Below, piece by piece: positions 1 through 64,000 of a stretch of 64,000 nucleotides of DNA. The DNA is taken from positions 50,571-114,570 of the forward strand of contig JAWXUX010000006.1 in the NCBI GenBank assembly GCA_044426045.1, given 5' to 3'. Numbering within the stretch: the stretch's first letter is position 1; each line of letters starts with the position of its first letter. A program made the position numbers and the translations under genes. This DNA is from Bacillota bacterium (GTDB taxonomy: Bacteria; Bacillota; Clostridia; Christensenellales; CAMQZB01). Under the pieces are notes generated by a model that saw only the letters and a list, made by a program, of their open reading frames with translations, was not told the origin of the DNA and ran no database searches.

Positions 1-723
1 AATGTTTTTTGTCTTTATATCCATCCATTCTACTATCATGTCAAATACATCCAACTTATCACTAAGACTTTCTTTATCTACTTTCATAAAAAACATTTTT
101 ATTTCCTGCGATAATAATTCAAAATCAAATTTATCTTCATCTTCCTTTTCTTGAAATACATTCTTCAAAAATAAGTAATAATCATTAACATAATTTTGAA
201 CATTCCTCTTAAGCAATGATTCATCATTATTAAATTTTTTAGATATATCTATAGGTTGATAATTCAACTCTATGTTAGTCACATCAATAGTCACAAGATT
301 TTCAATAACCTCTAATAATTGTTCATCCAAATTACAATCGTTCATAGAATCTTTAATTTTAGTTAATTTTAGTAAGCGCAATTTAATTTTACAAAGTTTT
401 TCATACTCTGCTTTAGTCTTACGAAAATCAAATTTATTATGACAATCCTTACACAATGCAATTTTATTATCAAACGACTCACAATTCTCTCCAAGCCGTT
501 CACATCCTTGCAAAGTAATTAGTTCTTGTTCTGTTGGGCTATTAGGATAAATATGAGCTATTTCAAACATTTTTAGATCTGGTTTATCTTGATCAATTTT
601 TTGCAAAGTTTTTCCACAAAGTGGACACTTCTTATCAACTTCTGTTAAAAAAAGACGCAACTGAGACTCTGTTGGTTTTTTTCTTTCTACACAATATTCA
701 TCATCCTTATCATATTTCCCCAT
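1..723 (-). CDS. HNH-motif nuclease-domain protein; its 3' end lies beyond the window (at least 241 aa seen)
   Basis: Absent from the ORF track because it runs off the left edge. ATG at 723-721 follows a GAGGG RBS, and the reverse frame is open to position 1 (checked triplet by triplet). The N-terminus reads MGKYDKDDEY...CPLCG...EIAHIYP...ALCKDCHNKFD, a CxxC..H..CxxCH HNH-type pattern. Confidence 0.6.
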   Translation of the reverse strand, partial: MGKYDKDDEYCVERKKPTESQLRLFLTEVDKKCPLCGKTLQKIDQDKPDLKMFEIAHIYPNSPTEQELITLQGCERLGENCESFDNKIALCKDCHNKFDFRKTKAEYEKLCKIKLRLLKLTKIKDSMNDCNLDEQLLEVIENLVTIDVTNIELNYQPIDISKKFNNDESLLKRNVQNYVNDYYLFLKNVFQEKEDEDKFDFELLSQEIKMFFMKVDKESLSDKLDVFDMIVEWMDIKTKNI

Positions 724-796
724 GATACCCTCACTAAATAAGCTATTTTAACCAATGCGATTGTCAATTTATCCAACTCTTCAATAGTTAATGCAT

Positions 797-1771
797 TTAC
801 AAAATTTGTGCTAACTCCAACGCCACAACTCTTGCAAGTCGCGCTGGCACTGCATTGCCTATCATTTTGTACGCAGCTGTTATATTGGTATATACAAACT
901 CAAATTTATCAGGGAAAGTTTGTATTCTCGCACATTCCCTCACGCTGAGTCTTCTGTATAAATGCTCTCTACCTTCCACAAATATTCTTTTATTTTGTTC
1001 TACAAACTCCATTTTTGGTGCTTGTGGATGCAGTGGTGCGTGCCTTCCGCCTGCTTGGATTGTGAATGACTGTTCATCCCAACCACGCACTCTGTTTCGT
1101 GACATATATATAGTCGAGAAGCCACCTGTCATATATTCGTGGTTTAAGACTTTACAGTCATTACCATTCGTTTTATTCTTTTCAAGTGCTGGCAATACGC
1201 TATCTTTTAGATCACCTATCGCCTCTTGCAATGTTATCTTTTTATCAAATGGTTCTGGAAATTTAAATTTCGCATTGATATCCTTTCTGATACCAATATA
1301 AAATACCCTTTTTCTATCTTGTGGCACTCCATAATCAGCAGCATTGACAAGGTTTATTGTCAGCTTATAACCGCATTCTTCAAACCCTTCAATAATATTC
1401 TTCACCGCATCACTGTGGATATCTGCAAGCATTCCCGACACATTTTCTGCAACAAAGAACTTTGGTTGCTTATCCTTGATGATACGCATATATTCATAAA
1501 ATAATTTACCTCTATCATCATTGATACCTCGTAGTGCTCCTGCTTCGCTCCAGCTTTGACATGGCGGGCCGCCTATTATTCCATCGCAATCTGGAATTTC
1601 TTCCGATTTAATTTTTCTTATATCTCTTGTATCTAATGGCGCAGAGTGGTTTTTTCTATACGTATCCCAAATTTCCTTGTCATATTCATTCGCATATATT
1701 ATTTCAAAACCCGCTTGCTCAAAACCTAAGTCGAGTCCACCTGCACCAGAAAATAAACTTACTATTTTCAT
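797..1771 (-). CDS. DNA (cytosine-5)-methyltransferase, M.HaeIII-like (GGCC specificity predicted)
   Basis: Motif [12 protein letters not shown], motif [11 protein letters not shown], motif VI ENV, motif VIII QDRKRVF, motif X GNAVP. The variable region ([31 protein letters not shown]) closely matches my recollection of M.HaeIII. Confidence 0.93.
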
Positions 1772-1814
1772 TTGCTACCTCCTAGCTTAAATATTGCACA
1801 ATACTTTATTAAAG

Positions 1815-2720
1815 TCAACTATAAAGCTTTGTACAATCAAATAAATTATCTTCGCATACGTCATCCGTTGTTACAATATTCAATTCTTTCAATGAATCCA
1901 CCAAAAGTTTCTTAACTTCATTCCCTGCTTTACCAAGTGGATCAGAATATTCAAGACTTCCTATCAATTTATCATTTTCTGTTTTCCAAATAACATAAAC
2001 AGCAAGTGGACGATTACCATCATGCTTATATCGCACATCCGCTTTAGTTCTACAGTTCAATGCTTTACACGCAAAATATAAGTCACCATGCTCTGTTGCA
2101 TACGTTTCCACTGGCACCAAGTTATTGACTACACTTTGAATATCATCCGCAACATCGTGTTCATATAAAATATGAGTTGCGATACCACTGTTAGTAATCT
2201 TTGCGCCACAAACACTCGCATCTTTCTTATCAATAGACAAATTTGTACCTGCATAAATGTCAATCTTTTGACCATCAGTTAAGCATAGTACGCCACTCAA
2301 CTCACCGCTAAGTTTATTCAAAATTTCAAATTTCCAACCAAGAGTGATACATCCATCTTTTGTTTTCCCTTTATCTTGCTGATAAATTAGGAATCTCGCC
2401 TCGAATTTGTCTTTTATTGTGCTTATTGACTCTATCAACACTTGCTTCCAATTAGCACCAAATAGCTGTGCTGCACGTTCAGCATTCATTTTGTTTTCTA
2501 AAAAGTCAGCATTTTCTTGTTTAAACGAAATCTTCAATTCCAACTTTTCGCCGTCAGCTGATTCTCCTAGAATATAAACATCCGTTTTCGGCTCACCTTT
2601 TTTACAAACTGGTTTACCAACTATTTTCACTTCATATTTATTATCCCCGTATTCAAAAGTCTTACCAACAGCAAAAATCTCTTGAATTTTTCTTTCATTC
2701 TCACCAAATTTTACAGCCAT
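1815..2720 (-). CDS. putative type II restriction endonuclease partner of the M.HaeIII-like methyltransferase
   Basis: Lies directly upstream of the MTase on the same strand (43-nt gap). Has a PD-(D/E)xK-like pattern, PKTDVYILGESADGEKLELKISFKQ. I recognise no other family. Confidence 0.5.
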   Translation of the reverse strand: MAVKFGENERKIQEIFAVGKTFEYGDNKYEVKIVGKPVCKKGEPKTDVYILGESADGEKLELKISFKQENADFLENKMNAERAAQLFGANWKQVLIESISTIKDKFEARFLIYQQDKGKTKDGCITLGWKFEILNKLSGELSGVLCLTDGQKIDIYAGTNLSIDKKDASVCGAKITNSGIATHILYEHDVADDIQSVVNNLVPVETYATEHGDLYFACKALNCRTKADVRYKHDGNRPLAVYVIWKTENDKLIGSLEYSDPLGKAGNEVKKLLVDSLKELNIVTTDDVCEDNLFDCTKLYS

Positions 2721-2772
2721 ACTTAGTTACCTCTCAATCATTTTCTATATTATAACATCTTTTTTTAGCAGA

Positions 2773-2811
2773 AACAAGGGTTTTGCAATTTTTCATTACA
2801 AAACCCTTGTT
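2773..2811. other. perfect 13-bp inverted repeat (AACAAGGGTTTTG / CAAAACCCTTGTT) with a 13-nt loop
   Basis: Read directly. Lies between the membrane-protein gene and the R-M module. No U-tract follows it on either strand. Its left arm overlaps the -35 (TTGTTT) of a minus-strand TGtTATAAT promoter for the 1815-2720 gene. Confidence 0.5.
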
Positions 2812-2837
2812 GTTATAATTCATAAATCATTAACATA

Positions 2838-3608
2838 TTAATTATTAATAAATTCTTCACTAATTTTATCTTGATCAGCAATATCATATGTCTGCCTATC
2901 TAAAATCTCTTTTACAGAATTCCATTGAAATTTTCCATTATTAGACAAATCCAAATCTGATAAAAAATTATTTAAACTTTCCAACTGGACATTAGATAAC
3001 GCTACAAGTTTTTTCATCACTGAACGAATTCGCTCATTTTCAGATTTAGGAGTAAATATTTCATTTGTTTGATAATCTCTGTTATACTTTATTATCTTTA
3101 TTTCTTCTTGAATAATAACTGTTTGCAAGTACGTAAAGTTGTTTACATATTCATTTAAATTAGAACATTTATCTCGTCTAAAATCATTTAATTTTGCCAA
3201 CAAAAAATCTTTTTCATTGCATGGTGTATAATCAATTAAGTGAATGTTATTTACAAAACAATTAATTTGCGGCAATCTATTAACGAATAACTCTTTAGGA
3301 ACATACACATCCTTGTGTAAAATGTAACTTTTCAAAATTCCTTGATATAATGATATTTCTATATACAAACTCCTAGCATTATTAAATAGCAAGACTTTCG
3401 AACAATGCTTATTAATCATATATTTTTGAATTTCCAACATTAAAACAATCATTCCACTTGTAAATAAACCTCCAAATACCAATTCTAGAAATGCATTATT
3501 TATCCATACCTTATCAACATCACAATAAACAGAAACTATGTATGTAGCCACAGCAAAAAAGCCTGTAACGATTATTAAAAATTTTATAACTTTTAGATTA
3601 GTTGACAT
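2838..3608 (-). CDS. hypothetical membrane protein (2 N-terminal TM helices plus a helical soluble domain)
   Basis: 256-aa ORF starting 49 nt downstream of the helicase gene. Hydrophobic stretches are IKFLIIVTGFFAVATYIVSV and LELVFGGLFTSGMIVLML. No recognisable family. Confidence 0.6.
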   Translation of the reverse strand: MSTNLKVIKFLIIVTGFFAVATYIVSVYCDVDKVWINNAFLELVFGGLFTSGMIVLMLEIQKYMINKHCSKVLLFNNARSLYIEISLYQGILKSYILHKDVYVPKELFVNRLPQINCFVNNIHLIDYTPCNEKDFLLAKLNDFRRDKCSNLNEYVNNFTYLQTVIIQEEIKIIKYNRDYQTNEIFTPKSENERIRSVMKKLVALSNVQLESLNNFLSDLDLSNNGKFQWNSVKEILDRQTYDIADQDKISEEFINN

Positions 3609-3657
3609 TTATTTCTCCTTCTTACTTTTATTAAGCACTAAATGCTATCTTAATACT

Positions 3658-6600
3658 TCATCTCGCAAAAAAGTCCACCAAGATGTATTTTATGTGGTTA
3701 TATCTTCTTGCATATGTGTTTGGTATTCTTATTAGCTGCAGATTATGTTCATTGCATAGCTGTTGCTTCCTTGCATCCCTCGCTTTCACTAAATCTTCCG
3801 TCAGATGTTCTTTGCCGTCGAGTTCTATTGCTAGGATTGGGTTTTCCATTTTACCTAGTTTTTCATATACCACAAAATCGAACCTGCCTGTATAGAATAG
3901 GTCATCAACATTCTCAGTTGCACTGAATACATGATTTATGGCAACTTCTTTTCTTACTATGTATTTTGCCGATTGCAGGCTCAAATTACAGAGCGCATGA
4001 TTCAAGTTTTCCATGAACGCTTCTTCTGTTTCTGAACTATATGGTTTGATACCGAGTGCTCTAGAACTTGCCACTTTTGAAGTGACTTCCGACTCGCCAT
4101 TTTTTGCGGTATACTGAATAAGTTCGTAAAGGTCATCATCTCCATTATGCAACCTTTGAATGTCTGCTTTGCTAGCCATTATTATCAATTCATCTTTAGC
4201 TCTTGAAGTTGCAACGTTAATAAGTTCTTTATTGTTTTTCAACCAATCATAAGTCTTTTGTGAAGTGTTTTTTGTAACAGCAAGTGAAAAAATGATGGAA
4301 TCCTTTTCATCCCCCTGAAAAGCATGCACTGTTCCACATGTCGCATCTTCAAGACCTTCTTCTTTCAGCCTTTCATTTATTGCATTCTTTTGATTGACAA
4401 ATGGAGTAATAATGCCAACTTTCTTATCTGGATTTTGCTTTACGTATGCTATAACTTCTTCAACCTCATTTGGCGAAGTGTTTCGCTCTGCCGCCACAGC
4501 ACCAGATACATTAATAATTTTAAGTGGCGTATCGCTTTTACCATTACTTTTAATAATAAGTTTATTATTGTAAAATTTCTTATTATTGAAATTGATTATC
4601 TTTCCTGCACATCTATAATGATATTTGAGCAGAACTTCATCGTTTATTGGGTCAGCCTTAAACAGCGTGTGATATATTGAATGCTCCACGTAGTCGTAGT
4701 CATCATTGATACCATACTTCGCTTTTAATTCGGCATTGATTGCCTTATCAAGAACGATAACTGGCTTGAGTTGTTGCGGATCGCCAACTAACATCAAGTC
4801 GTTGCCACGGATTATAGGAACCAACGAAACCGCTATATCACATTGCCCAGCTTCATCCATTATTACTTTATCAAAATAAACCTTTGGTTCTCCAAGTTTT
4901 TGAGCAGCAGTATTAGTGGTTAAAACTATCGGGAATATCTTTATAAGTTTTTGAAATTTCTCATCATCTTTTAAATACTTTTTGAATGAGGCTAATTGTT
5001 CCTTTTCATCTTCCATTTTAAGGATATCCCTAAGATCACTATATCTTGGACTATCTAATTTTTTAAGCATTCCGGCAGTTTTAAAATGCACAAACTTGAA
5101 AAATTCTTTATAATCATAGTCAAAGAGTTCGCCTATACGCTCTTCATCAATTTGACCAATATTTTTTATTTCTTGCTCAACTTTTGTTTTGTGCTTTGTT
5201 TGTAAATCTATATTGAATGGTGACGAGATAGACTTCTTAATTAAAGTATCAATTGCATCTGAACGTTCTTCTAACTCTGTCTTTTCATCATATTTTGCCA
5301 AAATAATAAGTGCCTCTTTTGTGCGTTCTATTTTTTCTTGTTTGTTTACTTCCAGCGCCGATTGAAATATTCTTAACTTTGTCGCTCTGCCATACACTTC
5401 TTTTATGTATTTAATAGCCTCACTCAACTTTTCGTCATTGCCCAATCTTATTACTGGAAAAAGAGCATTTGAATATCCATTAAAACTATATGGAAAATTT
5501 ATCAAATCTTCAAACACCCCATCCACTGGCTTGTTATTATAAGATGAAAATAATACCGTCTTATCATTGAAAAATGCTGTTAGAATAGTATTTATTATAG
5601 TTTGTGTTTTACCCGTTCCTGGCGGTCCTTGAACATATACAATAGGATTTTTTATCGCCTTACTGATTGCTAAAAGCTGCGCAATATTTACCTTATTATT
5701 TTTCAAAACAATTGGATAGTATTTTCTTCTGCGAGATCTATCAGTAAGTTCGCCAAAAAAAGCTTTTATTGGAACTGTAACGTTGTCATCCTCATACATC
5801 TTTAAAATTGCAGCATATTCCTTATCTAAGTCGATAAGATTTTGATAAGCTAGCGCAAAAATATAAGGCAAGTCATTCACCCCTCTTGCAAAGCTGTTTT
5901 TCTTTGTAATCAAATCTTTTATCTCTTCAGCATGGTCATCATAATTTTCAAGCAACGGAAAATCACTCTCATCCAAGAATTGCGTTATTGACATCTTTTC
6001 GCCATTGACTGAAAATTCTTTATTTAAAGTTACAGCATCATTAGGCCTCAAGCGCTTGTTCTTAACATCTAAATTCAAACACCTATACGCAAGCACATAC
6101 AGCCCTTGCTTTGTGTCAATACTGAGCGCATTCATAGCAAGCTGTCCAACATTTATTCTACCTGTTTGTGCTTTATATTGAAATTCGCTAACAATCTTCT
6201 TGAATTGTTCTTCCTTTAATATAAAATCCTGACGTGTTATTATCTCGTCATCCATAAACTCAACCAAAGTGTATTTGTTTATATATGGCAAAGAATCCAA
6301 CTTGTTGCATTTACTCAAATATTTTAAAATTTTAAAGTTTGTTACATTATCAAAAATAGACTTATACTTAGATGGGAATTGAACAATATCATCAACTAAA
6401 TATTTCTTGGAATCCGTTATTGTTCCATCCAAAACAGTGCATGAAACTATACTGTCAAGAAAAACTTGGATTTCACCTACATGCATATCAGAAAGGCGCA
6501 AACCATCTACAGTCAGTTTGTGCTCCTTCACATTTATTTTTTTTATGTCAATCCAATAGTTCTTAATATCACCCGCAACATTCTTATACTCAACCGAAAG

Positions 6601-6660
6601 CCACTTGCGTTCGTTCAAACTCTCAAATATCTTCTTAGCAACATCATTCATATTTGCCAA
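3658..6660 (-). CDS. SF1 (Upf1/DNA2-like) helicase fused to a C-terminal DUF559/Vsr-like (PD-(D/E)xK fold) nuclease domain
   Basis: Walker A VQGPPGTGKTQTI, Walker B IMDEAGQ, then LVGDPQQLKPV, GTVHAFQGDEKDSIIFS and NVATSRAKDELII. The C-terminus reads GRFDFVVYEK..PILAIELDGKEH..ARDARKQQL..LIRI. Confidence 0.85.
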   Translation of the reverse strand: MANMNDVAKKIFESLNERKWLSVEYKNVAGDIKNYWIDIKKINVKEHKLTVDGLRLSDMHVGEIQVFLDSIVSCTVLDGTITDSKKYLVDDIVQFPSKYKSIFDNVTNFKILKYLSKCNKLDSLPYINKYTLVEFMDDEIITRQDFILKEEQFKKIVSEFQYKAQTGRINVGQLAMNALSIDTKQGLYVLAYRCLNLDVKNKRLRPNDAVTLNKEFSVNGEKMSITQFLDESDFPLLENYDDHAEEIKDLITKKNSFARGVNDLPYIFALAYQNLIDLDKEYAAILKMYEDDNVTVPIKAFFGELTDRSRRRKYYPIVLKNNKVNIAQLLAISKAIKNPIVYVQGPPGTGKTQTIINTILTAFFNDKTVLFSSYNNKPVDGVFEDLINFPYSFNGYSNALFPVIRLGNDEKLSEAIKYIKEVYGRATKLRIFQSALEVNKQEKIERTKEALIILAKYDEKTELEERSDAIDTLIKKSISSPFNIDLQTKHKTKVEQEIKNIGQIDEERIGELFDYDYKEFFKFVHFKTAGMLKKLDSPRYSDLRDILKMEDEKEQLASFKKYLKDDEKFQKLIKIFPIVLTTNTAAQKLGEPKVYFDKVIMDEAGQCDIAVSLVPIIRGNDLMLVGDPQQLKPVIVLDKAINAELKAKYGINDDYDYVEHSIYHTLFKADPINDEVLLKYHYRCAGKIINFNNKKFYNNKLIIKSNGKSDTPLKIINVSGAVAAERNTSPNEVEEVIAYVKQNPDKKVGIITPFVNQKNAINERLKEEGLEDATCGTVHAFQGDEKDSIIFSLAVTKNTSQKTYDWLKNNKELINVATSRAKDELIIMASKADIQRLHNGDDDLYELIQYTAKNGESEVTSKVASSRALGIKPYSSETEEAFMENLNHALCNLSLQSAKYIVRKEVAINHVFSATENVDDLFYTGRFDFVVYEKLGKMENPILAIELDGKEHLTEDLVKARDARKQQLCNEHNLQLIRIPNTYARRYNHIKYILVDFFAR

Positions 6661-6680
6661 CCTTATGTCCGTTTTGATAA

Positions 6681-6709
6681 ATTATATCACACTGTGCGAG
6701 TTTTGTAAA
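6681..6709 (-). promoter_or_regulatory. sigma-A-type promoter for the helicase gene
   Basis: The minus strand reads TTTACA-17 nt-TGaTATAAT (extended -10), about 20-50 nt upstream of the ATG at 6660. Confidence 0.5.
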
Positions 6710-6780
6710 TATATAATCGGCTAATTACAAATCACGCAGTCTCAAATAATACAGCAGACAATATATTTAGATAGATTCAG

Positions 6781-7380
6781 TTAAATAACATCAAGCATCT
6801 GCAGATACTTTCTTACAATTTCCAATATTTCATCTGATAATTCAGCAATAACTTTTCTATCCAATTTAATTTTTTCCAACATCTGATTCTTATCATATTG
6901 CTTATCTATATAAATTATCTTTTCACGATTGATTAAATTTCCTGCAAAAACTATTAAACAACGGCATTTTTTATTAAAATCATCATAACTTTCATATATT
7001 TCTTTTGTCATAAATGGAGCATTTTTTCTGCAAAATGAGTTTGCTTCATTATTAATTAGTACTGCTTGTTGATATTTTTGATAATAATCGTCACTATTAG
7101 CTTCACTTTCCTTAAGAATACTACTCAATTCAGTTACAATAAACATCTCTTCTAAAGCTTTATCTGACATCTCTTGATATATCTCAAATTCTTTATCAAA
7201 TCTAACCTTACTAACGTAATTTTTTCTATCGTTATTTGCCTTTTCTTTTTCTAAAATCTTATCTAGCGAAGATTTATATTTTCCTACCACCATTTCTCTT
7301 AGCGGAGGAATTACCATAGGTAAAATTACAACAATAACAATACCAAGTGTCACCTCTAATACATTCTTAATAAAATCCAT
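6781..7380 (-). CDS. hypothetical protein with a single N-terminal TM anchor
   Basis: 199-aa ORF. N-terminus LEVTLGIVIVVILPMVIPPL, followed by a charged helical region. No family recognised. Confidence 0.55.
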   Translation of the reverse strand: MDFIKNVLEVTLGIVIVVILPMVIPPLREMVVGKYKSSLDKILEKEKANNDRKNYVSKVRFDKEFEIYQEMSDKALEEMFIVTELSSILKESEANSDDYYQKYQQAVLINNEANSFCRKNAPFMTKEIYESYDDFNKKCRCLIVFAGNLINREKIIYIDKQYDKNQMLEKIKLDRKVIAELSDEILEIVRKYLQMLDVI

Positions 7381-7434
7381 ACAGCATCCTCGCTTTATCT
7401 TACACTACTTTTTAATTTCTATACTACGACAGTT

Positions 7435-8043
7435 CTATTTGCTATTTTTGTCATCATATCCTTTCAATCCTACTTCTTTTATTCTGTCATATGCCACACA
7501 CTGATCAAGCCATAAATTTATAGCTGTAGAAAAAGACAACACTACGAAAGCAAATATTTCGCAAATCAAACCAATAAAGCAAAATATAATCGTATAGATA
7601 TTAATTGTCTGTGCAATGTATATCTGTACAATTACGCCAGAAAGAATCAAAGGAACTACATATATTGAAGATACTAGAACATATTTTTGATGCTTCCATA
7701 ATTTTATGTATTCATCAATAACCTTTTCTGCATCTTCCCTACTTCCTTTTAATTTAAATTGATTTATACTCTTATTTTGAAACTGATTAGAAACAATCAA
7801 TAACGAAAATACAACTGCTAAAATTATAAGCATAACTTGGATAATTTCCTTTATATCCTCAATATCGTATTCATTCGCACATAAAGAAACTGCCGTCACC
7901 ATAATAAAAAGAATGCCGAAAAAAATTAAAGTCCCATCAAAAAACCTACTAAACAATTTGACTCCTTCAATAGATTTTTTAGCCTCCGATAAATTTGCTT
8001 GACTTAATTTTAAAAATTTCATTTTTCTTAACAACTTTTTCAT
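7435..8043 (-). CDS. hypothetical polytopic membrane protein (about 4 TM)
   Basis: 202-aa ORF with four hydrophobic segments (for example LIFFGILFIMVTAVSL and IIFCFIGLICEIFAFVVLSF). Starts 15 nt downstream of the 114-aa ORF. Confidence 0.55.
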   Translation of the reverse strand: MKKLLRKMKFLKLSQANLSEAKKSIEGVKLFSRFFDGTLIFFGILFIMVTAVSLCANEYDIEDIKEIIQVMLIILAVVFSLLIVSNQFQNKSINQFKLKGSREDAEKVIDEYIKLWKHQKYVLVSSIYVVPLILSGVIVQIYIAQTINIYTIIFCFIGLICEIFAFVVLSFSTAINLWLDQCVAYDRIKEVGLKGYDDKNSK

Positions 8044-8058
8044 ATATTTTATCCCAAC

Positions 8059-8403
8059 TTACTCGTTATTTAATTTTAATTGCTGTGCACTTAATTCACA
8101 AATTTTAAGCATCTCTCGTGACTCATTTGCGTTAAAATCTGCTTTATCAAAATAACTTGTATACAAAGCATTTAACTCACAGAACTTCCCTAAAACTTCA
8201 TCTTCTCCATCCGATAACAAGCACAAAAAGCAACTAATTGTGTTATGCATATATCTGTTGATTTTTTCCATCTCTTTATCACCAATCGCTGTTCCATCTG
8301 CATGGTAATCTTCAATTGGACCACTTCGAAAAGCAAAATTACAAATAGCTTTCGAAACCATCTCTCTATATGCCTCATTTTTAATTTTCTCTCTTAAATC
8401 CAT
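8059..8403 (-). CDS. hypothetical soluble protein
   Basis: 114-aa ORF with AAAGGAG RBS. It is the first gene behind a consensus promoter. No family recognised. Confidence 0.5.
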   Translation of the reverse strand: MDLREKIKNEAYREMVSKAICNFAFRSGPIEDYHADGTAIGDKEMEKINRYMHNTISCFLCLLSDGEDEVLGKFCELNALYTSYFDKADFNANESREMLKICELSAQQLKLNNE

Positions 8404-8427
8404 GAGTCACTCCTTTTATATAGCATT

Positions 8428-8456
8428 ATTATAACATAGCTACATCTATTAGTAAA
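8428..8456 (-). promoter_or_regulatory. sigma-A-type promoter for the 8403-6781 three-gene block
   Basis: The minus strand reads TTTACT-17 nt-TGtTATAAT. Confidence 0.5.
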
Positions 8457-8712
8457 TAGTTTTTATTATTTTGCATACAGAATTTATGCTTCCGATTCCC
8501 AAGCATAATTAACCACGCAAACCTAGATAGCTTTAGTTTGTTTATTTATAATCTTCTTCACTTAACTAACTAGAGTATATAGTTTTTTTCTTGTATCAAC
8601 TATATCATCTTTCTTAAATTCAAAAAGACTCAATCAATAACAATGGACTTTTTCTTAGTAGTTTGCAGTGTTAAGTACTAGGAAATGATACTTGTGAATT
8701 TTGGGCGAAATG

Positions 8713-8749
8713 GCAAAAAAAAATGGTGGAAAAGTCAAAAGACTTTTCC
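8713..8749 (-). terminator. rho-independent terminator downstream of the P-loop NTPase gene
   Basis: Minus strand: GGAAAAGTC-TTTT-GACTTTTCC hairpin followed by ACCATTTTTTTTT. Confidence 0.6.
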
Positions 8750-8805
8750 GCCAACTTTAATGTCTCCTTGCCGTGACTTGAATGTAATAAATATACCAAA
8801 TATAA

Positions 8806-10275
8806 TTAATTACTCAATGTTAATTTTCTGTATATTTCGTCTATTTTTGCTGGTTGCAATGCCCACCTATAAGCAGGATGGATTTCAAATTCAAAACCAA
8901 AATCAACGTAATTCTCCGAACATAAGTATTTTGATTCTTCAAAATAAAATCTCGTTACAAACTCCAATGAGGTAGTTTTTCTAGCTGTCAAAAAGTTTAT
9001 CTTATACAAAAATGCTGCTAATGACATGCTTGTTATATCTGCATTTGAACCCGTAAATCTACATCTACCCACATGTTCCAAAATGTATTTAATTTTTAAT
9101 AGTAATTCATCCTTTGAATAGCAACATGGATTTACATTATCTAATTCCTTTTTATTGGGTTTCATTTCAAGTAATATTCTTTCAATATTAGGTAATTGCG
9201 TCTTGTATTCATTTATCGTGTCTTGCAATCGCCCTTGTGAGTATTCTGAAAATACAGCCCTCAAATCTTCTGTATTAATTCGACTGTGATTATTATCCTT
9301 CGCTTTACGTGCAGCCAAAATACATATTTTTATTAAGTCCCTAGGCCTTTTACGAACTAAAGACATCAACACATTGTACATAGGTTTATTGGCCCATTTC
9401 CCTGTTCCCTCGAACACCTCTACGAAAACATTTGACAATATAGGCATTAAATCCCTCTGTGGCATTCCAAACATTTTATCATCTTCATAAATCGGCAACT
9501 TAAAAAATGACTGTATTCTCCTGATTAACATGCAAAATACTTCATGATTTGTCCAAGATAACCAAATTACTGAGCTATCAATCTTATCAGTTGATTCTTT
9601 TGTTGTCCGTACACTTGAATATACATCTGCCCTTAGCGCAACTCTTAGTTTAATGTTAGGATAATCTCTTACAAATGATCTAATAGCATCAAACATTGCT
9701 GCTATGTTATCTATTCCACCAGCATTATTTTCCCACCCTTTATCCAAATCATCAATATAAACCGTAATTTTTCTATCATTAAAACTGCTATTTTGCAATA
9801 TTTTCAATTGATCTTCAGGTAAGATTTTAAGATTTTTAGTTGTTATATCTACTCCCGTATTAACTATATCAATTATTGCCTTATATAATTTATCAATCCA
9901 TGAATCCTGGGGTTTTTTACTCCTTAAATCTTTTATAGAATCAATTAACTTTTTGACAATGATTTCACTAAGTCCACGTTTCCAGGTATTGACCAAATCG
10001 ATATAATTAGTCTTTTCATAACTTAAGCCTTCAATATCTTCTGGACGTATAATCAAAGAAATATTACCAGCTGATTCATCTTCAGATTTCATTACAGATA
10101 ATAGTGCAGATTTACCTGTTCCTTTATGACCTACAAGTACATATAATTTTATATCACTTTTCAACTTTTCGTAAGCGGACCCTTTTATATAAAATTTCTT
10201 CAAGTCTTCCACTGTTTCATCTTCAGCTGCTTCATTTCCGAACAACAATCTTATGTTATCTTCTGTAAAATCCAT
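8806..10275 (-). CDS. stand-alone P-loop NTPase with a helical C-terminal region (STAND/AAA-like)
   Basis: Walker A VLVGHKGTGKSALL and Walker B VYIDDLDKGW. Start moved to the ATG at 10275 (MDFTEDNIRLLFG), which has an AGGAG RBS 5 nt upstream. Confidence 0.8.
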   Translation of the reverse strand: MDFTEDNIRLLFGNEAAEDETVEDLKKFYIKGSAYEKLKSDIKLYVLVGHKGTGKSALLSVMKSEDESAGNISLIIRPEDIEGLSYEKTNYIDLVNTWKRGLSEIIVKKLIDSIKDLRSKKPQDSWIDKLYKAIIDIVNTGVDITTKNLKILPEDQLKILQNSSFNDRKITVYIDDLDKGWENNAGGIDNIAAMFDAIRSFVRDYPNIKLRVALRADVYSSVRTTKESTDKIDSSVIWLSWTNHEVFCMLIRRIQSFFKLPIYEDDKMFGMPQRDLMPILSNVFVEVFEGTGKWANKPMYNVLMSLVRKRPRDLIKICILAARKAKDNNHSRINTEDLRAVFSEYSQGRLQDTINEYKTQLPNIERILLEMKPNKKELDNVNPCCYSKDELLLKIKYILEHVGRCRFTGSNADITSMSLAAFLYKINFLTARKTTSLEFVTRFYFEESKYLCSENYVDFGFEFEIHPAYRWALQPAKIDEIYRKLTLSN

Positions 10276-10503
10276 AATTACTCCTGTGAACTCGTTATAT
10301 TTACTAATATTATAGCACAGCATAAATGTTTGTCAATACTAAATTAAAATTATTTAATTTTTTATAGGTCGAGTGTTCAGAAGTGGATGCAAAAAAACGC
10401 CACGTAGTAATAATGGTTTTAACAGCATCTTGTTGGTGACTTGAAACCATTTGACAACTCTCCCAACTTATGGTACAACAAAACAATATTTGGAGGTGAA
10501 AAT

Positions 10504-11259
10504 ATGTATATACCTAAGTTTCGGACGGCGGAGGATGTGGTTATTTATTTTCGGGAGCAGGATCCTAAGAGTGTGATTACTCGTGGGTTAATTTACAATC
10601 TCGTACGCAACGGAAAGATTAGTGGTTTTGATGTTGGTCGCAAGTGTGTTGTGAATTTGGATGAGATTATTTTTTATCTCAGTGGCGCTGTTGGTTATGA
10701 TATGCCTGTGGAGCAACCCACTTTCATCGTGACGGCGAAAACGGCTTACAAAATGCAAGCGGGAACTTCTGAAAATTCTAAACACAAATCTCGGTTCCCA
10801 AAATCGGCTTGTTTTGTTGCAAAATTTCTTGCAATACATCCAGTATTACTTCAAAATTTTTCACAAAAACGCTCGATTTTGAAATCAATCTTTGTATTCA
10901 TTCTTTTCAAAAATCCCCGCAAAGAAAAAGACCCAGCCACTAAGCTGAGTCGGGATTGTTTACGTGAAATTGTGGCTAATGGCGCTTTGGGTGGTGTCAC
11001 ATCCGGCATTCGCACTTACTTTGATTTCAATAAGCTTATGGCTCATGTTTCGCCCACTTGTTTTGCTCCTGCACCGAAGAAAATTCCACGCTTGCGCAAT
11101 TATGAAAAGACCTATCATCACATTCACAAATACACAAAACTCCCAATCACTTGGGATAGATTGCACGCCATCTGCCACTCTGGCGAGGTTCTCTGCGAAC
11201 TGCACGGCAACCGTTGGGTGGTGGATTTTGATGTGATAAAGGCGAGAATTATCATTTAA
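10504..11259 (+). CDS. excisionase-like DNA-binding protein with repeated HTH_17-type modules
   Basis: Start at the ATG after a GGAGGTG RBS. The first module is MYIPKFRTAEDVVIYF..ITRGLIYNLVRNGKISGFDVGRKCVVNLDEIIFYL. The last is PRLRNYEKTY..WDRLHAICHSGEVLCELHGNRWVVDFDVI. It is a protein-level paralogue of 23603-24217. Confidence 0.6.
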   Translation: MYIPKFRTAEDVVIYFREQDPKSVITRGLIYNLVRNGKISGFDVGRKCVVNLDEIIFYLSGAVGYDMPVEQPTFIVTAKTAYKMQAGTSENSKHKSRFPKSACFVAKFLAIHPVLLQNFSQKRSILKSIFVFILFKNPRKEKDPATKLSRDCLREIVANGALGGVTSGIRTYFDFNKLMAHVSPTCFAPAPKKIPRLRNYEKTYHHIHKYTKLPITWDRLHAICHSGEVLCELHGNRWVVDFDVIKARIII

Positions 11260-11323
11260 ACCATTGAGCACTACAAGATACTAATAAATACTTTCGTATG
11301 ACATAGAACTCATATGAAGATTT

Positions 11324-11971
11324 TTATTTTATTTTTTTGAGACAACTTAGCGCCTCCCTTTTAGTTTTTTCCATCTCTTCTACTAGCAAAGAATTTTGTG
11401 ATCTCATACAAGCACCTAATCCAGCCTTATAATATCTATTTATTTCTCTCTTAAAATTCAATTTATCCCCCCACTCATATGTCGAAACATTTTTAAAGTG
11501 TGCTAATATGTATTCCATTCCAGCCATGTTTATTCTTGCATAATATTCTTGCCTTCCTCCATATTTATACAACTGCAATCCTTTATCAATATGTTCTTTA
11601 GCATTAGCACGTTGATTTAAACCACAAAAAATTCTAGCATATAATAAATGTGCCTTTTCTAGTTTCTTGTCCACTACATTTGCAAAACTTGAATAGCTAG
11701 ATTTGATACTATCTAGATACTTTATAGCATCATTAAATTTTTTCTCATCTAACATCGCTTCTACTTGAGCAAGCTCACAACCCAATAAAATATCATAACA
11801 ATAATCTGCATACTTGCCTCTTAGTTTAGTACAAATTTGATTGCATAGAATCTTTACTTGCTCATACTCACGTTGAAAGTTACTATTATCTTTTCTATTA
11901 GCATAAATGCCACACAAATGCCTATGACCTTTTGCCTCTAAACATGTTAATTGACATTCTAAATCAGTCAA
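11324..11971 (-). CDS. hypothetical helical-repeat (TPR-like) protein, fifth gene of the five-gene operon
   Basis: 215-aa ORF. Its start overlaps the upstream stop by 4 nt (ATGA). Repeated amphipathic helices (AIKYLDSIKSSY.., AKEHIDKGLQLYKY..). Confidence 0.55.
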   Translation of the reverse strand: MTDLECQLTCLEAKGHRHLCGIYANRKDNSNFQREYEQVKILCNQICTKLRGKYADYCYDILLGCELAQVEAMLDEKKFNDAIKYLDSIKSSYSSFANVVDKKLEKAHLLYARIFCGLNQRANAKEHIDKGLQLYKYGGRQEYYARINMAGMEYILAHFKNVSTYEWGDKLNFKREINRYYKAGLGACMRSQNSLLVEEMEKTKREALSCLKKIK

Positions 11972-12567
11972 TTTATCAATATATACCCTATCCAGCTTAG
12001 GCTCATCCTAGCTTCTTTAATTTTCACCTCAACTTCTTCTATTGCGCATTTAGCTTTATTTATTCCATCCTCTATATTCCTCTCTGCTAACGCACATTCT
12101 TTTCCCAAAACAAACATAGTCCACCCTAGAGCATCAATAAGATTCATTATAGCCATGTATTCTATATCCATAATTACTTCAGTAACTACGACTTCATGTT
12201 GATTTACTTTATTCAATGCCTCACTTAATATCTCTCCGACTTCAACCCTGAGTTTATAATAACCATTGTCCCACAATTGACCGCTAATAGGATACCCTAC
12301 TTTAATAATATCTACCCAACGCTCCTCCTCTTTAAATCTTTTTATCATTTTAATTAAATCGAAGCTATTTTTATCATTTACAGTTACTATTGTCCTAGCA
12401 ATTAAAACCAAAACAAAGAATAAAAAACATATTAAAAAATAATCTGAGCCACCAAAAAGCATTGTAATCAATGAACCTATTACTGCAGTAATAATTTGCT
12501 TTCCATCAATAATAAAACCTTCAATAAGACCTGTATTATTTTTAATATAAATCCAAAAACGTCTCAT
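11968..12567 (-). CDS. hypothetical membrane protein (2 N-terminal TM), fourth gene of the operon
   Basis: 199-aa ORF with a strong AGGAGGGAGA RBS. TM stretches are IITAVIGSLITMLFGG and FLICFLFFVLVLIARTIV. Confidence 0.55.
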   Translation of the reverse strand: MRRFWIYIKNNTGLIEGFIIDGKQIITAVIGSLITMLFGGSDYFLICFLFFVLVLIARTIVTVNDKNSFDLIKMIKRFKEEERWVDIIKVGYPISGQLWDNGYYKLRVEVGEILSEALNKVNQHEVVVTEVIMDIEYMAIMNLIDALGWTMFVLGKECALAERNIEDGINKAKCAIEEVEVKIKEARMSLSWIGYILIN

Positions 12568-12618
12568 TTCTCCCTCCTGAAAATTAACTTTACAATCACT
12601 ATCTATATAAATAACTTA

Positions 12619-13299
12619 TCAATTTATATCATTTGCATCATTTATCAAAAATTCAAGATAGTTAATCCTCTCTTTATATCGCATTTTCCTCTGTACACAA
12701 TTGATCATAGTATTTTCCAATAAAGAAAGTTTATTTTTATCTGCAAATAAATTAATTATGCTTGAATCATTTACTGCTACTGTTTTTTTCAAAACTGCTA
12801 AGTTCGGACTATCTTCATTATAAACAACAATATGAATATCAAAAATATCATTCGCTTTTGATAAATAAATATTCTGTTTATTACTTCTGTCATTAATCTT
12901 TGCTCCATTTACGAAATAACATCCTTCCTCATGTCTATTATTACTTCTTTCTATTAATTTATCTAGATTCTGAACTTGAACTTCGTAACATATTATTTTG
13001 TATCCTGACTCATATGCAGACATCAAAACATTAACTTGCTTAATGTCAGTCAAAACTGCTTCCCATATAAATGACTGTCCACACTTTATCAATTGCGCTA
13101 ATTCACAATATGCATGTTCCTTTGCATACATATACCGTTTATCCATATCTTCAATTTTACTAAATAAGTTTTCATAGAATAAATCTGCACTAATAATTCG
13201 ACAATTAAATTCTTTATACGTTTCCAAAAATGCCACTGCAAACGTACTTTTCCCGGCGGCAATATTTCCCGTTATTAATACTAATAATTTATCTTCCAT
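12619..13299 (-). CDS. P-loop kinase-like protein (AAA_33/zeta-toxin-sized), third gene of the operon
   Basis: Walker A ITGNIAAGKSTFA near the N-terminus of a ~226-aa protein, with a Walker-B-like FIWEAVLTD. The start overlaps the upstream gene. Confidence 0.7.
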   Translation of the reverse strand: MEDKLLVLITGNIAAGKSTFAVAFLETYKEFNCRIISADLFYENLFSKIEDMDKRYMYAKEHAYCELAQLIKCGQSFIWEAVLTDIKQVNVLMSAYESGYKIICYEVQVQNLDKLIERSNNRHEEGCYFVNGAKINDRSNKQNIYLSKANDIFDIHIVVYNEDSPNLAVLKKTVAVNDSSIINLFADKNKLSLLENTMINCVQRKMRYKERINYLEFLINDANDIN

Positions 13300-13951
13300 G
13301 ATTTCCCTTAACCTCATTTACTGTAATATATTCATTCATATTACTAAAGCTAATTTCATCATTTGCATCACGACAAATATCCATAGCAATCAAATCACAA
13401 TTTTTTATTTGAACATGATGATACCCTCCACCTGGATATGGGCTATTTTTAAGCAAGACGTTTGCCATTAAGACCATTATTGATCGTGTACAACAAATAA
13501 CATATCTAAAATCACCAGGTAAAGTCATGATGTATTCCATTATTCTATCATAAAATGCTATTGGACTTTCCATCCCTGGTATATTTAAATCTATTGCCTC
13601 AATTTCAGTTTTTCTCCATTGCTTGAGCCTAGTAGCACATTCTGGATACAACTCATCTATATCTTTGTGCGATAATCCCGCGATAACACCCATTCCAGCA
13701 GATACTAATTCTTCTGCAATAGTTATCTCGCGACCAAATTCTTGTGCAATAATAGAAAGCGTTTGAATGGTTTGTTTAAAATCTGAAGAAATGAATTTCG
13801 TCTCAGATCCGACAATAAATTTCTTCAACTCGCCACGCGCAATTAACATTGCTTGCTCCTTACCCAATGACGTTAACGGTTCTCCTTCTCCACCAGTAAT
13901 ATTTCTAATATTTTTTTCAGACTCCCCATGTCTAATAAATACTATTTCCAT
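13289..13951 (-). CDS. histidine-phosphatase (phosphoglycerate-mutase superfamily)-like protein, second gene of the operon
   Basis: VFIRHGESEKN RHG motif. Start set at the ATG at 13951, after a GGGGA RBS. The position of the usual distal SHG histidine reads CCTRS. Confidence 0.75.
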   Translation of the reverse strand: MEIVFIRHGESEKNIRNITGGEGEPLTSLGKEQAMLIARGELKKFIVGSETKFISSDFKQTIQTLSIIAQEFGREITIAEELVSAGMGVIAGLSHKDIDELYPECATRLKQWRKTEIEAIDLNIPGMESPIAFYDRIMEYIMTLPGDFRYVICCTRSIMVLMANVLLKNSPYPGGGYHHVQIKNCDLIAMDICRDANDEISFSNMNEYITVNEVKGNHGR

Positions 13952-13961
13952 AACTATCCCC

Positions 13962-15110
13962 TTATCCGTCGATACTATCCAACGATAAAATAACAATTTG
14001 TTTTATCAAATCCAATCTAGACTTCCTATTTAAAAAATTATGATCCGCTTCATCTATTATTTCATAGTTAATTTTAAACTTTTCTGCCCAATCACGCAAT
14101 TTTAATGAATCAACAAGAGAATCTCTCTCTGCCACTAAGAGTTTAACATTCTTATTAGATAATTTTTCGCAAATATTTAAGTTTTCCATTATCTTAGATG
14201 AAAGAAAGAAGCTTTCATCACAGTGCATCCCTTTACGAATAGTGTATCCATTTTTCATTAAGCTTGTATATTCTTCATCGTTTATAATTGTAGAATAATC
14301 TTCATCATTGATTACTGGAGCTATAATCGCCATTGATTCGATATTTTCTTGTTCATAAAAATATCTATTCATAGCCAAATAACATCCTGCACAATGAGCA
14401 ATTATGCCAACTCGATCAGATTTTTTCAAAAGAGCATTTATAGAATCATGCAAATTACAAATATGATCTTGGAATTTAATTTCTTGCAATAGTCCATCAC
14501 TCTCACCCATTGCCGCCAAATCAATTCGTAGAATTGGAAATCCTATTGCCGATAACACCCTTGCAATATCTATATATAATTTATATGGTCCAATTTTGTT
14601 CGATGAAAAATATCCGTGCACTATTACTTTAGGCAAATTACTATACTGATGACCCGTATGCAAATACCCTTTTAACTGATTACCTTGACTATTTATATCG
14701 AAACATTCCATCTCTAAAACATTCTTATCCAATAAACTAAGTATTATTAAATCAATATCTCGACGATCCTTTTCCCTATTCAATTTGAGCTTATCTTTTA
14801 TTACATCTGATATACTAGCAATACTATATCCATCCACCAAAATAGTATGATTAGCACCCCACCCTTCATAAATCGTGATTTGATTTGTCAGTATTATTTT
14901 TCTTTTCCCGCTTCTACTATATTCAACCTCATAATCTAACAACAACAGATTTTCAAACTCAGCTATGGAACAACCTAAATCAATATCATTTGTGTATTCT
15001 TTAATGCCATGAAGAACCAGTGCAGCTCCCATAATGACCCAAAATTTATTTCTATCTAATCCTAAATGATCTAATTCATTTAAAATTGAATGTCTATCCA
15101 TCATTTCCAA
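13962..15110 (-). CDS. fusion of a minimal Pol-beta-type nucleotidyltransferase and an alpha/beta-hydrolase-like domain, first gene of the operon
   Basis: N-terminus MGAALVLHGIKEYTNDIDLG (G[AS]-x13-DxD) plus KDRRDIDLI. The C-terminal half has VIVHGYFSS, an IIAHCAGC nucleophile elbow with Cys, ERDSLVD and ADHNF. AAGGAGA RBS before a TTG/ATG start. Confidence 0.65.
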   Translation of the reverse strand: MEMMDRHSILNELDHLGLDRNKFWVIMGAALVLHGIKEYTNDIDLGCSIAEFENLLLLDYEVEYSRSGKRKIILTNQITIYEGWGANHTILVDGYSIASISDVIKDKLKLNREKDRRDIDLIILSLLDKNVLEMECFDINSQGNQLKGYLHTGHQYSNLPKVIVHGYFSSNKIGPYKLYIDIARVLSAIGFPILRIDLAAMGESDGLLQEIKFQDHICNLHDSINALLKKSDRVGIIAHCAGCYLAMNRYFYEQENIESMAIIAPVINDEDYSTIINDEEYTSLMKNGYTIRKGMHCDESFFLSSKIMENLNICEKLSNKNVKLLVAERDSLVDSLKLRDWAEKFKINYEIIDEADHNFLNRKSRLDLIKQIVILSLDSIDG

Positions 15111-15211
15111 TTGCTATATCTCCTTGATCTACGTACTCAAAATCAATGTTTAACTTAAAAATTATAGAACTATTCCTAAAATACATAAGCTTACATATGT
15201 ATTTGATTGTA

Positions 15212-15240
15212 ATTATATCATAGATACTTTTGCATGTCAA
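15212..15240 (-). promoter_or_regulatory. consensus sigma-A promoter of the five-gene operon
   Basis: The minus strand reads TTGACA-17 nt-TGaTATAAT, about 100 nt upstream of the first start codon. Confidence 0.55.
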
Positions 15241-15307
15241 TATACCTCATTATATTACAAAATAATTAAGCACCTATGTATTTTTAACTGACGCAAGCCA
15301 ATACAGG

Positions 15308-15466
15308 AAATTCCACGCTTGTGCAATTACGAAAAGACTTATCACCACATTCACAAATACACAAAACTCCCAATCACATGGGATAGACTATACTCCATTT
15401 GCCACTCTGTCGAAGTTCTCTGCGAACTGCACGCAACCGTTGGGTGGTGGATTTTGACGTGATAAA
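15308..15466 (+). pseudogene. remnant of the 3' end of an excisionase-like gene (direct repeat of 11081-11240)
   Basis: Aligned by eye to 11081-11240: about 16 mismatches plus a 1-nt deletion (CACGGCAACC versus CACGCAACC) that breaks the frame. No 5' part is present. Confidence 0.8.
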
Positions 15467-15495
15467 AAGCAAATTACTAACATACCACTAAAAAA

Positions 15496-15756
15496 CTAAT
15501 CAACTTTCCTTCCACATTTTGGGCAGTTGTGAACAAATAATCCATCTTTGGATCTGAATAACAATAGGTATCCACATTTTTCGCACTGAACATGTGTTAT
15601 CACATAATGATACACAGCTATTCCTGCTCCACCCACTATAAACAAAGTCCAAGCTGGAAAGTTTATCGTCATGAAAAAATAGATAATGATAGCAATACAC
15701 AAAACACACACAATTCCCGTCGCAATCAAGATTTTTATTCCTTTACTTCTTTTCAT
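15496..15756 (-). CDS. small membrane protein with a C-terminal zinc ribbon
   Basis: 86 aa with two TM stretches, then CEKCG..(x16)..CPKCG. Confidence 0.55.
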   Translation of the reverse strand: MKRSKGIKILIATGIVCVLCIAIIIYFFMTINFPAWTLFIVGGAGIAVYHYVITHVQCEKCGYLLLFRSKDGLFVHNCPKCGRKVD

Positions 15757-15936
15757 ATAGTTACCCCCAATGATATCATTATTATAGCATAAAAGAATAA
15801 TTAGGCACGTAAATTTAGTGTAATTTAAAAGTAAATATTACATCACTACTTGCGTTATTTAAAATCTAATTCATACTCTTAAAAATAAAAATGAACTCAT
15901 ATCATAGTACACAAAAGCAACATAATTTTCAATTTT

Positions 15937-15962
15937 GGGTGACAAATTGTCACCCATTTTTC
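15937..15962 (+). terminator. terminator-like hairpin GGGTGACA-AAT-TGTCACCC followed by ATTTTTC
   Basis: Perfect 8-bp stem read directly. No annotated plus-strand gene lies upstream, so its function is unclear. Confidence 0.35.
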
Positions 15963-15994
15963 ATTCAAAAGTTACCCCGCGTTACGTTAAGTTT

Positions 15995-16063
15995 CGCAAG
16001 ATACTGCCCGCAATTGCTTGAAAACACGCACAAAACGCAAGATACCAGCAGTTACGCAAGTTA
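15995..16063 (+). repeat. direct repeats CGCAAGATAC (x2) and ACGCAAGTTA; candidate arm-type recombinase binding sites
   Basis: Copies at 15995-16004, 16036-16045 and 16054-16063, immediately left of the tRNA-half junction. A related TGCAAGATAA lies at the equivalent place (about 26423-26432) left of the second junction. Confidence 0.35.
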
Positions 16064-16082
16064 TTTCACGTATTTCCTGTGT

Positions 16083-16126
16083 CTCCTAAGGCTTTGTTAC
16101 AAGTTCGATTCTTGTATGGCCTACCA
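16083..16126 (+). other. att junction: 3' half of a tRNA-Arg(CCU)-like gene (anticodon loop to CCA)
   Basis: CTCCTAA (anticodon loop, CCT) - GGCTT - TGTT - ACAAG TTCGATT CTTGT (T arm) - ATGGCCT - A - CCA. No matching 5' half lies upstream. Confidence 0.6.
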
Positions 16127-16139
16127 TTTAAACACAAAA

Positions 16140-16162
16140 GTACCGAATTTCTCGGTGCTTTT
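16140..16162 (+). terminator. rho-independent terminator after the tRNA-half
   Basis: GTACCGA-ATTTC-TCGGTGC (one G-U pair) followed by TTTT. Confidence 0.5.
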
Positions 16163-16172
16163 AACATAATAT

Positions 16173-17279
16173 TTAGTTATTTGGAATCTCCCTATAATCA
16201 AGCTTAAAATCCAATCCACTTTCATCCATAAACATCTCATAAACTTTAATGTCTCTATCTTTCACCAATTGCAACAATATACCTTTATTTTCCTTACTCA
16301 TCTTGCTTCCAAGATATATTGCTTTAGGTTTAAGAGTTTTTGTAATTATTTTTTCTGTATTAGGACGACAAGTCAATATATAGCGCCACTCTTTTTCATA
16401 TGCCCAATCTTGTGATTTAGCTGTATTCGTTTTTACATAATGAAGCATATCTGGCACAATTATAGGCTCGTTATGCCCTATCGCAAATTGCAATCTATGC
16501 TTTAACATTTCATATTCATAGTTTGTAGCATCATAACGCATCTTAGAATAAATTATAGGATATAGTTCTAGCACATGCTGCTTGTTGCATTTATTTTGGC
16601 ACTTGTAGCATTGGAGTTTCAACTCAGACATATCGTCAGTGTCATATTCCAAACAAAATCCCTTATGGTAATCACTATAATGCGACCACATCAAAACCGA
16701 TGTTATCTCTTCAGAAAAACAAACTACACCAATCTCTTCCCGATGATCTTTTTGATGAAAAGCATGGCTTTCTTTAGCATATTGCTCTATATATGGACGA
16801 ATTTGCTCTTCCATTGACATTTCCAACAGACTTTCACGCAACCAATTAATATTTTCCTGTGAGGCTTCCATAATAGCTTTATGCCCTATTTCTACCACTT
16901 TTTCAAAATTAGTAGTCTTCATATCTTGCAAAGTTATTTCTCCACTTCTAACTTTCTCAATATTTTCTAGAATCTTCTCATTGCTAAACTCCTGCGCGAT
17001 TAAATCATCTACAAAAGTTGCCGAAACATGATAAAGACAATCGTATGGATCATTGAAATCAATTGGTTTAGAAAAATAAATTTTATCTTCTAGCAATGCG
17101 GACATGGAAAATTCAGATACAGACCTATATCTAAATAAACTTTTAGGCATAATTTTCGACTTTATAATATCAAGCTTTCGATATACTTCATCTTTGTGTT
17201 CATTAGTTGCATCACTTGGAATTTGCGATGCAAACAACAACTCAGCATATTCTTTCAATAAGTCATCACGTGTTTTCAT
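16173..17279 (-). CDS. DUF2971-family protein
   Basis: LFRYRSVSEF...KIYFSKPIDFNDPYDC matches the DUF2971 N-terminal signature as I remember it. Start set at the ATG at 17279, after a GAGGT RBS. It starts about 40 nt downstream of the restriction gene. Confidence 0.65.
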   Translation of the reverse strand: MKTRDDLLKEYAELLFASQIPSDATNEHKDEVYRKLDIIKSKIMPKSLFRYRSVSEFSMSALLEDKIYFSKPIDFNDPYDCLYHVSATFVDDLIAQEFSNEKILENIEKVRSGEITLQDMKTTNFEKVVEIGHKAIMEASQENINWLRESLLEMSMEEQIRPYIEQYAKESHAFHQKDHREEIGVVCFSEEITSVLMWSHYSDYHKGFCLEYDTDDMSELKLQCYKCQNKCNKQHVLELYPIIYSKMRYDATNYEYEMLKHRLQFAIGHNEPIIVPDMLHYVKTNTAKSQDWAYEKEWRYILTCRPNTEKIITKTLKPKAIYLGSKMSKENKGILLQLVKDRDIKVYEMFMDESGLDFKLDYREIPNN

Positions 17280-17318
17280 TAGATACCTCAACTATTTTAA
17301 GCTACTAAAAAACAATTT

Positions 17319-18782
17319 TTAGCCGTTTGCAGCAAACTTATTTACCGTCATATTTGATATAAGCTTGCTTATATCCGTGCCTAGATTATTAACAATTATA
17401 GAATCAAAATCTTCATAATCTATATCTCTAACATCATGGAATATGTGATTGTATAAATATTCTGCAAATGTATTTGCAAGAACTATGACAATTGGAGTTC
17501 CAATTATATCTCTTTTTGCTGCAGGAACATAACGTGGCGTTACAACTATAGTATACTCCCCACCTATTTCCTCTCTATGCTCCCTTAATCTACCCGCATT
17601 TATGCCTATCAATTTATTTGCAGTAGACTTAGATTCTACAGCAAACTTTTTCTTTTTTGTGATATATAAACATTCAATATCCGTATGTGCTGCCCCACCA
17701 CGCTTCTGTGCATCTACATTTGAAAACATATTAAAGCCTTCTGCTAAAACATCTTCAAATAAATATGCCGTTGCGTTATCCATATTGTTTGCATATGACT
17801 CTATCAATTTAGGTAATTCCAATAAAGTATTCAATCCTTCTGATTCGCCAATCTCTTTCAATAGCAATTGCGGATAGAAGTTATAGATTTCTTTGATGCT
17901 ATCAATAGTCATTCGTTCTGGGTCATCTAATTTTATAGGACTTTCAAAGCAACTATGCACCTCTAGCATACTTTCAACAAAAGTCTTTATATCATGTGAT
18001 AATTCTATGTAACCTAATGTCGCTTTTCTTGGCGTTGGATTACTCTTGCTGTTTGTCTTTGTTGGATGAAATAGTTCACAAACTAAATCTCCCTCAAACT
18101 TCTCTATAATACCCGCGTTTTTTAATAATGTTTGAGTGTAATATTCCCATTCATAAACAGTTTTTACAAAAGTATGTTCATCCACTCTAAATAATTCTGC
18201 CATGCGATTTGCCGATATATCCCTTAGTTGCAAAATATCATTAATCAAAGTTTCATAATTATCTCTTGTTAAATCTTTTTGGAACATTATTAAATACTCA
18301 ACTTCGTGGTTATAAAGCTTGCCATTAAGTCTTTCATCGCATAATAATTTAAAAATCAATCTAAATGGATATAGTTGGAATTCCTTATTTGTTCCACTAC
18401 CAGGATGTTGAAATTGCATAGCAAACATCATCGAGATAAATATCTTTTTAATTTTTTCATCATCATTAATATGTTTTAAAAATAGATTTCCTAGCGGACT
18501 GAACATAAATTTTTTACATCCATCAACTTTGTTTTCATACCCAAACATCCAAAATTCTAATGTATTTATACGATGATTAATAGAGTCTAAAGGCCTATCA
18601 CTAGGATTTCTTGTTTTATATAATTCTAATACCGCAAGCCGTTCTTGCATTCTATGTCTTTCCACATCTGAAACATCTGTTTTGCAACTATTTTTAACAT
18701 CTAGTGCCACTGCTTTTATCATTTCGTAGCTACTAGTATGTTTATATAATATCCACTTGTTTCTTTCCCCCATAATTGGCAT
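17319..18782 (-). CDS. putative type IIS restriction endonuclease (HgaI-like architecture)
   Basis: 487 aa. It follows the two m5C MTases in the operon (8-nt gap after the second) and is the last R-M gene. C-terminal PD-(D/E)xK-like pattern HTDIECLYITKKKKFAVESKS. Confidence 0.6.
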   Translation of the reverse strand: MPIMGERNKWILYKHTSSYEMIKAVALDVKNSCKTDVSDVERHRMQERLAVLELYKTRNPSDRPLDSINHRINTLEFWMFGYENKVDGCKKFMFSPLGNLFLKHINDDEKIKKIFISMMFAMQFQHPGSGTNKEFQLYPFRLIFKLLCDERLNGKLYNHEVEYLIMFQKDLTRDNYETLINDILQLRDISANRMAELFRVDEHTFVKTVYEWEYYTQTLLKNAGIIEKFEGDLVCELFHPTKTNSKSNPTPRKATLGYIELSHDIKTFVESMLEVHSCFESPIKLDDPERMTIDSIKEIYNFYPQLLLKEIGESEGLNTLLELPKLIESYANNMDNATAYLFEDVLAEGFNMFSNVDAQKRGGAAHTDIECLYITKKKKFAVESKSTANKLIGINAGRLREHREEIGGEYTIVVTPRYVPAAKRDIIGTPIVIVLANTFAEYLYNHIFHDVRDIDYEDFDSIIVNNLGTDISKLISNMTVNKFAANG

Positions 18783-18790
18783 AATATTAC

Positions 18791-19855
18791 TTACCTCCCT
18801 ATTCCTTCTAAAACCTTTTTCATTAATAATGGAGGTATTGATTCTCCAATTATAGTACGAATAAATGTATCTGACGATCCTGATGGGAAACTAATGTCAT
18901 CAGGTATGGATGATACAATAAAAGTTTCAAGTAATGTCAATACACGCGCATCAGAATACGTTCCATCAGCCAATAATCTTCCTGGATGTACATTATTATG
19001 AGAACTCATACTTCCGCTGAAAGTAGTTCTAGTTGGACATGGCTGTTCCCAATCCATACGCTTAAATGTATTATGGAATCCTTTAATTCTTGATCCGTCC
19101 TCTTTTTTGGGATAAAAAACTTCATTTGTTATAGCACTCTTACCTGTCGGCGTATGCTTCAGTGCAATTATAGCCCTGTCATTATGAATTTTCGCATTGT
19201 GCCATGGTATGTTTGAATCTTCTCCCGACTCAAGCGACGGCAAGTGACCTATTGCACTTTCTAATGTAATTTCATTTTCTTTACATGGCCACGCCCATTT
19301 CAATCCCTTCTTAAACATTTTAATTATAGCCCTAGGTCTAGATTGACAAATGCCATAATCTTTAGCATTTAAAACTCGCACTTCTACATCATATCTATCT
19401 ACATATTTATCAATTAAGATTTCTTCCAGCATGCTAAATTTATCTTCATGCGGAAAATACATTGTCAAAAATGTTGGTACATTTTCTATTAAAATATAGT
19501 CGAAATTACACTCATCTATTATTTCTAAAGCATGCATAATGAGAAAATTTCGTCCATCTTTCTCGTAATGCATTTGATGTTTATTCTTCCCCAAAGTACT
19601 TAGTCCTTGGCAGGGTGGTGTCGCAATTAAAACCTTAACATCATTTTCATTAACAATATTTATCATCCGTTTTTTTATTAAATCAGATGTTATATCTCCG
19701 CAATTCATTTCTGAATTTGGATGCAGATACTGATAACAATCTGCCCTTTTCTGCAAAAGTTCATTAGCTGCAATAATATCAACGTTTGTTTGACTCGACA
19801 GAAGCTCTCCAATTCCAGCACTAGCAAACAATGATATTGCTTTCAATTTATCCAT
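18791..19855 (-). CDS. DNA (cytosine-5)-methyltransferase (second of a pair)
   Basis: FASAGIGE (I), ATPPCQGLS (IV), ENVP (VI), QSRPRAI (VIII), GESIPP (X). Paralogous to 19848-20918. Confidence 0.9.
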   Translation of the reverse strand: MDKLKAISLFASAGIGELLSSQTNVDIIAANELLQKRADCYQYLHPNSEMNCGDITSDLIKKRMINIVNENDVKVLIATPPCQGLSTLGKNKHQMHYEKDGRNFLIMHALEIIDECNFDYILIENVPTFLTMYFPHEDKFSMLEEILIDKYVDRYDVEVRVLNAKDYGICQSRPRAIIKMFKKGLKWAWPCKENEITLESAIGHLPSLESGEDSNIPWHNAKIHNDRAIIALKHTPTGKSAITNEVFYPKKEDGSRIKGFHNTFKRMDWEQPCPTRTTFSGSMSSHNNVHPGRLLADGTYSDARVLTLLETFIVSSIPDDISFPSGSSDTFIRTIIGESIPPLLMKKVLEGIGR

Positions 19856-20918
19856 TCTTTATTTCTCCAACTATTTTTTTCAACATTAATGGTGGGATAG
19901 ACTCACCTATACACTGCCTAATCAGTATTTCAGAAGTATCGTCAGGAATATTCCAATTTATTGGCAATGAATTTAATATCATCAACTCCAAGGGAGTAAG
20001 CACTCGTGCATCTGAATATGTGCCGTCTTTCAACAATCGACCAGGATGCACATTTCTTTGTGAACCTATACAATCGTTCCTTATAGTTATTGTAGGAGCA
20101 GGCAAATCCCACCTTATTCTCCTATACGAAGATTCATAACCCTTAATTTTTGTGCCATCATCTTTTTGAGGATAATATTTTTCATTTGAAAAAGCCGATT
20201 CCCCAGTTGGGGTATGTCTCATCCATAAAATATTAGATGTGCTATGTTTTCTCGCAAAGTGCCATTTAATATCTGATTTCTCCCCAGCTTCCAAGGATGG
20301 TAAATTACCAATAGCATCCTCAACTGAAACTTTCTGTTTCACAACTGTTGGCCAATTCCAAACTTTATCTTTTTTACACATCTTAATTATAGCCCTCATG
20401 CGTGTTTGAGGCACACCATAATCAGACGAATCAACTACTTTGCTTTCAATGTTATATTCACAACCAAATTCTTCTTCCAAAATTTCCATAACAGACATCA
20501 TCGAATGCTTATAATAAATTTTAATTTTCAATAATAATGGTACATTCTCAATAAGCACATATGTAGGAGTTGTTTTTTTTATAAAATTAATAACATACGT
20601 TATTAAATAGTTCCTCTCATCACTAACCATTAAATCTTGTGAACGATTTTTACCAGCCACACTCATGCCTTGGCATGGCGGAGATGCTAACAAAAAATCA
20701 AGATCTTTAGGACAGTTATCAATAATACTATTGAAAACCTCAGCATTAGTTATATCGCCAGTAACAACCGTTGTTTCTGGTGCAATTGCTCGATATAATT
20801 CTGCTCTTTTCGGCAACAATTCATTAGCTACAACAACATCAATTCCAACGTCTTTGAAGTAGGTCTCCCCTATTCCTGCACTAGCAAATAAAGATACGGC
20901 CTTTAATCTCTTACTCAT
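19848..20918 (-). CDS. DNA (cytosine-5)-methyltransferase (first of a pair)
   Basis: FASAGIGE (I), ASPPCQGMS (IV), ENVP (VI), QTRMRAI (VIII), GESIPP (X). Its end overlaps the start of the second MTase by 8 nt. Confidence 0.9.
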   Translation of the reverse strand: MSKRLKAVSLFASAGIGETYFKDVGIDVVVANELLPKRAELYRAIAPETTVVTGDITNAEVFNSIIDNCPKDLDFLLASPPCQGMSVAGKNRSQDLMVSDERNYLITYVINFIKKTTPTYVLIENVPLLLKIKIYYKHSMMSVMEILEEEFGCEYNIESKVVDSSDYGVPQTRMRAIIKMCKKDKVWNWPTVVKQKVSVEDAIGNLPSLEAGEKSDIKWHFARKHSTSNILWMRHTPTGESAFSNEKYYPQKDDGTKIKGYESSYRRIRWDLPAPTITIRNDCIGSQRNVHPGRLLKDGTYSDARVLTPLELMILNSLPINWNIPDDTSEILIRQCIGESIPPLMLKKIVGEIKNG

Positions 20919-21112
20919 AGCACCACATCCATAATATCACCAATATTACAATTTAATGCAATACAAATTTTAACCATAACTTCCATGGATACAGGTAAAT
21001 TATTATTTAGTTTAGTTATGGTTGTAGAACCTAATCCCGCTGACTCTTTTAAATCTTTTCTTTTGATTCCTAAATCAATCATCTTTTTCCATAATTTATT
21101 ATAAGATATCAT
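20915..21112 (-). CDS. XRE-family HTH controller (C) protein of the R-M operon
   Basis: True start is at the internal ATG (MISYNKLWKKMIDLGIKRKDLKESAGLGSTTITKL...), after a GGAGG RBS. The stop overlaps the MTase start (ATGA). Confidence 0.8.
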   Translation of the reverse strand: MISYNKLWKKMIDLGIKRKDLKESAGLGSTTITKLNNNLPVSMEVMVKICIALNCNIGDIMDVVL

Positions 21113-21133
21113 AGACACCTCCACTTCAATATA

Positions 21134-21183
21134 AATATACCATACACATACCGATATGTCAATATTTTTATCCGATATATCGG
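21134..21183 (-). promoter_or_regulatory. promoter of the C-M-M-R operon with C-box-like operator repeats
   Basis: The minus strand reads TTGACA-17 nt-TATATT. A perfect palindrome CCGATATATCGG (21172-21183) lies 9 nt upstream of the -35. A half-site ATATCGG sits between -35 and -10 (21151-21157). Confidence 0.5.
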
Positions 21184-21280
21184 CAAATATCTTTAGGAAA
21201 TAAAATATATGCTGCAAATATTAAAACTTGATACTTCATTTAATTTTTCAGATATTATCTCCAAATTCTTTAAACTGCCC

Positions 21281-22618
21281 TCACCCTCCAAACACTTCAT
21301 CGAGTGCATCGGCGGCGATTCGGTCGCTGCTTTTTAGGAAGTGGCTGTAGATGTCGGTGGTGGTGCTGGTTCTTGCATGTCCTGCTCTGCCTGATACTGT
21401 GACTAGTGGCACTCCTGCTGATATTTGCATGGTGATATTTGTGTGCCTGAGCGAATGGACGGTGATGTGGTCGAGCCCTGCTTTTTCTAGCGTTTTATCT
21501 AGCCAATTTCTTATTGTTGCAGGCGCTATCGGCGAGCCATTCCATTGCACGAACAGCCTGTTGCTATCTTGCCACGTATCTCCAAGCTGAGTTTTCGTTT
21601 CTTCATACCATTTTAGATATTCAGCAAGCGTTTCGACTAACAATTCCGACATAGCAATTGTCCTCTTGCTCGTTTCCGTTTTTGGAGATTCCGTTATCGT
21701 TCCAAATTCCTTGACTGTGACCACCGAACGATTTATTGATATTGTTTTATCTACTAGGTCTATATCGCTCCATTCGAGCCCACACAGCTCGCCACGTCTT
21801 AACCCCGTGAGTAGCAAGATTGACATGGCGGATTTAATCCTTATATCATCAAGCTGTGAAACTGTTTTATAAAAAACCTTGGCTTGTTCATCACATAGAA
21901 ACTCTATTTCCTTTGGCGGTCTTTTTGGAAATGTTATGAAGTCAGCTGATGCCCAATTATCTTGAATGAGCCTTTGTCTTTTAGCTTTTGCGAGTATCGC
22001 ACGTACAGTTCGTTTTATTTTATGTATTGTTTCATAAGCATACCGTTCTTTTTTCACCATCACATTGAATATTTTTTTCACTGGCATATTCATTATTTTA
22101 GCCACTTTTTCCGCAGTTTCAAGGCTGATATTTCCACCTTTCAGCAGTGTGTTGAGTGAGGGCGAAGCCATTTTATTATCTTTATGAAAATCCCTATATC
22201 TCAAACCATGCTCTTTCATGAGTTCTCTGAAATCACCTTTTGAAGTCACTGTTGTTATAACTTTTTGTTTCTTATCAAGCATATCATAACAATTTTGAAT
22301 TGCCACTGGCGTGAGTTCTTTCAGCTTATATCCACCAATATATTCGTTAGCCATTTTGAGTGCGAACACCGCATTTGAATAGTAGCTGAGTGACAAATTG
22401 TTTCTCACATCCTCCAACCACTTTTCTGCATATTCTTGGAATAAAGTATCTGGCGTTGTATCTAGCCCATTGCATCCGCCCGAAATGTCCTTCATTTCTT
22501 GTTCAAACTTTTCCGCAAGCAAGACTGCTCCACGTTGCATTTGCTTTGCAGTGAGCCCCTTTTCAGGCTTATACGTTGTTGATTTTGTAACAATTTTTCC
22601 ACTGCCTTTATCTTTCAA
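21281..22618 (-). CDS. int: tyrosine recombinase / integrase
   Basis: LTGLRRGELCGLEWSDI (R), HSLRHTNIT (HxxR), GHARTSTTTDIYSH (H..Y). The N-terminal SAM-like region reads ..TYKPEKGLTAKQMQRGAVLLAEKFEQE. It has a TTG start overlapping the stop of a small upstream ORF. Confidence 0.9.
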   Translation of the reverse strand: MKDKGSGKIVTKSTTYKPEKGLTAKQMQRGAVLLAEKFEQEMKDISGGCNGLDTTPDTLFQEYAEKWLEDVRNNLSLSYYSNAVFALKMANEYIGGYKLKELTPVAIQNCYDMLDKKQKVITTVTSKGDFRELMKEHGLRYRDFHKDNKMASPSLNTLLKGGNISLETAEKVAKIMNMPVKKIFNVMVKKERYAYETIHKIKRTVRAILAKAKRQRLIQDNWASADFITFPKRPPKEIEFLCDEQAKVFYKTVSQLDDIRIKSAMSILLLTGLRRGELCGLEWSDIDLVDKTISINRSVVTVKEFGTITESPKTETSKRTIAMSELLVETLAEYLKWYEETKTQLGDTWQDSNRLFVQWNGSPIAPATIRNWLDKTLEKAGLDHITVHSLRHTNITMQISAGVPLVTVSGRAGHARTSTTTDIYSHFLKSSDRIAADALDEVFGG

Positions 22619-22619
22619 T

Positions 22620-22799
22620 TTAACTTGAATTTTGAAGGTTGTTCCACTTTATTTTATATTGAACGCTCCCCTTTTTACCTATATGCTCTGCATATTCTTG
22701 AAGTGTTAAACCATTCAAATACAGTTCATCAAATACAGGCTTATGTTTTTTGAGTTCACCATCAAGTTTTTGCCTTATAAATTTATAATCCACTTGCAC
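22620..22799 (-). CDS. possible small DNA-binding protein (59 aa, GTG start), translationally coupled to int
   Basis: Below the ORF-track size cutoff. The frame reads VQVDYKFIRQKLDGELKKHKPVFDELYLNGLTLQEYAEHIGKKGSVQYKIKWNNLQNSS. LTLQEYAEHIGKKGSV resembles an HTH. The RBS is weak. Confidence 0.3.
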   Translation of the reverse strand: MQVDYKFIRQKLDGELKKHKPVFDELYLNGLTLQEYAEHIGKKGSVQYKIKWNNLQNSS

Positions 22800-22802
22800 A
22801 TC

Positions 22803-23222
22803 CTAATATTCCGCTATCGTCATGCTGTGTGGATATTTTATTCTTTTTCCATTCTTCACGTCAATACCGTGCCTGATATTATATCTTCTGCATTTCAAAT
22901 ATCTTTCACGATCAGACTTCATTCTTTTCAACACATACCTAGCCCTATTATAAGGCTCTACTGGCACATTTCTCGTGTTTATTTCTTCAGCATGTTCTGC
23001 CGTGATTTCCGCATCAAGTAAGTCATATGGCACATTATCAATAGCCACGCTAAGCAAATGCTCAAGACTTTCTATAAATACTTCATATTCTAATAGCATG
23101 CCATCTTCAAGATCATCTTCATCAACTTTTTGCAATTCAACTATTTCATTTGTCATATCTCTTATTTCGTTGAAAATGCTCAAATATTTTGATATCACAC
23201 TAGATTTCGTAGCCATAACCAA
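22803..23222 (-). CDS. hypothetical protein
   Basis: 139-aa ORF upstream of the small ORF and int. Acidic N-terminal half and basic C-terminal half. No family recognised. Confidence 0.5.
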   Translation of the reverse strand: MVMATKSSVISKYLSIFNEIRDMTNEIVELQKVDEDDLEDGMLLEYEVFIESLEHLLSVAIDNVPYDLLDAEITAEHAEEINTRNVPVEPYNRARYVLKRMKSDRERYLKCRRYNIRHGIDVKNGKRIKYPHSMTIAEY

Positions 23223-23343
23223 TCTCCATTTTTATATTTTTCTTATTATATCATATATTTTTAAAAATTTAAAATAAACTTGGAAACCAGTTGCACAATT
23301 TAAAGAATTAAGCTACTATAAGCAAAATTTGGAGGAATGGACA

Positions 23344-23622
23344 ATGAAAAATATTATAGTAGACACAATACTCTATGGCAAAATGCAAGAAAATATTGGC
23401 GTATTATCACCACGAGCAAAAAAACTTGTGGGCAAGGTTTCCGACAGCTATGACGATTTGATTATCAATTTGAACCCAACACAAAAAGAACTTCTTGAAA
23501 TATTCACAAATAACCTAGAAAATAGTCACCTAGCTGAAACAGAAAACTATTTCAAGGAAGGCTTCATATGTGGCTTTAAAATAGCAACTGAGGTGCTTGA
23601 AGATGTATCTGCCAAGAATTAG
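23344..23622 (+). CDS. hypothetical small protein
   Basis: Start at the ATG 8 nt after a GGAGG RBS (MKNIIVDTILYGKMQEN..). Divergent from the int block and overlaps the next gene's start. Confidence 0.5.
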   Translation: MKNIIVDTILYGKMQENIGVLSPRAKKLVGKVSDSYDDLIINLNPTQKELLEIFTNNLENSHLAETENYFKEGFICGFKIATEVLEDVSAKN

Positions 23623-24217
23623 AACAATAACAGAAGTTGTAGATTTTTTCAAATCGCAAGATGCAGAAACCGCTGTCACCAAAAATTTACTTGCTAAACT
23701 TGTAAAAGACGGCGAAATATGCTCTGTGAGAATAGGTTCAAAATTGCTAGTCAATCTCGACGAATGCATCAGCTTTTTTAAATGCAACGCTGATATACAG
23801 TCAACAACTTCACAGCTACACGCTGTCACCAAGAGATCAATGCACACCACTGGAGAAATAGCGAGACTCTTTCTCGCTCACGATCAAAACACCCGAGTTC
23901 GCAGAAGCATGGTGAAATCAGCAATAGCAACCAAACAAATCAACGGAATTTGGCTATATCAAGGTTATTGGCTTATTGATATACAGGATTTTATCAACAT
24001 ACTCACAAATGGGAAAACCTTCGCCACAACCAACGAAGTGCCTAGAATAAGAAACTACGAAAAATCCTACCACACCCTACAATCCGAATACCCAAACTCC
24101 GCCCCAACATGGAACCAACTCCACACCCTAACAAAAAACAAAACGGTCACCACATATTATCATGGCAACCGTTGGATTGTGAATTTGGATGAGATTATAG
24201 ATACATATTATCGATAA
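23603..24217 (+). CDS. excisionase-like DNA-binding protein with three HTH_17-type repeats
   Basis: MYLPRIRTITEVVDFF..LLAKLVKDGEICSVRIGSKLLVNLDECISFF; TTGEIARLF..INGIWLYQGYWLIDIQDFINIL; PRIRNYEKSY..WNQLHTL..YYHGNRWIVNLDEIIDTY. GAGGTG RBS. Confidence 0.65.
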   Translation: MYLPRIRTITEVVDFFKSQDAETAVTKNLLAKLVKDGEICSVRIGSKLLVNLDECISFFKCNADIQSTTSQLHAVTKRSMHTTGEIARLFLAHDQNTRVRRSMVKSAIATKQINGIWLYQGYWLIDIQDFINILTNGKTFATTNEVPRIRNYEKSYHTLQSEYPNSAPTWNQLHTLTKNKTVTTYYHGNRWIVNLDEIIDTYYR

Positions 24218-26016
24218 ATATTAATTATGCCGAATGGCAAAATATCTTGTACCGACATATCACCATCTATAGACAATATTTCCATATATGTTTTATAACC
24301 CTCTACTAAAGTAGCCAATATAACACCAATATCAGAAGTATTTTTATGTTTCGCAATATATACGATTTCAGTAATTAGTTGCGTTAAATAACTATATAAA
24401 TGTTCAATATAAATTACCAGTGAAACAGATTCACCAATTGCAGAATGAGCAATTTCGTTACGAATCCTATACAGCCTCTGTATATGCCACTCGAGCCTTT
24501 TTTCATGTTCTCTAAGTCTTTTAACAATATTATTTTTATCCGCAATAAGCTCTTTTAATTCTAAAAATCTAAAAGTTAAAAGCTGATTTTGAGCACAAGC
24601 ACATTGTAGTACTTCACTTTTAATTTCATCACGCATAACAGCTATAATATCAGCAACTAGTTTGTGCTTATCTATCTCCTGCAAATTAATAGCTAAAGAA
24701 TCTAAATTAACTTCACATCGAATACAGTCCTCTGCAAAATTTCTAAACAACCTATAGATATATTTTGCATTCAATACTGCTGGCAATACACCTTTTATAT
24801 GAGTAATTATATCAGTATAATTGCCAGTATTCATTATTGATTCTAATGCTATCCACAGGTTAATATATTTAGTTTCCTGAAACATTGATGCACGACTTAA
24901 ACTTACATAAGAAAAAACCGGCATTAACTTATTAGCCAATAAACTATATTGAGACGAATTAAATATCTCTACAGTTTGATTGAATACATTATTAGTAGAT
25001 GCATCCAAATACTCAGAAGGATTAATTAGTTGTTTTGAGTCTATTGTAACACCGCTATTGCCATTAAAAACTATAATTTCCGCATCAGAAATAATTGTTT
25101 TACTTGCATAATTATAATAAGAAGCAACGCTTAATTTTTTATTTAGCGATTGAACCCCTTTTAATGCAGCCGCATTAAAATCATGTGCATTGACATTAAT
25201 TATACCATAATAATTATCTGCATTTAATAGACTCTTCAATTTTAAAGAATTAGAAAATTGATCATAAATCTCATTACCTTTACAACAATTAATTCCTAAC
25301 AATCCCAATGCATCTTTGAGATTTACAATATTACCATTAGTTTTAATTTTATAAAATACAGTATAACCATCGCAACTAGCCTTTAATTTATTAACAAAAT
25401 TTGTCCATTTTTCATTTGCATCAATATGTTTATAAAATATTTCTTTACATATTTTACTTAATGCCAATTCAGTCCATCCGTTATGCACACATAAACTAAC
25501 TAAAATATTAATAAAAATATTTTGATTTTCTAAATTTCCTTCATCGATTGCAAGTTTTAGTTCTTCAAGTACGCTTTCAAAATAACATTCATTCAGATTA
25601 TCTTTGTATGAACATAATTCACTGTATAACAATCGCATTCCACAATAAAACTTATCTGATCCACCATCTTCCTTAGACTTGCTAGTTACCTTTTTATTTA
25701 AAATTCGTAATATTGAATGTTTTATAGCTAAATCATACTTTTCTAAAATTTTATCACTTTTAAAAATAGATATGGCTTCATCTTTAACATCAGAAAAATT
25801 ATGTAATGAAATATTTAAAGTACCATCAATAATTATCTTAACAATACTCAATAGTTCATCATAGATATTACATACATTTTTCACCTTAAATTTATATGAA
25901 TCAATCGTATATATATAACATAATTCTCTCCATCTTTGAATAAAAAATATATATTTATCATCTACTTTTGAACGCCTAAGTCTATCATCATTCATTTTCT
26001 TTAACATATTTTTCAC
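24208..26016 (-). CDS. large HEPN-domain protein (putative abortive-infection RNase)
   Basis: 602 aa. The C-terminal region has RLEWHIQRLYRIRNEIAHSA, which is the HEPN Rx4H motif (RNEIAH) in its usual helical context. The N-terminal ~450 aa are unassigned. AAGAGGTG RBS. Confidence 0.7.
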   Translation of the reverse strand: MKNMLKKMNDDRLRRSKVDDKYIFFIQRWRELCYIYTIDSYKFKVKNVCNIYDELLSIVKIIIDGTLNISLHNFSDVKDEAISIFKSDKILEKYDLAIKHSILRILNKKVTSKSKEDGGSDKFYCGMRLLYSELCSYKDNLNECYFESVLEELKLAIDEGNLENQNIFINILVSLCVHNGWTELALSKICKEIFYKHIDANEKWTNFVNKLKASCDGYTVFYKIKTNGNIVNLKDALGLLGINCCKGNEIYDQFSNSLKLKSLLNADNYYGIINVNAHDFNAAALKGVQSLNKKLSVASYYNYASKTIISDAEIIVFNGNSGVTIDSKQLINPSEYLDASTNNVFNQTVEIFNSSQYSLLANKLMPVFSYVSLSRASMFQETKYINLWIALESIMNTGNYTDIITHIKGVLPAVLNAKYIYRLFRNFAEDCIRCEVNLDSLAINLQEIDKHKLVADIIAVMRDEIKSEVLQCACAQNQLLTFRFLELKELIADKNNIVKRLREHEKRLEWHIQRLYRIRNEIAHSAIGESVSLVIYIEHLYSYLTQLITEIVYIAKHKNTSDIGVILATLVEGYKTYMEILSIDGDMSVQDILPFGIINIYR

Positions 26017-26045
26017 CTCTTACTTCAACAAAATTCAATTATCTG

Positions 26046-26175
26046 TTGACTTTTTATCCGTTATAGTATATAATATTAATATAGTATCATACTATATATA
26101 AATCGCTAAAAAGAGGTTCATTCTTGAGAGTCGAGATTAACATCCACTCAAAAAGATTATACCTCTTTTATTTAT
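26046..26175 (+). ncRNA. candidate small transcription unit (~95-nt RNA) divergent from the HEPN gene
   Basis: TTGACT-17 nt-TATAAT at 26046-26074. Downstream, AAAGAGGT (26110-26117) pairs with ACCTCTTT (26161-26168), encloses an inner TTGAG/CTCAA helix, and is followed by TATTTAT. Confidence 0.3.
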
Positions 26176-26468
26176 ATCTTTTACTATCTGTTTTTTAACA
26201 TAAATATTAAATCTATTATACCACATATTTCGTTATTTGTAAATGCAATAAACCAACAATTCAGTACCCAAACAAATTATAATATAAACGAATAAAAACA
26301 TTTTAGGCACCCAAAAAAGCACCTTTGTCACCATGGAAGTTATTGAAAGATATAAAAGTTATTTATTTTTATACATAAAATCTATAAAATGGTTGATATG
26401 ATATGAAAATAACGTAAAATATGCAAGATAATGTATGCTATATTCATTGTTCAATGGAGTATTACTTG

Positions 26469-26513
26469 TTCCTAAGCGCTAGGCCATTGGTTCGATCCCA
26501 ATTAGGAACACCA
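26469..26513 (+). other. att junction: 3' half of a tRNA-Arg(CCU) gene with encoded CCA
   Basis: TTCCTAA (loop, anticodon CCT) - GCGCT - AGGCC - ATTGG TTCGATC CCAAT (T arm) - TAGGAAC - A - CCA. It matches the canonical ..CCTAAGCG..AGGxC..GGTTCGA.. pattern of bacterial tRNA-Arg(CCU). No 5' half lies upstream. Confidence 0.7.
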
Positions 26514-26518
26514 TTAAA

Positions 26519-26550
26519 GCACCGTTTTGCGGTGCTTTAATGGTGTTTTA
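26519..26550 (+). terminator. terminator after the tRNA-half
   Basis: GCACCG-TTTTG-CGGTGC followed by TTTAATGGTGTTTTA. Confidence 0.5.
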
Positions 26551-26610
26551 TGGGTTTTCTCCCATTATTTTTATCGAAAAAATTTGTCTTTAGGGTGACA
26601 AAAATTTTCT

Positions 26611-26700
26611 CCACACTCCGCATAAACACTAGCAATTTCCCACTTCATCCAATAAAAAAGCCACGGAGGGAAACAATTTTCCCGCCGTGGCTTTTTTTAT
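26611..26700 (+). repeat. intergenic repeat copy a (CACTCCGCATAAACACTAGCAATTTCCCACTTCATCCAATAAAAAA plus GCCACGG..CCGTGGC hairpin)
   Basis: Direct repeat of 27496-27570 and, in part, of 28455-28525. The hairpin is flanked by an A-run and a T-run, so it looks like a bidirectional terminator. Confidence 0.6.
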
Positions 26701-26706
26701 GTTGAT

Positions 26707-26872
26707 TTATCCGAATATGCTATCCAGTTTATCCGCAGCTTCTTTATCACTGCTCTTTATGAAGTGGCTGCAAAATCGGTTGTGGTGCTGGTTCCTCGCT
26801 GTCCTGCCCCTCCGCTTACCTCACCCGCGGCACACATGCCATTATTTGAAGCGTTATATTTGTGTGCCTGAC
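26707..26872 (-). pseudogene. tyrosine-integrase C-terminal remnant (frameshifted, 5'-truncated)
   Basis: DNA aligns with the 3' end of int (21281-21450). Translation gives VRHTNITLQIMACVPRVR*, then in another frame VSGGAGQRGTSTTTDF.., then ..SHFIKSSDKEAADKLDSIFG*. Compare HSLRHTNITMQ..GRAGHARTSTTTDIYSHFLKSSDRIAADALDEVFGG* in int. Confidence 0.8.
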
Positions 26873-26964
26873 CTCTTGATTTCGGTTATTTTTCATAAAA
26901 TGCACTGCATATTTCTCCACCGTTTTGGTGATACTAAATAAAAACAGAACTTTTGGAGGTTTTT

Positions 26965-27441
26965 ATGAACACTGAACAGACTATCAAGTGGCTTTATGAC
27001 AAGGCACTTATTGAGCAAACTATTTTGAAATATGCAACGGCGGCTGATACGCGTGATTGGGATTTGCTGAAATCTATTCTTTGCGATGAAATCCACATTG
27101 ATTTCACAACATCTGGAGGACCTGCTGCCACGCTCACAAGCGAGCAATATATTGGGCAAGTTACTTCTCTGATTCCTGGATTTGACGTCACACAGCATCA
27201 GCTGACTAACTTTGTGGTTGACATCGACGGCGACACTGCCAGCACTGTGGTTTATATGCAAGCCGAGCACTTTGCTTTTGAGGGCACCGATGAAATTTGC
27301 CGAACCGTTGGCGGATATTATACCCACAAACTGAAAAAAGAAAATGGTAATTGGAAAATATGTTCTCTGAAACTAACCGCAACTTGGGGGCGTGGAGATA
27401 TGCGCGCTTTCGCGATTGCAAGCAAGCGTGCCAATTCATAA
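26965..27441 (+). CDS. SnoaL-like / NTF2-family protein
   Basis: Start at the ATG after a GGAGG RBS. ..ILKYATAADTRDWDLLKSILCDEIHIDFT.. is typical of SnoaL_4-type proteins. Confidence 0.7.
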   Translation: MNTEQTIKWLYDKALIEQTILKYATAADTRDWDLLKSILCDEIHIDFTTSGGPAATLTSEQYIGQVTSLIPGFDVTQHQLTNFVVDIDGDTASTVVYMQAEHFAFEGTDEICRTVGGYYTHKLKKENGNWKICSLKLTATWGRGDMRAFAIASKRANS

Positions 27442-27495
27442 AACAATAATAAATACAAAACCAACATAATTTTGCACTTAGATTGAAAAGTTTCG

Positions 27496-27570
27496 CTACA
27501 CTCCTATAAACACTAGCAATTCCCCACTTTATCCAATAAAAAATAGCCGCAGTGCAAACACTTTTTCTAT
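27496..27570 (+). repeat. intergenic repeat copy b
   Basis: CACTCCTATAAACACTAGCAATTCCCCACTTTATCCAATAAAAAATAGCCGCAGTGCAAACAC.. The hairpin part is degenerate. Confidence 0.6.
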
Positions 27571-27597
27571 TTAGATTTGCTTGCATAATGACTCTCC

Positions 27598-28293
27598 TTA
27601 AATTCTTTTTATGATAGCTTTATATTCACCTCGATAATGAATTGCTTTTACGGGGCAACTGATATAACAATCACCACATTCATCACAACGATTTTGATTG
27701 ATGGAATATAAACCTTCCTTTTCTTCTATTGCCAAAAAAGAGCATTTCTTTTTGCAAAGTCCACAGGAAATGCACACCTCTTTATCGATGCTAAGTCCCT
27801 TATATTTCACTGTCGCTGTGCCAAAGGAGAAGTATTCTCGCTCTAGCTTGTTTTCACGAGTGATTTTCTCGAAATCATAGTCAAAAACATCCCCCCAGCC
27901 AGATGTGATACAAAAAACAACCATCGCTGGATATTTGATTTGATCTGCGATACAAAAATCAAAAATCGGATTTTGTTTGCTTTTGATTTCATCCATGCCC
28001 ACCTCGCAAGCTTTACCCGTCATGCGGATTGCGTAGCCACCATCAAATGTTGGCGCACCATTTTCGTCGTGCACAACTCTTGTGTCGGCACAAAGTCCGC
28101 AAAGCGAGATGTTGCCGTTTGCTTTCAGGTGTTTATAAAAATCCTTTGTGTACATCGTCATGAAATATATGCCATTTTCGTCGTAGCCACGAAGGTGGGC
28201 AATTCTGCTGACGGGCTGGTTTTGTTCGTCCACTGTTGTGAAGCTTAGACAGCCGATTTTATCAAAGGCTTGATAGATTTCTTTTATTCCCAT
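27598..28293 (-). CDS. flavin-binding (PNPOx-like) domain protein fused to a 2x[4Fe-4S] ferredoxin domain
   Basis: C-terminus CISCGLCKKKC...CDECGDCYISCP. Start set at the ATG after a GGGGGAG RBS (MGIKEIYQAFDKIGCLSFTTVDE). Confidence 0.7.
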   Translation of the reverse strand: MGIKEIYQAFDKIGCLSFTTVDEQNQPVSRIAHLRGYDENGIYFMTMYTKDFYKHLKANGNISLCGLCADTRVVHDENGAPTFDGGYAIRMTGKACEVGMDEIKSKQNPIFDFCIADQIKYPAMVVFCITSGWGDVFDYDFEKITRENKLEREYFSFGTATVKYKGLSIDKEVCISCGLCKKKCSFLAIEEKEGLYSINQNRCDECGDCYISCPVKAIHYRGEYKAIIKRI

Positions 28294-28454
28294 GACTCCC
28301 CCTTGCAAGTTACTTGAAACTTTCATATATACCATCTGTAATTTCATTTATTACATTGATATTAACAAATATTCACTGCGATGTCAACTGTTTACAGTAT
28401 TGTAAAAAATAAAATTACAATAATTTGCTCCAAAATATGCACAAAACGTAAGAT

Positions 28455-28525
28455 ATTGCATGATTCCAACTTCACACAATAAAAAAACACGGCGAGAAAC
28501 ATTTTTCACGCCGTGGCTATTTTTA
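28455..28525 (+). repeat. intergenic repeat copy c
   Basis: ..GATTCCAACTTCACACAATAAAAAAACACGGCGAGAAACATTTTTCACGCCGTGGCTATTTTT. The 3' two-thirds are related to copy a. Confidence 0.5.
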
Positions 28526-28638
28526 TATAGATAATTTTGCAAAAAACTTAATGGCACAAGCCTAAAAATCCACCACAGCACTAGACATGTAACAAATAAG
28601 GTGATATACTATTACTAGATAAGACTTGGAGGGTTAAA

Positions 28639-29265
28639 ATGAATACTATACTATTGAAAAAACGCGACCCTATTGTTCGCGTGCTACTTTGTCTCATATG
28701 TTTTCCATATTTCTTTTATTGGATTTTCAGAACAATAAAAGCAACGCGAAGCATCGAAGGGAAAGAAGGTTGGGTGCTTGAAACACTGCTTTATATTTTC
28801 GTCCCTATCTATCCAATATATTGGGCATACAGCAGATGTTCAAGACTTTACGAAATAGCACAAACTGAAGGTGTTGATATCGACAAGAACAACAAAAAGT
28901 GGTATATTTTGCTGTCACTTTTCCTTGGCAAGGGGTTGATTGTTTATCTCACTCAATACAAAATCAACAAATTTGCCGATGCAATCAACGGCGAGGATGC
29001 GTTTTTTGGGGCTATTGACTCGTTGGTTTTCCAACTTATCCCAGATTGCGACATCATGTTTATGCGTCTTTACAGAATCGTGACAATCATCACAGTTATC
29101 CTGATTGTCAATGTGGTTGTTTATAACCTTATCTTGGTTTATTTGGGCAAACACCCAAGCGTTCACAAACAACCAGTGATATATCAAGCTGTCCCACAAC
29201 CATACGCAAACACTCCTTCACCGCAAGCAGCGGCAGAAATTGACGAGACAATTCCTGCGATTTAA
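28639..29265 (+). CDS. membrane protein (DUF4234-like N-terminal region)
   Basis: 208 aa with several TM stretches. GGAGGG RBS. The family call is tentative. Confidence 0.5.
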   Translation: MNTILLKKRDPIVRVLLCLICFPYFFYWIFRTIKATRSIEGKEGWVLETLLYIFVPIYPIYWAYSRCSRLYEIAQTEGVDIDKNNKKWYILLSLFLGKGLIVYLTQYKINKFADAINGEDAFFGAIDSLVFQLIPDCDIMFMRLYRIVTIITVILIVNVVVYNLILVYLGKHPSVHKQPVIYQAVPQPYANTPSPQAAAEIDETIPAI

Positions 29266-29282
29266 TGGGGTAGGTGAAAAAA

Positions 29283-31376
29283 ATGGCTGTTAGATACAGA
29301 ATAGAAAAAGTTATAGAAAAAATAGAGAACGACCCTAGCGGGAAAATCGTTCTTGAAAAGTCGCAAATTTTATACGACGAGATTGAAAAATGCTTCAAAC
29401 TGCAAAATAAATTCATCAACAAAAGCGGTGGATATATCGACGGCGTGATTTGCACAATTATTTGCTACCGCGAAAACGGCGAAATTCTTTGCCGAATTGG
29501 CGGTTCAATTCGCGAAACAGTGGGAGATGGCGAATATTTTGCAACTCAAACACTGAAAAACATAGCAAGTGCCGACGTTTCTGAAATCACGGTTGAAATC
29601 TTGGAAGTGCTTGAATGTGCAAATCCACCAATTTCAACAATCAAAAAACAAGGCGTGCCAAAAGCTGGCAACGCACCTCAAAATAACACAGCAACCGAAG
29701 AAGCACGCTTGAAAGCAAGAGCCGAGGCAAAAGCAAAAGCGGATGCCAAAGCGGAAGCCGAGGCAAAAGCCAAAGCGGAAGCTAAAGCAATCGCAACAGC
29801 AAAAGCAAAAGCAGAAGCGGAAGCTAAAGCAATCGCAACAGCAAAAGCAAAAGCAGAAGCGGAAGAAAAAGCAGCAAAAAAAGCTCAAGCAGAAGCCGAG
29901 GCTTCCAATAAAGCCCAAGCGCAAAAAGAGGCAGCAGCACAAGCAAAAGCACAAAAAGAGGCGGAGGCAAAAGCAGCGGCAGAAGCAAAAGAACAAGAAA
30001 AAGCCCAAGCAAAAGCCCAAGCTGCCGCAAATGCGGAAGCGGAAAAACAGCAAAAAGCGGAAGAAAAAGCACAAAAAGCGGAAGAAAAACTCGCTCGCAA
30101 AGCTAGCAAATCACCAAAAAACGCAAAAAAAATTGTTATTATCTTGATGGCAATTCTGCTTATCTGTGCAATTCCCGCCGTCATCTTTTTATCAATTGAC
30201 CAAGATGCACAAAATGGGTTCATTATTGAAGATGGTGTTTTGGTGGAATATACCGGCGAAGGTGGCGACGTGATCATTCCAGACAGCGTCACAGCAATTG
30301 GAGACCGCGCATTCCTGACAAACGGGACAATAACAAGCGTTACTATCCCCGACAGCTGCACAAAAATCTACAACTACGCTTTTTCGAATTGTCGTTCACT
30401 TACCCAAGTTGATCTTGGCGGTGTTCAATCTGTTGCAGATTACGCTTTCACAAATTGTTCTAGCCTTGAAAATATAGACTTGAAAAATGTTTCAGTGATA
30501 GGCGAAGGGGCGTTCAGCTCTTGCAGTTCTCTCAAATCAGTAGAATTTTGCGACGAACTGTATTTGATTAACACCAAAACATTTTCTGAATGTAGCAGTC
30601 TTGAAAATGTGGATTTCAACAATGTCACACAAATTAATGATAACGCGTTCATTCGCTGTTTAAGCCTCACAGATTTGAACCTTGAAAACGTTCAAAAAAT
30701 TGATTCCTATGCATTTTATTACTGTTCTGAGCTTGAAAGCATCTCGTTTGGTGCTGATTTGTCACAAATATGCCTCTTTGCTTTTTATAATTGCAGTGCA
30801 ATAGAATCTATCAATTTCGATGAATCATTAGACGTTAGCACAGTGATTTTTGAAGCCAATGCCTTCCGACTTGATGACTTCCCAACTTGCAACGTTGTTC
30901 TTGATTACGATGTGATTTCTAATTTTATAGATATCAGGGAAAATGTTTACGAGGTTCTTGCCGATATTATTTCACAACATGAATCGTTCTATTATTCAGA
31001 TCACACAGTGAGACATAACGACGTTGATATTTTGTGCACGTCAGTTCTTTATTCCGACAGATATGTCAGTATTTGCTTATATGAAGATGGCACGGTTTAT
31101 ATATTTACCGAAGGCGATGATAATTTTACTATAGAATTACGATTTGCCTGGAGCGAAGACAGCGTTTATTATAAACGCTCATCAACAAAATACAACGCAG
31201 AATTTGATTATTATTCAAACGACTTTTATTACAACAATACCCTTTATTGGGATCAAACGATTTCGGATAGTATGAACGAATATTTCATTGAACAAATAAA
31301 CTTTGCAATGAGCCTTCTTGGCGATTATGTTGAAGAGAACGGCTACTCAAAAGAAGATATCTTTCTTTATGACTAG
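29283..31376 (+). CDS. BspA-type leucine-rich-repeat protein with an Ala/Lys/Glu-rich low-complexity region and one TM segment
   Basis: Repeats of the form IPDSVTAIGDRAF..C.SLTSV.. (LRR_5). The AKAEAEAKA region spans about residues 150-260. TM segment IVIILMAILLICAIPAVIFL. Confidence 0.85.
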   Translation: MAVRYRIEKVIEKIENDPSGKIVLEKSQILYDEIEKCFKLQNKFINKSGGYIDGVICTIICYRENGEILCRIGGSIRETVGDGEYFATQTLKNIASADVSEITVEILEVLECANPPISTIKKQGVPKAGNAPQNNTATEEARLKARAEAKAKADAKAEAEAKAKAEAKAIATAKAKAEAEAKAIATAKAKAEAEEKAAKKAQAEAEASNKAQAQKEAAAQAKAQKEAEAKAAAEAKEQEKAQAKAQAAANAEAEKQQKAEEKAQKAEEKLARKASKSPKNAKKIVIILMAILLICAIPAVIFLSIDQDAQNGFIIEDGVLVEYTGEGGDVIIPDSVTAIGDRAFLTNGTITSVTIPDSCTKIYNYAFSNCRSLTQVDLGGVQSVADYAFTNCSSLENIDLKNVSVIGEGAFSSCSSLKSVEFCDELYLINTKTFSECSSLENVDFNNVTQINDNAFIRCLSLTDLNLENVQKIDSYAFYYCSELESISFGADLSQICLFAFYNCSAIESINFDESLDVSTVIFEANAFRLDDFPTCNVVLDYDVISNFIDIRENVYEVLADIISQHESFYYSDHTVRHNDVDILCTSVLYSDRYVSICLYEDGTVYIFTEGDDNFTIELRFAWSEDSVYYKRSSTKYNAEFDYYSNDFYYNNTLYWDQTISDSMNEYFIEQINFAMSLLGDYVEENGYSKEDIFLYD
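29775..29858 (+). repeat. perfect 42-bp tandem duplication inside the LRR gene
   Basis: GCGGAAGCTAAAGCAATCGCAACAGCAAAAGCAAAAGCAGAA occurs twice back to back (encodes AEAKAIATAKAKAE x2). Confidence 0.9.
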
Positions 31377-31409
31377 TGGGTAGTGGATTATATCAGCAAA
31401 AAAATAAAA

Positions 31410-31434
31410 GGGTGACAAAATGTCATCCTTTTTC
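31410..31434 (+). terminator. terminator of the LRR gene
   Basis: GGGTGACA-AAA-TGTCATCC followed by TTTTTC. Confidence 0.6.
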
Positions 31435-31449
31435 ACTATCAAAAAATAC

Positions 31450-31478
31450 TTGCTTGTTTTTGTGGGTTGTGATATAAT
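31450..31478 (+). promoter_or_regulatory. sigma-A promoter of aroK
   Basis: TTGCTT-17 nt-TGaTATAAT. Confidence 0.5.
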
Positions 31479-31506
31479 TTGAAAAAAAGTTATAAAGGAA
31501 CCTTTG

Positions 31507-32025
31507 ATGGACAGAAATATAATATTGATTGGAATGCCGGGAAGCGGAAAAAGCACGCTTGGGGTTTTGCTGGCAAAGCAGATGGGTTACGGATATGTTG
31601 ATTCCGACGTAGCAATTCAACAGCGGTGCGGAAAACGCCTTTCGGAATTGCTTTGCGAAAAAGGGTTTGATGGATTTGTTTCTATCGAGGGTGAAACCAA
31701 CACTTTTCTTGCAAAAAGTTTGAAACGCACGGTGATCGCAACTGGCGGAAGTGCGGTTTACAATGAAAAAGCAATGGACGCACTTTGCAAATCGGGAATT
31801 TGCGTGTATCTTGAAGTTTCACTGCCAACACTTTGCCACAGATTAGGCGATTATTCACAGCGTGGCGTGGCACTGCCAAACGGATATACCCTCGAAGATT
31901 TATTTTGCGAGCGCGACCCACTTTATCGCAAATACGCCCGTGTGACACTTTCGGAAAACCCTGAAATTTCCATGCAGGAAGTTGTGCGAAATCTTGAAAA
32001 ACTTATCGCCGATTGCGAAAAATAA
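31507..32025 (+). CDS. aroK: shikimate kinase
   Basis: IILIGMPGSGKSTLGVLLAKQMGYGYVDSDVAIQ.., with a typical size of 172 aa. Confidence 0.9.
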   Translation: MDRNIILIGMPGSGKSTLGVLLAKQMGYGYVDSDVAIQQRCGKRLSELLCEKGFDGFVSIEGETNTFLAKSLKRTVIATGGSAVYNEKAMDALCKSGICVYLEVSLPTLCHRLGDYSQRGVALPNGYTLEDLFCERDPLYRKYARVTLSENPEISMQEVVRNLEKLIADCEK

Positions 32026-32057
32026 CAAAAACAAAAAAACAAAAAAACAAAAAACAA

Positions 32058-32095
32058 CGCCCCAAGTGAAAAACTTCGCTTTGGGCGTTTTTTTG
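32058..32095 (+). terminator. terminator of aroK
   Basis: CGCCCCAAG..GCTTTGGGCG hairpin followed by T8. It is preceded by a (CAAAAAA)n tract. Confidence 0.6.
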
Positions 32096-32141
32096 TTGCT
32101 ATATATTGTTAGATATTATCATATAATATTTCCACATCTTT

Positions 32142-32621
32142 TTATTCATTAAAAACTAGAAGTGATTGCAATTCTTTTATAATTTCTGCTGGCACGCTGT
32201 AATCATCGCCGTCAAGAAAGCTTTGCAAAAATTCTTTTGTGTTGCCACTTTGTGGGAGCATGAATCCACCCTCGCGAATGATATCTTCCGCCATGATGCG
32301 GTTTGATTTTTCGATTGCTTTTGAAAGCCTGCTTGTCATACTGCCCGCGATTTGCTCTTGACTTGCTTTGCTTTTCAAAATAAGTCGGAGTGCTTTTATA
32401 ACGCTTTCAGAATGCACTTGTTGCTTTGGATATTCCCTTGGCACAAGGCTTATCGCCTTTGACGGACAAGCGTTTGCACAAGCCGAGCAACCGACGCATT
32501 TTGTTTTATCGATAACGCTGTTTTCAGTGTCGCTTGCGCCAGTGGGGCAAACGTATAAACAAAGGCAATCTTTTGTGCATTTTGAGACATCTCTCACTGC
32601 GTATGTTCTACTCATTATCAT
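32142..32621 (-). CDS. 4Fe-4S dicluster domain protein
   Basis: [12 protein letters not shown] and [12 protein letters not shown] cluster motifs. Confidence 0.7.
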
Positions 32622-33246
32622 CCCCTCCTATTTCTTCAAATTTATAGTTTGGCACTTTGCAAACAGGACAAACGTCGGGAAGCTCCTTTCCAACATGCAC
32701 AAAACCACAAATAGTGCAGACATAAACACCCGCATCTTCAAGCATAGCCTCGCCAACTTCGCCATATTTTTTGAGAAGTGATTTCACCATTGTGCTGACT
32801 TTCACACTCCAAGTGTGGGCACGAAGCGCCCCTCTGTCGCCGTTTTCTTTGCAAACAGCCTCTAAAATCGGATAGTTTTCATCCAAATCGACATCAACCA
32901 TTTCCAATAGGTCAGCTAGGCTTTCAGTGACATCATTATTCACCCTACCTTTGAAATGACTTGCCAAGATTTGAAAAAGTTCTGATTCTCTTGCCAAATA
33001 CTGTTTTTCGCAACCTTTTGCAAGATTGGAACAAACAATGCTGTTTTCAAGGGCAGAAAAATTTTCATCAACGCCAGCAAGAACGCTTGTATCTATTTCT
33101 TTTTTCTCGCCTTCACCTTCTTTTGCAAACACACCTTTTTCCGCCTTGCAAATCGGACAAACCCAATCCGCTGGCAAATTTTCAAAATCTACATCTTTTT
33201 GCGAATCATGAACATATCCACAAACCGCGCATTTCCATTTAGCCAT
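32608..33246 (-). CDS. rubredoxin-domain / rubrerythrin-like protein
   Basis: N-terminus [19 protein letters not shown] and C-terminus [18 protein letters not shown]. Start at the ATG after a GGAGG RBS. Confidence 0.7.
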
Positions 33247-33387
33247 TTTGCACCTCCACTTTATATCATCCGAGTGCCTTTCAAGCACTTTAGCATATTA
33301 TACCACCATTAATTACCAAAATCAATACTCATTAGCAATAATGTTGATTTTTATTACATTTTGCAAGCATAAATTTCACAAACGCTA

Positions 33388-33416
33388 TTGCAATTTGTTC
33401 ACTTGCATGTTATATT
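33388..33416 (+). promoter_or_regulatory. candidate promoter of the GltD-like gene
   Basis: TTGCAA-17 nt-TATATT. Confidence 0.4.
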
Positions 33417-33451
33417 ATTTATAATAACATAGATACTGTAGGGGGTTATAT

Positions 33452-34687
33452 ATGGATTTTTTAATGTTGGAGGCTAACAAGTGTTTGAAGTGCAAGAACG
33501 CACGTTGCACAAAAAATTGCCCAATTGGCACACCGATTCCAGAAGTTATTGCACTGTTTGAACAAGGCAACAAAGAAGCGGCGGCAAAACTGCTTTTTGA
33601 AAACAATCCGCTTTCGGCAATTTGTGCCTACATCTGTCCGCACGAACGCCAATGCAGTGGTAATTGCGTGAAGGGTATCAAAGGCGAGCCCGTTGCGTTC
33701 CAAAAAATTGAAGCCAAGCTTTCAAGCGGATATCTTCATTCGCTCGAACTTGAAAAACCAATCCCAAACGGCAAAAAAGTCGCCATCGTTGGCTCGGGGC
33801 CTGCGGGAATCACGGGGGCACTACGTCTCGCTTCAAAGGGTTATTATGTGACTATGTATGAAGTGAGAACAAGAATTGGCGGTGCACTGCGTTATGCAAT
33901 CCCAGAATTCCGTCTTGAACCAAGCCTTATCGACAAACTTGAACAGTTGCTTTTGTCGCTTGGCGTTCACATCAAAACAAACACAATGGTTGGACCTGTT
34001 ATCACAATAGATAAACTTCTTGACGACGGATACGACGCGGTTTATATCGCGACTGGCGTTTGGAACCCAAGAACGCTTGATATCAAGGGTGAAACTCTTG
34101 GGCATGTGACTTATGCTATCAACTATCTCAAAGCTCCAAAAACATTCAATATGAAAGGCAAAGTTTGCGTTATTGGCGCGGGCGACGTTGCAATGGACGC
34201 GGCGAGATGTGCAAAAAGATACGGTGCTTCGGAAGTTTCGATTTTATATCGCGGATCAGTGGATCAAATGAGCGCAACTAAACACGAAATTCACGGCGCA
34301 AAAGATGACGGCATAGAGTTCATTTTTAACCGTGCACCAATGGAAATCACCGAAAAAGGCATGTATGTCCAAACAACTCAGCAAGAAGAGATGGAGGACG
34401 GAAGATTGAAACTCACACCAGTTGAAAATTCAAAGGAATTCCTTGAATTTGATAACATCTTGATTGCGGTGAGCCAATCTGCGGCAAACAATATCGTTTC
34501 CAACACAAAAGGACTAGAAACAAAATACGGCCTTCTTGTGACTGACCAATTTGCCTCAACAACAAGACCCGGCGTTTTCGCCACAGGCGACGTCGTGAGC
34601 GGTGCCAAAACCGTGGTTCTTGCCGTAGCAAACGCAAAAATAGCAGTAGAAGGCATCGAAAGATTCTGCTACCCAGGTAATTATTAA
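33452..34687 (+). CDS. NAD(P)H-dependent oxidoreductase, glutamate synthase small-subunit (GltD/SudA)-like
   Basis: N-terminal Fe-S Cys motifs CLKCKNARCTKNCP and CPHERQCSGNC, then the dinucleotide fold VAIVGSGPAGITGA, and GDVVSG near the C-terminus. Confidence 0.85.
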   Translation: MDFLMLEANKCLKCKNARCTKNCPIGTPIPEVIALFEQGNKEAAAKLLFENNPLSAICAYICPHERQCSGNCVKGIKGEPVAFQKIEAKLSSGYLHSLELEKPIPNGKKVAIVGSGPAGITGALRLASKGYYVTMYEVRTRIGGALRYAIPEFRLEPSLIDKLEQLLLSLGVHIKTNTMVGPVITIDKLLDDGYDAVYIATGVWNPRTLDIKGETLGHVTYAINYLKAPKTFNMKGKVCVIGAGDVAMDAARCAKRYGASEVSILYRGSVDQMSATKHEIHGAKDDGIEFIFNRAPMEITEKGMYVQTTQQEEMEDGRLKLTPVENSKEFLEFDNILIAVSQSAANNIVSNTKGLETKYGLLVTDQFASTTRPGVFATGDVVSGAKTVVLAVANAKIAVEGIERFCYPGNY

Positions 34688-34690
34688 TTC

Positions 34691-34741
34691 AATTAAAAAT
34701 TAAAAATTAAAAATTAAAAATTAAAAATTAAAAATTAAAAA
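34691..34741 (+). repeat. heptamer microsatellite (AATTAAA) x ~7
   Basis: Read directly. It abuts the terminator hairpin. Confidence 0.9.
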
Positions 34742-34742
34742 A

Positions 34743-34773
34743 GGCTACATCAAATGATGTGGCCTTTTGTTTT
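34743..34773. terminator. bidirectional terminator between convergent genes
   Basis: GGCTACATC-AAAT-GATGTGGCC, followed by a T-run and preceded by an A-rich tract. Confidence 0.7.
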
Positions 34774-34791
34774 ACTTATTAAATTTCCAAA

Positions 34792-35634
34792 TTAAACACA
34801 AACGATGATTCCGCCGTTGTTTGCGTACATTGTGCTGAGCCCTGCGGCTTTCACGATGATGATTTCTTTGAAATCGCCGATTTTTTCGAATTTAGCTTTC
34901 AAATCGAGCGCTCTTTGATGTGCGTTGCAATGTGTGATTCCAAGGATTTTGTCTTTCATGTTTGAAGTTGAACCAACAACGATATCAGCCATTCTTGAAA
35001 GAGCCTTGTTGATACCTCTTGATTGTTCCAATTTTTCAATCTCGCCTTCTGCCGTTGCACACATGATTGGCTTTATGTTAAGAACGTTTGCAAGGATTGC
35101 TTTTGTTTTTGAAAGTCTGCCATTTTTTCTTAAAGTTTCAAGTGATTCAAGCACGAAATATGTGCCCATTTCTTCGATAAAACTTTCAACTTTTTCAACA
35201 ATTTCCGCAAAAGCCATGCCGACTTCCGCAAGTTCACGAATTTTGAGCATAACCAAAACTTCACCAACTGAAGCTGATTTTGTATCAAACACATGGATAT
35301 TTTTATCCGCAGAAACATCTTCAGCGAACATTTTTTTGCCAAGCTCTGCCGAGTTGTGGCAACCGCTTAGTGCAGCTGAAATAGTCACAACATAAATATC
35401 TTGCGCCTCTCCAACATATGCATCACAAAAATCTTGTGGCGATGGGCAAGCACTTTTTGGGCATTCGTCTGACTCGTCAGTTTTTCTTATAAATTCCATT
35501 TGGTCAAATGATTTATCGTCCACAATAGTTTCGCCTTCAAGCAGCATTGAAAAAGGTATTTTCGCAACATTGCTTTGCTCTCCTATAATATCTTCATATT
35601 CACAGCAACTGTCAACAACAATTTTATAAGCCAT
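34792..35634 (-). CDS. DegV-family fatty-acid-binding protein
   Basis: MAYKIVVDSCCE.. with a length and pattern typical of DegV. Confidence 0.85.
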   Translation of the reverse strand: MAYKIVVDSCCEYEDIIGEQSNVAKIPFSMLLEGETIVDDKSFDQMEFIRKTDESDECPKSACPSPQDFCDAYVGEAQDIYVVTISAALSGCHNSAELGKKMFAEDVSADKNIHVFDTKSASVGEVLVMLKIRELAEVGMAFAEIVEKVESFIEEMGTYFVLESLETLRKNGRLSKTKAILANVLNIKPIMCATAEGEIEKLEQSRGINKALSRMADIVVGSTSNMKDKILGITHCNAHQRALDLKAKFEKIGDFKEIIIVKAAGLSTMYANNGGIIVCV

Positions 35635-35898
35635 AATTTCTCCTTTGTTAAATACTGAATGAATTTTTAGTGAATTTCTATTTTTAATTTTTCAATATTT
35701 TTATAATTATAAAGGAAATTTCCCAACTTGTCAAATATTAATGCCTTTGAAATAAAATTATACCCTTATCTTTGCCAGCGTGCTGTTATATCAGCGATTT
35801 TGTCACGAACTTTGCACATTGTATTGACAACAAAAAAAGTTAGTGGTATTATAATTACATATAATGTTACAATAAAAAAGTCATATAAAGGGGGAAAA

Positions 35899-37353
35899 AT
35901 GACTACATTTATAATAGGACTTATCATTTTGATAGTTGGCGGAGTACTTTATGGCAAGGTTTGCGAAAAAGTTTTTTGCCCGGACAACAGAACAACACCA
36001 GCAATTTCCAAAGAGGACGGCGTTGATTATGTGCCAATGAACAAATGGAAAAACGGCTTGATTCAAATTCTTAACATTGCGGGCACAGGACCAATCCTTG
36101 GACCAATTCAAGGAATATTGTTCGGGCCAATCGCATTTATCACAATCCCAATCGGCTGTATTATCGGCGGTGCATTCCACGATTATATGAGCGGAATGAT
36201 TTCGGTGAGATCAGATGGTCAGCAAATGCCAGGGCTTGTCAAAAAATTCCTAGGCGAAAAAACTTATATTGTTTATAATGTTTTTGTGACGCTTCTTATG
36301 ATTTTGGTTGGTGCGGTGTTTATTTATACGCCAGGCGACCTTTTTATAACTCAAGTTTTGAATCAAGACAGCAGTGTGACAAACCCAATCGTTTGGATTG
36401 TTTACGGCGGAATATTTGTTTATTATCTTGTTGCAACGCTTTTCCCAATCGATAAAATCATCGGCAAGGTTTACCCAATCTTTGGCGGAATTTTGCTTCT
36501 TTCGGCAGTTGGCGTTTTTATTGGAATTTTTGTTTCGGGATACCAACTTGAAGAAATTTGGCAAGTGAGCGTTTTCAATTATAACACAAGTGGACTCAAC
36601 TTCTTCCCAATATTCTTTGTGACGGTGGCATGCGGAATCGTTTCTGGTTTCCATTCGACACAATCAACAATGATAGCCCGCACAATCAAGCATGAAAAAG
36701 AAGGCAGACTTGTGTTTTTCAACATGATGATACTTGAAGGTTTTATTGCAATGACATGGGCAGCAGCAGCGATGGGCATTTTTGCAAGCGGAGTTTCAAC
36801 AGCAACTTCATCAATTTCCGTTGTTGGACTTATCGCAAAAGATTTGCTTGGCTCGGTTGGCGGAATGATTGCAATCATCGGCGTTATCGTGCTTCCAATC
36901 ACATCTGGCGACACTGCGCTTCGCTCGCTTCGACTTATGCTTGCCGATACTTTTAAAATTGACCAAACATCAAAGAAAAAACGTCTTGTGCTTAGCTCGT
37001 GCATATTTGTGGTTGTTGCACTTTTGATTATTTGGGCGAAATTCTCTTCAGATGGTTTCAATATCTTGTGGAGATACTTCGCTTGGTCAAATCAAACAAT
37101 CGCGGTGTTCACATTCTCGATTGCGGCGGTATATCTCATGCAAAATAAAAAATGTCCAATCATGGCGCTTGTTCCAGGCATGTTTTATATGTTTGTTATC
37201 TCAAGTTATATCCTCAACGCAACAATCGGTTTTGGACTTTCTTGGACAATTTCATATATCCTTGGCGGTGCACTCACAATTGCTTATGGCATAGTTGTTT
37301 ATTTAGCAGGCAAAAAATCTGTGACAAATTCTCCACTTGCTGATAATTTGTAA
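35899..37353 (+). CDS. cstA: carbon starvation protein CstA-family transporter
   Basis: Start at the ATG after an AAAGGGGGA RBS. ..LNIAGTGPILGPIQGILFGPIAF.. is characteristic of CstA. Confidence 0.85.
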   Translation: MTTFIIGLIILIVGGVLYGKVCEKVFCPDNRTTPAISKEDGVDYVPMNKWKNGLIQILNIAGTGPILGPIQGILFGPIAFITIPIGCIIGGAFHDYMSGMISVRSDGQQMPGLVKKFLGEKTYIVYNVFVTLLMILVGAVFIYTPGDLFITQVLNQDSSVTNPIVWIVYGGIFVYYLVATLFPIDKIIGKVYPIFGGILLLSAVGVFIGIFVSGYQLEEIWQVSVFNYNTSGLNFFPIFFVTVACGIVSGFHSTQSTMIARTIKHEKEGRLVFFNMMILEGFIAMTWAAAAMGIFASGVSTATSSISVVGLIAKDLLGSVGGMIAIIGVIVLPITSGDTALRSLRLMLADTFKIDQTSKKKRLVLSSCIFVVVALLIIWAKFSSDGFNILWRYFAWSNQTIAVFTFSIAAVYLMQNKKCPIMALVPGMFYMFVISSYILNATIGFGLSWTISYILGGALTIAYGIVVYLAGKKSVTNSPLADNL

Positions 37354-37395
37354 AATAATAATAACAACAACAAAACAATAACGATAACAACAAAA

Positions 37396-37427
37396 CCCCA
37401 AGCAAGAATATTTGCTTGGGGTTTTTA
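37396..37427 (+). terminator. terminator of cstA
   Basis: CCCCAAGCA-AGAATATT-TGCTTGGGG followed by TTTTT. Confidence 0.7.
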
Positions 37428-37458
37428 TTTAACTGATATTTTAAAATTTCTATCGTTC

Positions 37459-38667
37459 TTATTCTGAAATTTCTTGTGTTTGCGAATCTTGTTTCAACGC
37501 AATTTTGTTTGAAAACTTTGAAAGCATAAGCGTGAGCGCGCCGTCGCCTGTGACGTTGCAAGCTGTTCCAAAGCTGTCTTGAAGTGCAAAAATCGTCATG
37601 ATGAGTGCAGTTCCTGTCGCATCAAAACCTAGAACGCCAGTGATAAGACCAAGCGACGCCATAACAGTTCCACCGGGAACGCCGGGCGCGCCGATGCCAA
37701 AAATCCCAAGCAAAACCACGAATAAAATCATGTTTGAAAGGGTTGGCAAAGTGCCGTACAATATTTGCGAAACAATCATCACAAAAAACACTTCGGTGAG
37801 CACCGAACCGCAAAGGTGGATGTTTGCAAAAAGTGGCACGCCGAAATCCACGCTTTCTTTTGAAAGCACGTCAGATTTGCCCGCACATTTAAGGGAAACG
37901 GGAAGCGTTGCCGCTGAAGACATCGTGCCAACCGCCGTGAAATAGGCAGGTGCATAATGTTTGAAAACTTCTTTTGGGTTTTCCCCAGAATAAATCCCCG
38001 CCACAATATATAAAACCGCAAGCCAAATAAAATGACCAACAATAACTGTTGCTATCGCGATAATAAACACTGGCAAATGCGCGGTGATTGACCCTTCATA
38101 GGCAAGAATTGCAAAAGTTGTCGCAATAAAGAACGGCAAAATCGGCAAAATCAAGTGGTTGATAACCTTCAAAATCACGTTTCTGAATTCAGAAAGCCCC
38201 TTTCCAAGCGTTTCAGACTTAGTCGCAGAAACCGCAAGCCCAAGCATGATTGAAAGAACTAGTGCGCTCATAACCGAGAAAAGCGGGTCTATTGCGATTG
38301 TGAAAAACGCCTCGGGAACTTCTTTCAGCCCCTCGACTGCGGATTGAATGCTCAAAAATGGAACTATCGCATATCCCGCCACCATGCTGAAAATCGCAGC
38401 GCCAAGCGTTGAAATATAAGCTATTGCAACGGCAAATGAAAGCATTTTGCTCGCTCCGCTTTTCAGCTCGGCAATCGACGGCGCAATAAAACCAAGCACA
38501 ATCAGTGGAACGGTGAAGAATATGAGTTGCCCCAAAATCTCTTTCACGCAAACGACGATTTCCATCACCGCCTCGCTTGCCACAAACCCAAGCAAAAGCC
38601 CAAGTGCCACCCCAAGTATCAGCTTGAAAATAATCTCTTCTTTAAATTTACTCACAATTTTACCCAT
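37459..38667 (-). CDS. dicarboxylate/amino acid:cation symporter (DAACS) family transporter
   Basis: 402-aa polytopic protein. ..GIGAPGVPGGTVMASLGL.. and ..ALQDSFGTACNVTGD.. are typical of the family. Confidence 0.85.
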   Translation of the reverse strand: MGKIVSKFKEEIIFKLILGVALGLLLGFVASEAVMEIVVCVKEILGQLIFFTVPLIVLGFIAPSIAELKSGASKMLSFAVAIAYISTLGAAIFSMVAGYAIVPFLSIQSAVEGLKEVPEAFFTIAIDPLFSVMSALVLSIMLGLAVSATKSETLGKGLSEFRNVILKVINHLILPILPFFIATTFAILAYEGSITAHLPVFIIAIATVIVGHFIWLAVLYIVAGIYSGENPKEVFKHYAPAYFTAVGTMSSAATLPVSLKCAGKSDVLSKESVDFGVPLFANIHLCGSVLTEVFFVMIVSQILYGTLPTLSNMILFVVLLGIFGIGAPGVPGGTVMASLGLITGVLGFDATGTALIMTIFALQDSFGTACNVTGDGALTLMLSKFSNKIALKQDSQTQEISE

Positions 38668-38786
38668 AAACTCCCCTTTGCCATATTATTTGCATATGAC
38701 AATCTTTTTATTTCATACCTGCGGTATTATATCATAATTCGGAGATATAGTCAATAGGGATGGAAATTGCAAGCAATGCCTGTCGG

Positions 38787-40172
38787 CTACTCTTTTTCTT
38801 CTTGTTTTTTTGCCTTACAATCAAGCTCTCTCATGGTTTTTCTTATCACAAAGAAAGTCACGCAAAGCGTCACAATATCCGCGATTGGATAAGAGAGCAG
38901 TGCGCCTTTCACGCCGAAGAAATAAGCGAGCAAAACCGCGATAATCGATGGCACGATGATATCACGCATTGTTGAAATAACGATTGCAGATAACGGTTTT
39001 CCCATGCCTTGCATGAAAATTGAGCTGGCTTTCACCACGCCACCAACAATCATTGTTGATAAAAACACCCTTATTGCAAGGATTGCAAACTCGTTATAAA
39101 GCTCGCTTTCGCTTCCGAAAATCGAGATGATTTGAACTGGGAATGCTTGCAAAATCACCGTGATGATTGCACATGTCACGATTTGAAGCTTTATGATAGT
39201 TTTATAAATTTCCTTCATGCGGGCATAATTGCCAGCCCCCATGTTGTAGCCCACGACAGGTTGTGCGCCGATTGAAATACCCACGATAAAGGCAACCGCC
39301 ACTTGATATATTTTCATGATGATTCCCATAACTGTGAGTGGAATATCTTCGCCATAAATCGAAAGTGCGCCGTATTTCACCATTGTTTGGTTCAAAACTG
39401 CAAGGAACACTACGATTGAAATTTGCGTCACAAAACTGCTGATTCCAAGCGTTGTCACCCTTGAAACAATGTGCTTATCAAGTTTGAAACTTTCCTTGTG
39501 AAGTTTTGTTGATTTCATTTTTCTGAAATACGCAAGCCCATAAATCGCCGAAACAAATTGACCTGTGATTGTCGCAAGTCCCGCACCAACCATGCCCATA
39601 TCAAGCACAAAAATCGCGATTGGGTCAAGAACAAGGTTGATAACCGCACCGATAACTGTTGCCGTCATTGAATACCCCGGCGCGCCGTCCGCCCTTATTA
39701 TTGCAGAAACGCCAAGCGATGCCACCGAAAACGTGAGCCCGATTGCGATGACGTTGAAATATTGAGAAGCGTAGGCATAGTTAGCTTCCGTTGCACCAAA
39801 AAGCGACAAAAGTTGCTCTTTGAAAGTAAAGCACAACACAGAAAGGCACACACCCATGACAAAAAGAAGAACAATAGCGTTGCCCACGCATTTGTGAACA
39901 CGCTCCATTTCTCCCCTACCTTTTTGGATTGAAAAATACGCCGCAGCACCGTTGCCCACCATGATTGCAAGCGCAAGTGCAAACACCGTGATTGGATAAA
40001 CCACGCTTGTTGCGCCGTTGCCAAGATAGCCAATTCCCCAGCCGATGAACACTTGATCCACCATGTTGTATATCGATGAAACCAAAAGTGCAATCACCGA
40101 TGGGATTGCGAATTTTTTTATTAGTTTGCTTACTTTTTCCGTTGCGAGATAATCGCCTTTCACTTTTTCCAT
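38787..40172 (-). CDS. MATE-family efflux transporter
   Basis: 461 aa with 12 predicted TM. The N-terminus ..IPSVIALLVSSIYNMVDQVFIG.. is typical of MATE. Confidence 0.9.
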   Translation of the reverse strand: MEKVKGDYLATEKVSKLIKKFAIPSVIALLVSSIYNMVDQVFIGWGIGYLGNGATSVVYPITVFALALAIMVGNGAAAYFSIQKGRGEMERVHKCVGNAIVLLFVMGVCLSVLCFTFKEQLLSLFGATEANYAYASQYFNVIAIGLTFSVASLGVSAIIRADGAPGYSMTATVIGAVINLVLDPIAIFVLDMGMVGAGLATITGQFVSAIYGLAYFRKMKSTKLHKESFKLDKHIVSRVTTLGISSFVTQISIVVFLAVLNQTMVKYGALSIYGEDIPLTVMGIIMKIYQVAVAFIVGISIGAQPVVGYNMGAGNYARMKEIYKTIIKLQIVTCAIITVILQAFPVQIISIFGSESELYNEFAILAIRVFLSTMIVGGVVKASSIFMQGMGKPLSAIVISTMRDIIVPSIIAVLLAYFFGVKGALLSYPIADIVTLCVTFFVIRKTMRELDCKAKKQEEKE

Positions 40173-40410
40173 TTGTTATCCTTTGTTTTTCTTTCGTTTT
40201 TTCAGTTCTTTTGCGTGTTATTTGCTTACCATGTGCTTGTTTGCGTAAAAAAACAACACTCCTATTAAAAGTGTTGTTCGTTAGTCATAATTTATTAAAT
40301 AAATATGTGCCGTTTCCAATTTAACCTTATTTGATTGTTTCAATTATAGCAATTGTTTTGAGATTTTGCAACCATTTTGACACGGATAAAATGAAAAATA
40401 ATGCTATCTT

Positions 40411-41493
40411 TTATTTCACGCCAACAACTGCGATAAATTCAAACGCTTCGCCGTCTTTTGGTGAAATCTTCATATCACTCGCATTTGACGCAACAAAGAA
40501 ACTGTCGCAAAGTTTAACATCAACACTCTCACCGCCAGCTTTCACGACCGCTCCGCCTTTTGTCACGATACCAAGCATGAATTCATCAGTTTTTGGAATT
40601 TCACATTCGCTAGTCACAAAAAATCTTCTCACTTCGAAACATTTTGCAATTTCAGCAGATAACATTTGGTCAAGTTTCCAACCATCGCCACTTGCAATAG
40701 CCGTTGGGCTCACGAAATATTTAGCCTTAATTTCTTCTGGCGACAATGTTTCATATTCAAACACGTCCATGCAAAAATCAACGCCCCTGCCCATCATTCT
40801 GCCCTCCTTGGGCACAACGATACCTTCACGCTCGTATTCGCAACGAACAACCAAATCAGATGGCTCCATAACTTCAACCAAAAGCACACCCTCGCCAATC
40901 GCGTGAGGCACGCCACCTGGGATATAAAGCATTTCGCCTGGTTTCACATAGATTTTTTCAAAAAGTGCATCCATTCTTGCGATGTCTTGCGTTTTCACGA
41001 TGTCTGTCCATTCTTCTTTTGTGATTGGATGGTTGAAGCCAAGACGAACATAAGAATCAGACCCTTCTCTTGCGGCAAGAATATAATAACATTCAAACTT
41101 GCCATATTCGCAGCCAAGGTTGGCTTTTGCAAACTCACGCGTTGGGTGCGCTTGCATGTGCAGTCTTATTGAAGAGTCGATAAGTTTTGCAAGAAAGCCA
41201 TAGTCCATGCCTTTTTTTGCAAAATGCTCACCACCCAAATAAAAATCGGGGTTTTCAGAAAACAAATCTGGCAACCAAACTTTTTTGCCATCCAAATAAA
41301 CAAAACCAAGACCCTCATTTTCAATCGCTTCAAGACCCGTGCTTCCCGCAAGAGTGAGCGAGCCAAGCCAACTTTCAGGACAGTCGCTATCCACCGCGTT
41401 TTCACGCCCCGCCATTTCATCAAGAATTTTGCCACCGACATAATTTCTTCTGACTCTGCATTCGTCAAGTTTAAAAATAGATAGATTTTTCAT
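40411..41493 (-). CDS. manA: class I mannose-6-phosphate isomerase-like cupin
   Basis: ..RLHMQAHPTREFAK.. and ..VPHAIGEGVLLVEVMEPSD.. motifs. Confidence 0.75.
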   Translation of the reverse strand: MKNLSIFKLDECRVRRNYVGGKILDEMAGRENAVDSDCPESWLGSLTLAGSTGLEAIENEGLGFVYLDGKKVWLPDLFSENPDFYLGGEHFAKKGMDYGFLAKLIDSSIRLHMQAHPTREFAKANLGCEYGKFECYYILAAREGSDSYVRLGFNHPITKEEWTDIVKTQDIARMDALFEKIYVKPGEMLYIPGGVPHAIGEGVLLVEVMEPSDLVVRCEYEREGIVVPKEGRMMGRGVDFCMDVFEYETLSPEEIKAKYFVSPTAIASGDGWKLDQMLSAEIAKCFEVRRFFVTSECEIPKTDEFMLGIVTKGGAVVKAGGESVDVKLCDSFFVASNASDMKISPKDGEAFEFIAVVGVK

Positions 41494-41570
41494 AGTTTTC
41501 CCCTTATTGGCACTTCTAAAAAGTCGATACTTTTAAAAAGTCCCCTTATATTTCTTTAGCTAGCTTCTCT

Positions 41571-42560
41571 TTATTTAGCTTCGCCAAGCAGTTTGAATTC
41601 CATTTGTTTTTTTGTGCAAAAAATCTTGCTTGAAGTGTTCACCAGCCACACGCCAAGCGACACCAAAACAAGCGAGCTGATATTTTGCCATGTGAAAATG
41701 AGTTCCGCAAGCACAATTCCCGAAAGAAGCGTGCCAAAAATCGGCGTGAACAAATTGTACATTGAAACCGAGCTGATTTTGTTGTGGGTGATAAGAATTC
41801 CCCAAAACACAAACGCAAGTGAGGATACAAGCGCGAGATAAACAATCACCGCACCCCCTGAAAAACTTGTGATTGCAAGCTCGCCACCAATCATCGAGCC
41901 AATCGCAAGAAGCACTACCCCACCAAGGAAAAGTTGCCAACCTGCAATAACTTCCGCACGTCTTGTTTTTGCAAACGCTTTTGTCAAATAAAAAGACACC
42001 GCGTGGAAAAACGAACAGCCGATAACCATGCCTTCACCCATGAAAGTGAATCCGGAAAATTCTTGAACGCCACCGTCCATTGTGATAAGAACAAGCCCAA
42101 TAACCGCAACAATACAGCCTACGATTTTGTTTGCATTGAGTTTTTCAGATTTATAAATCAGCGGTGAAATAAGCACGATAATAAACCCATTGATTGAAGA
42201 AAAAAGCGAGCCTTTGGCACCAGTTGTGTATGTGAGCCCGATATAAAAGCATATGTATTGCACTGTTGTCACAAGCCCCATGATGCCGTATGGCAAGATA
42301 TCGCGTTTTTCAAACAGTTTGATTTTTTTGAGTTTCACACCCATGAAAAGCAAAACAAGAAAACCCGCAAGCGTGAACCTTAGCCCCGCAAACACCATTT
42401 TTGCACCGAGGTCGGTTGAATTCACAGCAAGGATTTCATACCCAATTTTTATCGCGGGCGTTGCACTGCCCCAAAGTGCCGTGCAAAATATCGCAAAAAC
42501 CGCAACCACCACTGGTTGTTGCCAAAAATTTTTATTTTCTTGTTTGTTATCTTGTTTCAA
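41571..42560 (-). CDS. EamA/DMT-family transporter
   Basis: 329 aa with 10 TM and two EamA-like halves. Confidence 0.85.
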   Translation of the reverse strand: MKQDNKQENKNFWQQPVVVAVFAIFCTALWGSATPAIKIGYEILAVNSTDLGAKMVFAGLRFTLAGFLVLLFMGVKLKKIKLFEKRDILPYGIMGLVTTVQYICFYIGLTYTTGAKGSLFSSINGFIIVLISPLIYKSEKLNANKIVGCIVAVIGLVLITMDGGVQEFSGFTFMGEGMVIGCSFFHAVSFYLTKAFAKTRRAEVIAGWQLFLGGVVLLAIGSMIGGELAITSFSGGAVIVYLALVSSLAFVFWGILITHNKISSVSMYNLFTPIFGTLLSGIVLAELIFTWQNISSLVLVSLGVWLVNTSSKIFCTKKQMEFKLLGEAK

Positions 42561-42662
42561 GTTGTTCTTCCCCTCGTGTTTTGTATACTACCATTTTACA
42601 CATTAAAACAGTAAATTGTCAATCGAATTTTCAACCTTTTATATGAAATAATCGCCCTGCCC

Positions 42663-42790
42663 GCAAAAAGTCTAGGTGCGAATTACGTTGCAGTGCAAAA
42701 AAGTCGCAGTGTGAATTACGTTGCAGTGCAAAAAAGTCGCGGTGCTAAATATGTTGCGGTGCGAAAAACGGCCACGGCGTGAAAAAAAGT
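42663..42790 (+). repeat. ~33-bp tandem repeat, about 3.5 units
   Basis: GCAAAAAGTCTAGGTGCGAATTACGTTGCAGT / GCAAAAAAGTCGCAGTGTGAATTACGTTGCAGT / GCAAAAAAGTCGCGGTGCTAAATATGTTGCGGT / GCGAAAAACGGCCACGGCGTG.. Confidence 0.8.
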
Positions 42791-42875
42791 CACACCCCAA
42801 ATAAAAAGCGGACAATGAAAAGCACTGCCCGCCGTTTTTTGTTTTGAATTTTCGATTATTTAAAAGTGCCCTTTA

Positions 42876-43667
42876 TTATGGTTGTTTGCCAATATAAGCA
42901 AGAATACCGCCGTCAACATAAAGAATGTGACCATTCACAAAGTTTGATGCGTCAGATGCTAGGAACACCGCAGGACCTGCGAGGTCTTCAGGATCGCCCC
43001 ATCTTCCCGCTGGAGTTTTTGCAAGAATGAAGGAATCAAACGGATGTTTTGAACCGTCAGCTTGTGTTTCGCGAAGTGGCGCTGTTTGAGGAGTTGCAAT
43101 ATATCCAGGTCCGATACCGTTGCATTGAATGTTTGCAGAGCCGAATTCCGAACAGATATTTTTTGTAAGCATTTTAAGACCGCCTTTGGCAGCCGCATAT
43201 CCCGCAACTGTTTCGCGACCAAGCTCACTCATCATCGAACAAATATTGATGATTTTGCCGTGACCTTTTTCAATCATAGCTGGCAAAACTGCTTTTGACA
43301 CAATAAAAGGTGCATTCAAATCGATATCGATAACGCGTCTGAAATCAGAAACTTCCATTTCAAGCATTGGTTTTCTTGAAATAACGCCCGCATTGTTAAC
43401 CAAAATATCAACAACGCCAACATCTTCCTTGATTTTCACAACTGTTGCATTCACCGCAACTTCATCTGTCACGTCGCAAACATAGCCATATGCCTTGATG
43501 CCCGCCTCGTCATAATTCGCCATACCTCTTGCAACAAGATCGGCATTGATATCGTTGAAAACGATTGTCGCGCCCGCCTCAGCCATTCCGCTTGCAAGTG
43601 CAAAGCCAATGCCATAGCTTCCGCCTGTCACCCAAGCGATTTTTCCGTCAAGTCTGAATTGATTCAT
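42876..43667 (-). CDS. SDR oxidoreductase, gluconate 5-dehydrogenase/KduD-like
   Basis: TGGSYGIGFALA. ..INICSMMSELGRETVAGYAAAKGG.. contains the YxxxK motif. ..TPAGRWGDPEDLAGPAVFLASDASNFVNGH... Adjacent to kduI. Confidence 0.85.
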   Translation of the reverse strand: MNQFRLDGKIAWVTGGSYGIGFALASGMAEAGATIVFNDINADLVARGMANYDEAGIKAYGYVCDVTDEVAVNATVVKIKEDVGVVDILVNNAGVISRKPMLEMEVSDFRRVIDIDLNAPFIVSKAVLPAMIEKGHGKIINICSMMSELGRETVAGYAAAKGGLKMLTKNICSEFGSANIQCNGIGPGYIATPQTAPLRETQADGSKHPFDSFILAKTPAGRWGDPEDLAGPAVFLASDASNFVNGHILYVDGGILAYIGKQP

Positions 43668-43684
43668 ATATTATCTCCTAAAAA

Positions 43685-44527
43685 TTATTTCAATGATGTT
43701 GTTTTGATAACGTCCATGTCCTCAAATTCTTGGTTTTCGCCACCCATTGCCCAAATGAATGAATATGACGAAGTTCCGCCACCCGCGTGGATTGACCAGC
43801 TTGGAGAAATGACAGCATCAAAGTTTTTCATGACGATGTGTCTTGTTTCCTCTGGCTCGCCCATCATGTGGAAAACCACGTTATCTTCTGGGATTTCGAA
43901 ATATGTGTAAACTTCCATTCTTCTTTCGTGAAGGTGTGCTGGCATTGTGTTCCAAACATTGCCTTCTTCAAGTTCAGTGAGCCCCATAAGAAGTTGACAA
44001 GTTGGCAAAACTGCAGGGTGAATGAATTGATTTATAACACGCTTATTTGATGTTGAAAGATCACCAAGTGGTTTTTTTGCAGCATCCGCTTTTTTGATTA
44101 GTTTAGTTTCATAAGCGCAATGTGCAGGTGCTGAAACCATGTAAAATTTCGCAGGAGCTGCCGCATCGTCAGACGAAAACAGCACTTCTTTTGCGCCTTT
44201 TGTTATATAAAGACAGTCTTTATAGCCTAGCTCGAAAACCACGCCGTCGACTTTAACTTTTCCGCTTCCACCAAGGTTGAACATTCCAAGCTCTCTTCTT
44301 TCAAGCAGGAATTTAGTGCCAAAATTTGCCCAAACGTCAATGCCTTTTTCGATTGAAACTTCTTCTGTCACTGGCATAACGCCGATTGTCACCATTCTGT
44401 CAACATGCGAATAAACACAGTTGACTGTATCTGGGGTGTAAAGATTTTCAATAAGAAATTCTTTTCTTGTCTCCTCTGTTGTGTATCTTTTGAAATCCTT
44501 TTGATTTGCACTGTATCTGATATCCAT
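43685..44527 (-). CDS. kduI: 5-dehydro-4-deoxy-D-glucuronate isomerase
   Basis: Collinear with E. coli KduI as I remember it (..FLLERRELGMFNLGG.., ..WNTMPAHLHERRMEVYTYF.., ..SWSIHAGGGT..). Start at the ATG after a GAGGTGGG RBS. Confidence 0.9.
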   Translation of the reverse strand: MDIRYSANQKDFKRYTTEETRKEFLIENLYTPDTVNCVYSHVDRMVTIGVMPVTEEVSIEKGIDVWANFGTKFLLERRELGMFNLGGSGKVKVDGVVFELGYKDCLYITKGAKEVLFSSDDAAAPAKFYMVSAPAHCAYETKLIKKADAAKKPLGDLSTSNKRVINQFIHPAVLPTCQLLMGLTELEEGNVWNTMPAHLHERRMEVYTYFEIPEDNVVFHMMGEPEETRHIVMKNFDAVISPSWSIHAGGGTSSYSFIWAMGGENQEFEDMDVIKTTSLK

Positions 44528-44838
44528 ATATCCCACCTCAGCTTTATATTTGGAAAACGCGAAAACTCATACATCTTTTTCGATTAACCATAGCTTTATA
44601 TTATCATCTTAACGGTTAGTTGTACATACATTTTAACTATGATTTCATGGAATTTTTTGATATTTTTCCGTGTGCCTTTCAAAAATACCCCTTTATTTGC
44701 TATATTTTGCAATACTTTAAAGATATTTATGTATTTTTTTGTCAATTTTTGATGTAAATTATTTAAAGTATTGACTTTTACGAAAAAAAAGGATAAACTA
44801 TATGAGATAAATATACAAAATATCCATAAGGAAGAAGC

Positions 44839-45606
44839 ATGAACACAATTTTAACTGTTGGAAAACACAATCAAACATACGACGTGAACTGGCATTCACA
44901 CAAAAGCTGGGAACTAGTTTTTTGCACTAGTGGGCTTGGCACTTTCCTTATTGAAAACAACGGAAGTGGCAAAAAGATGGACTACAAGAAAAATGATTTG
45001 GTCATTATTCCGCCAAACACTGTGCACGCCAACGTTTCCGATCACGGATTTAAAAATATCCACATCACCCTTGACAATCTTTCAATCGGGATTGATGAAA
45101 TCGCAAAAATCAAGGACACAAGCAATAAAATTTTCCTTGGTTGCATGGCTGATATCTACTACATTTATAACTGCGACATCATGGGCAAAGAAGCGATACT
45201 TCAAAACCTTGGCGACCTTATCGCATCATATATCGTCGCTTTTTCAGATATCAAGAGATATTCTCCAATCATCGAAAAAATGCGTCATTCAATTTTCAGA
45301 CACTTCGCTGAATCAACTTTTGATTTGAACGATATGTTCGACCTTGAAGAAAACTACAACTCAAATTATCTCAAAAAACTCTTCAAAAAAGAAATCGGCA
45401 CTTCGCCACAACAATTCTTGATTGACCTTAGAATAACATACGCAAGAAAATTGCTTTCAAACACCATTGAAGACAGTATCTCAATTTCCCACGTAGCCTA
45501 CGAATGTGGCTACGACGACCCACTTTACTTCTCAAGAGTATTCAAAACAGCCACAGGCCACTCACCAAAAGAATACCATAAACTTGCGAAAAGTGCGGAA
45601 CTGTAA
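44839..45606 (+). CDS. AraC-family transcriptional regulator (cupin plus HTH)
   Basis: The C-terminus ..SPQQFLIDLRITYARKLL..ISHVAYECGYDDPLYFSRVFK..TGHSPKEY is the AraC HTH signature. Confidence 0.85.
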   Translation: MNTILTVGKHNQTYDVNWHSHKSWELVFCTSGLGTFLIENNGSGKKMDYKKNDLVIIPPNTVHANVSDHGFKNIHITLDNLSIGIDEIAKIKDTSNKIFLGCMADIYYIYNCDIMGKEAILQNLGDLIASYIVAFSDIKRYSPIIEKMRHSIFRHFAESTFDLNDMFDLEENYNSNYLKKLFKKEIGTSPQQFLIDLRITYARKLLSNTIEDSISISHVAYECGYDDPLYFSRVFKTATGHSPKEYHKLAKSAEL

Positions 45607-45625
45607 AAAAATGCGTAGCATTTTT
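45607..45625 (+). terminator. small terminator-like hairpin after the AraC gene
   Basis: AAAAATGC-GTA-GCATTTTT. A near-identical AAAAATGC-TCC-GCATTTTT flanks element copy 2 at 46991-47009. Confidence 0.4.
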
Positions 45626-45629
45626 AAAA

Positions 45630-45827
45630 GGTGAAAGGTGAAAGGTGAAAGGTGAAAGGTGTGGTAAGCACTCGGCTTCGCCTCGTGCATACAATATTAA
45701 ATATGAAACTATAAAAGTCACAAACAATTCAAAATGTTTGTGACTTTTTTTATTTTTCAATATAGAAAGCACAAGCGAAGCGAGTGCATTACCACACCTT
45801 TCACCTTTCACCTTTCACCTTTCACCT
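45630..45827. repeat. palindromic heptamer-tipped element, copy 1 (type I centre)
   Basis: (GGTGAAA)x4-GGTGTGGTAAGCACTCGGCTTCGCCTCGTGCATACAATATTAAATATGAAACTA..GTCACAAACA/TGTTTGTGAC hairpin+T7..ATAGAAAGCACAAGCGAAGCGAGTGCATTACCACACC-(TTTCACC)x4. Confidence 0.9.
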
Positions 45828-45885
45828 CAAAAAAAGCGTTCCAAAACACACACGCTAACCCTCGCCAAAACAGCGGGCACCAAAG

Positions 45886-46707
45886 CTATTCCTTCTCAAA
45901 AACCAATTTCTCCACCGCCCACGCGACTCCGTCTTGTTCGTTTGATAGGGTGTAGAAATTTGCGACGGATTTCACTTCGGCAACGGCGTTTGCCATGGCA
46001 ACACCTACGCCTTTTTCGCTTGCGAATTTTATCATGGAAACGTCGTTATATCCGTCGCCACAGCAAATCAAGTCGCTTTTGTCAAAGCCTAGGATTGGCA
46101 AAACTTTTTCGATTGATTTTGCCTTGTCTACGCCAAGTGGCACGATTTCAATAAAGAATGGTTCCGATCTGAAAACCCCCATAACGCCCTTATATTTTTC
46201 CGCGAGCACCTCGCAAAGTTTTTCCGCTTTTTCGGGCGCCGCCGTCATAAGGCATTTATTCACAGGGAATGTGATTTTGTCGAAATCTTCCACTTCTTTT
46301 ATTGGAAGTCGCAACAAATTCGCTTCAAATTTCACATATTCATCAACAAAAGTACCGCTGATCACTTCTTTTTCGTTGTACGTCAAAATTCCGCAATCAT
46401 ATGTTTTTGCAAACTCGAAAAGTTCGGGTATATATTTATTGTCAAGCTTTTGCTCGAAAACAACTTCCCCCGTTTTGTGATTTATCACCCTTGCGCCGTT
46501 ATACGAAAGGGAATATCCCCCACGAAGTGCAAATTCAAGCTCGTCGGCAATAAAAAGCACGCCAGGAGTTGGTCTGCCCGTTGCAAGCATGCAAGAATGC
46601 CCCATATCCATCATTTTTATTATAGTCTCGCGAGTTTTCGCGGTGATTTGCTTCTTTTGATTAGTAAGCGTTCCATCAATATCCAGCACAAGTAGCTTTT
46701 TGTTCAT
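45886..46707 (-). CDS. Cof-type HAD-IIB hydrolase
   Basis: LLVLDIDGTL (motif I), ..ATGR.. (motif II) and ..CCGDGYNDVSM.. (motif IV). Confidence 0.85.
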   Translation of the reverse strand: MNKKLLVLDIDGTLTNQKKQITAKTRETIIKMMDMGHSCMLATGRPTPGVLFIADELEFALRGGYSLSYNGARVINHKTGEVVFEQKLDNKYIPELFEFAKTYDCGILTYNEKEVISGTFVDEYVKFEANLLRLPIKEVEDFDKITFPVNKCLMTAAPEKAEKLCEVLAEKYKGVMGVFRSEPFFIEIVPLGVDKAKSIEKVLPILGFDKSDLICCGDGYNDVSMIKFASEKGVGVAMANAVAEVKSVANFYTLSNEQDGVAWAVEKLVFEKE

Positions 46708-46777
46708 AATGACCCCTTTTATAGTACCCTTTTTTATATGATAGCAGATTTTTGGTGAAAAGCCAAGGCTTTTTATA

Positions 46778-46989
46778 GGTAATAGGTAATAGGTAATAGG
46801 TAATAGGTGTGGTAATGCACTCGCTTCGCTTGTGCTTTCTATATTTTAAAATGATAATAGCCAGCAAACTTTATAAATCGTTTGCTGGCTGTTGTAGTTT
46901 CATATTAAAATAATGTGTGCACGGAGCGGAACGCGTAGTGCCTACCACACCTATTACCTATTACCTATTACCTATTACCTATTACCTAT
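46778..46989. repeat. palindromic heptamer-tipped element, copy 2 (type I centre, inverted, GGTAATA variant)
   Basis: (GGTAATA)x4-GGTGTGGTAATGCACTCGCTTCGCTTGTGCTTTCTATATT..CCAGCAAAC/GTTTGCTGG hairpin..GTGCACGGAGCGGAACGCGTAGTGCCTACCACACC-(TATTACC)x6. Confidence 0.9.
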
Positions 46990-47007
46990 TAAAAATGCTC
47001 CGCATTT

Positions 47008-49275
47008 TTAAACTTCAATCTCAAACTCTTCTCCTGCGTTATCGAATTTGAACACGAGTTCTCCGCCTACTTCTGCTTTTCCTGCGGCGAATTCGTAATC
47101 TGTGCCCGCTTTTGATGGGTAGAAGCATGAAACCAAGACATGGTTTTTCGCTTTTCCTGATGTCATAGTGTAGTGCCATTGTTTTTCAAGACCTGCGTAT
47201 TCTTCTGGGTTCACATCTGGGAATTCATCAGTGAGCGCCACATCGGCAATGCCTGAAGAAATGTGAAGCATTTGCATATCCAAATTCGCTTTTTCGCCAC
47301 GGATTGCATACTTATCTTCTTCAAATTCTGGTTTATAAATTGAATGAAGCAAGAAGTTCACTGGAAGTTCTTCTGAAACGTCAACTTTATCGATAATCAC
47401 ATAATATGTGTTATCAACCCAATAGATTTCTCTCGTGAAGTTTTCAAGTTCAGGCACGTTTTCAGCGTATGCTTTAGTCGCGTTTTCTTTCACATAAACA
47501 TATTTTTCAGTTTCTTCAAATTTTTCAACTTCGCCTGTTGCACTTAGTTGTTTGATTTTATCTTGGAGTGCATATTGACCTCTGCCGTCAACCAAAATAC
47601 AGTTTTTAGATTTCGTATGTCTTCTCCATTTTTTGTGCATATCGCTATCAAAAGAAACATAATAGCCACTTTCCACAAGAAGTGGGTCGCCATAGGCAAA
47701 CATCATGATTGCGTTTTGGTCGCCGTGTGAGTGAGAAACACAGCCATATCTGCTTGATTTTGTGAGTAGGAACACGTGGTTATCGTCGTCGTGCATATCT
47801 TTGTGCATTGCAACCCAGCCAACGTCGCCAAAATATCTCACGTTTCTGCCCGCTTTTGGAGCTTTTGAAACTAGCGGTGCGTGGTTTGACATGAACATCA
47901 TTTCGTCGAAATAGAAATCCCACCAACCGTTGTTATAAAACAAACCGTCATAATAATCTGATCTTTCAGCAATTCTGTCGCAATACCATTGATTTTCCGC
48001 ATTGCCAGTGTTTCCCGCAAGTGCACGAGCGTTGAAGCCCGCTTTCAAGATTGGTTTTTCGCCGATATTTGATTGGTCGCCAAATGAAGTTCTGTATGAA
48101 TCATGTGGCCAGCAATAAAGCGTGAAATCCGCTGTTTTTTGGAAGAATGGTCTTTTGAAAATGTCGATACCAGTGAAGTTTTTGAGCAAATTCAATGCGT
48201 CAATAAGGAAAGCAAGACCAGTTGTGTGGTACATTCCGCCTTCAGCCCAACCGCCGTCTTTTCCGCCCCAAGGCGTGTAAAGAACGTTCACATAATCAAC
48301 GGCACAGTTAACCCAATCTGCCGCTTCTTCATGGTCGTTATATAAAACAATTCCGCAAGGAACAAGCACTGAAGAAACCGAACGCACAGCGTGGCTGTCA
48401 AACAGCGCATATTGAATTTTTGAATCGTGGAAAACGTGAGTGATAACCTCTTTTGTTCTGATAACAAGAGATTCCAAAACTTTCGCTTTTTGCTCTTCAT
48501 TCATGTGGTTATAAAGCCAGTCATAACCCCAGCAAAGTGCGCCAACAACGCGGAATGCCGCTTCGTCGTTATAGCTTCTTTTTGTTGAGCCAAGTGGGTC
48601 CCAACCCGCGAGGTCAACCAACACTTCAATACCTTCGTTGATCCATTCCTCGTTATCTGTCACAACGCCCGCAACCGCAAGGAAACGCACGCGATTGAAA
48701 ACTTCTTGACAATCTTGATAACTTCTTCTCCAAAGTGGACGAGTTCTTTCATCGTTTGGATATCTTGCAGGCTCTTTCAAAAGTGGAGTGCCGGCATATC
48801 TTTTCACAGCGCCCTCGACAAATTTATCGAAATTGCAATGAGTGATATCCGCTTTCACTGCTGCTTTGAATTTTGCAAGTCTGTCGCCACAAAGCCACAA
48901 TCTTGGATGTGCAAGATCAGAATTTTCAAATCTCACATCAGCATATGGCATTGGACTTTCAGGGAGTCCCATTTCAAGTTCAAACTCGCGAACCGCGCTG
49001 AATTCATATTCACCGCCAGAAAGAGTGTATCTCCAGAAATATTTTCCAGGTGCCAATGTGTGATTTGGCGCAAAAAAGTTATATTTCAAGTTTGAATATT
49101 TATGTACGTCAGTTTCAAAGCTAGAATCTGTTGAAACTTCCAAATCGTATGGACCGTTTTCTTCATTAGTTGGTAGCCAAGAAAATCTTGGTGGATTTTC
49201 TGTCACTTCTGTGCTGCTTGGCAAATATTGCACCGTGAATATCCCACTTTCAGGTTCAATCAATTTTTTCATCAT
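47008..49275 (-). CDS. heparinase II/III-family polysaccharide lyase-like protein (DUF4962-type N-terminus)
   Basis: ..SRYGCVSHSHGDQNAIMMFAYGDPLLVESGYY.. is typical of the Hepar_II_III domain. Start set at the ATG after a GGAGA RBS. Confidence 0.75.
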   Translation of the reverse strand: MMKKLIEPESGIFTVQYLPSSTEVTENPPRFSWLPTNEENGPYDLEVSTDSSFETDVHKYSNLKYNFFAPNHTLAPGKYFWRYTLSGGEYEFSAVREFELEMGLPESPMPYADVRFENSDLAHPRLWLCGDRLAKFKAAVKADITHCNFDKFVEGAVKRYAGTPLLKEPARYPNDERTRPLWRRSYQDCQEVFNRVRFLAVAGVVTDNEEWINEGIEVLVDLAGWDPLGSTKRSYNDEAAFRVVGALCWGYDWLYNHMNEEQKAKVLESLVIRTKEVITHVFHDSKIQYALFDSHAVRSVSSVLVPCGIVLYNDHEEAADWVNCAVDYVNVLYTPWGGKDGGWAEGGMYHTTGLAFLIDALNLLKNFTGIDIFKRPFFQKTADFTLYCWPHDSYRTSFGDQSNIGEKPILKAGFNARALAGNTGNAENQWYCDRIAERSDYYDGLFYNNGWWDFYFDEMMFMSNHAPLVSKAPKAGRNVRYFGDVGWVAMHKDMHDDDNHVFLLTKSSRYGCVSHSHGDQNAIMMFAYGDPLLVESGYYVSFDSDMHKKWRRHTKSKNCILVDGRGQYALQDKIKQLSATGEVEKFEETEKYVYVKENATKAYAENVPELENFTREIYWVDNTYYVIIDKVDVSEELPVNFLLHSIYKPEFEEDKYAIRGEKANLDMQMLHISSGIADVALTDEFPDVNPEEYAGLEKQWHYTMTSGKAKNHVLVSCFYPSKAGTDYEFAAGKAEVGGELVFKFDNAGEEFEIEV

Positions 49276-49477
49276 ATAATTCTCCATTTCTCTTTTTTAA
49301 GACGTTCAGCTTTTAGCATACCGCCCCGTTTTTCTCTTTGGCAAGTACATCTCGCCACAACAATAGTAGTATACCACACTTTTGTGGTGTTATCAAGGGG
49401 TTTGGGGAGAAAGTTTGGGTTTGGGGGGAAGTTTTTTGAGTAAAATTTTGAAAGGTGCAATGTGCAATGTAAAAAAA

Positions 49478-49679
49478 GTGAAAGGTGAAAGGTGAAAGGT
49501 GAAAGGTGTGGTAGGCACTCGCTACGCTCGTGCACCCTATTTATATTTGGGCAGTAAAAAAGGAACGCTGCTATTGAATAGTTGCGCTCCTATCATGGAT
49601 TACATATATAATTGAAAAGCACAAGGCGAAGCCGAGTGCATTACCACACCTTTCACCTTTCACCTTTCACCTTTCACCT
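49478..49679. repeat. palindromic heptamer-tipped element, copy 3 (type II centre)
   Basis: GTGAAA(GGTGAAA)x3-GGTGTGGTAGGCACTCGCTACGCTCGTGCACCCTATTTATATTTGG..AGGAACGC/GCGCTCCT hairpin..ATATATAATTGAAAAGCACAAGGCGAAGCCGAGTGCATTACCACACC-(TTTCACC)x4. Confidence 0.9.
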
Positions 49680-49692
49680 TAAGCGTAGCGTC

Positions 49693-50118
49693 TCACTTCC
49701 CCTCTGCTCCAACATCCTCAGTTTCTCCCGCTTCTGCTTCGTATGGATTTTTCATGCAGAAGTTTGCAATGCATGACATTGTGTGGTCTGAGAAGATGTG
49801 CTCTAGTTTACAACACTCGATTTCGGCGTTTTCTTCTGTTGCACCAAGCGTGAGAAGAAATCTTTTCAAAAGGACGTGTTTGCAAGTGATTGAAAGGGCT
49901 ACTTTTCTGCCGTCTTCTGTCAAGATGATATCGCTGTAGGCTTCTTTTGTTATAAGTCCTTTTGCAATCAAATCGTTTGCAGCAACACTGACCGCGGGCT
50001 TAGTCACATTGAGTTCTTTCGCAACGTCCACTGATCTTGTTGAGCCATTTTTCATAAGACGCAAAATTGCCTCAAGGTAATCTTCGTTTGATGGTGTAAG
50101 GTTCAAATCTTTTGCCAT
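49693..50118 (-). CDS. DtxR/MntR-family metal-dependent transcriptional regulator
   Basis: ..TPSNEDYLEAILRLMKNGSTRSVDVAKELNVTKPAVSVAANDLIAKGLI.. Confidence 0.85.
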   Translation of the reverse strand: MAKDLNLTPSNEDYLEAILRLMKNGSTRSVDVAKELNVTKPAVSVAANDLIAKGLITKEAYSDIILTEDGRKVALSITCKHVLLKRFLLTLGATEENAEIECCKLEHIFSDHTMSCIANFCMKNPYEAEAGETEDVGAEGK

Positions 50119-50218
50119 TTTTTATCCCTCTCTATACTCTCTTTTTTCATAGTATACACTACTTAACAAAAAATGTCAACCCCCTTAAACTTTTTTGAGG
50201 GAAAGGGAGGGAGGAGAT

Positions 50219-50437
50219 AGGTAATAGGTGAAAGGTAGAAAAGGTGAAAGGTGAAAGGTGAAAGGTGAAAGGTGTGGTAAGCACTCCGCTTCGCTCCGTG
50301 CACCCCATTATATTTGGCTAGTAAAATAGGAACGCCCCTAAAAAATAGTTACGTTCCTACAAGTGGTTACAAATATAATTGAAAAGCACGAGGGCACCGA
50401 GTGCATTACCACACCTTTCACCTTTCACCTTTCACCT
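50219..50437. repeat. palindromic heptamer-tipped element, copy 4 (type II centre, mixed heptamer array)
   Basis: The left array reads AGGTAAT AGGTGAA AGGTAGA AA AGGTGAA x4. Arms are GGTGTGGTAAGCACTCCGCTTCGCTCCGTGCACCCC.. and ..GCACGAGGGCACCGAGTGCATTACCACACC-(TTTCACC)x3. Centre hairpin AGGAACG/CGTTCCT. Confidence 0.9.
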
Positions 50438-50495
50438 TAAAAAAGCGTCGCAAACAACTCCGCTCACACAAACCAACCTGCGTGCCCCCTCGCTC

Positions 50496-52319
50496 TTATT
50501 CGAGCAGTGACAGTCCTGTGTATAAATCAAAATATCTGCCTTTCTTTTCGAGAAGTTCGTGGTGGTTGCCTTGTTCGATAATCTCGCCTTTTTCAAGCAC
50601 CATTATTCTGTCGGAATTTCGCACTGTTGAAAGGCGGTGGGCGATGACAAAGGTTGTTCTTTGGCTTGTGAGCCTGTCAAGCGCTTGTTCGATATATCTT
50701 TCTGTTCTTGTGTCCACCGAGCTTGTTGCCTCGTCAAGAACCAAGATTGGTGCTTTTGAAATTGCCGTTCTTGCGATATTCAAAAGCTGCCGTTGACCTT
50801 GCGAAAGATTTGAACCGTCGCCGTCAAGCATAGTGTCGTATCCATGCTCAAGCCTTCTGATAAAGCCATCGGCGTTTGCCGTTTTTGCAGCCTCGATAAC
50901 TTCTTCGTCGCTCGCGTCAAGTCTGCCGTAACGAATATTTTCCATAACCGTGCCAGAAAAAAGATGCGTGTCTTGAAGCACCACTGCGATATTTTCGCGA
51001 AGGAAATCTTTTTTGATGTGGCGAATATCCACGCCGTCGATTGTAATCTCCCCGCTGTTGATTTCATAAAAACGGTTAACAAGGTTGATAATCGTTGTTT
51101 TGCCAGCGCCAGTCGAGCCAACAAAAGCGATTTTTTCACCCGAGTTTGCCGAAAGGCTGATACCTTTCAAGATTGTTTGACCTTCAACATATCCAAAAAC
51201 TACATCTTTGAATTCAACATTGCCAATCATGTTTTCAATTTCCACCGCATCATCTGCATCGGCAAATTCAGGGTCGGCATCCATAACGTCAAACACGCGC
51301 TCTGCACCCGCAAGGGCTGCAAAAATAGTGTTGACTTGCCCCGCCATATCGTTGATTGGGCGAGTGAAACTTCTTGCATAGTTAACAAACACGGTGTAGC
51401 CACCCACGTCAAATCCTTGCAAAAGACACATCATGCCCGCAACACCCGCAGTGACTGAATAACTGAGCTGTCCGATTGAAGACATGATAGGTCCCATCAT
51501 ACTGCTTAAAAATTGTGCGTTGAAAGATTTTTTGCGATAGTCTTGGTTAAGGCTTGAAAAGCCCTTTGCAGCTTCCTCCTCATGATTGAAAACCTTGATG
51601 ACTTTTTGACCTGTCACAAGTTCTTCGATATATCCGTTAAGTTCGCCGATCGAACCTTGTTGCGCCTTATATGCCTTCATGCTTCGCTTGCCGATTTGCT
51701 TTGTTGCAAGGGTGAACATTGGCGAAAGGCAAAGTGTCACAATCGTCAAAATCCAGTTAGTGTAGAACATGATACACGTTATTGTGATAAGGGTTATAAT
51801 CCCCGAAATGAACTGCACGCATGTTGTTGAAAGCATTTGATTGATAACATCGACGTCGTTTGTGAAACGGCTCATAAGGTCGCCGTTGTTGTGGCTGTCG
51901 AAATATTTCAATGGCAATTTTTGAAGTGCCACCAAAAGGTCATAACGCATTTTTTCAAGCGCCGATTGTGCAACTTCAAGCATCAATCTTGATTGCATAT
52001 AGTTGCTGACACCCGCACACGCATAAATGCTTGCCATGATGATAAGGTTTTTCACAAGCGTTGTAAGCCCCGAACCATCGATGATTCCATTGATGATTGG
52101 ACGAACCATATATGCCGCGATAAGCGTCAGCACGGCGTTTGCCACGATAAAGAAAAACGCAACGCTGAGAAGGATTTTTCTCGCACTGAGATACCCCCAA
52201 ATGCGGAGGATTGTTTCTTTTGTGTTTCTGAGTTTTGGTCTTTCGGCAAATCTTCTGCCGGCAGGTCCTGGACCACGTTGTGGAAGAAGCTCTAAGCCTT
52301 GTTTAGCAGCCATATTCAC
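50496..52319 (-). CDS. ABC transporter, fused permease/ATPase (exporter, second subunit)
   Basis: Walker A GSTGAGKTT, signature LSQGQRQ, Walker B ILVLDEATS, and an N-terminal 6-TM domain. Confidence 0.9.
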   Translation of the reverse strand: MNMAAKQGLELLPQRGPGPAGRRFAERPKLRNTKETILRIWGYLSARKILLSVAFFFIVANAVLTLIAAYMVRPIINGIIDGSGLTTLVKNLIIMASIYACAGVSNYMQSRLMLEVAQSALEKMRYDLLVALQKLPLKYFDSHNNGDLMSRFTNDVDVINQMLSTTCVQFISGIITLITITCIMFYTNWILTIVTLCLSPMFTLATKQIGKRSMKAYKAQQGSIGELNGYIEELVTGQKVIKVFNHEEEAAKGFSSLNQDYRKKSFNAQFLSSMMGPIMSSIGQLSYSVTAGVAGMMCLLQGFDVGGYTVFVNYARSFTRPINDMAGQVNTIFAALAGAERVFDVMDADPEFADADDAVEIENMIGNVEFKDVVFGYVEGQTILKGISLSANSGEKIAFVGSTGAGKTTIINLVNRFYEINSGEITIDGVDIRHIKKDFLRENIAVVLQDTHLFSGTVMENIRYGRLDASDEEVIEAAKTANADGFIRRLEHGYDTMLDGDGSNLSQGQRQLLNIARTAISKAPILVLDEATSSVDTRTERYIEQALDRLTSQRTTFVIAHRLSTVRNSDRIMVLEKGEIIEQGNHHELLEKKGRYFDLYTGLSLLE

Positions 52320-54045
52320 TCACCTCCTTGCCAGTTTGCGATTCAAAGATTTCACGGTATGTTTGTGAAGTTTTAAGCAGTTCGCTATGCGTTCCGCTCG
52401 CCTCAATTTTGCCGTCGTTCATAACAAATATGTTATCCGCATCAACAACCGAAGTTATTCTTTGCGCGATAATAATCTTTGTTGTGCCCGCAAGCTCGTT
52501 TTTGAGGTGCTCGGAAATCGCATGCTCGGTTGCAGTGTCAACTGCCGACATGCTGTCGTCAAGAATAAGAATTTTTGGCTTTTTGAGAAGTGCACGCGCA
52601 ATGCAAAGACGTTGTTTTTGACCGCCCGAGAAATTCACCCCGCCTTGGTCGACCCATTCGTCATAGCCATCTTCTTTTTCCAAAATAAAGCTGTGTGCTT
52701 GTGCCCAATTGGCAACGGTGCGAATTTCTTCATCGCTCGCTTCCATATCCCCCCAATGAAGGTTTTCAGAAATCGTGCCAGTGAAAAGGCTGTTTTGTTG
52801 CAACACAACAGAAACGCCGTCGCGAAGATTTTTGAGTGCATAATCGCGAACGTCAACGCCGTCAACCAAAATTGCACCGCTGTCCGCATCATAAAGCCTT
52901 GGAATCATGTTCACTAGGCTTGTTTTACCAGAGCCAGTCGAGCCGATGATACCAACAGTTTCGCCACCATTGATTTTGAGCGACACATCTGAAAGAACTT
53001 TTTCAGTGTTGTCTTTATAATATTTGAAAGAGACATTCCTGAATTCAATGTCGCCTTTTTCAACTTCTTTTTCTTTATATTTTGCAAAAATATCGGTGAT
53101 ATCAACTTCGCAATCGAGAATTTCCGAAACACGTTTTGCACTGATAATCGCACGAGAGCCTTGCAAAAACACGTTTGTGAGCATGTTAACAGAAAACAAA
53201 ATTTGCGTGAGATATGTCAAAAACGCACTGATGTCGCCAACCAAGATTTCATTTTTACCAAGTGCCACACTGCCCACATAAATGATAACAACTGAAGCCA
53301 TGTTCACAACAAGCGTCATGATCGGAAGTTGCATGATTGTTATTCTGTAAGCCGCAAGCCCCGCCCCGCGAAGTTCGCCATTCACTGTTTCAAATTCGTC
53401 GTTTTCGTGATTTTCACGAGTGAAACCTTTGATAACACGCACATTTGTGAGAATTTCACGGATTTTGATGTTTATTCCGTCAATTTTGATTTGCAAGAGC
53501 GAAAATTTCTTATATGAATAGTACAAAACAAGGAAAATCACCGAAATGAGCACTGGAAAAATGCACATATATATCGTTGAAATGCTTGGATTGATTTGCC
53601 ACGCCATATAAATCGCGCCAATAAGCATGCCCGGCGCACGGAATATCATGCGAAGTGCAAGAACTATCGTTGTTTGCATTTGCGTGATATCGTTTGTGAG
53701 CCTTGTCACAAGCGAACCCGTTGAAAATTCGTCGATATTATTGAATGAAAATTCTTGAATTTTAGAAAACAAATCCTCACGCAAGTCACAGCAAAAATTC
53801 ACCGACGCGCGCGAAGAAAAAAACGATCCCGAAACGCCACAGCAAACTGCAAGGACTGCCGTGCCAACCATCATCGCCATATACTTATAAATTTCTGTTA
53901 TCTCGCCACTGGCAACGCCCAAATTCACGATATCCGCTGAATAGCTCGGAATTTGCACATCACACCACACCTCAACCAACATAAGCATCGGTGCAATCGC
54001 GAAAAAATACCAATACGGCTTAGCGTATTTTAAAAACTTTCTCAT
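52303..54045 (-). CDS. ABC transporter, fused permease/ATPase (exporter, first subunit)
   Basis: Walker A GSTGSGKTS, signature FSGGQKQR, Walker B ILILDDSMS. Start set at MRKFLKYAKPYWYFF. The stop overlaps the next gene's start. Confidence 0.9.
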   Translation of the reverse strand: MRKFLKYAKPYWYFFAIAPMLMLVEVWCDVQIPSYSADIVNLGVASGEITEIYKYMAMMVGTAVLAVCCGVSGSFFSSRASVNFCCDLREDLFSKIQEFSFNNIDEFSTGSLVTRLTNDITQMQTTIVLALRMIFRAPGMLIGAIYMAWQINPSISTIYMCIFPVLISVIFLVLYYSYKKFSLLQIKIDGINIKIREILTNVRVIKGFTRENHENDEFETVNGELRGAGLAAYRITIMQLPIMTLVVNMASVVIIYVGSVALGKNEILVGDISAFLTYLTQILFSVNMLTNVFLQGSRAIISAKRVSEILDCEVDITDIFAKYKEKEVEKGDIEFRNVSFKYYKDNTEKVLSDVSLKINGGETVGIIGSTGSGKTSLVNMIPRLYDADSGAILVDGVDVRDYALKNLRDGVSVVLQQNSLFTGTISENLHWGDMEASDEEIRTVANWAQAHSFILEKEDGYDEWVDQGGVNFSGGQKQRLCIARALLKKPKILILDDSMSAVDTATEHAISEHLKNELAGTTKIIIAQRITSVVDADNIFVMNDGKIEASGTHSELLKTSQTYREIFESQTGKEVSEYGC

Positions 54046-54267
54046 CTTTCCCCCATAAAGTCCATTATATAATGTTCCAAGTGGCAAATCTTCACCACTT
54101 TTTTCCCATCCTTATTATATTATAGCCCGATTTTTTTTCGGTGTCAACAAATTGATAGCGAGATTGAGATTTTTTTACATGTTAGTGTGGTAGATGGTGT
54201 TGGGAAGTCTTTTGGTGCACGCATTTGGCGCAGGGGGGAGAGGTTTAAAAGCGGGACGCAGTTTTTG

Positions 54268-54457
54268 AGGTGAAAGGTGAAAGGTGAAAGGTGAAAGGTA
54301 AGGTAGGCACTCGCTTCGCTCGTGCATACAATATTTTTGATTTATGACTATATTAGATTTTTTCATTGTGAAGTGTTCGGTTTTGTAATAAATATAAAGT
54401 AATGGAAAGCACAAGGGCAAAGCCCGCGTGCATTACCACACCTTTCACCTTTCACCT
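54268..54457. repeat. palindromic heptamer-tipped element, copy 5 (divergent centre)
   Basis: (AGGTGAA)x4-AGGTAAGGTAGGCACTCGCTTCGCTCGTGCATACAATATTTTTGATT....GGAAAGCACAAGGGCAAAGCCCGCGTGCATTACCACACC-(TTTCACC)x2. Confidence 0.85.
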
Positions 54458-54759
54458 TTAAAAACAGCGTTCACAACCCCAACTCTCCCCCAAAACAAAA
54501 AAGCGGGCAAAAAAAAATCCCCCACAGCAAAATCGCAAAGCCGCGGGGGGAAAGGTGATAGCTATTAAATTATAATTGAAAGCAGATTTCCATCTCGAGG
54601 TTGGATTATAAAAACACCAACCGTACCGCCTATCGGCAGGGACAGAATCGTGCTTTGTGCAAGGCAAAGGGTTATTTGGGCGAGGGCGCGTACTGACGTA
54701 CGTAACCGAGCACAAATGTTCCTTTAACGCAGCAGAAAGTGCGATTGTGGCACTGCCTG

Positions 54760-56010
54760 TTATTGCCAGTTTGCAAGAAGATATCTCTCCGCCTCCACGC
54801 ACCAAAGTCCGTTATTCCTTTTAACGATTTCGTCTAGCACTGCAAATCTTTCGTCTGTTTTGCCGATTTCCGCAAAATCTTCAAGGTCTGTTAGTGGCAT
54901 ATTGATGTGGTTATAAATCATTTTTTTACCGCCTGGAATTTTTGGCAAGTTCAAGATTGTTTCAGCACAGCAGTCAATTCCGCCAATGTGGGTTACCATA
55001 ACCGCTGGGTTAACCTTGCCCGCTGCCGAAAGGTCAAGTGATTCAATCAAATCGTCTGTGTTTCCGCCCGTTGTTCCGATAAGGTGGCTTGCGTTGTAGT
55101 GAACGTTATAGAAATTCACTTTTGCTGAAAGCCCTGTGTCGGTTGGACCTGCAAAGAAGTTCAAACAACCGTCTCTGGCAAGAATTTGGTCGCCAAGCTC
55201 GATAAGTGGCACGACAGGAGCATAAACAAACACGTCGTCGAAGCCGTCTTTTGAATATCCCAAAAGGAATTCTTTCACATCTTCAACGCCTGAAGTGTTA
55301 ACAAATTCGATAGTCACGCCGTTTTGCTTGCCTTTTGCTTCGAACAAGTCTTTTGCACGAGCAAGTTTTTTCGCGTCGATATCAACAACGATCATATATG
55401 AAGGGCGAATATCGCCTGAAATTGCATAATCAATCGCACCAAGACCCATTGGACCTGCACCCGCAAGAATTGCAAGGTTTCCGCCTTTCTTGATACCCAT
55501 TTCATGAACATAACTGCCCATTTTTGTGTGGAAACTTGCGTGGAATGCGCCAACACTGCAAGAAAGTGGCTCAGCAAGTGATGCTTCAAAATAACCTTCA
55601 CCGCCATATTCAAAGAAACAACCAAGTTCCATAACTTCTTGTGGAATGATACAATATGTTGCATTGCCACCAAAATATTGATATGAATAACCAGGTGACC
55701 ACATTGTGCCCTTATAATTTAGTGCAGGTTGCAATGTGAATTTTGCACCAACGTGGAACTGACCGTCATATTTAGACCCAACTTTCACGATGTTGCCCGC
55801 CATTTCATGACCCATGATAACAGGCGCGTTTGCTACGTCATCTGGCACACGTTTGTGGTTTTCACCAAGAATCGCACATTTATATGTCGACATACAAACA
55901 CTGTCTGAAATAACTTCAACCAAGATTTCATCATCCTTGATTTCTGGAAGTTCAAATTCTTCAAGTCTCAAATCACTAGCTCCATAAAGTCTTACCGCTT
56001 TCGTTTTCAT
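54760..56010 (-). CDS. zinc-dependent (MDR-family) sugar/polyol(-phosphate) dehydrogenase, SorE-like size
   Basis: ..VISDSVCMSTYKC..GHEMAGNIVKVG.. (catalytic Zn ligands) and the GAGPMGLGAIDY Rossmann motif. 416 aa. Confidence 0.75.
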   Translation of the reverse strand: MKTKAVRLYGASDLRLEEFELPEIKDDEILVEVISDSVCMSTYKCAILGENHKRVPDDVANAPVIMGHEMAGNIVKVGSKYDGQFHVGAKFTLQPALNYKGTMWSPGYSYQYFGGNATYCIIPQEVMELGCFFEYGGEGYFEASLAEPLSCSVGAFHASFHTKMGSYVHEMGIKKGGNLAILAGAGPMGLGAIDYAISGDIRPSYMIVVDIDAKKLARAKDLFEAKGKQNGVTIEFVNTSGVEDVKEFLLGYSKDGFDDVFVYAPVVPLIELGDQILARDGCLNFFAGPTDTGLSAKVNFYNVHYNASHLIGTTGGNTDDLIESLDLSAAGKVNPAVMVTHIGGIDCCAETILNLPKIPGGKKMIYNHINMPLTDLEDFAEIGKTDERFAVLDEIVKRNNGLWCVEAERYLLANWQ

Positions 56011-56079
56011 ATTTTTACCTACCTTCTTTAAAATTTTTTTTATTATTTTTTTATTTTTCTGTTAGATTGTTTTTTGTTC

Positions 56080-56178
56080 GTGGGCTCTGCCCACACCCGC
56101 AAGGGTGTGACACCCTTGACCCCAATATTGGGGACAGTGGTTTTTAAGTTTTGTTTCTGGAAAAGGCTTCGCCTTTTC
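56080..56178 (-). promoter_or_regulatory. cluster of GC-rich, partly mutually exclusive hairpins in the leader of the dehydrogenase gene
   Basis: GTGGGC-TCT-GCCCAC (56080-94); CACCC-GCAA-GGGTG (56094-107); GGGTGT-G-ACACCC (56103-115); palindrome CCCCAATATTGGGG (56120-133); GAAAAGGC-TTC-GCCTTTTC (56160-178). Confidence 0.3.
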
Positions 56179-56249
56179 TTCTGTTTTATTTTTTGGTTTA
56201 TAGTTTCCTTTTGATAAAAGCTCTCGCTTTTTTAGTCTAGTTCATCACG

Positions 56250-56326
56250 TTATAATATATTGAATGCACGAGGCAACGCCGAGTGCTTTACCACACCTTT
56301 CACCTTTCACCTTTCACCTTTCACCT
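56250..56326. repeat. palindromic element, copy 6 (solo half: one arm plus heptamers only)
   Basis: ..ATATATTGAATGCACGAGGCAACGCCGAGTGCTTTACCACACC-(TTTCACC)x4. No partner arm lies to the left. Confidence 0.8.
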
Positions 56327-56343
56327 TAAAAAGCTCCGCGTTT

Positions 56344-56808
56344 CTAAACTTCCACATTTTCAAGCAACGTTTTCAAAATAAACTTCTTATCCTCGCTCAC
56401 AACCAATTTTCCAATCACATCATCTTCCATCATGATTGTTGCAACGCCTTGCAAAATTGGGATGTGGTCTTCGCCGGCGCCCGCAATACCGATGATAAGG
56501 TTTGCTTTTTCGCCGTCGAAATCAACGCCTTCAGGGAATTGGATAACAACTAGCCCCGTTTTTTTCACAAACTTTTTAAGCTCGCCAACGCCGTGAGGAA
56601 TTGCCACCCCTTCGCCGAGATATGTTGTCATGATTTTTTCACGCTCCACCATGCCTTCGATATAGTTTTCTTCAACGCAACCCTTTGCAACAAGCATTCT
56701 GCCCGCCATTCTGATTGCTTCAAATTTATCAACTGACTTTGCGCCAACCACGATATCATCAAGCGTGATGATTGCATTCACATCTTTTTTCTTTCCAAAT
56801 AGTCCCAT
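56344..56808 (-). CDS. mtlF: PTS mannitol-specific EIIA component
   Basis: ..TTYLGEGVAIPHGVGE..VVIQFPEGVDFDGEKANLIIGIAG.. is collinear with the IIA domain of E. coli MtlA. Confidence 0.85.
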   Translation of the reverse strand: MGLFGKKKDVNAIITLDDIVVGAKSVDKFEAIRMAGRMLVAKGCVEENYIEGMVEREKIMTTYLGEGVAIPHGVGELKKFVKKTGLVVIQFPEGVDFDGEKANLIIGIAGAGEDHIPILQGVATIMMEDDVIGKLVVSEDKKFILKTLLENVEV

Positions 56809-56852
56809 AATAGCCTCCGATTATTTCTGTTATTTCTTATTATCATTTATTA

Positions 56853-58859
56853 TCATTCTTTATAGTTATCAAAATAATAGTTATAAAGAATTTCTTTAAC
56901 TTTTTCTTTTATTTCATCTTCACTGCCAAACTTGATTGTGTTATAAAAATTATCATCAAGCACAAGTTGTTGACTGATTTCGCTGATGATTTTCACGCCT
57001 AGTTTTGAGGAATTTGGCACAAGCATAACAACCCCGCAAGAAACGCTTTCTTTTGGGCTTTCAAGGGTGATTTTCTTTTCAAATCTCACAACCCCGAAAC
57101 ACGCTTTTGAAACGCCAGAAGTTTTCGCATGAAGCAATATCATCTCGCCATCCGCCATAACGGTGCTTCCGATTTCCTCGCGAGAAGCAATGTCTTTTGC
57201 AATTTGCATTTTTGTTTCCACACTCTCGCCATAAAAGCTAGCAATTTTTTCTATCACCGCCGAAATTTCTTTTGCGTTGATTTTTTCAAACATCATGTCA
57301 GAAAGCACATCGGCAATCACGCCTTTTGTTTGCATTTTCTCCACTACGCTATCCGCCATGTCCGTTTCGATTTTGCCAACTTCACGCATAAAATCGCGTT
57401 TGGCAACCTTTGAAATCGCAACCTCGATGATATCTTTATCTTTTGGCAAAATGAATGGTGAAACCACCGCTTGTGGAATTTCCACATCAACTGCTATCGT
57501 TGAAATCACGATGTCTATGCCCAAATCTTCCGCAATGATTTTCTTGACTTCCGAAACAGAAGAAGTTTTCACAACTTCCATATTTGGATACGCCTTTTTG
57601 ACGTTGATTGCAAGAAGTTGGCTTTGCGCAAGCCCGCTTGGGCACACGATCACCGCACGCGTTTTGTGCGTTCTTTCGGTTTTGCCGTCAAGTGCGATAA
57701 CACACATGTGCATTGTGAGATATCCAAGCTCACCTTTCGTGAAGCTTATTCCAGCTTCCTTATTGATTTCCAAACTGCACTGTTCCACCATTTGATAGAT
57801 ATCGGGATATGCCGTTTGAATTTCTGGAAGTATTGGGTTCAAAATTTCTATGTTTTTTTCACTTCTTTTAACTGTTGTCACGAGGTGGCGAATCAGTGAA
57901 GTGAAAAACTCGTTTTGCGCGTCAACCAAAATGCCAAAACTGCTTTCGAGTTTTTTTGCAAGCTTATTTGCAATATAAATCGCAAGTTCGCTTTCCCCGT
58001 CCACACCTGTTATGCCTTGCGTTAAAGAAAGCACGTCGGCAAAGAAATGGATTTCGCCAATAGAATATGATATTTTGTATTTTTCGATGAGTTTTGAGAT
58101 GATTTCCGATGAAACTTCAAGTGCTTTTTCCGAAGTGTTCTCGCTTGAAAGGGAAATTCGATTCCCCCCTTCCACGCGTTTTTTCTGGATATAAAGGTGA
58201 AGTGCAAGCATGTCGCGCGTTCTGTCGCTTGTGAAAAAATGTTTTTCGCCGTTCTCGGCATCAAGGATTTCCGCAATCTCTTTGAGTGCTTCCCTTGAAA
58301 TAAACTGCTCGATTGTTTTTGATGGCACGTCAAGAAGGGAAAAACCTCTTGTTGCTTCTTCGATAATTTCAAAAATCGCCATTCTTCGCCTTTCTTCACT
58401 TGCCACAACATAAACGCCGAAGCCTTGCTTTCTGACAAGAGTGATTTCCTTTTTTTCCAAGATTTCCGCAACTTTTGAAAGGTCGCTTGAAACTGTGAGT
58501 TCGCTTGTGCCAAGCGTGCTTGCAAGAGTAAATCTTTTGAGTGGGTCGCCGGAAAAAAGCAATGTTAAAAGCAAAATCACGCTTCGCTTTTCCTGAGAGA
58601 AAACTGGGATTGTCTTTTTTTCAAGGATTGAATCAAGAAGTTCGATTGTCCCTTCTTCTTTCAAAATTTTCACGCCTTTTCCGCTCTTTTTTTCAAGTGG
58701 CACGCCGATTGTTTCGAAAAACATGCTGATTTCTTCAAGCTCACGTTTGATTGTTCGCGTGCTTAAACTGAGCATGTCTGCGACAGCCTCGGTTGTGATA
58801 TAATCCCCAGCGTTGAAGATTATTCGAATTATCTCGTGTTGGCGTGATGAAAGTTTCAT
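56853..58859 (-). CDS. mtlR: MtlR-type PRD-domain transcriptional regulator (HTH-Mga-PRD-PRD-EIIB-like-EIIA-like)
   Basis: The N-terminus MKLSSRQHEIIRIIFNAGDYITTEAVADMLSLSTRTIKRELEE has the HTH. Size and position between mtlA and mtlF fit. The C-terminus resembles EIIA(Mtl/Fru) (..ILLHAKTSGV..). Confidence 0.8.
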   Translation of the reverse strand: MKLSSRQHEIIRIIFNAGDYITTEAVADMLSLSTRTIKRELEEISMFFETIGVPLEKKSGKGVKILKEEGTIELLDSILEKKTIPVFSQEKRSVILLLTLLFSGDPLKRFTLASTLGTSELTVSSDLSKVAEILEKKEITLVRKQGFGVYVVASEERRRMAIFEIIEEATRGFSLLDVPSKTIEQFISREALKEIAEILDAENGEKHFFTSDRTRDMLALHLYIQKKRVEGGNRISLSSENTSEKALEVSSEIISKLIEKYKISYSIGEIHFFADVLSLTQGITGVDGESELAIYIANKLAKKLESSFGILVDAQNEFFTSLIRHLVTTVKRSEKNIEILNPILPEIQTAYPDIYQMVEQCSLEINKEAGISFTKGELGYLTMHMCVIALDGKTERTHKTRAVIVCPSGLAQSQLLAINVKKAYPNMEVVKTSSVSEVKKIIAEDLGIDIVISTIAVDVEIPQAVVSPFILPKDKDIIEVAISKVAKRDFMREVGKIETDMADSVVEKMQTKGVIADVLSDMMFEKINAKEISAVIEKIASFYGESVETKMQIAKDIASREEIGSTVMADGEMILLHAKTSGVSKACFGVVRFEKKITLESPKESVSCGVVMLVPNSSKLGVKIISEISQQLVLDDNFYNTIKFGSEDEIKEKVKEILYNYYFDNYKE

Positions 58860-58950
58860 TGTTACCACCTTTTGTGGTTTTGAAAGCCGACCTTTCGGCT
58901 TTCAAGACCTTTATTTAATTTTGTTTTTTATTTTGGAAATGCCCTTTATT

Positions 58951-60330
58951 TTAATCTTTGAATTTTTCAATAAGCGCATCGTATTCGCCTTTGCCCATAA
59001 AGTTTTTCACTGGGTAAATTTCCGCATTTGGAACACGAAGTTTTGCCCTTTCCACAAGTTCGTTTTGAGTCACGACGATTTCGGTATCTTCTGGGATTGC
59101 ATTGATTGCGTAGTGTGGGATTTTCGCTTCAATTCCGTTTGCCGCAAACAGTTTGCGAAGAGTTGTCGCGCCCATTGCACTTGAACCCATGCCCGCATCA
59201 CAAGCAAACACGATTTTCTTTTCGATTGTTTTTGTTGCCACAGTTTCTGCTTTTGCACCTTTAGCTGTAGCCTTATCAGAATGAACTCTTTCTTGTGCTT
59301 CTTCAAAAGTTTCGTCCCCGCCTTTAGTCCTCTTCACGAAAATTGAAGCGACAAGGAAAGAAACCACTGTTGAAACCGCCACGCCAAGAAGCATGAACAC
59401 GATATCAGAAGCTGGACAAAGTGCAAGAAGTGCCAAAATGCTTCCCGGAGCCGGAGTTGCAACAAGACCAACATCAAACACGCCGAATGTGAACACACCC
59501 GCAGCACCACCCGCGATAACCGCAAGAAGCATAGCTGGATTCATAAGAACGAATGGGAAATACATTTCGTGGATACCACCAAAGAAGTGGATAATCGCAG
59601 AACCTGATGCAGTTGATTTTGTTGAGCCTTTAGAAAATACTGCATAAGCAAGCAAAATTCCTAGCCCCGGTCCTGGGTTTGATTCGATAAGGAACATGAT
59701 TGATTTTCCAGTTTCCGCAGCTTGAGCCATTCCTATTGGACCCATTATACCATGGTTTATTGCATTATTCAAGAACAAAACTTTCGCTGGTTCAACAATA
59801 ATTGAAAGAAGTGGCAACAACCCTGCGTCATAAATGAAATCTGCACCCGCCATAAGTGCGTTTGAAATGACTGTTACAAACGGTCCCACCAAATAGAACC
59901 CAACAACCACAAGTCCAGCACCGATGATACCAATCGAGAAGTTATTAACAAGCATTTCAAAGCCCGCTTTGATTTTGCCTTCAACCGCTTTGTCGAATTG
60001 CTTGATTATCCACGCAGAAAGTGGTGCAAACATCATGACACCCAAAAACATTGGAATATCAGAACCAACAATAACACCGATTGAACCGATAGCGCCCATA
60101 ACAGCACCTCTGTCCCCTGCGACCATCTTACCCGCTGTGTAGCCCACAAGAAGTGGCAACAGATAATACAAAATCGGATCAACCAACGTTGCAAGTTGTT
60201 CATTTGGGAAGTACCCAGTTGAAATGAACAATGCTGTCAGAATACCCCATGCAAGGAATGCGCCGATGTTTGGCATAACCATTGCACTTAAAAATCGTCC
60301 TACTTTTTGGACATTAGCTTTGATTGACAT
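58951..60330 (-). CDS. mtlA: PTS mannitol transporter subunit IICB
   Basis: Collinear with E. coli MtlA (..VQKVGRFLSAMVMPNIGAFLAWGI.., ..EPAKVLFLNNAINHGI.., ..IESNPGPGLGILLAY.., IIB ..IVFACDAGMGSSAMGA..). Confidence 0.92.
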   Translation of the reverse strand: MSIKANVQKVGRFLSAMVMPNIGAFLAWGILTALFISTGYFPNEQLATLVDPILYYLLPLLVGYTAGKMVAGDRGAVMGAIGSIGVIVGSDIPMFLGVMMFAPLSAWIIKQFDKAVEGKIKAGFEMLVNNFSIGIIGAGLVVVGFYLVGPFVTVISNALMAGADFIYDAGLLPLLSIIVEPAKVLFLNNAINHGIMGPIGMAQAAETGKSIMFLIESNPGPGLGILLAYAVFSKGSTKSTASGSAIIHFFGGIHEMYFPFVLMNPAMLLAVIAGGAAGVFTFGVFDVGLVATPAPGSILALLALCPASDIVFMLLGVAVSTVVSFLVASIFVKRTKGGDETFEEAQERVHSDKATAKGAKAETVATKTIEKKIVFACDAGMGSSAMGATTLRKLFAANGIEAKIPHYAINAIPEDTEIVVTQNELVERAKLRVPNAEIYPVKNFMGKGEYDALIEKFKD

Positions 60331-60364
60331 AATTTATCCCCCTATTCGGATATTTTATCAATTT

Positions 60365-60396
60365 TGCAAAATCTTGACTGATTGTGCAAGATTTTG
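60365..60396. promoter_or_regulatory. 11-bp perfect inverted repeat in the mtlA leader/promoter region
   Basis: GCAAAATCTTG-N10-CAAGATTTTGC, 35-65 nt upstream of the mtlA start. Confidence 0.4.
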
Positions 60397-60468
60397 CGTA
60401 TCGATTTATTTCTTGACTAAAGTATAACACACCCCCAAGCGACTTTCAACCCCCAACTTAGCATAAAC

Positions 60469-60521
60469 GTGACATGCGACTTAGTGACACGGGTTTAGGA
60501 GCGGGGAGGGAGTTAGTGACA
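60469..60521 (-). promoter_or_regulatory. three TGTCAC-containing repeats; candidate MtlR binding sites
   Basis: Minus strand: ATGTCACTAA, GTGTCACTAA and ATGTCACG, at 60516-21, 60484-89 and 60469-74. They resemble the TGTCAC/GTGACA half-sites I recall for the Bacillus MtlR operator. Confidence 0.3.
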
Positions 60522-60583
60522 TGGGGAGGGGGTGTAGGTAAGTTTGGGAGAGGAGGGAGTTTTTGGGGGTAGGTAAGTTTTTA

Positions 60584-60786
60584 AGGTGAAAGGTGAAAGG
60601 TGAAAGGTGAAAGGTGTGGATTGCACTCGCTACCGCTCGTGCTTTCTATGTTTCAAAATAAAAAAGTCACAAACAACTTATGTCGTTTGTGACTTTTAAT
60701 AGTTTCCATATTTTAATTTGATATGCACGAAGCGGTACGCGTAGTGCCTACCACACCTTTCACCTTTCACCTTTCACCTTTCACCT
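60584..60786. repeat. palindromic heptamer-tipped element, copy 7 (type I centre, inverted)
   Basis: (AGGTGAA)x4-AGGTGTGGATTGCACTCGCTACCGCTCGTGCTTTCTATGTTTCAAAATAAAAAAGTCACAAACA..TGTTTGTGAC..ATATGCACGAAGCGGTACGCGTAGTGCCTACCACACC-(TTTCACC)x4. Confidence 0.9.
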
Positions 60787-60845
60787 TAAAAAAGCGTCAC
60801 CAAAAACAACGCTCCCTCAACACAAAAAGCGGGCATAAATCAACG

Positions 60846-61829
60846 TCACCCTAACCTCGTTCCACAGTTTCCACAAAACTTCATTCCTCCTGTTTTTGTG
60901 CCACATTCGGGGCAGAAGTTTGGGATTGCTCCGCTTGTTTGAGGTTCTGCTTGTGGTTGGGTTGGTGCTTGTGATGCTTGCGGTTGTTGCCCTGCGTTGT
61001 TCATTCCGCCGAACATGTTTTTGGCTACTTCCATACCCATCATCATGCCCGCCATATCGGAAGCGGCACTTCCACTGCCACCTTTGCCCATACCGTCAGC
61101 CATGGCGATAGTTGCGTATTTATTCACGTCGCCGACCATGCTTTGTGATGCGGCTTTTGAAATCATGTTTTGGACTTCCGCAGGATAGTTGAAACTCAAA
61201 ACATTGAAAGTTGTGACAGAAAGCCCGTCAGAAACAAGCTGATAATCCAAATCTTCCTTGATACCTTTTGAAATTTCAAATGCATTAGCCTGCAAATTGA
61301 ACATATCCTTGCCTTCTTTTGCAATCCATTTCATAAGAAGCGGATTCAAAAAAGAGTCAATTCTTGCTTTAACGTCGGAAACGCTGTATTCTTTTTTAAC
61401 CCCCGCGAGTTTATCGATAAGTGTCACATAATCATCCACTTTGAAATGAAGTGTGCCATTTGACCTTATTGGAAGCCCACCTGGCAAACTTGCGTTTGGA
61501 ATGTTCACTGGTGATTTTGTTCCCCAGTTCACAAGGAGTTCTTTTGTGTTGACAAACAGCACTTCCGCCATCATTCCGCTTTTGAAGCCGAACTTGAAGC
61601 CTTTCAGCGTTGAAAGAAACGGGATGATTTGTGATTCAATATCGTATTCCCCCTCGTCGGTGAAAATACCTTCTATTCTGCCGTTGAAAAGAAAGATTGC
61701 GTCTTGTCCTGGGCGGATAATAAGTTTACTGCCCTTTTTTATTTCATTGTTGCCCCATTTCCAGAAAATCATGTCTTCACGCCATTCTTCCCATTGGATA
61801 ACATTTGCAAACTGTTTAAATAGTGCCAT
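60846..61829 (-). CDS. SPFH-domain protein with a C-terminal zinc ribbon (YdjI-like)
   Basis: 327 aa. C-terminus ..NFCPECGTKTGGMKFCGNCGTRLG. It is the last gene of a pspA-linked operon, as in B. subtilis pspA-ydjGHI. Confidence 0.7.
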   Translation of the reverse strand: MALFKQFANVIQWEEWREDMIFWKWGNNEIKKGSKLIIRPGQDAIFLFNGRIEGIFTDEGEYDIESQIIPFLSTLKGFKFGFKSGMMAEVLFVNTKELLVNWGTKSPVNIPNASLPGGLPIRSNGTLHFKVDDYVTLIDKLAGVKKEYSVSDVKARIDSFLNPLLMKWIAKEGKDMFNLQANAFEISKGIKEDLDYQLVSDGLSVTTFNVLSFNYPAEVQNMISKAASQSMVGDVNKYATIAMADGMGKGGSGSAASDMAGMMMGMEVAKNMFGGMNNAGQQPQASQAPTQPQAEPQTSGAIPNFCPECGTKTGGMKFCGNCGTRLG

Positions 61830-61872
61830 ATATTTTCTCCTTTATTTTGGGTTGTTCACCCCGAGGTGCGTT

Positions 61873-62250
61873 TTATCTGCCACCTCTGCCACCGCCGCCG
61901 CGACCTCCGCCGCCACCGCCACGATGACCTCCGCCACCACGATGACCACCGCCACCGCCGCCAAAACCACCGCCGTGACCACCGCCACCGCCGTTGTTTT
62001 GTTTTATTCTTGTTCGCACTTCCGTTTGATGGGTGAACCTGTCGCGAGAAGCGAGAATTGAACCACCCATTGGCGCGTATGTTCTAAAGTCTGTTGTCTT
62101 TTTACCGCCTGCCCATCTCACAAGCAGAAAAACAACCAAAAGCCCCACAATCACAGGGATTGCGAGCATGAAAACATACATTGACGCAGGAAGTGACAAA
62201 AGTTTTTCCATAACTGTCATATCGTTATAGCTAACGTTATAATTATTCAT
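61873..62250 (-). CDS. small membrane protein with a Gly/His/Arg-rich tail (YdjH-position)
   Basis: One TM segment (MYVFMLAIPVIVGLLVVFLLV). The C-terminus is GGGGGHGGGFGGGGGGHRGGGGHRGGGGGGRGGGGRGGR. Confidence 0.5.
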   Translation of the reverse strand: MNNYNVSYNDMTVMEKLLSLPASMYVFMLAIPVIVGLLVVFLLVRWAGGKKTTDFRTYAPMGGSILASRDRFTHQTEVRTRIKQNNGGGGGHGGGFGGGGGGHRGGGGHRGGGGGGRGGGGRGGR

Positions 62251-62260
62251 ACAACCCTCC

Positions 62261-63325
62261 CTATATCATCAAAAGCGTGCAAAGCACTGTGAGCGCGAGC
62301 GTTCCAAAGAATGCTCCCGTGAAAAATCCCGCACATTTAGCTTTTGATATTGGCGGTTTTCCGACAATTTTACCCGTTTGTCCGTTCATCATGAAAGAAT
62401 ATGTTTCGCCGTTGTGTTCATAGTTGAGAACATAAACTGGCAACAGCGTATATTTTGCATCACGCTGTTTCGCTTCATAATGCTCGTTTGCGATAACGCA
62501 AGTTGTGTAGCCACGTATTGTTGTTTTCACAAAATCGCGAACGTATGACGCCACCCTTTCAGTCACCCTTGGAATGAGCGCTTTATCGTCATATGTATAT
62601 TTTTCAGCTGAAAATCCCGCAAGATAGCCCATGTTGAATTTCGATAGATCGGAATAATCAAACGGTTCAAGCATATCCATATATTCATCGTTCATTTTTT
62701 CCGAAGCGTCGACTGGGATTTTAAAATAATCCACCGCAACTTTTCTTTGAACGTCGAAATGCCTTGTTGTTGTCACGCGATATTCACCTTGCACCCTTGA
62801 AGAAACGCGAGTACATTTGGCAAAAACATCACCCCTACCGTTGATATCATAAAGCCAAAACGGCACATAAACACCTTGAATATCTTTGAGCCTGTCATTT
62901 TTTATGAATGAAGTTGGGATAACTTTGCGTTTTTTTGCCCACTCGGTGAATTTTGTTCTCGCCTCATCAGCGTTTATTTTGAATGGTATTGCATATGCTG
63001 GCGCAAGATTATCCGAAAGCCTTTCAGATAAAAACACGGGCGAATCGCAATAACTGCACATTGTCGCAGATGTGTATTTATCAGTTATCAGCACCGCACC
63101 GCAGTTTTGACAGTGAAATTCCACAGCTTCACCTTCGGAAAAAGACCCCGCCGTTGATTTTTCATGCACTGTTTCAAATTCCGCCGAAACGTCGCTGTCC
63201 ATCGCTTCCATTTCGCATGAATAACCGCAACTGTCGCACACAAGTTTGCCCGCATCTGGGTCAAACATCAGCGAGTTGCCACAGTTTGCACATTTGAAGC
63301 TTGTTGTTAGATTGGAACTAGCCAT
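62261..63325 (-). CDS. zinc-ribbon protein with a C-terminal TM anchor (YdjG-like)
   Basis: FKCANCGNSL..LVCDSCGYS and FHCQNCGAVL..CSYCDS zinc ribbons. C-terminal TM FFTGAFFGTLALTVLCTLLMI. Confidence 0.6.
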   Translation of the reverse strand: MASSNLTTSFKCANCGNSLMFDPDAGKLVCDSCGYSCEMEAMDSDVSAEFETVHEKSTAGSFSEGEAVEFHCQNCGAVLITDKYTSATMCSYCDSPVFLSERLSDNLAPAYAIPFKINADEARTKFTEWAKKRKVIPTSFIKNDRLKDIQGVYVPFWLYDINGRGDVFAKCTRVSSRVQGEYRVTTTRHFDVQRKVAVDYFKIPVDASEKMNDEYMDMLEPFDYSDLSKFNMGYLAGFSAEKYTYDDKALIPRVTERVASYVRDFVKTTIRGYTTCVIANEHYEAKQRDAKYTLLPVYVLNYEHNGETYSFMMNGQTGKIVGKPPISKAKCAGFFTGAFFGTLALTVLCTLLMI

Positions 63326-63416
63326 TGCACTCTCCTTTTATTATATTTTGAAAAGGGAAACTCAAATATTTTATTCAAGTTTCCCTTATTTTTCTTTATG
63401 ATTTTTGCAAATAAGA

Positions 63417-64000
63417 TTATTTATTCATCATTGCTTTAAGAGCCGCAAGTTCGTCATCAACATTAGCTGAAGGCGCGCTGTCGTATTTGCTCATCAAATC
63501 GTCAACCGCATCTTTTGGAACTGCGTTGAGTTCTGCCATTGCGTTTGCTTTATCGATTTCGCTGTTAACTTTATCTTCAAGTCTTGAAAAAGAATCAAAC
63601 GAGCTGTTTGCTTTGTTTGTTGAACTCATCATTTCATTAACGCGTTGTTGCGCTTTTGCAGATTTGAGCTTAGCTTTGAGCGTAGCTCTTCTTGATTCGA
63701 GTTCAGTGATATCTTTTTGAAGTTTATCATGCATTGCACGCATGTTTTCCGCATTAGCTTTTGCAACGTCGCAAGCAGCTTGGAAAGTTTCAAGTTGAGG
63801 CGCAAGCATGCTTTTCTTTTCAAGGAATTTGCGAGCGTCTTCATCATTTCCAGCAGCGATTGCTTTCATTGCATAGTTTTGATATTTTTCCGAGTTTTCT
63901 TTGCACTCTGCAAGGTCGCGTTGTGTTCTTGAATATTCAGCCATAACTGAAGCAGTTTCTGACTTCACTTGTCCAAAATCTTTGTTCAAATTGCGAAGGC
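63417..64000 (-). CDS. pspA: PspA/IM30-family protein; 5' end beyond the window
   Basis: Coiled-coil sequence (..AMKAIAAGNEDDARKFLEKKSML.., ..ELESRRATLKAKLKSAKAQQRVNEMM..). The frame stays open upstream of the TTG given in the ORF track, out to position 64000. Confidence 0.8.
   Translation of the reverse strand, partial: LRNLNKDFGQVKSETASVMAEYSRTQRDLAECKENSEKYQNYAMKAIAAGNDEDARKFLEKKSMLAPQLETFQAACDVAKANAENMRAMHDKLQKDITELESRRATLKAKLKSAKAQQRVNEMMSSTNKANSSFDSFSRLEDKVNSEIDKANAMAELNAVPKDAVDDLMSKYDSAPSANVDDELAALKAMMNK

Follow-up and report, generated by a model that had tools for sequence, protein, structure and literature searches.

Williams is said to have defined, in 2002, an anticodon-loop class of sublocation for integration into tRNA genes. 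Classical genomic islands that target tRNA or tmRNA genes (Islander database, PMC4383910) use a tyrosine integrase whose crossover falls in the anticodon loop; their far end is marked by a displaced 3' tRNA fragment, and one tRNA slot can take up several of them. The island's 3' fragment regenerates the target, and all fragments of an array fit the same 5' half. tRNA-dependent lysogeny has been described, and its principle shown experimentally, in actinobacteriophages (Fionnbharth of subcluster K4, and cluster L; Guerrero-Bustamante and Hatfull 2024, PMC10865867). Its authors also cite prophage Lj965 of Lactobacillus johnsonii, give the anticodon loop as the common site in mycobacteriophages, and speculate that a second copy might integrate into the element-borne tRNA.

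The elements analysed here resemble the actinophages in their tyrosine integrase and their chromosomal site within a tRNA gene (PMC10865867), and in both cases the tRNA is not rebuilt because the common core spans only ~10 bp. Unlike the actinophages, however, they are not phages (the smallest, L022, of 5.8 kb, encodes a repressor, DnaD-like and DnaC-like replication proteins, an excisionase and an integrase), their hosts are gut Clostridia, their target is tRNA-Arg, defence cargo occupies the slot between tRNA and integrase, and they form natural stacked arrays. Furthermore, their replacement tRNA is set back from the core by an almost constant 183 bp and so falls within the attachment-site arm, whereas the tRNA of Fionnbharth is ~2.8 kb from the integrase gene according to the deletion coordinates in the methods of that study (PMC10865867). 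With classical islands they share the loop crossover, the displaced fragment and the repeatedly used slot, but they orphan the 5' half, bring a whole tRNA with them and leave arrays whose fragments derive from different genes. In the split tRNA genes of Nanoarchaeum equitans, the halves are flanked by a complementary leader and trailer and are assembled into functional tRNAs. The present halves are likewise encoded separately, with the break in the anticodon loop, but no complementary flanks were noticed, and since an intact copy comes with the elements there is no indication that these halves are used.

The stretch of DNA analysed (the window) is 64,000 nucleotides long and contains two tRNA 3' halves, H1 and H2, each with associated sites:

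16083..16126, plus strand: H1, tRNA-Arg(CCU) 3' half, positions 32-76, CCA encoded, 75-nt type
26469..26513, plus strand: H2, best read as the 3' half of a second, different tRNA-Arg(CCU) gene, CCA encoded, 5-nt variable loop
16083..16091, plus strand: common core CTCCTAAGG at the junction of elements A and B, the presumed crossover region in the anticodon loop
26469-26476, plus strand: core at H2
15994..16063, plus strand: right-end arm of element A, direct repeats of the ACGCAAGATA type in three copies, candidate arm-type integrase-binding sites
26412..26430, plus strand: right-end arm of element B, repeats of the GCAAGATA type
16140..16163, plus strand: intrinsic terminator of the split tRNA gene of H1, GTACCGAATTTCTCGGTGCTTTT, hairpin 16142-16156
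26519..26541, plus strand: terminator of the tRNA gene of H2, GCACCG-TTTTG-CGGTGC followed by T's, hairpin 26519-26535

H1 reads CTCCTAA-GGCTT-TGTT-ACAAG-TTCGATT-CTTGT-ATGGCCT-A-CCA and H2 reads TTCCTAA-GCGCT-AGGCC-ATTGG-TTCGATC-CCAAT-TAGGAAC-A-CCA. From position 32 to 76 the geometry of both is exactly that of a tRNA, in agreement with the positions and make-up given in the original prediction, and at H1 the likeness to tRNA begins exactly at 16083. Consistent with the claim that neither has a 5' half upstream, ARAGORN found no tRNA in the window and a 5'-half HMM gave zero matches within it; Rfam produced no match in the window at gathering thresholds. Within the window, a 3'-half HMM matched the H1 and H2 sites and no others (E about 1e-3 in 1.3 Mb). 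The same sort of 3' half, with an identical start position in the loop, occurs at 23 places across related loci, so the two halves are more than a chance likeness.

The two halves are incompatible in both their acceptor strands (ATGGCCT in H1, TAGGAAC in H2) and their anticodon-stem strands (GGCTT and GCGCT). The earlier observation that they cannot complete one 5' half was thus correct, and it ceases to be odd if H1 and H2 stem, as is the best reading, from two different tRNA genes. In its acceptor strand and T loop, H1 resembles the element-borne tRNA of L042, whereas the closest intact relative of H2 is the tRNA of L031; in addition, two gut metagenome contigs (L137 and L115) hold a 5' half, with GTTCCTA in the acceptor and AGCGC in the anticodon stem, that is complementary to H2 at 12/12 positions.

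Each half is followed by its own terminator, as had been proposed. In our scan the hairpin at 16142-16156 was listed as terminator-like for the minus strand alone; the GCTTTT that follows it on the plus strand failed the T-run rule of the scan, but the hairpin is homologous to the terminators that follow intact element-borne tRNAs in L012, L015, L017, L020 and L022. The H2 terminator resembles that of the L042 tRNA, and in a sister strain (about 96% identical over the region) its core hairpin is kept while its 20-bp extension is not. The core is common to the left and right junctions in L012, L015, L018, L022, L024 and L079. The repeats noted just left of both junctions are also real: with at most one mismatch, three copies lie within 70 bp left of H1, and one GCAAGATA-type copy lies left of H2 at 26421-26430. 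In L051 and L049, which belong to other clades, a TTGCAAGATA/TTGCAAAATA motif occupies the equivalent place in the arms at the element ends; the repeats of the GCAAGATA type thus resemble arm-type integrase sites in their behaviour and are candidates for this role.

We then compared the window with 80 genome loci fetched by alignment with its integrase (21281-22618). Intact tRNA-Arg(CCU) genes were present in 28/80 loci, and in 25 of those 28 (integrase identity 47-63%) tRNA and integrase gene are on opposite strands, with the tRNA downstream of the integrase gene at distances of 0.25 kb to at least 9 kb. More distant integrase relatives adjoin tRNA-Arg(CCG), tRNA-Arg(ACG), Thr or Ala genes. 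An orphan 5' half that ends at the anticodon loop was found 162-183 bp upstream of the intact tRNA in 20/24 informative loci, while L028, L031, L032 and L065 have an intact tRNA by the integrase and no orphan 5' half. In seven of the nine loci where all three pieces are present, the orphan 5' half finds its partner, at 12/12 positions, in the far-end 3' half. This pairing spans both stems, acceptor and anticodon, and covaries from locus to locus, whereas the intact tRNA pairs with itself alone. In the other two loci, L020 and L040, the halves are mismatched, which means that arrays can be scrambled and need not be strictly nested. The same architecture is present in the CCG and ACG clades and in one IMG/VR contig. 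Thus, in these relatives the resident tRNA is split and replaced. The original reading of the segments as attachment junctions at a tRNA anticodon loop therefore stands, but the idea that H1 and H2 are copies of one 3' half by which a single tRNA is rebuilt is not supported, because relatives carry a whole second tRNA.

Three elements, A to C, are proposed for the window:

1..16082, no strand assigned: element A, right-hand part, runs past the left window edge, defence cargo
10441-11259: Xis-like gene of element A
16083-26468: element B
16173..21217, minus strand: cargo slot of element B between tRNA and integrase (Pfam, PADLOC)
21281..22618, minus strand: tyrosine integrase of element B (Pfam Phage_integrase and Phage_int_SAM_3, HTH_26 insert)
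22803..24217, both strands: small core genes of element B, namely a 139-aa ORF (minus), DUF6809 (plus) and a 206-aa Xis-like protein (plus)
24208..26016, minus strand: element B, second cargo slot, variable gene of 602 aa
26710..26932, minus strand: C-terminal remnant of a third integrase, frameshifted, covering residues about 373-444, assigned to element C

Element A, which appears to be the youngest and leftmost, carries a C5 methylase with a type II restriction enzyme, a Mokosh-like helicase and a zeta-like kinase (Pfam, PADLOC). A tblastn search with the element B integrase found no integrase in 1-16082, and none was found across the 18 kb of element A sequence covered; Logan contigs L001 and L100, which stop at an IS, carry its cargo ~3 kb further left. 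The 16173..21217 slot of element B contains PDC-S31/DUF2971, a type II restriction enzyme, two C5 methylases and an HTH_26 regulator, and its 206-aa Xis-like protein is related to the one encoded at 10441-11259. The element B integrase is probably crippled, judging from its reading frame: it has a TTG start with a stop codon 9 codons upstream, and lacks the conserved N-terminus of the family, in which the alignment of homologues opens with MATIxK. The 602-aa cargo protein matched nothing in Pfam, PHROG or PADLOC, and the sister strain has a different gene at this position, encoding 538 aa with a GGACT domain. Beyond H1 lies the element B integrase and beyond H2 the integrase remnant, both in the orientation typical of the family. 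The remnant reads towards H2, with its stop codon ~197 bp away, and at the DNA level it shares 83% identity with the integrase gene of L042 at its 3' end.

Arrays comparable to the window occur elsewhere. As in the window, cargo and an integrase come after a 3' half in L038 and L040; in L040 an integrase gene follows a 3' half directly, a layout like that of H2 and the remnant, and two orphan 5' halves are stacked. Stacks of 2-4 orphan 5' halves were found in 35 gut metagenome contigs. L137 and L145 form a before/after pair, in which a 4.8-kb segment with its own tRNA has been inserted exactly into the anticodon loop of an element-borne tRNA, with duplication of the 8-bp core; this pair represents a different, ICE-like element family, with no homologue of the window integrase within 12 kb. 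In L145 the inner 5' half fits better than the outer by one position (12 vs 11 of 12).

We consider it likely that H1 and H2 are displaced 3' halves of two tRNA-Arg(CCU) genes, each split in the anticodon loop by a small element with a lambda-type integrase. In this integrase family the attachment site has in common with the tRNA only a core of 9-10 bp (C-CTCCTAA-GG), and because of this short core the tRNA gene is not rebuilt on integration; what remains of the resident tRNA is a 5' half orphaned at the left junction and, at the right junction, a 3' half that keeps its terminator. The element brings its own complete tRNA-Arg(CCU), usually 183 bp inside its left end, followed by a terminator, a variable cargo slot and an integrase gene that reads back to the tRNA. 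Such a replacement may be functionally needed and, since it holds the same core, probably became the target of the next element. For the window we infer a nested order: element C would have come with its tRNA beside its integrase; element B would then have entered this tRNA, leaving H2, its terminator and the 26710-26932 remnant on its right; and element A would finally have entered the tRNA of element B, leaving H1 and its terminator at the head of the cargo and integrase of B. H1 would accordingly be part of element B's own replacement tRNA, and H2 the 3' half of a gene that formerly adjoined the element C integrase. Insertion of a later element into a replacement tRNA accounts both for the incompatible acceptor strands and for the cargo and integrase, or remnant, after each half, and it agrees with the earlier proposal that defence-laden tyrosine-integrase elements used the anticodon loop of tRNA-Arg(CCU) serially, with H1 and H2 as junction scars. 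The geometry of related loci predicts an intact tRNA-Arg(CCU) left of the window; if the model is true, it would be preceded by matching 5' halves stacked at ~220 bp from start to start.

Classical tandem integration, with elements that carry only a 3' fragment and rebuild one host tRNA-Arg(CCU), so that H1 and H2 are displaced or diverged copies, is the textbook arrangement for tRNA-targeting islands (PMC4383910). It would suit a window with 3' halves alone and the four related loci that have an intact tRNA by the integrase without an orphan 5' half. It is nevertheless unlikely, as the acceptor and anticodon-stem strands of H1 and H2 cannot fit one 5' half, 20/24 relatives have a tRNA that was not rebuilt and a whole second one, and each half is followed by a terminator like those of element-borne tRNAs and then by an integrase in family orientation. 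H2 might instead be the host's original 3' half at the true right end of the array, with the integrase remnant left by an unrelated older event. GC rises from about 32% to about 40% just right of H2, and in L137 and L115 the complementary 5' half is outermost in its stack, directly behind promoter-like sequence. However, the integrase C-terminus at 197 bp reads towards H2 as in the tRNA-to-integrase layout of the family, the H2 terminator resembles that of an element-borne tRNA, and H2 with its 5-nt variable loop is of the 77-nt type whereas the L137/L115 5' half is of the 75-nt type, which together make this reading improbable.

The original prediction also raised the possibility that the halves are expressed as free-standing acceptor/T-arm minihelices ending in ACCA; they might then have a function of their own, such as decoy or substrate of tRNA enzymes. 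The proposed 8/8 Watson-Crick pairing at H2, between a G plus the loop remnant and the acceptor strand, does exist, and the minihelix is the minimum-energy fold; H1 has a weaker, 5-bp closing helix (z -2.33), and promoter-like consensus sites lie upstream of H2 at 26046-26074 and 26393-26420. Compared with shuffled sequences, however, the H2 fold is ordinary (z -1.66; 14/200 fold as well), and conservation in homologues, named beforehand as a test, failed: in the sister strain C32 breaks the helix and the fold is not adopted (z -0.23). Among 25 orphan halves pairing in this register is erratic, and H1 is unpaired in it. The complementarity has a simple source in a natural tRNA 5' end, GTTCCTA, which pairs fully with the acceptor strand of H2 and is nearly G plus CTCCTA. 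Moreover, the pairing partners belong to different elements and so could not have co-evolved before insertion, and a terminator-like hairpin (15936-15956) precedes H1. Independent expression of minihelices thus seems very improbable, even though the pairing at H2 is perfect in the window itself.

Both tRNA-Arg(CCU) 3'-half segments of the original prediction (H1 and H2, tRNA positions 32-76) were confirmed in exact sequence and geometry, each with a terminator:

H1, 16083-16126: CTCCTAA-GGCTT-TGTT-ACAAG-TTCGATT-CTTGT-ATGGCCT-A-CCA
H2, 26469-26513: TTCCTAA-GCGCT-AGGCC-ATTGG-TTCGATC-CCAAT-TAGGAAC-A-CCA

Both halves open with the CCT anticodon loop and the anticodon-stem 3' strand. After a variable loop, 4 nt long in H1 and 5 nt in H2, come a perfectly paired T arm, seven acceptor-strand nucleotides, A73 and CCA, which is encoded; a hairpin with a T-run follows both. 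Likeness to tRNA starts at 16083 and 26469. ARAGORN detected no tRNA over the 64-kb window, and Rfam returned no match at gathering thresholds, whether to tmRNA or to another RNA family. HMMs built from related tRNAs recovered H1 and H2 as 3' halves; the 5'-half HMM found no 5' half in the window, and right of H2 within the window the search returned no host 3' half, only P-arm-like repeat modules. Furthermore, the stems of H1 (GGCTT, ATGGCCT) and H2 (GCGCT, TAGGAAC) are incompatible, and no common 5' strands pair with both. The H1 hairpin (ACCGAATTTCTCGGT) has homologues among the terminators of element-borne tRNAs in five fetched relatives (L012, L015, L017, L020 and L022), and the H2 terminator is similar to that of the tRNA in a further relative, L042; a 20-bp extension of the H2 terminator is found in the window only, not in the sister strain. 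ACGCAAGATA-type repeats lie at 15994-16063 (three) and 26421-26430 (one), and GC content is ~32% from position 1 to ~26,500 and ~40% rightward.

The halves delimit element A (left of H1), element B (between H1 and H2) and element C (right of H2). The genes of B and the integrase remnant of C are as follows:

16173-17291, minus strand, PDC-S31/DUF2971 protein
17319-18782, minus strand, type II restriction enzyme
18791-20918, minus strand, two C5 methylases
20915-21217, minus strand, HTH_26 regulator
21281-22618, minus strand, tyrosine integrase (Pfam Phage_integrase and Phage_int_SAM_3)
22803-23222, minus strand, 139-aa ORF
23329-23622, plus strand, DUF6809 protein
23597-24217, plus strand, Xis-like protein of 206 aa
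24208-26016, minus strand, 602-aa ORF matching no family
26710-26932, minus strand, frameshifted remnant of a second integrase (last ~70 residues), reading towards H2

Left of H1 lie a restriction-modification pair, a Mokosh-like helicase and further defence cargo, and also an Xis-like gene, with no integrase inside the window. Element B encodes a tyrosine integrase with an arm-binding N-terminal region, as judged by Pfam (21281-22618), and this protein lacks the first ~10-20 residues common to its homologues. The elements in the window thus look decayed, B having an integrase without the conserved N-terminus and C only a stub.

An alignment of 26 integrases (that of the window and 25 homologues) led to 80 loci from species-representative genomes, mostly gut or rumen Clostridia MAGs, of which 28 contained an intact tRNA-Arg(CCU). 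At the 25 loci with 47-63% integrase identity, the tRNA lay on the opposite strand downstream of the integrase gene, at a distance of 0.25 kb to at least 9 kb. More distant integrase relatives adjoin tRNA-Arg(CCG), tRNA-Arg(ACG), Thr, Ala and other tRNAs. This linkage indicates that the family targets tRNA genes and that the clade of the window targets tRNA-Arg(CCU). From the orientation in the window, an intact tRNA would be expected on the left, in line with the original prediction. At one locus (L037, 11901-11944), a 3' half lies on the integrase strand immediately downstream, in an orientation opposite to all other loci. The integrase family is rare in viral contigs, with 8 relatives among 2.9 million.

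The relatives reveal what integration does to the target. At 20 of the 24 loci with sufficient sequence, an orphan tRNA-Arg(CCU) 5' half, ending at the anticodon loop, lay upstream of a distinct intact tRNA-Arg(CCU), 162-183 bp from it and mostly at exactly 183 bp. Nine of the loci also held a far-end 3' half, and in seven of these the orphan 5' half paired with the far half at 12/12 positions, scored over the acceptor and anticodon stems. The pairs vary by locus, both in the acceptor stem (GCTTCCA/TGGGAGT, GCTTCTG/CAGGAGT, GGATCCG/CGGGTCT) and in the anticodon stem (AGCCC/GGGCT, AACCC/GGGTT), and the intact tRNA pairs with itself only. Left and right junctions have only the sequence C-CTCCTAA-GG in common, with non-tRNA DNA directly after CCTCCTAAGG at the orphan 5' half and before the far 3' half; the att site overlaps the tRNA gene, and its common core (~10 bp) is too short to rebuild a tRNA. 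The pairing of the 5' half with the far 3' half therefore shows that the resident tRNA is split and that a complete tRNA gene is brought by the element, an arrangement termed here split-and-replace. These elements span 5.8-15.5 kb in the relatives; the smallest (L022) encodes a repressor, DnaD-like and DnaC-like proteins, an excisionase, the integrase and the tRNA. The same layout was found in the CCG clade, the ACG clade and one IMG/VR contig.

In four loci (L028, L031, L032 and L065), the tRNA-Arg(CCU) beside the integrase is intact and no orphan 5' half precedes it. The orphan half and the element tRNA may have recombined and so healed the left junction, which, if true, would fix the element in place.

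Halves also occur in arrays. The relative L040 has two orphan 5' halves stacked before an intact tRNA, and in L038 and L040 a 3' half is followed by cargo and/or an integrase, an arrangement that matches H1 with the integrase of element B and H2 with the integrase remnant. In L040 and in another relative, L020, the 5' and 3' halves do not match. When metagenomes were searched for three successive 5' parts with a period of ~217 bp, 35 contigs matched, mostly labelled human gut, with stacks of 2-4 orphan 5' halves. Among these contigs (L113-L147), for example L124 and L128, up to four tRNA-Arg(CCU) 5' halves precede the intact tRNA, and in L124 the 5' halves are of two types that alternate. Two of the contigs form a before-and-after pair: positions 398-732 and 725-1265 of L137 match 7055-7389 and 12217-12757 of L145 (reverse complement), and thus a 4.8-kb segment with its own tRNA sits in the anticodon loop in L145. 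The tRNA interrupted in L145 is intact and element-borne in L137, the insertion lies exactly at the anticodon loop, and an 8-bp core is duplicated. A nested order with at least two matched pairs in one locus was not clearly demonstrated in L040, L020 or L145, the last of which agrees with nesting by one base only. Where examined (L137), the element linked to the metagenome stacks is ICE-like, with genes for ParA, ParB, RepA_N/DUF6017 and ArdA, and tblastn found no homologue of the window's integrase within 12 kb of the stacks. Assignment of the stacks to the window's integrase family was rejected on these two grounds. Thus, the metagenome stacks support the split-and-replace principle in nature, not its use by the window's integrase family.

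The original prediction had read the halves as tandem att junctions in a tRNA-Arg(CCU) gene, and had itself remarked on their incompatible acceptor strands. Junctions in the anticodon loop of tRNA-Arg(CCU) are borne out; their origin from one tRNA gene is not. Classical islands carry a tRNA fragment by which the target tRNA is regenerated (Islander, PMC4383910). Such tRNA-restoring integration would share the tRNA junctions seen here, and it fails on 5'-half compatibility, as H1 and H2 cannot fit a single target 5' half. The best explanation of the window, which we consider likely to be right, is split-and-replace integration followed by serial re-targeting of the replacement tRNA. On this nested reading, the stems of H1 and H2 are incompatible because they come from different genes. 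The terminator behind each half would be that of its own original tRNA gene, and the cargo and integrase (or remnant) after each half would derive from the element that owned the split tRNA. The distance from the end of H2 to the stop codon of the remnant (197 bp) falls within the range of short tRNA-to-integrase gaps in relatives, which measure 85 bp in L040 and mostly ~245-337 bp elsewhere. Element C would have arrived first, B would have entered the tRNA of C, and A that of B. The window contains 3' halves only; the intact tRNA of the youngest element would lie beyond the left edge, where a stack of 5' halves is also predicted. Logan contigs of the island (L001, L100) end at an IS ~3 kb left of the window, and the contig of the sister strain (JAWXUW010000001.1, 313 kb) is still in cargo at position 137,688 (L102). 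A search with right-flank proteins for same-species contigs without the island returned none, only short contigs of the same study. At the point where all Logan contigs break (L100 11793-12518, ~3 kb beyond the left edge of the window) lies an rve-type ORF resembling an IS transposase, which probably accounts for the short-read assemblies stopping there.

The closest match among known systems is tRNA-dependent lysogeny (PMC10865867), in which the core spans ~10 bp and the target tRNA stays unreconstructed, its loss being complemented by a same-isotype tRNA from the phage; the authors of that work speculate that a second copy might integrate into the element-borne tRNA. In contrast to that system, the elements described here are non-phage, carry defence cargo and live in Clostridia. 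Their replacement tRNA lies inside an attachment-site arm, at a nearly constant 183 bp, and natural stacks occur. No virion or lysis families were found among the element genes examined; a PHROG scan of four ORFs of L022 and six of the window gave only regulator or replication matches and one family of unknown function, and Pfam and PADLOC assigned the island ORFs of the window to defence and regulatory families. Thus, the elements work like the phage system but are not temperate phages, and they extend a mechanism known from experiments only in actinophages (2024) to non-phage elements and gut Clostridia.

It had also been proposed that the halves form acceptor/T-arm minihelices, with conservation of the pairing as a test. 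H2 does fold in this way in the window, with ordinary energy (-11.4 kcal/mol, z -1.66). However, the pairing proved not to be conserved: the sister strain GCA_044426065.1 (~96% identical here) has C32 for T32 and its half loses the fold (z -0.23), and across 25 orphan halves in-register pairing was erratic, involving between 2 and 8 of the 8 positions and depending on tRNA type, not on being a half. H1 shows no pairing in that register. A 5' half in two metagenome contigs, L137 and L115 (acceptor GTTCCTA, stem AGCGC), complements H2 at 12/12 positions, and the complementarity within H2 has a simple source, since a G followed by the loop sequence CTCCTA is almost GTTCCTA. In the window, that G and the unusual T32 are found where H2 meets element B, while the acceptor strand comes from the tRNA of another element; the partners thus belong to different elements and could not have co-evolved before insertion. 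Matches in consensus promoter and terminator scans do not count as signs that the halves are expressed. In our view the minihelix is a by-product of chance.

These data bear mainly on island annotation and on how defence islands arise and persist. Island-mapping tools take an intact tRNA beside an integrase for the host gene in regenerated form, and expect displaced fragments to match this gene. With this integrase family the host gene is dead and the intact copy foreign. One slot collects fragments of different genes, so that such tools would misplace the borders of islands and miscount them. Since the next element lands in the replacement tRNA, the slot can grow recursively, and the stack of orphan halves is a record of arrival order. 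If the replacement tRNA is needed, loss of the element would remove the tRNA-Arg(CCU) copy relied upon, which could stabilise islands like an addiction module. Human and animal gut metagenomes commonly contain non-phage split-and-replace elements. It is conceivable, though we think it rather doubtful, that split-and-replace is a widespread self-propagating way to build defence islands in gut Firmicutes, beyond a few actinophages. If so, each arrival would destroy the resident tRNA-Arg gene and leave the cell dependent on the element copy, an addiction-like hold; the element tRNA, fixed 183 bp from the junction, would serve as landing pad for the next element; and the island would be a nested stack with its history readable from the order of orphan halves. 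More speculatively, orphan halves might be used as RNAs, or as decoys for tRNA-targeting nucleases of defence or counter-defence.

Repeats and strain differences were also observed around the halves. The 3' end of the Xis-like gene left of H1 is present a second time, as a 160-bp copy (11078-11240 vs 15305-15466, 90% identical) situated 4.2 kb downstream of the complete gene. Between the two copies are five cargo genes (11324-15110), among them those for a zeta-like kinase, a histidine phosphatase and a hydrolase, and this block looks like cargo inserted or exchanged by recombination at the site of these copies. Right of H2, a module of ~100 bp is present in three copies (26560-26706, 27440-27580 and 28400-28540), homologous to the right-end arms of A and B and each containing a hairpin (TTAGGGTGACAAA), a motif of the GCAAGATA type and, ahead of a terminator, CACTTCATCCAATAAAAAA. 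A SnoaL-like gene and a PNPOx/4Fe-4S gene are flanked by these modules, which may be scars of additional decayed elements or a cassette-like repeat.

The sister strain (L089, JAWXUW010000001.1) is 99.97% identical to the window over 11282-22417 and divergent just beyond. It lacks 22418-24070, that is, the integrase N-terminus, the 139-aa ORF, the DUF6809 gene and most of the Xis-like gene, and a 538-aa GGACT-domain gene replaces the 602-aa ORF; a slot near the right end of the element therefore swaps cargo between strains. Two overlapping ORFs of the window at 11324-12567 (199 and 215 aa) form one 414-aa gene in the sister strain and several Logan contigs, indicating a frameshift in the window. 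The strains also differ right of the SnoaL-like gene (window 27471-31443 vs L089 4530-6973), and thus the variable region reaches ~5 kb past H2: the window has PNPOx/Fer4, DUF4234 and a 700-aa BspA-type LRR protein with an Ala/Lys/Glu-rich repeat at 29688-29997, and the sister strain a patatin-like gene and others.

Follow-up and report, generated by a model that had tools for sequence, protein, structure and literature searches.

Copies of the repeat at the locus

The stretch of DNA analysed here, a 64-kb window, carries six full copies and one half copy of a family of palindromic repeats about 200 bp long, which lie in the gaps between transcription units. All seven were found at the positions given in a preliminary description of this sequence, and its proposal of a repeat family with fixed modular architecture is supported. 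From the outside in, a copy consists of an outer mini-hairpin with a T-run, a perfect heptamer array, the junction TGTGGTA, a REP-like imperfect hairpin (the arm), an AT-rich centre of 80-85 nt and then the mirror image of these parts. Copy 1 sits between an AraC-type gene and a HAD gene that converge on it. The left edge of copy 2 adjoins the -35 box in the promoter of the HAD gene, and copy 3 begins 10 nt past the stop codon of a DtxR/MarR-type gene. The copies and their main parts are as follows.

34691-34741, no strand assigned: solo (AATTAAA)7.3 array adjoining an ordinary terminator hairpin; 9.3 units in the sister strain
45621-45835, plus: copy 1, full element; B end left, A end right, type I centre; -86 kcal/mol (z = -18) when folded as DNA
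45621-45688, plus: copy 1 left tip; T-run, (GGTGAAA)5 array at 45627-45661, junction TGTGGTA, arm hairpin GCAC-TC-GGC-TTC-GCC-TC-GTGC
45713-45748, plus: copy 1 centre terminator; hairpin AAAAGTCACAAAC/GTTTGTGACTTTT, then T7
45769-45835, minus: copy 1 right tip; arm, TACCACA junction, (TTTCACC)4.7 array, A-run
46770-46994, minus: copy 2, full element; A end left, B end right, type I centre
46859-46890, minus: copy 2 centre terminator hairpin AGCCAGCAAAC/GTTTGCTGGCT; T-rich tail on the minus strand
49398-49472, plus: outer layer left of copy 3; G-rich, C-poor, with a 19-nt repeat and (GTGCAAT)2
49473-49682, minus: copy 3, full element; type II centre
49561-49591, minus: copy 3 centre terminator; hairpin AGGAGCGC...GCGTTCCT, then T6 on the minus strand
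50212-50447, minus: copy 4, full element; type II centre
50328-50358, minus: copy 4 centre terminator hairpin AGGAACG/CGTTCCT; same module present in L016, a related locus
54262-54465, minus: copy 5, full element; divergent centre without a terminator hairpin, left junction variant TAAGGTA
56260-56332, minus: copy 6, single unit (right half only); (GGTGAAA)4.9, TGTGGTA, arm with a B-like tail
60500-60577, plus: outer layer left of copy 7; G-rich, C-poor, with three copies of the 17-nt repeat GGGAGTAGGTAAGTTTT
60578-60792, minus: copy 7, full element; A end left (junction variant TGTGGAT), B end right, type I centre
60662-60697, minus: copy 7 centre terminator; same stem as copy 1, then TTATTTT

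When the whole 64 kb was searched without filters, a covariance model built on the arm recovered 13 arms, all within the seven copies; the sole additional match was weak and lay on the opposite strand of a copy 1 arm. Since every arm found falls inside the seven copies, the first 45 kb contains none. The preliminary description had called this region free of copies, which is confirmed for the palindromic element, although the solo (AATTAAA)7 array within it had been overlooked. The sequence GGTGAAAGGTGAAAGGTG occurs 30 times at up to two mismatches, against 0.01 occurrences expected from shuffles. Tandem Repeats Finder reported 13 heptamer arrays at 96-100% match; in copy 2 these are GGTAATA arrays of 4.9 and 6.1 units, and the left array of copy 4 falls to 90% once the degenerate units on its outer side (GGTAATA, GGTAGAAAA) are counted.

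The distribution is patchy. Region 27-45 kb has no copy in either strain. Past the end of the window, the next 9 kb of the sister strain hold two further full copies and another half copy, giving one species with eight full and two half copies in about 27 kb, while the adjacent 18 kb are empty. From position 1 to 27 kb the sequence is a low-GC island of foreign origin that bears an integrase and DNA methylases.

Arms, ends and flanks

On the inward-reading strand, the unit comprises the heptamer array, TGTGGTA, an imperfect hairpin and a short tail of A or B type. Most units form head-to-head pairs around the centre; the window holds six such dimers and one single unit (copy 6), and more of both kinds occur in the related loci L019, L016 and L009. 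Arms of about 20 nt had been described earlier; each arm measures 19-25 nt and is in itself an imperfect hairpin, with a GCAC/GTGC stem, a pyrimidine internal loop of 2-3 nt, a G+C apex stem of 2-5 bp and a triloop. In a set of 29 distinct arms, pairing is present in 95% of pair cells, and compensatory changes on both sides were seen in three of the six base pairs scored. Eight apex stems were seen (GC, GGC, GCC, GCG, GGGC, GGGGC, GG and AC/GT), and one outer arm stem is GCAT/ATGC. Apex length is unequal between the two arms of one element, and pairing is therefore maintained within each arm rather than between arms. GTGG lies inside the near-invariant GTGGTA, 3-4 nt from the hairpin foot, while GTAG adjoins the foot only where the arm's spacer is G, the other arms reading GTAA. 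The distinct A and B ends, which give copies 1, 3, 4 and 5 one orientation and copies 2 and 7 the other, were confirmed.

Similarity extends beyond the heptamers, where the flank motifs previously claimed are present. T5AA is the T-run of the outer mini-hairpin, and the T5AA/TTA5 flanks are inverted, not direct; as part of the palindrome they were rejected as a target-site duplication. The outer layer left of copy 3 is absent from the orthologue in L008 and is read as decayed older arrays.

Centres and transcription termination

The centre carries a Rho-independent terminator, formed by a G+C-containing hairpin and a T-run on the transcribed strand. Those of copies 1 and 7 were found by a terminator scan and those of copies 2, 3 and 4 were read directly from the sequence. 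Type I and type II hairpins are as first described, as is the copy 5 centre, in which no terminator hairpin was found; the centres themselves measure 80-85 nt between arms rather than the 90-110 bp originally given. Their exchangeability likewise holds; at the L008 orthologue of copy 3 the centre has been swapped. A T-run facing incoming transcription had been seen in three copies; the terminator is now found co-directional with the upstream gene in nine of nine independent centres from four genomes (copies 1, 2, 3, 4 and 7, L008:321, L016:2489, L016:6429 and L016:20010). The next promoter begins 4-130 nt beyond the element, with strong promoters placed right after it.

This orientation bias points to a role in transcription and bears against a primary action at the DNA level, in which the elements would be protein-binding or topological sites (of gyrase or nucleoid-protein type, as for BIMEs) or recombination hot spots or boundaries, and the terminator would be secondary. 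A DNA-level role would agree with the core length, which is 132-142 bp in 15 of 17 elements and stays near 139 bp although the centres are unrelated, and with a GCGAAGC-like apex motif that recurs outside the arrays. Sequences of this kind form very stable DNA mini-hairpins. A 6.4-kb tract that is 100% identical between two strains also has its right end inside the right arm/array of copy 3, and BIMEs bind gyrase and IHF according to references given in PMC6006769. However, the tract supplies one recombination boundary only, with a chance of coincidence of about 5%, and there is no known binding protein. We regard a primarily DNA-level function as quite improbable.

We give still less credence to an RNA product, whereby the long hairpin would be processed, for example by RNase III, to a small RNA or a stabilising 3' end and the heptamers would be mere stem. 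Folded as RNA, whole elements do reach -118 kcal/mol (z = -13.5), and 12 of the 15 full elements have complementary tips despite the use of at least five unit types. On the other hand, the second half would rarely be transcribed if the central terminator works, the mismatch in the copy 3 recombinant is A-C on the transcribed strand, the arms keep their own hairpins at the cost of inter-arm pairing, and no Rfam family matched.

Heptamer arrays

The arrays are perfect tandem heptamers of 3-6 units, a correction to the two to four GGTGAAA units first reported, and they remain perfect though the cores of paralogous copies are only 75-91% identical. Relative to a 98.1%-identical strain, differences amount to 8.5% inside the elements and 1.6% outside them, and within the elements only the arrays and the layers outside them are affected. 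Heptamer copy number, for which a comparison between strains had been suggested, does differ: both one-unit changes and whole-array changes separate strains that are 98% identical. Solo arrays also lie beside ordinary terminators elsewhere among the examined loci. The tips are true microsatellites. An earlier reading of the repeats as Shine-Dalgarno and anti-Shine-Dalgarno sequences did not survive, because orthologous and paralogous copies use AATTAAA, GGTAATA, AAGTGAA or AGTGAAT, and the heptamer is therefore not under Shine-Dalgarno constraint.

Slippage by itself accounts neither for the recurrence of the same few units in different species nor for the switch of one copy 5 tip from TGAAAGG to TAATAGG in a strain with a 100% identical core. 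One could propose instead that the tips are iterated cleavage or binding sites of the element's own single-strand DNA enzyme, or telomere-like additions templated in trans, and that unit sequence is therefore set by a trans-acting factor and not by local slippage. Units in four genomes are drawn from a small common set (TGAAAGG, TAATAGG, TAAAAAT, TGAAAAG and GAATAGT), share the form T-N-N-A-N-R-K and keep one 7-nt register with the constant TGTGGTA, all of which would suit such an origin. So would the observations that arms follow orthology and arrays do not, and that at copy 5 the whole array was replaced on one arm with arm and flank untouched. In an unrelated metagenome (Ga0163153), a 100% identical element is present at two or more loci, its homology begins and stops exactly within the heptamer arrays, and its tips, (GGTGAAA)n and (AACCTCT)n, are non-complementary. 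Yet no candidate enzyme was found in the window and related loci, mixed arrays (left array of copy 4 and L016:6429) fit slippage with sorting of variants, solo arrays arise from ordinary terminator T-runs without an arm, and unit type shows no co-variation with arm spacer or junction. Among long simple repeats, heptamers are moreover the most frequent in bacteria as a whole (Mrazek 2007, as cited in PMC4679880). We consider enzyme-made tips unlikely.

Spread and age in related genomes

Related genomes that are 98, 87 and about 82% identical also carry the family, both at corresponding loci and elsewhere. The suspicion that it might be a local-duplication artefact was not borne out, as copies stand at non-orthologous loci of these genomes. 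Type II modules were found at four loci in two species at 81-86% identity, and L019:4772 and L019:8801 are 91% identical and share a nested 47-nt insertion. Variation in presence at orthologous loci, the third point raised in the preliminary description, exists between related genomes, where sites in L009 and L016 are empty or different, but none was seen within the species. No identical paralogues were seen; paralogue identity does not exceed identity between species, and there is therefore no sign of recent activity.

The age of the paralogues, the clustering of the copies and the lack of a target-site duplication could be taken to mean that the elements are immobile, that is, host terminators enlarged outward in situ when template switching at stalled forks extended the palindrome, with their resemblance due to old local duplications. 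Their concentric symmetric layers (terminator, arms, arrays, T-run, outer mini-hairpin, G-rich/C-rich flanks) also lend themselves to this view. However, A and B arms remain distinct in every copy and species, which argues against outward palindromisation since that process would erase the difference. The same arm-plus-centre modules at non-orthologous loci of different species, unrelated centres at orthologous sites and a related end in the unrelated metagenome likewise weigh against growth in place, to which we assign a low probability.

Comparison with described repeats

Rfam, proposed earlier as a test of novelty, returned no matches at gathering thresholds, and in E-value mode only plant microRNA hairpin models far below threshold. 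The family had no match in 185,579 species genomes, a set from which the source species is absent, nor in the searched literature; nothing matched the core among plasmids or phages, or the A-arm junction pattern among viral contigs. No Y1/HUH or other transposase was found in the scanned ORFs of the window or the gene calls of related loci.

Correia elements of Neisseria, ERIC, RUP and pneumococcal BOX are intergenic palindromes of 100-200 bp that can act on transcripts by terminating, promoting or stabilising them, and BOX contains one module in a variable number of tandem copies. The present elements resemble these MITE-type repeats in palindromy, intergenic position and size class, and differ in having no target-site duplication and, in contrast to BOX, in carrying tandem units of 7 nt at the tips and not in the middle. 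The elements lack the direct target-site duplications expected of a MITE derived from a DDE insertion sequence. No parent element sharing their ends turned up in the window or related loci. Integron attC sites were rejected, as there are no R''/R' core sites (RYYYAAC / GTTRRRY), the only integrase is that of the island, and the genes on either side are normal chromosomal ones that have promoters of their own and are syntenic across species.

Eukaryotic Foldback transposons have inverted terminal repeats made of tandem short units in variable number; the likeness is by analogy only, as they are far larger and their mechanism and hosts are unrelated. Among bacteria, cyanobacterial STRR, the TAACTGA repeats of Beggiatoaceae and the hepta/octanucleotide sites of Geobacter metallireducens share perfect tandem intergenic heptamers of 2-6 or more units, and the Geobacter sites form pairs, one member on each strand, whose spacing varies and which in some cases have insertion sequences a fixed distance away (PMC4679880, PMC2700814). 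Descriptions of these repeats do not place them at the tips of a pair of REP-like hairpins with a terminator, as the arrays here are, and each such family keeps one unit sequence, in contrast to the variation among copies seen here.

The resemblance to REPIN/BIME elements noted at the outset holds. REPs carry a GT[AG]G tag, form head-to-head dimers 20-100 bp apart and lie downstream of genes; REP, BIME and REPIN elements occur in E. coli, Pseudomonas and others, are mobilised by RAYT (TnpA_REP) and have been proposed to evolve by gene conversion (PMC3733652, PMC6006769; Higgins 1988, as cited in PMC12306157). Points in common are short, imperfectly palindromic units with a conserved internal stem mismatch and a possible GT[AG]G-type tag at the head, head-to-head dimers tens of bp apart, extragenic location downstream of coding regions, mosaics with other short motifs, and amplification of the unit. 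The present family differs in the perfect heptamer microsatellite on the head side of every unit, in a terminator built into a spacer of fixed length, and in having two unit types (A and B) per dimer. Its host is a member of the Bacillota, no RAYT gene was found in the window or related loci, and no REP/RAYT system was reported from Bacillota in the REP/RAYT literature searched.

Conclusions

The elements appear to be an undescribed variant of the REP/BIME/REPIN kind of repeat in an uncultured, gut-type Bacillota lineage. Our favoured explanation, with a probability of roughly 55%, is that they are lineage-specific mosaic repeats with hypervariable microsatellite tips that the host uses as terminator cassettes. 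They would have spread as whole modules, probably through single-stranded hairpin DNA and a Y1/HUH (RAYT-like) enzyme, with later mosaic evolution by ectopic recombination or gene conversion between copies. Replication slippage may homogenise the tips, and their complementarity may be preserved by the joint copying of both units together with palindrome-templated correction or conversion. Judging from sequence, the cassette would stop the upstream transcript, and the arm hairpin together with the terminator hairpin would leave it a nuclease-resistant 3' end; any read-through RNA would be predicted to enter a perfect stem of 60 bp or more and then a C-rich, G-poor flank.

The repeats of the window are best interpreted as a mosaic family of the REP/BIME/REPIN kind, used by the host as a default terminator cassette between transcription units. 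In the best-supported account of their microsatellite tips, slippage homogenizes the heptamers and conversion exchanges them between copies or between arms.

Distribution in the window

Six full copies and one half copy of the element (copies 1 to 7, copy 6 being the half copy) had been placed in the window by the preliminary description, and all were seen there upon reading of 45-64 kb. Tandem Repeats Finder located 13 perfect or near-perfect heptamer arrays in the copy region. A repeat finder sorted both tips into six-member families paired as inverted repeats, and an array 18-mer occurred 30 times (0.01 expected). A covariance model of the arm was built from 29 distinct arms and scanned with filters off. 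Within the window it matched 13 arms, all in known copies, and its sole extra match, a weak one, was to the copy 1 arm read from the opposite strand; the reported lack of copies in the first 45 kb was thereby borne out. Absence from the first 27 kb is expected given the low-GC island that occupies them:

Window 1-27000: integrated island, low GC (31-33%)
Window 21281-22618: tyrosine integrase of the island
Other island genes: three C5 DNA methylases, an SF1 helicase with DUF2726, a DUF2971 protein and an AAA/STAND-like gene

The island of the sister strain (L023) has the integrase/methylase end in common with that of the window and carries different cargo. The core genome at 27-45 kb is devoid of copies in the window and likewise in the sister strain. 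Other repeats do lie in this region, a solo (AATTAAA)7 array among them. Three copies of a 33-nt unit, AAAAAGTCGCGGTGCGAATTACGTTGCAGTGCA, separate the EamA gene from the SDR gene (42665-42768); the orthologous gap of the related genome L008 lacks them. At 29700-30100, a long in-frame low-complexity repeat of AAAGCA-type units with periods from 6 to 120 lies in the gene for a 700-aa BspA-type leucine-rich-repeat protein, which is absent from the equivalent region of L023.

An assembly artefact was ruled out, since the elements recur in independent assemblies (GCA_044426065.1, GCA_044426025.1, GCA_028748585.1 and Logan contigs). Short-read contigs start (L007, L021) or stop (L020, L004) within heptamer arrays; the elements thus break assemblies and are under-represented in metagenome-assembled genomes.

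Element anatomy

Each tip, read inward, is composed of four parts:

Part 1: small G+C hairpin and T-run, e.g. AAAAATGC-GTA-GCATTTTT
Part 2: perfect heptamers, three to six units
Part 3: TGTGGTA, a constant heptamer that shares the 7-nt register of the array
Part 4: arm, an imperfect hairpin

The arm runs in the order GCAC, pyrimidine loop (2-3 nt), G+C apex stem (2-5 bp), triloop, second loop and GTGC. Of the pair cells scored over these 29 arms, 95% are paired, and the pairing score exceeded all 500 shuffles and every slid control. Two-sided pair changes include CG/GC (14:14), GC to AU, and one outer stem of GCAT/ATGC. Apex length is often unequal between both arms of a single element, which argues that the preserved feature is each arm's own hairpin rather than pairing between arms. 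In its minimum-energy fold, the whole element nonetheless forms a single, very long hairpin (as DNA, -86 kcal/mol, z = -18). The two kinds of arm differ in spacer and tail: AT and TTTC[TA]AT in A arms, A or G and A[TC][AC]C in B arms.

Regardless of the center, the core from GTGGTA to TACCAC measures 132-142 bp in 15 of 17 elements, and both exceptions share one nested 47-nt insertion. In the sister strain, a ~47-nt nested insertion, TGTAGGGTCGCACCCATGTGTGCGTACCGTCCCAACGCCCGCC, occupies the same center position in two paralogous elements (L019 4855-4905 and 8893-8945), and a similar motif is found in a 1.5-kb repeat region of L019. Beyond the arrays, the inward-reading strands of the outer flanks are G-rich and nearly C-free (e.g. 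37 G and 1 C in 70 nt), and their repeats, 17-19-nt units and heptamers, are read as decayed older arrays.

Insertion with a target-site duplication (TA, TTAA or 7 bp) was rejected because the flanks are inverted, not direct, and an integron attC array because core sites are absent and the flanking genes are syntenic with promoters of their own. A Chi-like motif (GAAGCGG/AGCGG) was dropped, being found in some arms only. No co-variation of heptamer type with arm spacer or junction, as in an IS608-style guide/target system, was detected.

Spread and turnover in related genomes

Protein look-ups recovered a sister strain (‘MAG: Bacillota bacterium’; L015, L019 and L023) with 98.1% identity over 22 kb, two related genomes at ~87% (L008) and ~80-85% (L016) identity, and a more distant one, L009, whose orthologous protein is 81% identical. 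Arm model matches are present in all four. The model found no match in the distant Clostridia L010-L012 or in the metagenome contigs scanned, an arm pattern search found no arm in the distant Clostridia L010-L014, and L010 and L011 have no heptamer arrays. The source species is absent from the 185,579 species genomes and from the JGI metagenomes; the single contig match among the species genomes (Methyloprofundus) lies inside coding sequence and is due to chance.

Local duplication, an explanation considered in the preliminary description, is countered by L016, which has copies at loci non-orthologous to those of the window, e.g. after valS. The presence/absence variation raised there was also found: the gap between the heparinase-like and HAD genes is empty in L009, and that between the EIIA and dehydrogenase genes is empty in L016. 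At other orthologous sites the center differs (copy 3 versus L008:321, copy 4 versus L016:6429 and copy 5 versus L016:2489). For type II modules, identity is 81-86% among four loci of two species; for two paralogues with a common nested insertion it is 91%. Paralogues of one genome resemble each other no more closely than copies in different species do, and hence give no indication of a recent burst.

In the 9 kb past the window, the sister strain holds two further full copies and one half copy. Its genome carries several repeat families. A 1.5-kb intergenic region (L019 1982-3473) is built from G+C-rich hairpin repeats of another kind, whose units (~120 and ~200 nt) are present in both direct and inverted orientation, and also holds one half element.

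Variation of the heptamer tips

Orthologous elements keep their arms and may differ in their arrays. The copy 1 array is GGTGAAA in the window versus AGTGAAT in L008, and that of copy 2 is GGTAATA versus GGTGAAA, with flanks and arms almost unchanged. Relative to the sister strain, differences amount to 8.5% within elements and 1.6% outside, and those within elements all fall in arrays or outer layers. They comprise one-unit changes, an extra (GGGATAT)5 layer at copy 4, and two whole-array changes.

One of these, at copy 3, might be taken as an arm-by-arm change, given the mismatch in strain L015. It lies where a 6.4-kb tract without any difference from L015 (window 43200-49650) comes to an end; this tract is flanked by DNA that differs by 2-3%, and its right end falls inside the right arm/array of copy 3. 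The tract points to a recent recombination import ending in the element, so the copy 3 change is better explained by an inter-strain recombination joint inside it. Copy 5 is the only remaining one-arm switch: (TTTCACC)3 became (TATTACC)4 in one arm only, the core is 100% identical, and the recombination-boundary explanation does not apply.

The arrays are perfect despite old cores, a few unit types recur among genomes, and the tips match each other in 12 of 15 full elements. Arrays also occur alone. A solo (AATTAAA) array of 7.3 units abuts an ordinary terminator hairpin (window 34691-34741), that of the sister strain has 9.3 units (L023 11240-11304), and in L016 a solo (TTTTGTG)14 directly extends the T-run of a terminator (9048-9145). 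Conversely, arrays can hold other units: a 24-nt hairpin unit, CAGGCTTCGCTCTGCGAGCTCGAT, lies inside the arrays of three L016 elements (2453-2483, 6573-6600 and 15384-15414), and a small G+C hairpin, CGCTTCGC, plus TTAA is inserted inside heptamer arrays of L019 (4685-4700 and 4725-4740). Such nested units resemble tiny nested mobile repeats described in cyanobacteria.

An unrelated organism in the JGI metagenome Ga0163153 carries a ~100-nt element, 100% identical at two or more loci:

L003 930-1050: Ga0163153 element
L004 945-1047: Ga0163153 element
L007 1-105: Ga0163153 element

Its left tip reads (GGTGAAA)3-GGTGTGGTAA, followed by a compensated hairpin with CTTT/AAAG in place of GCAC/GTGC and then by ATACAATAT...TGAAA, as in the B ends of the window. 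The second tip is a different, non-complementary array, (AACCTCT)n, and flanking homology ends exactly at the arrays. This one case suggests that heptamer tips can belong to a transposing unit in other bacteria.

Terminators and neighboring genes

All genes beside the elements are ordinary. Among them are an AraC-type regulator, a HAD hydrolase, a DUF4962/heparinase-like enzyme, a DtxR/MarR-type regulator, an ABC exporter pair, a dehydrogenase, a PTS operon and an SPFH protein. Each element except copy 5 starts 10-53 nt after a stop codon. A good sigma-A-type promoter of the next gene follows the end of the element by 4-130 nt.

The centers of copies 1, 2, 3, 4 and 7 carry a hairpin and then a T-run on the strand of the incoming transcript. 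That terminators face incoming transcription had been proposed from few copies; across the window and the related genomes, all nine independent centers with a clear terminator are co-directional with the upstream gene (chance probability ~1 in 500). Along transcription, the order of the ends is B to A for type I centers and A to B for type II centers, so the orientation of the terminator module is independent of the ends. Yet the module always stands in the functional direction.

The earlier Shine-Dalgarno-like/anti-Shine-Dalgarno-like reading of the heptamers is contradicted by orthologous and paralogous copies, which use AATTAAA, GGTAATA, AAGTGAA or AGTGAAT. Nor are the units consistent with periodic RNA-binding motifs of the TRAP/HutP type. 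Window 54540-54770 was not significant as a structured RNA (z = -1.5). Adjoining copy 6, the leader of the dehydrogenase gene (56010-56252) is dense in short G+C hairpins (GTCCCCAATATTGGGG, AAGGGTGTCACACCCTT and GTGGGCAGAGCCCAC) and only ~75% identical when strains with an overall identity of 98% are compared.

Discussion

REP/BIME/REPIN-type repeats are textbook features of Proteobacteria, and the hairpin units nested in the arrays of the window family resemble the mosaic behavior of BIMEs. GTAG-tagged REPs form head-to-head dimers 20-100 bp apart downstream of genes, have an internal mismatch required for RAYT cleavage, and are reported in Proteobacteria, Cyanobacteria, Chloroflexi and the PVC group (PMC3733652), outside of which RAYT subclasses are described as sparse (PMC6006769). 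Bacillota are not among the reported hosts of GTAG-tagged REPs and RAYT genes in the surveys consulted. Intergenic TAACTGA heptamer repeats are known (PMC4679880), long simple repeats are most often heptanucleotides according to Mrazek 2007 (as cited in PMC4679880), and Geobacter has paired tandem hepta/octanucleotide sites on opposite strands (PMC2700814). Unlike the arrays of the window, known intergenic heptamer arrays are not described as tips of REP-like pairs. Full-text literature searches, by sequence and by combinations of terms, found nothing comparable, and Rfam, plasmid, phage and viral collections gave no match; plant microRNA precursors in Rfam, far below threshold, are long-hairpin look-alikes.

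The architecture is regarded as established, and so are the covariation in the hairpins, the orientation of the terminators, where the elements lie with respect to promoters, the fact that modules disperse and turn over, and the hypervariability of the arrays. Transcripts are predicted to end at the central terminators, and the hairpins may protect the 3′ ends. Read-through RNA would form a perfect long stem followed by a C-rich, G-poor tract. Mobilization may proceed as single-stranded hairpins handled by a Y1/HUH enzyme; no transposase was found in the window or in the sequences of related loci.

A more far-reaching alternative is that the repeats are the first members of a new class: small elements, processed as single-stranded DNA, with ends set by enzyme-maintained heptamer arrays, either iterated cleavage/recognition sites or templated additions. 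A trans-acting factor would set the unit, which could then switch as a block, and the class would extend to unrelated bacteria, as in the Ga0163153 element with its non-complementary tips. We consider this unlikely, and there is a small chance that the tips reflect a new enzymatic mechanism.

The elements matter in several respects. Their arrays are able to fragment metagenome-assembled genomes. The tips constitute a natural experiment in concerted evolution, in which perfect microsatellites on both arms of a palindrome switch unit type while the hairpins next to them do not change. With its built-in terminator in the correct orientation, the family is a clear example of a repeat that acts as the default boundary of transcription units. 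REP-type biology would reach a new phylum with such a family, dense and conserved in structure, in an uncultured clade of Bacillota.

Follow-up and report, generated by a model that had tools for sequence, protein, structure and literature searches.

The short hairpin arms found in the window, the 64-kb stretch of DNA analysed here, are the end units of an intergenic palindromic repeat family, not described before, that is carried by an uncultured Bacillota lineage. In appearance and behaviour, their closest counterparts are the REP/BIME sequences of E. coli. The family is new, and the kind of element is familiar.

Census and anatomy of the arms

The window contains 13 arms, which form six palindromic doublets and one solo arm and span 45.6-60.8 kb. 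Additional arms were found downstream on the contig of a sister strain (11 arms) and across four related MAGs (11 more). In total, the species carries 24 arms of 19-23 nt each in about 36 kb, all with the same fold shape. The known set comprises 11 doublets and two solo arms, all located past a stop codon and ahead of the promoter that follows. The pattern GCAC-N(7-19)-GTGC is matched 24 times in the 64 kb, and 13 of these matches are the arms of the elements. A regex check found the 13 arms where a first-pass annotation of this DNA had placed them, and all of the sequences quoted there are exact. The interval 45662-45797 that it described corresponds to both arms of element E1 (45668-45688 and 45769-45787), and the GAAAAGGCTTCGCCTTTTC hairpin that it reported at 56160-56178 is present.

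Arms consist of a tag, GTA(A/G), a 4-bp foot (GCAC/GTGC), an unpaired 2x2 or 3x3 internal loop, a GC stem of 2-4 bp and a terminal loop of 3-4 nt. The fuller form of the tag at the arm foot is (T)GTGGTA(A/G). With no more than one mismatch, the tag GGTGTGGTAA occurs 13 times, against 2.2 occurrences expected by chance, and 11 of the 13 fall inside elements. Of the 30 distinct arms, 8 have GTAG immediately next to the foot, and the remaining arms feature GTAA, 0-1 nt from the foot. The GTGG within the tag is conserved, but is 3-4 nt from the foot.

The first-pass annotation had also described an invariant GCAC/GTGC clamp, symmetric 2x2-3x3 internal loops and, on the opposite strand, GA facing GA in the geometry of tandem sheared G-A pairs. 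The clamp is indeed invariant within the species, but covaries in relatives (GCAT/ATGC, ACA../..TGT). Most arms have symmetric internal loops; two arms, both in relatives, have asymmetric ones (2x3 and 0x1). GA faces GA in arms with TC/TC loops, whereas the opposite strand of the others reads AA/GA, AA/GC, GGA/GTA, GAA/GTA or GGA/GGA. Sheared G-A geometry is, at the level of sequence compatibility, an option for about two thirds of the arms. Overall, the interpretation given in that annotation is partly supported.

A scan of the window with covariance model R1 revealed no further copies, and a 15-bit match at 24043 is not an arm. No Rfam family was matched at the gathering threshold, and sub-threshold matches were plant miRNA hairpins only. 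The exact tag plus heptad pattern has no match in GTDB species genomes and three matches in JGI metagenomes, all attributable to chance on inspection; in this form, the repeat family is absent from both collections. Nothing relevant was matched by blastn in plasmids and phages, and no exact match was retrieved for the 141-aa repressor or for the protein P0122.

Organization and genomic position of the doublets

Doublets are made of two non-identical inverted units, the A-arm and the B-arm, around a spacer of 80-130 nt. In E1, the modules are arranged in the order (GGTGAAA)4-5, tag, A-arm, AT-rich spacer, centre hairpin and T-run, spacer, B-arm, tag and (TTTCACC)4. The features found are reported below in window coordinates.

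45627..45827, + strand: element E1, doublet of polarity + between convergent AraC-type (+) and HAD (-) genes
45668..45688, + strand: E1 A-arm, GCAC TC GGC TTC GCC TC GTGC
45713..45748, + strand: E1 centre hairpin, AAAAGTCACAAACA..TGTTTGTGACTTTT then T7, terminator-like on the + strand
45769..45787, - strand: E1 B-arm, + strand GCAC AA GC GAA GC GA GTGC, includes GCGAAGC
46775..46991, - strand: element E2, polarity -, flanked left and right by ATAGGTA / TACCTAT heptads in place of GGTGAAA
46817..46835, + strand: E2 B-arm, GCAC TC GC TTC GC TT GTGC
46859..46890, - strand: E2 centre hairpin, AGCCAGCAAAC..GTTTGCTGGCT, the stem of which covaries with the E1, E6, E8 and E9 stems
46919..46941, - strand: E2 A-arm, sense form GCAC TAC GCG TTC CGC TCC GTGC, 3x3 loop
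49474..49680, - strand: element E3, type II centre, polarity -
49515..49533, + strand: E3 B-arm, GCAC TC GC TAC GC TC GTGC
49561..49591, - strand: E3 centre hairpin, - strand AGGAGCGC..GCGTTCCT and T6, with a G-T wobble on the - strand only
49619..49639, - strand: E3 A-arm, sense form GCAC TC GGC TTC GCC TT GTGC
50226..50438, - strand: element E4, type II, polarity -
50281..50301, + strand: E4 B-arm, GCAC TCC GC TTC GC TCC GTGC, 3x3 loop
50386..50404, - strand: E4 A-arm, sense form GCAC TC GG TGC CC TC GTGC
54268..54459, + strand: element E5, polarity +, without a clear centre hairpin
54307..54325, + strand: E5 A-arm, GCAC TC GC TTC GC TC GTGC
54409..54431, - strand: E5 B-arm, sense form GCAC GC GGGC TTT GCCC TT GTGC
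56160..56178, - strand: GAAAAGGCGAAGCCTTTTC hairpin beside solo arm E7, with the orthologue AAAAAGCGAAGCTTTTT in related MAG L211
56260..56327, - strand: solo arm E7 with (TTTCACC)4; the arm proper (56266-56286) has the sense form GCAC TC GGC GTT GCC TC GTGC
60583..60787, - strand: element E6, polarity -, centre hairpin at 60662-60697 then T6 on the - strand
60623..60642, + strand: E6 B-arm, GCAC TC GC TACC GC TC GTGC
60725..60747, - strand: E6 A-arm, sense form GCAC TAC GCG TAC CGC TTC GTGC, 3x3 loop

In 10 of the 11 doublets, the A-arm adjoins the stop codon of the upstream gene, and the T-run follows the centre hairpin in the same direction. E5 is the single doublet opposed in polarity to its flanking genes. 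A terminator-like centre hairpin with a T-run, pointing along the upstream gene, is present in E1, E3, E6 and E13; a good T-run is missing in E2, E5, E8 and E9. Centre stems covary (GTCACAAAC, GCCAGCAAAC and GCTACAAAC), and the centre hairpins of E3 and E6 feature G-T wobbles on the sense strand only. The polarity bias (10/11) and the two sense-strand wobbles show that the element is at least partly shaped at the RNA level.

The GA-form strand is located downstream of the terminator-like hairpin of the element in 10 of 11 doublets. Because the B-arm follows this hairpin and the promoters of downstream genes are located beyond the element, the GA form is unlikely to act in mRNA. Moreover, an extra terminator-like module (AGCGT..ACGCT and T5-7) is often found ahead of the heptads, and transcripts may therefore end short of the element. 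In 10 of 11 doublets, the polarity strand of the B-arm contains the mini-hairpin d(GCGNAGC)/d(GCGNNAGC); among the distinct arms, one half features this motif on the purine-rich strand and the other half lacks it.

All 11 doublets are heterodimers, and the tips of partner arms differ by an edit distance of 3-7. E8 and E9 have a nested 48-nt insert in common, and two subfamilies, E1/E2/E6/E8/E9 and E3/E4/E11/E13, were distinguished. Judging from the common insert and the subfamilies, the doublet is apparently copied as a unit. Elements sit 3' of successive co-oriented gene units over >35 kb. Strong promoters of their own drive the flanked units, which are multi-gene operons, and elements are also found beside the core housekeeping genes pyrH, frr, uppS, cdsA and dxr. 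The two arm sites of each element, located at operon boundaries, are unrelated to gene function.

Heptad arrays

A tandem array of 7-nt units is present outside every arm, and the first 3-4 bases of the unit are common to the junction. In the window, (GGTGAAA) arrays account for 30 matches, against 0 expected. Array units vary between elements and species (GGTGAAA, GGTAATA, GCTGAAA, AGTGAAA, AATTAAA) with a constant 7-nt period, and period 7 is almost the sole microsatellite period in these genomes. Between strains 98-99% identical, whole arrays switch in concert. The right-hand heptads of E3, TTTCACC here, are all TTTCACT in the sister strain, and those of E5 are TTTCACC here versus TATTACC in the sister strain, which has also gained (GGGATAT)5 in the left flank of E4.

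Strict selection for left-right heptad pairing was rejected, as the sister-strain E5 has GGTGAAA opposite TATTACC. The notion of GGTGAAA as a special universal motif was likewise abandoned, since viral contigs contain four matches, versus 13, 5 and 53 for composition-matched permuted heptads. Mimicry of Shine-Dalgarno or anti-Shine-Dalgarno sequences was dropped, as complementarity extends over 5 nt only and relatives feature AT-only heptads. (GGTGAAA)3 alone is found at >113 loci in many phyla; among the loci listed, 8 of 113 have inverted (GGTGAAA)3 arrays, and the inspected ones lack such an arm. A literature search for the heptad retrieved no relevant paper.

Folding and covariation of the arms

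Folded individually, the arms adopt one common shape, ((((..(((...)))..)))), on both strands. Single-arm DNA energies are weak (-1.2 to -6 kcal/mol, z-scores about +0.2 to -2.6), and thermodynamic significance of single arms was dropped because their stability is no better than that of shuffles. Folding energy by itself is no proof; covariation is the real signal. In a MAFFT alignment of the 21 distinct arms of the species, 96.5% of the cells are paired, versus 87.9% in shuffles, and the covariation score is 0.127, versus 0.053 in shuffles (0/500 shuffles reaching either value). Slid-alignment controls of the same set gave 11-53% paired cells.

In a loop-anchored alignment of 30 distinct arms from the species and the related MAGs, hand-fitted to the structure and made of mutually related copies, standard pairs occupy 99.0% of the 197 stem cells. 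Two-sided changes were found in four of eight stem pairs (12 cells), and one-sided changes in none. The compensatory inner-stem change noticed by the first-pass annotation is borne out. The covariation score of this set is 0.179, versus 0.047 in shuffles (0/500). Internal-loop positions pair in only 10% of the cells of the 30-arm set and tip positions in 100%, and no G-U pair is found in any arm-stem cell. In relatives, a compensatory change has turned the GC/GC inner stem into AC/GT. The solo arm of related MAG L211, at the site orthologous to E7, has a tip that differs at several positions with pairing kept and flanks nearly identical. These data support a constraint of the arm tip toward self-complementarity while sequence and length vary, and confirm that the hairpins are real and evolve so as to keep pairing.

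Since both arms differ in every doublet, what is conserved is the local fold and not pairing between left and right. Selection on a folded strand, one of the options named in the earlier annotation, fits the 11 heterodimeric doublets and their persistently self-complementary tips. In nearest-neighbour energies, the extended left-right duplex outscores the two local hairpins in every doublet.

Persistence, gain and loss

E1 is identical in the sister strain, and an orthologous doublet is present in related MAG L208. The E1, E3 and E7 sites are occupied in relatives; the sister strain has a 1-nt difference in the E7 loop. In contrast, the related MAGs L206 and L208 have no element at the E2 site, and L211 has none at the E4 site. 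Comparison of strains 98-99% identical revealed no insertion polymorphism, and we therefore infer mobility from between-species differences only.

Origin and possible function

The arms may be REP-type units arranged in BIME/REPIN-like doublets, in which a hairpin extruded from single-stranded DNA, such as the lagging-strand template, would be the form that matters. A structure-specific protein would recognise this hairpin, and by analogy an HUH/Y1 REP-associated nuclease-transposase is the most likely candidate. We give this explanation about an even chance of being correct. Reading of the single-stranded hairpin by a protein would account for the maintenance of foot, tag and unpaired loop, and for tip changes that are only pairing-preserving. 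As a secondary role, the doublet may be tolerated, or co-opted, as the end of a transcription unit. A RAYT-independent, undescribed hairpin-ended mobile or recombination system of Bacillota is improbable, but would address the heptads directly. In such a system, a structure-specific enzyme acting on single-stranded DNA would nick at TGTGGTA(A/G), and repeated staggered repair or primer slippage at the nick would deposit the arrays. Nicking and slippage would explain the array at every arm, the junction-matching bases, the drift in sequence with a fixed period of 7, the concerted changes between strains and the dominance of period 7.

Covariation may alternatively reflect RNA structure, the A-arm and the centre hairpin folding in the upstream mRNA as a 3'-UTR or terminator module. 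The roles in view are those of a terminator, a block to 3' exonucleases, or a site for RNase III or an RNA-binding protein. E. coli REPs stabilise upstream mRNA, and the covarying centre stems, the wobbles of E3 and E6 confined to the sense strand, and the arrangement of stop codon, A-arm, centre hairpin and T-run in 10 of 11 doublets all fit this reading. RNA roles of REPs are discussed in PMC3733652. We nevertheless regard an RNA-level module as possible rather than likely, because the best-conserved arm, the B-arm with GCGAAGC and tandem G-A, is located past the terminator-like hairpin and would be transcribed only by read-through, while the A-arm is present in sense RNA in its weaker form, with U-C and C-U mismatches. 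Moreover, transcripts may end earlier at the module that often precedes the heptads, arm stems are devoid of G-U pairs, no Rfam family is matched, and E5 is oppositely oriented. The elements might also be MITEs evolving without structural selection, the duplex ends of which are read by a DDE or other dsDNA transposase, with palindromes that are incidental or perfected by template switching. Long terminal inverted repeats (T5-7AA, heptads, tag, arm), the TTAA adjoining about 10 of 24 ends and the empty and occupied sites between species are compatible with this origin, and template switching can produce apparent compensatory changes. However, template-switch repair should erase the TC/TC mismatches, yet ~90% of these cells are unpaired and the tip is 100% paired. 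A clean target-site duplication is missing, the T5-7AA / TTA5-7 flanks being inverted and not direct, and orthologous sites have retained solo arms. Searches of the window, plasmids and phages yielded no related IS or transposase, and we consider a MITE of this type rather unlikely.

Two further explanations have little to recommend them. A dyad-symmetric protein site, which the first-pass annotation had kept as an option, would be bound as dsDNA by a dimeric regulator, as in CIRCE/HrcA. CIRCE is a perfect 9-bp inverted repeat, TTAGCACTC-N9-GAGTGCTAA, located upstream of chaperone genes. The GCAC/GTGC half-sites are invariant within the species, and TAAGCACTC matches eight of nine bases of a CIRCE half-site. 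However, the distance between GCAC and GTGC varies from 11 to 15 nt among arms, and hence suits a hairpin and not a duplex dimer site. In addition, the second half reads TCGTGC and not GAGTGC, and the spacer is itself self-complementary under constraint, a feature unnecessary in a duplex site. Two sites per element at every operon boundary, unlinked to gene function, also fit poorly with a regulator, and a duplex operator is very improbable. CIRCE itself was discarded, as one half-site only is resembled, the spacer is variable and chaperone genes are not nearby. Imperfect palindromes with variable centres, found 3' of co-oriented gene units over >35 kb, might recall the attC-like sites that separate gene cassettes in integron-like arrays. 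We attach almost no probability to this interpretation, as the defining features of attC fail. RYYYAAC / GTTRRRY core sites are absent, the flanked units are not promoterless cassettes but multi-gene operons with strong promoters of their own, and pyrH, frr, uppS, cdsA and dxr are flanked by elements as well. Nor is there a nearby IntI: the sole tyrosine recombinase maps 23 kb away in a separate island and scores 30.7 bits, versus an integron-integrase cut-off of 265.

REP, BIME and REPIN sequences are textbook elements of Proteobacteria. A clear Bacillota family, conserved in several species and marked by clean covariation, a strict heterodimer rule and transcription-linked polarity, would widen the range of hairpin-based repeats. 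With many tip sequences, one fold and a stable GCGNAGC on one strand, the family is a test case for the recognition of single-stranded DNA hairpins. The repeats break short-read assemblies of this lineage, and heptad arrays are fast strain markers. Major concepts would be affected only if the mobilising enzyme or the way in which the heptads arise proved new.

Comparison with known systems

Similarity to intrinsic (Rho-independent) terminators is limited to the centre hairpin and T-run, and the arms do not fit. The d(GCGNAGC)/d(GCGNNAGC) mini-hairpin is a physical motif and not an element family; in the arms, it is set atop a tandem-mismatch loop and a 4-bp foot. In the DNA form, a sheared G-A pair serves as the closing pair and the Tm is about 76 C; nearest-neighbour models miss this stability, and the pyrimidine complement is far weaker (PMC13037366).

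The subterminal hairpins of IS200/IS605 elements, which are imperfect, contain unpaired bases and are read as single-stranded DNA by Y1 HUH transposases, resemble the arms in these structural features and in the guide tetranucleotide 5' of the foot (PMC6006769). In contrast, IS200/IS605 ends have the same strand orientation and need specific target tetranucleotides, whereas the arms are inverted, and no TnpA/TnpB gene was seen here (~81 kb). A Pfam search revealed no RAYT/HUH/Y1 transposase gene in the 64-kb window and ~17 kb beyond it on the sister-strain contig (~81 kb). REPIN-RAYT systems include a single-copy REP-associated Y1 (HUH) transposase gene bordered by their own REPs. The doublets resemble the REPINs of Pseudomonas and Enterobacteria in that two inverted REPs and their spacer are copied as one unit, form sequence subfamilies within one genome and are retained across species at orthologous sites, where they are occasionally gained or lost. 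Unlike REPINs, the doublets always combine two different arms and have a terminator-like centre and a polarity linked to transcription; no RAYT was found within ~81 kb.

REP palindromes are defined as imperfect sequences of 20-40 nt that form stem-loops, are present in many copies and may have a second stem after a bulge of 1-3 nt. The arms are short repeated stem-loop palindromes of this type, found as inverted dimers and singletons in intergenic position, and have a second stem (2-4 bp) after an internal loop of 2-3 nt. Their basal stem, 4 bp long, falls short of the fully paired stem by which REPs are delimited, with minima of 5 bp (Di Nocera 2013) and 7 bp (Quentin 2018); in described REPs, the foot measures 5-13 bp (PMC3733652) or 7 bp and more (PMC6006769). 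A GT[AG]G tetranucleotide, located 0-2 nt 5' of the hairpin foot, is part of the REP definition (PMC6006769); in the arms, GTAA is no rarer than GTAG, and the tag is set in a longer conserved TGTGGTAR. The arms further differ from GTAG-3 REPs in the hypervariable 7-nt tandem array outside each unit and in their Bacillota host. Two REP surveys (PMC3733652, PMC6006769) report GTAG repeats in Proteobacteria, Cyanobacteria, Chloroflexi and the PVC group only, and the words Firmicutes, Firmicute and Bacilli are absent from both papers.

GTAG-3 'long hairpin' REPs of the E. coli type are nonetheless the closest match, and the comparison with REPs made in the first-pass annotation was apt. These REPs combine a foot tag and a conserved stem with unpaired di- or trinucleotides and coexisting GC/GC and GGC/GCC tips, form heterodimers only, and are found, also as singletons, in intergenic regions at 3' ends, with 20-100 bp spacers that contain their own stem-loops; cleavage by RAYT is abolished once the unpaired residues are made paired (PMC3733652). 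The arms correspondingly are imperfect hairpins with a GTAG/GTAA tag at the foot, and their basal stem and unpaired di- or trinucleotides are conserved, with GC/GC, GGC/GCC and longer tips side by side. They likewise form dimers of unlike units only, with stem-loops in the spacers, occur as singletons and in mosaics with other motifs, and map to intergenic regions at the 3' ends of transcription units.

Distribution and anatomy of the repeats

The window, which derives from an uncultured 'Bacillota bacterium', carries six palindromic doublets (two inverted arms around a spacer) and one solo arm between 45.6 and 60.8 kb.

Repeat elements of the window
E1, 45627-45827, doublet
E2, 46775-46991, doublet, ATAGGTA heptads on both sides
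E3, 49474-49680, doublet
E4, 50226-50438, doublet
E5, 54268-54459, doublet
E6, 60583-60787, doublet
E7, 56260-56327, solo arm

Five further doublets and another solo arm (together E8-E13) were found farther along a sister-strain contig (loci L007 and L205; JAWXUW010000001.1, MAG GCA_044426065.1), a separate assembly with 98-99% identity to the window. In total, this species has 13 elements within about 36 kb. Genes of the repeat region, nearly all on the minus strand, are ordinary chromosomal ones, coding for an AraC-type regulator, a HAD phosphatase, a heparinase-like enzyme, a DtxR-like repressor, ABC exporters, an alcohol dehydrogenase and PTS components.

The window also features a low-GC (30-35%) integrative island (1 to about 27000) that is free of the repeat family. 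Its genes, which make it a probable defence island, include one for a tyrosine integrase (21281-22618), three for C5 DNA methylases and one for a 1000-aa helicase, along with DUF2971 and ATPase genes. Exact copies of the island's 324-aa methylase were found only on Logan contigs, with none on the contig of the sister MAG. Other repeats of the window are (AAAGCA)n-type, Lys/Ala-rich coding repeats in a BspA-like LRR protein gene (29712-30090), an intergenic 33-nt tandem repeat, AAAAAGTCGCGGTGCGAATTACGTTGCAGTGCA (3.2 copies, 42665-42768), and GCC/ACC-rich repeats (61882-61994) in a 125-aa ORF beside a Band-7 gene; Logan contigs have a 115-aa version of the ORF.

The outermost part of each element end is a T5-7AA motif, inside which lie four to six 7-nt repeats, mostly GGTGAAA. 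A GGTGTGGTA(A/G) tag, followed in some cases by one extra base, separates these heptads from the arm hairpin, which consists of GCAC, two or three unpaired nucleotides, a GC stem of 2-4 bp closed by a 3-4 nt loop, again two or three unpaired nucleotides, and GTGC. Searching the 64 kb for GCAC-N(7-19)-GTGC returned 24 matches, 13 of which are arms; the arm sequences quoted in the first-pass annotation were all exact, and the extra hairpin that it listed, GAAAAGGCTTCGCCTTTTC, is present at 56160-56178.

Covariation of the arm stems

Folded singly, all arms adopt one common shape on both strands. The DNA folding energy of single arms, just -1.2 to -6 kcal/mol (most z-scores from 0 to -2), by itself shows nothing beyond chance; for the whole element, an extended left-right duplex is predicted to beat two local hairpins. 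Evidence for arm structure comes from the way copies differ. When the 21 distinct arms found in this species are aligned with MAFFT, standard pairs occupy 96.5% of stem cells, compared with 87.9% after partner shuffling (reached in 0/500 shuffles), and control structures slid by 1-3 columns pair in 11-53% only.

The family is also present in four related MAGs (loci L206, L208, L209, L211 and L212), reached via orthologues of the flanking proteins (64-90% amino-acid identity). In these relatives the foot changes in a compensatory way, from GCAC/GTGC to GCAT/ATGC and ACA../..TGT, and AC/GT replaces GC/GC in the inner stem. Thirty distinct arms, which are copies related to one another, were aligned on their loops, by hand and so as to fit the structure; 99.0% of 197 cells are paired, two-sided changes occur at 4 of 8 pairs (12 cells), one-sided changes at none, and the covariation score is 0.179 versus 0.047 (0/500). 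The two positions adjacent to the foot are paired in just 10% of cells; stems thus stay paired and the internal loop unpaired. The observation of the first-pass annotation on the arms is confirmed and strengthened.

Heptad arrays

Heptad arrays are the unusual feature of the element. One is found at every arm, with a period that is invariably 7, and the unit, the first bases of which are the same as the junction, varies by element and species (GGTGAAA, GGTAATA, GCTGAAA, AGTGAAA, AATTAAA). Between the window and the sister-strain stretch L001, arrays change wholesale despite 98-99% identity, the remainder of each element being unchanged. For instance, all five TTTCACC units of E3, plus the junction, switch to TTTCACT (49651-49678), E5 switches from TTTCACC to TATTACC (54443-54456), and E4 has gained (GGGATAT)5 in the sister strain (50220-50240). 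One unit is gained or lost in other arrays (56298-56325 among the compared sites). Period 7 is almost the only tandem-repeat period in this lineage: counting perfect arrays with periods of 4-12 and three or more copies, it is that of 14/15 in the window, 12/13 in L205 and 4/4 in L209.

The GGTGAAA heptad itself is probably not special: (GGTGAAA)n is found in many phyla, and in viral contigs, heptads permuted from it at equal composition are just as common. Stand-alone A-rich heptad arrays without REP-like arms, (AATTAAA)7, (AAAAAAC)5 and (ACAAAAC)14, are flanked by a stop codon on one side and a terminator hairpin on the other. Other phyla feature intergenic hairpins with (GGTGAAA)n...(TTTCACC)n stems, in constant order (8/8), some of which contain small GC hairpins such as GCCGC-GTA-GCGGC. 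In one Bacteroidales MAG, (TTTCACC)3 falls within the part of a gene that encodes the signal peptide (L063 4100-4160), where a change in copy number of a 7-nt repeat would shift the reading frame.

Heptad arrays outside the elements
Window 34691-34739, stand-alone array
Window 32018-32058, stand-alone array
L209 10548-10650, stand-alone array
L090 29-201, heptad-stem hairpin, Gemmatimonadales MAG
L094 4791-4931, heptad-stem hairpin, Gemmatimonadales MAG
L041 7752-7815, heptad-stem hairpin, Gemmatimonadales MAG
L081 6528-6625, heptad-stem hairpin, Gemmatimonadales MAG
L103 56-148, heptad-stem hairpin, Gemmatimonadales MAG
L017 3929-3995, heptad-stem hairpin, Parabacteroides

Gain, loss and copying

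All elements are in place in both 98-99% identical strains, and their arms are identical save for one loop base. In other species, orthologous sites are occupied for E1 (L208), E3 (L212) and E7 (L211), the tip of the E7 orthologue having changed at several positions with pairing kept. Sites are empty for E2 (L206, L208) and E4 (L211), and there the stop codon almost abuts the conserved promoter. This pattern points to a long-lived repeat family, apparently inherited mostly vertically with occasional gain and loss. E8 and E9 have a nested 48-nt insert in common (reported spans L205 20354-20380 and 16324-16350, respectively), indicating that whole doublets are copied as units. The insert starts with GTAG, continues with its own hairpin, GGTCGCAC-CCAT-GTGCGTACC, and is a second GTAG-tagged unit reusing the GCAC/GTGC motif.

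A second repeat family, ..ATCCCCCTCAGTC-[small hairpin]-AGCTCCCCC-(GAA/ACT/GTG)-GGGGGCGC.., has six copies in L205 (13700-14790). One block of this family, about 57 nt long, is present in L001 and absent from the window at about 56125, upstream of the alcohol dehydrogenase gene.

Polarity and transcription context

All eight aligned doublets share one polarity: A-arm, ATACAATATTAAATATGAAACTAT-like spacer, centre hairpin, T-rich stretch, AAATATAGAAA and B-arm. Centre stems covary (GTCACAAAC, GCCAGCAAAC, GCTACAAAC), a T-run follows the centre hairpin in the polarity direction in E1, E3, E6 and E13, and two centre hairpins scored as terminator-like. The A-arm is the end that borders the upstream gene's stop codon in 10/11 doublets, and the downstream genes have their strong promoters immediately past the element (e.g., TTGACA-17-TATAAT at 54147-54119).

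Between each element and the downstream promoter are tracts that are G-rich (C-rich on the sense strand), such as GGGTTTGGGGAGAAAGTTT (twice), GGAAAGGGAGGGAGGAG and CCTCCCCCCTCTCCCCCC. On the upstream-gene side, outside the heptads, further conserved modules occur, namely TGCCCGCTTTTT / GCACGCATTT and a terminator-like module, AGCG(T)-N11-13-(A)CGCT with T5-7 after it. The palindrome is therefore just a part of the repeated unit, which is larger and has a more mosaic make-up.

Conserved flanking sequences
Window 49398-49434, G-rich tract
Window 50200-50225, G-rich tract
Window 60530-60581, G-rich tract
L205 16460-16500, G-rich tract
Window 45828-45885, outer-flank modules
Window 50439-50495, outer-flank modules
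Window 60788-60845, outer-flank modules (also at other flanks)

Target of selection and alternative explanations

The arms of a doublet are never alike (tip edit distance 3-7 in 11/11 doublets, lengths mostly different), which indicates that self-complementarity within the arm is conserved, and not complementarity between arms. The GCAC-GTGC distance ranges from 11 to 15 nt, a variation tolerable to a hairpin and too large for a dimeric protein on duplex DNA, such as the dyad-symmetric protein site that the first-pass annotation had proposed as an alternative would need. A duplex operator, including a CIRCE-like one suggested by the superficial similarity of TAAGCACTC to a CIRCE half-site, fails because the spacing is unsuitable. 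Neutral template-switch 'palindrome correction' does not fit either, as the TC/TC loop should then have become paired too.

For the element centre, a role at the RNA level is real, as evidenced by its polarity and T-runs and by sense-strand G-T wobbles in E3 and E6, and may extend to the A-arm; however, it leaves the conserved B-arm unaccounted for, and no arm stem contains a G-U pair in the 30-arm alignment. A-arm tips vary more than the rest of the element (27% vs 8% between E8 and E9; 47% vs 17% between E1 and E2), and the B-arm tip is the more conserved of the two. The B-arm sequence of the polarity strand is GCAC-GA-GC-GAA-GC-GA-GTGC or a near variant, and in 10/11 doublets it includes an exact match to the mini-hairpin motif d(GCGNAGC) or d(GCGNNAGC). 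DNA mini-hairpins of the d(GCGNAGC) type melt near 76 C owing to a sheared G-A pair, a stability missed by nearest-neighbour models, and their pyrimidine complement is much weaker (PMC13037366). As the B-arm comes after the element's own terminator-like hairpin, a role of its purine form in mRNA is unlikely. Of readings based on mobile elements, a DDE-type MITE is possible, although target duplications and a parent IS are lacking, and an integron fails on core sites, promoters and integrase.

Relationship to REP and BIME families

The hairpin arms most closely match the GTAG superfamily of REPs and, within it, the E. coli type (GTAG-3). In GTAG-3 REPs, a tag lies at the foot, non-complementary di- or trinucleotides separate the stem from the tip, and tips of GC/GC, GGC/GCC and longer kinds coexist; these REPs are intergenic and form dimers from unlike units only, with 20-100 bp spacers containing their own stem-loops (PMC3733652). 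In E. coli, pairing of the unpaired residues abolishes cleavage by the REP-associated transposase (PMC3733652), which would provide a functional reason for the conserved internal loop. In two respects the arms depart from the operational definition of REPs (PMC6006769): where it asks for a basal stem of at least 7 bp, theirs has 4 bp, and GTAA tags are as frequent as GTAG ones. A further defining feature is a cognate Y1 transposase flanked by repeats (PMC6006769); no Y1 transposase was found in the window or roughly 17 kb beyond, and the two surveys (PMC3733652, PMC6006769) do not report GTAG REPs in Firmicutes. The REP analogy drawn in the first-pass annotation is the best available reading. 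The element would work like a REP/BIME, with no claim of membership in a RAYT-REP system, and constitutes a new family of a known type of bacterial repeat, its heptad-flanked architecture being unusual.
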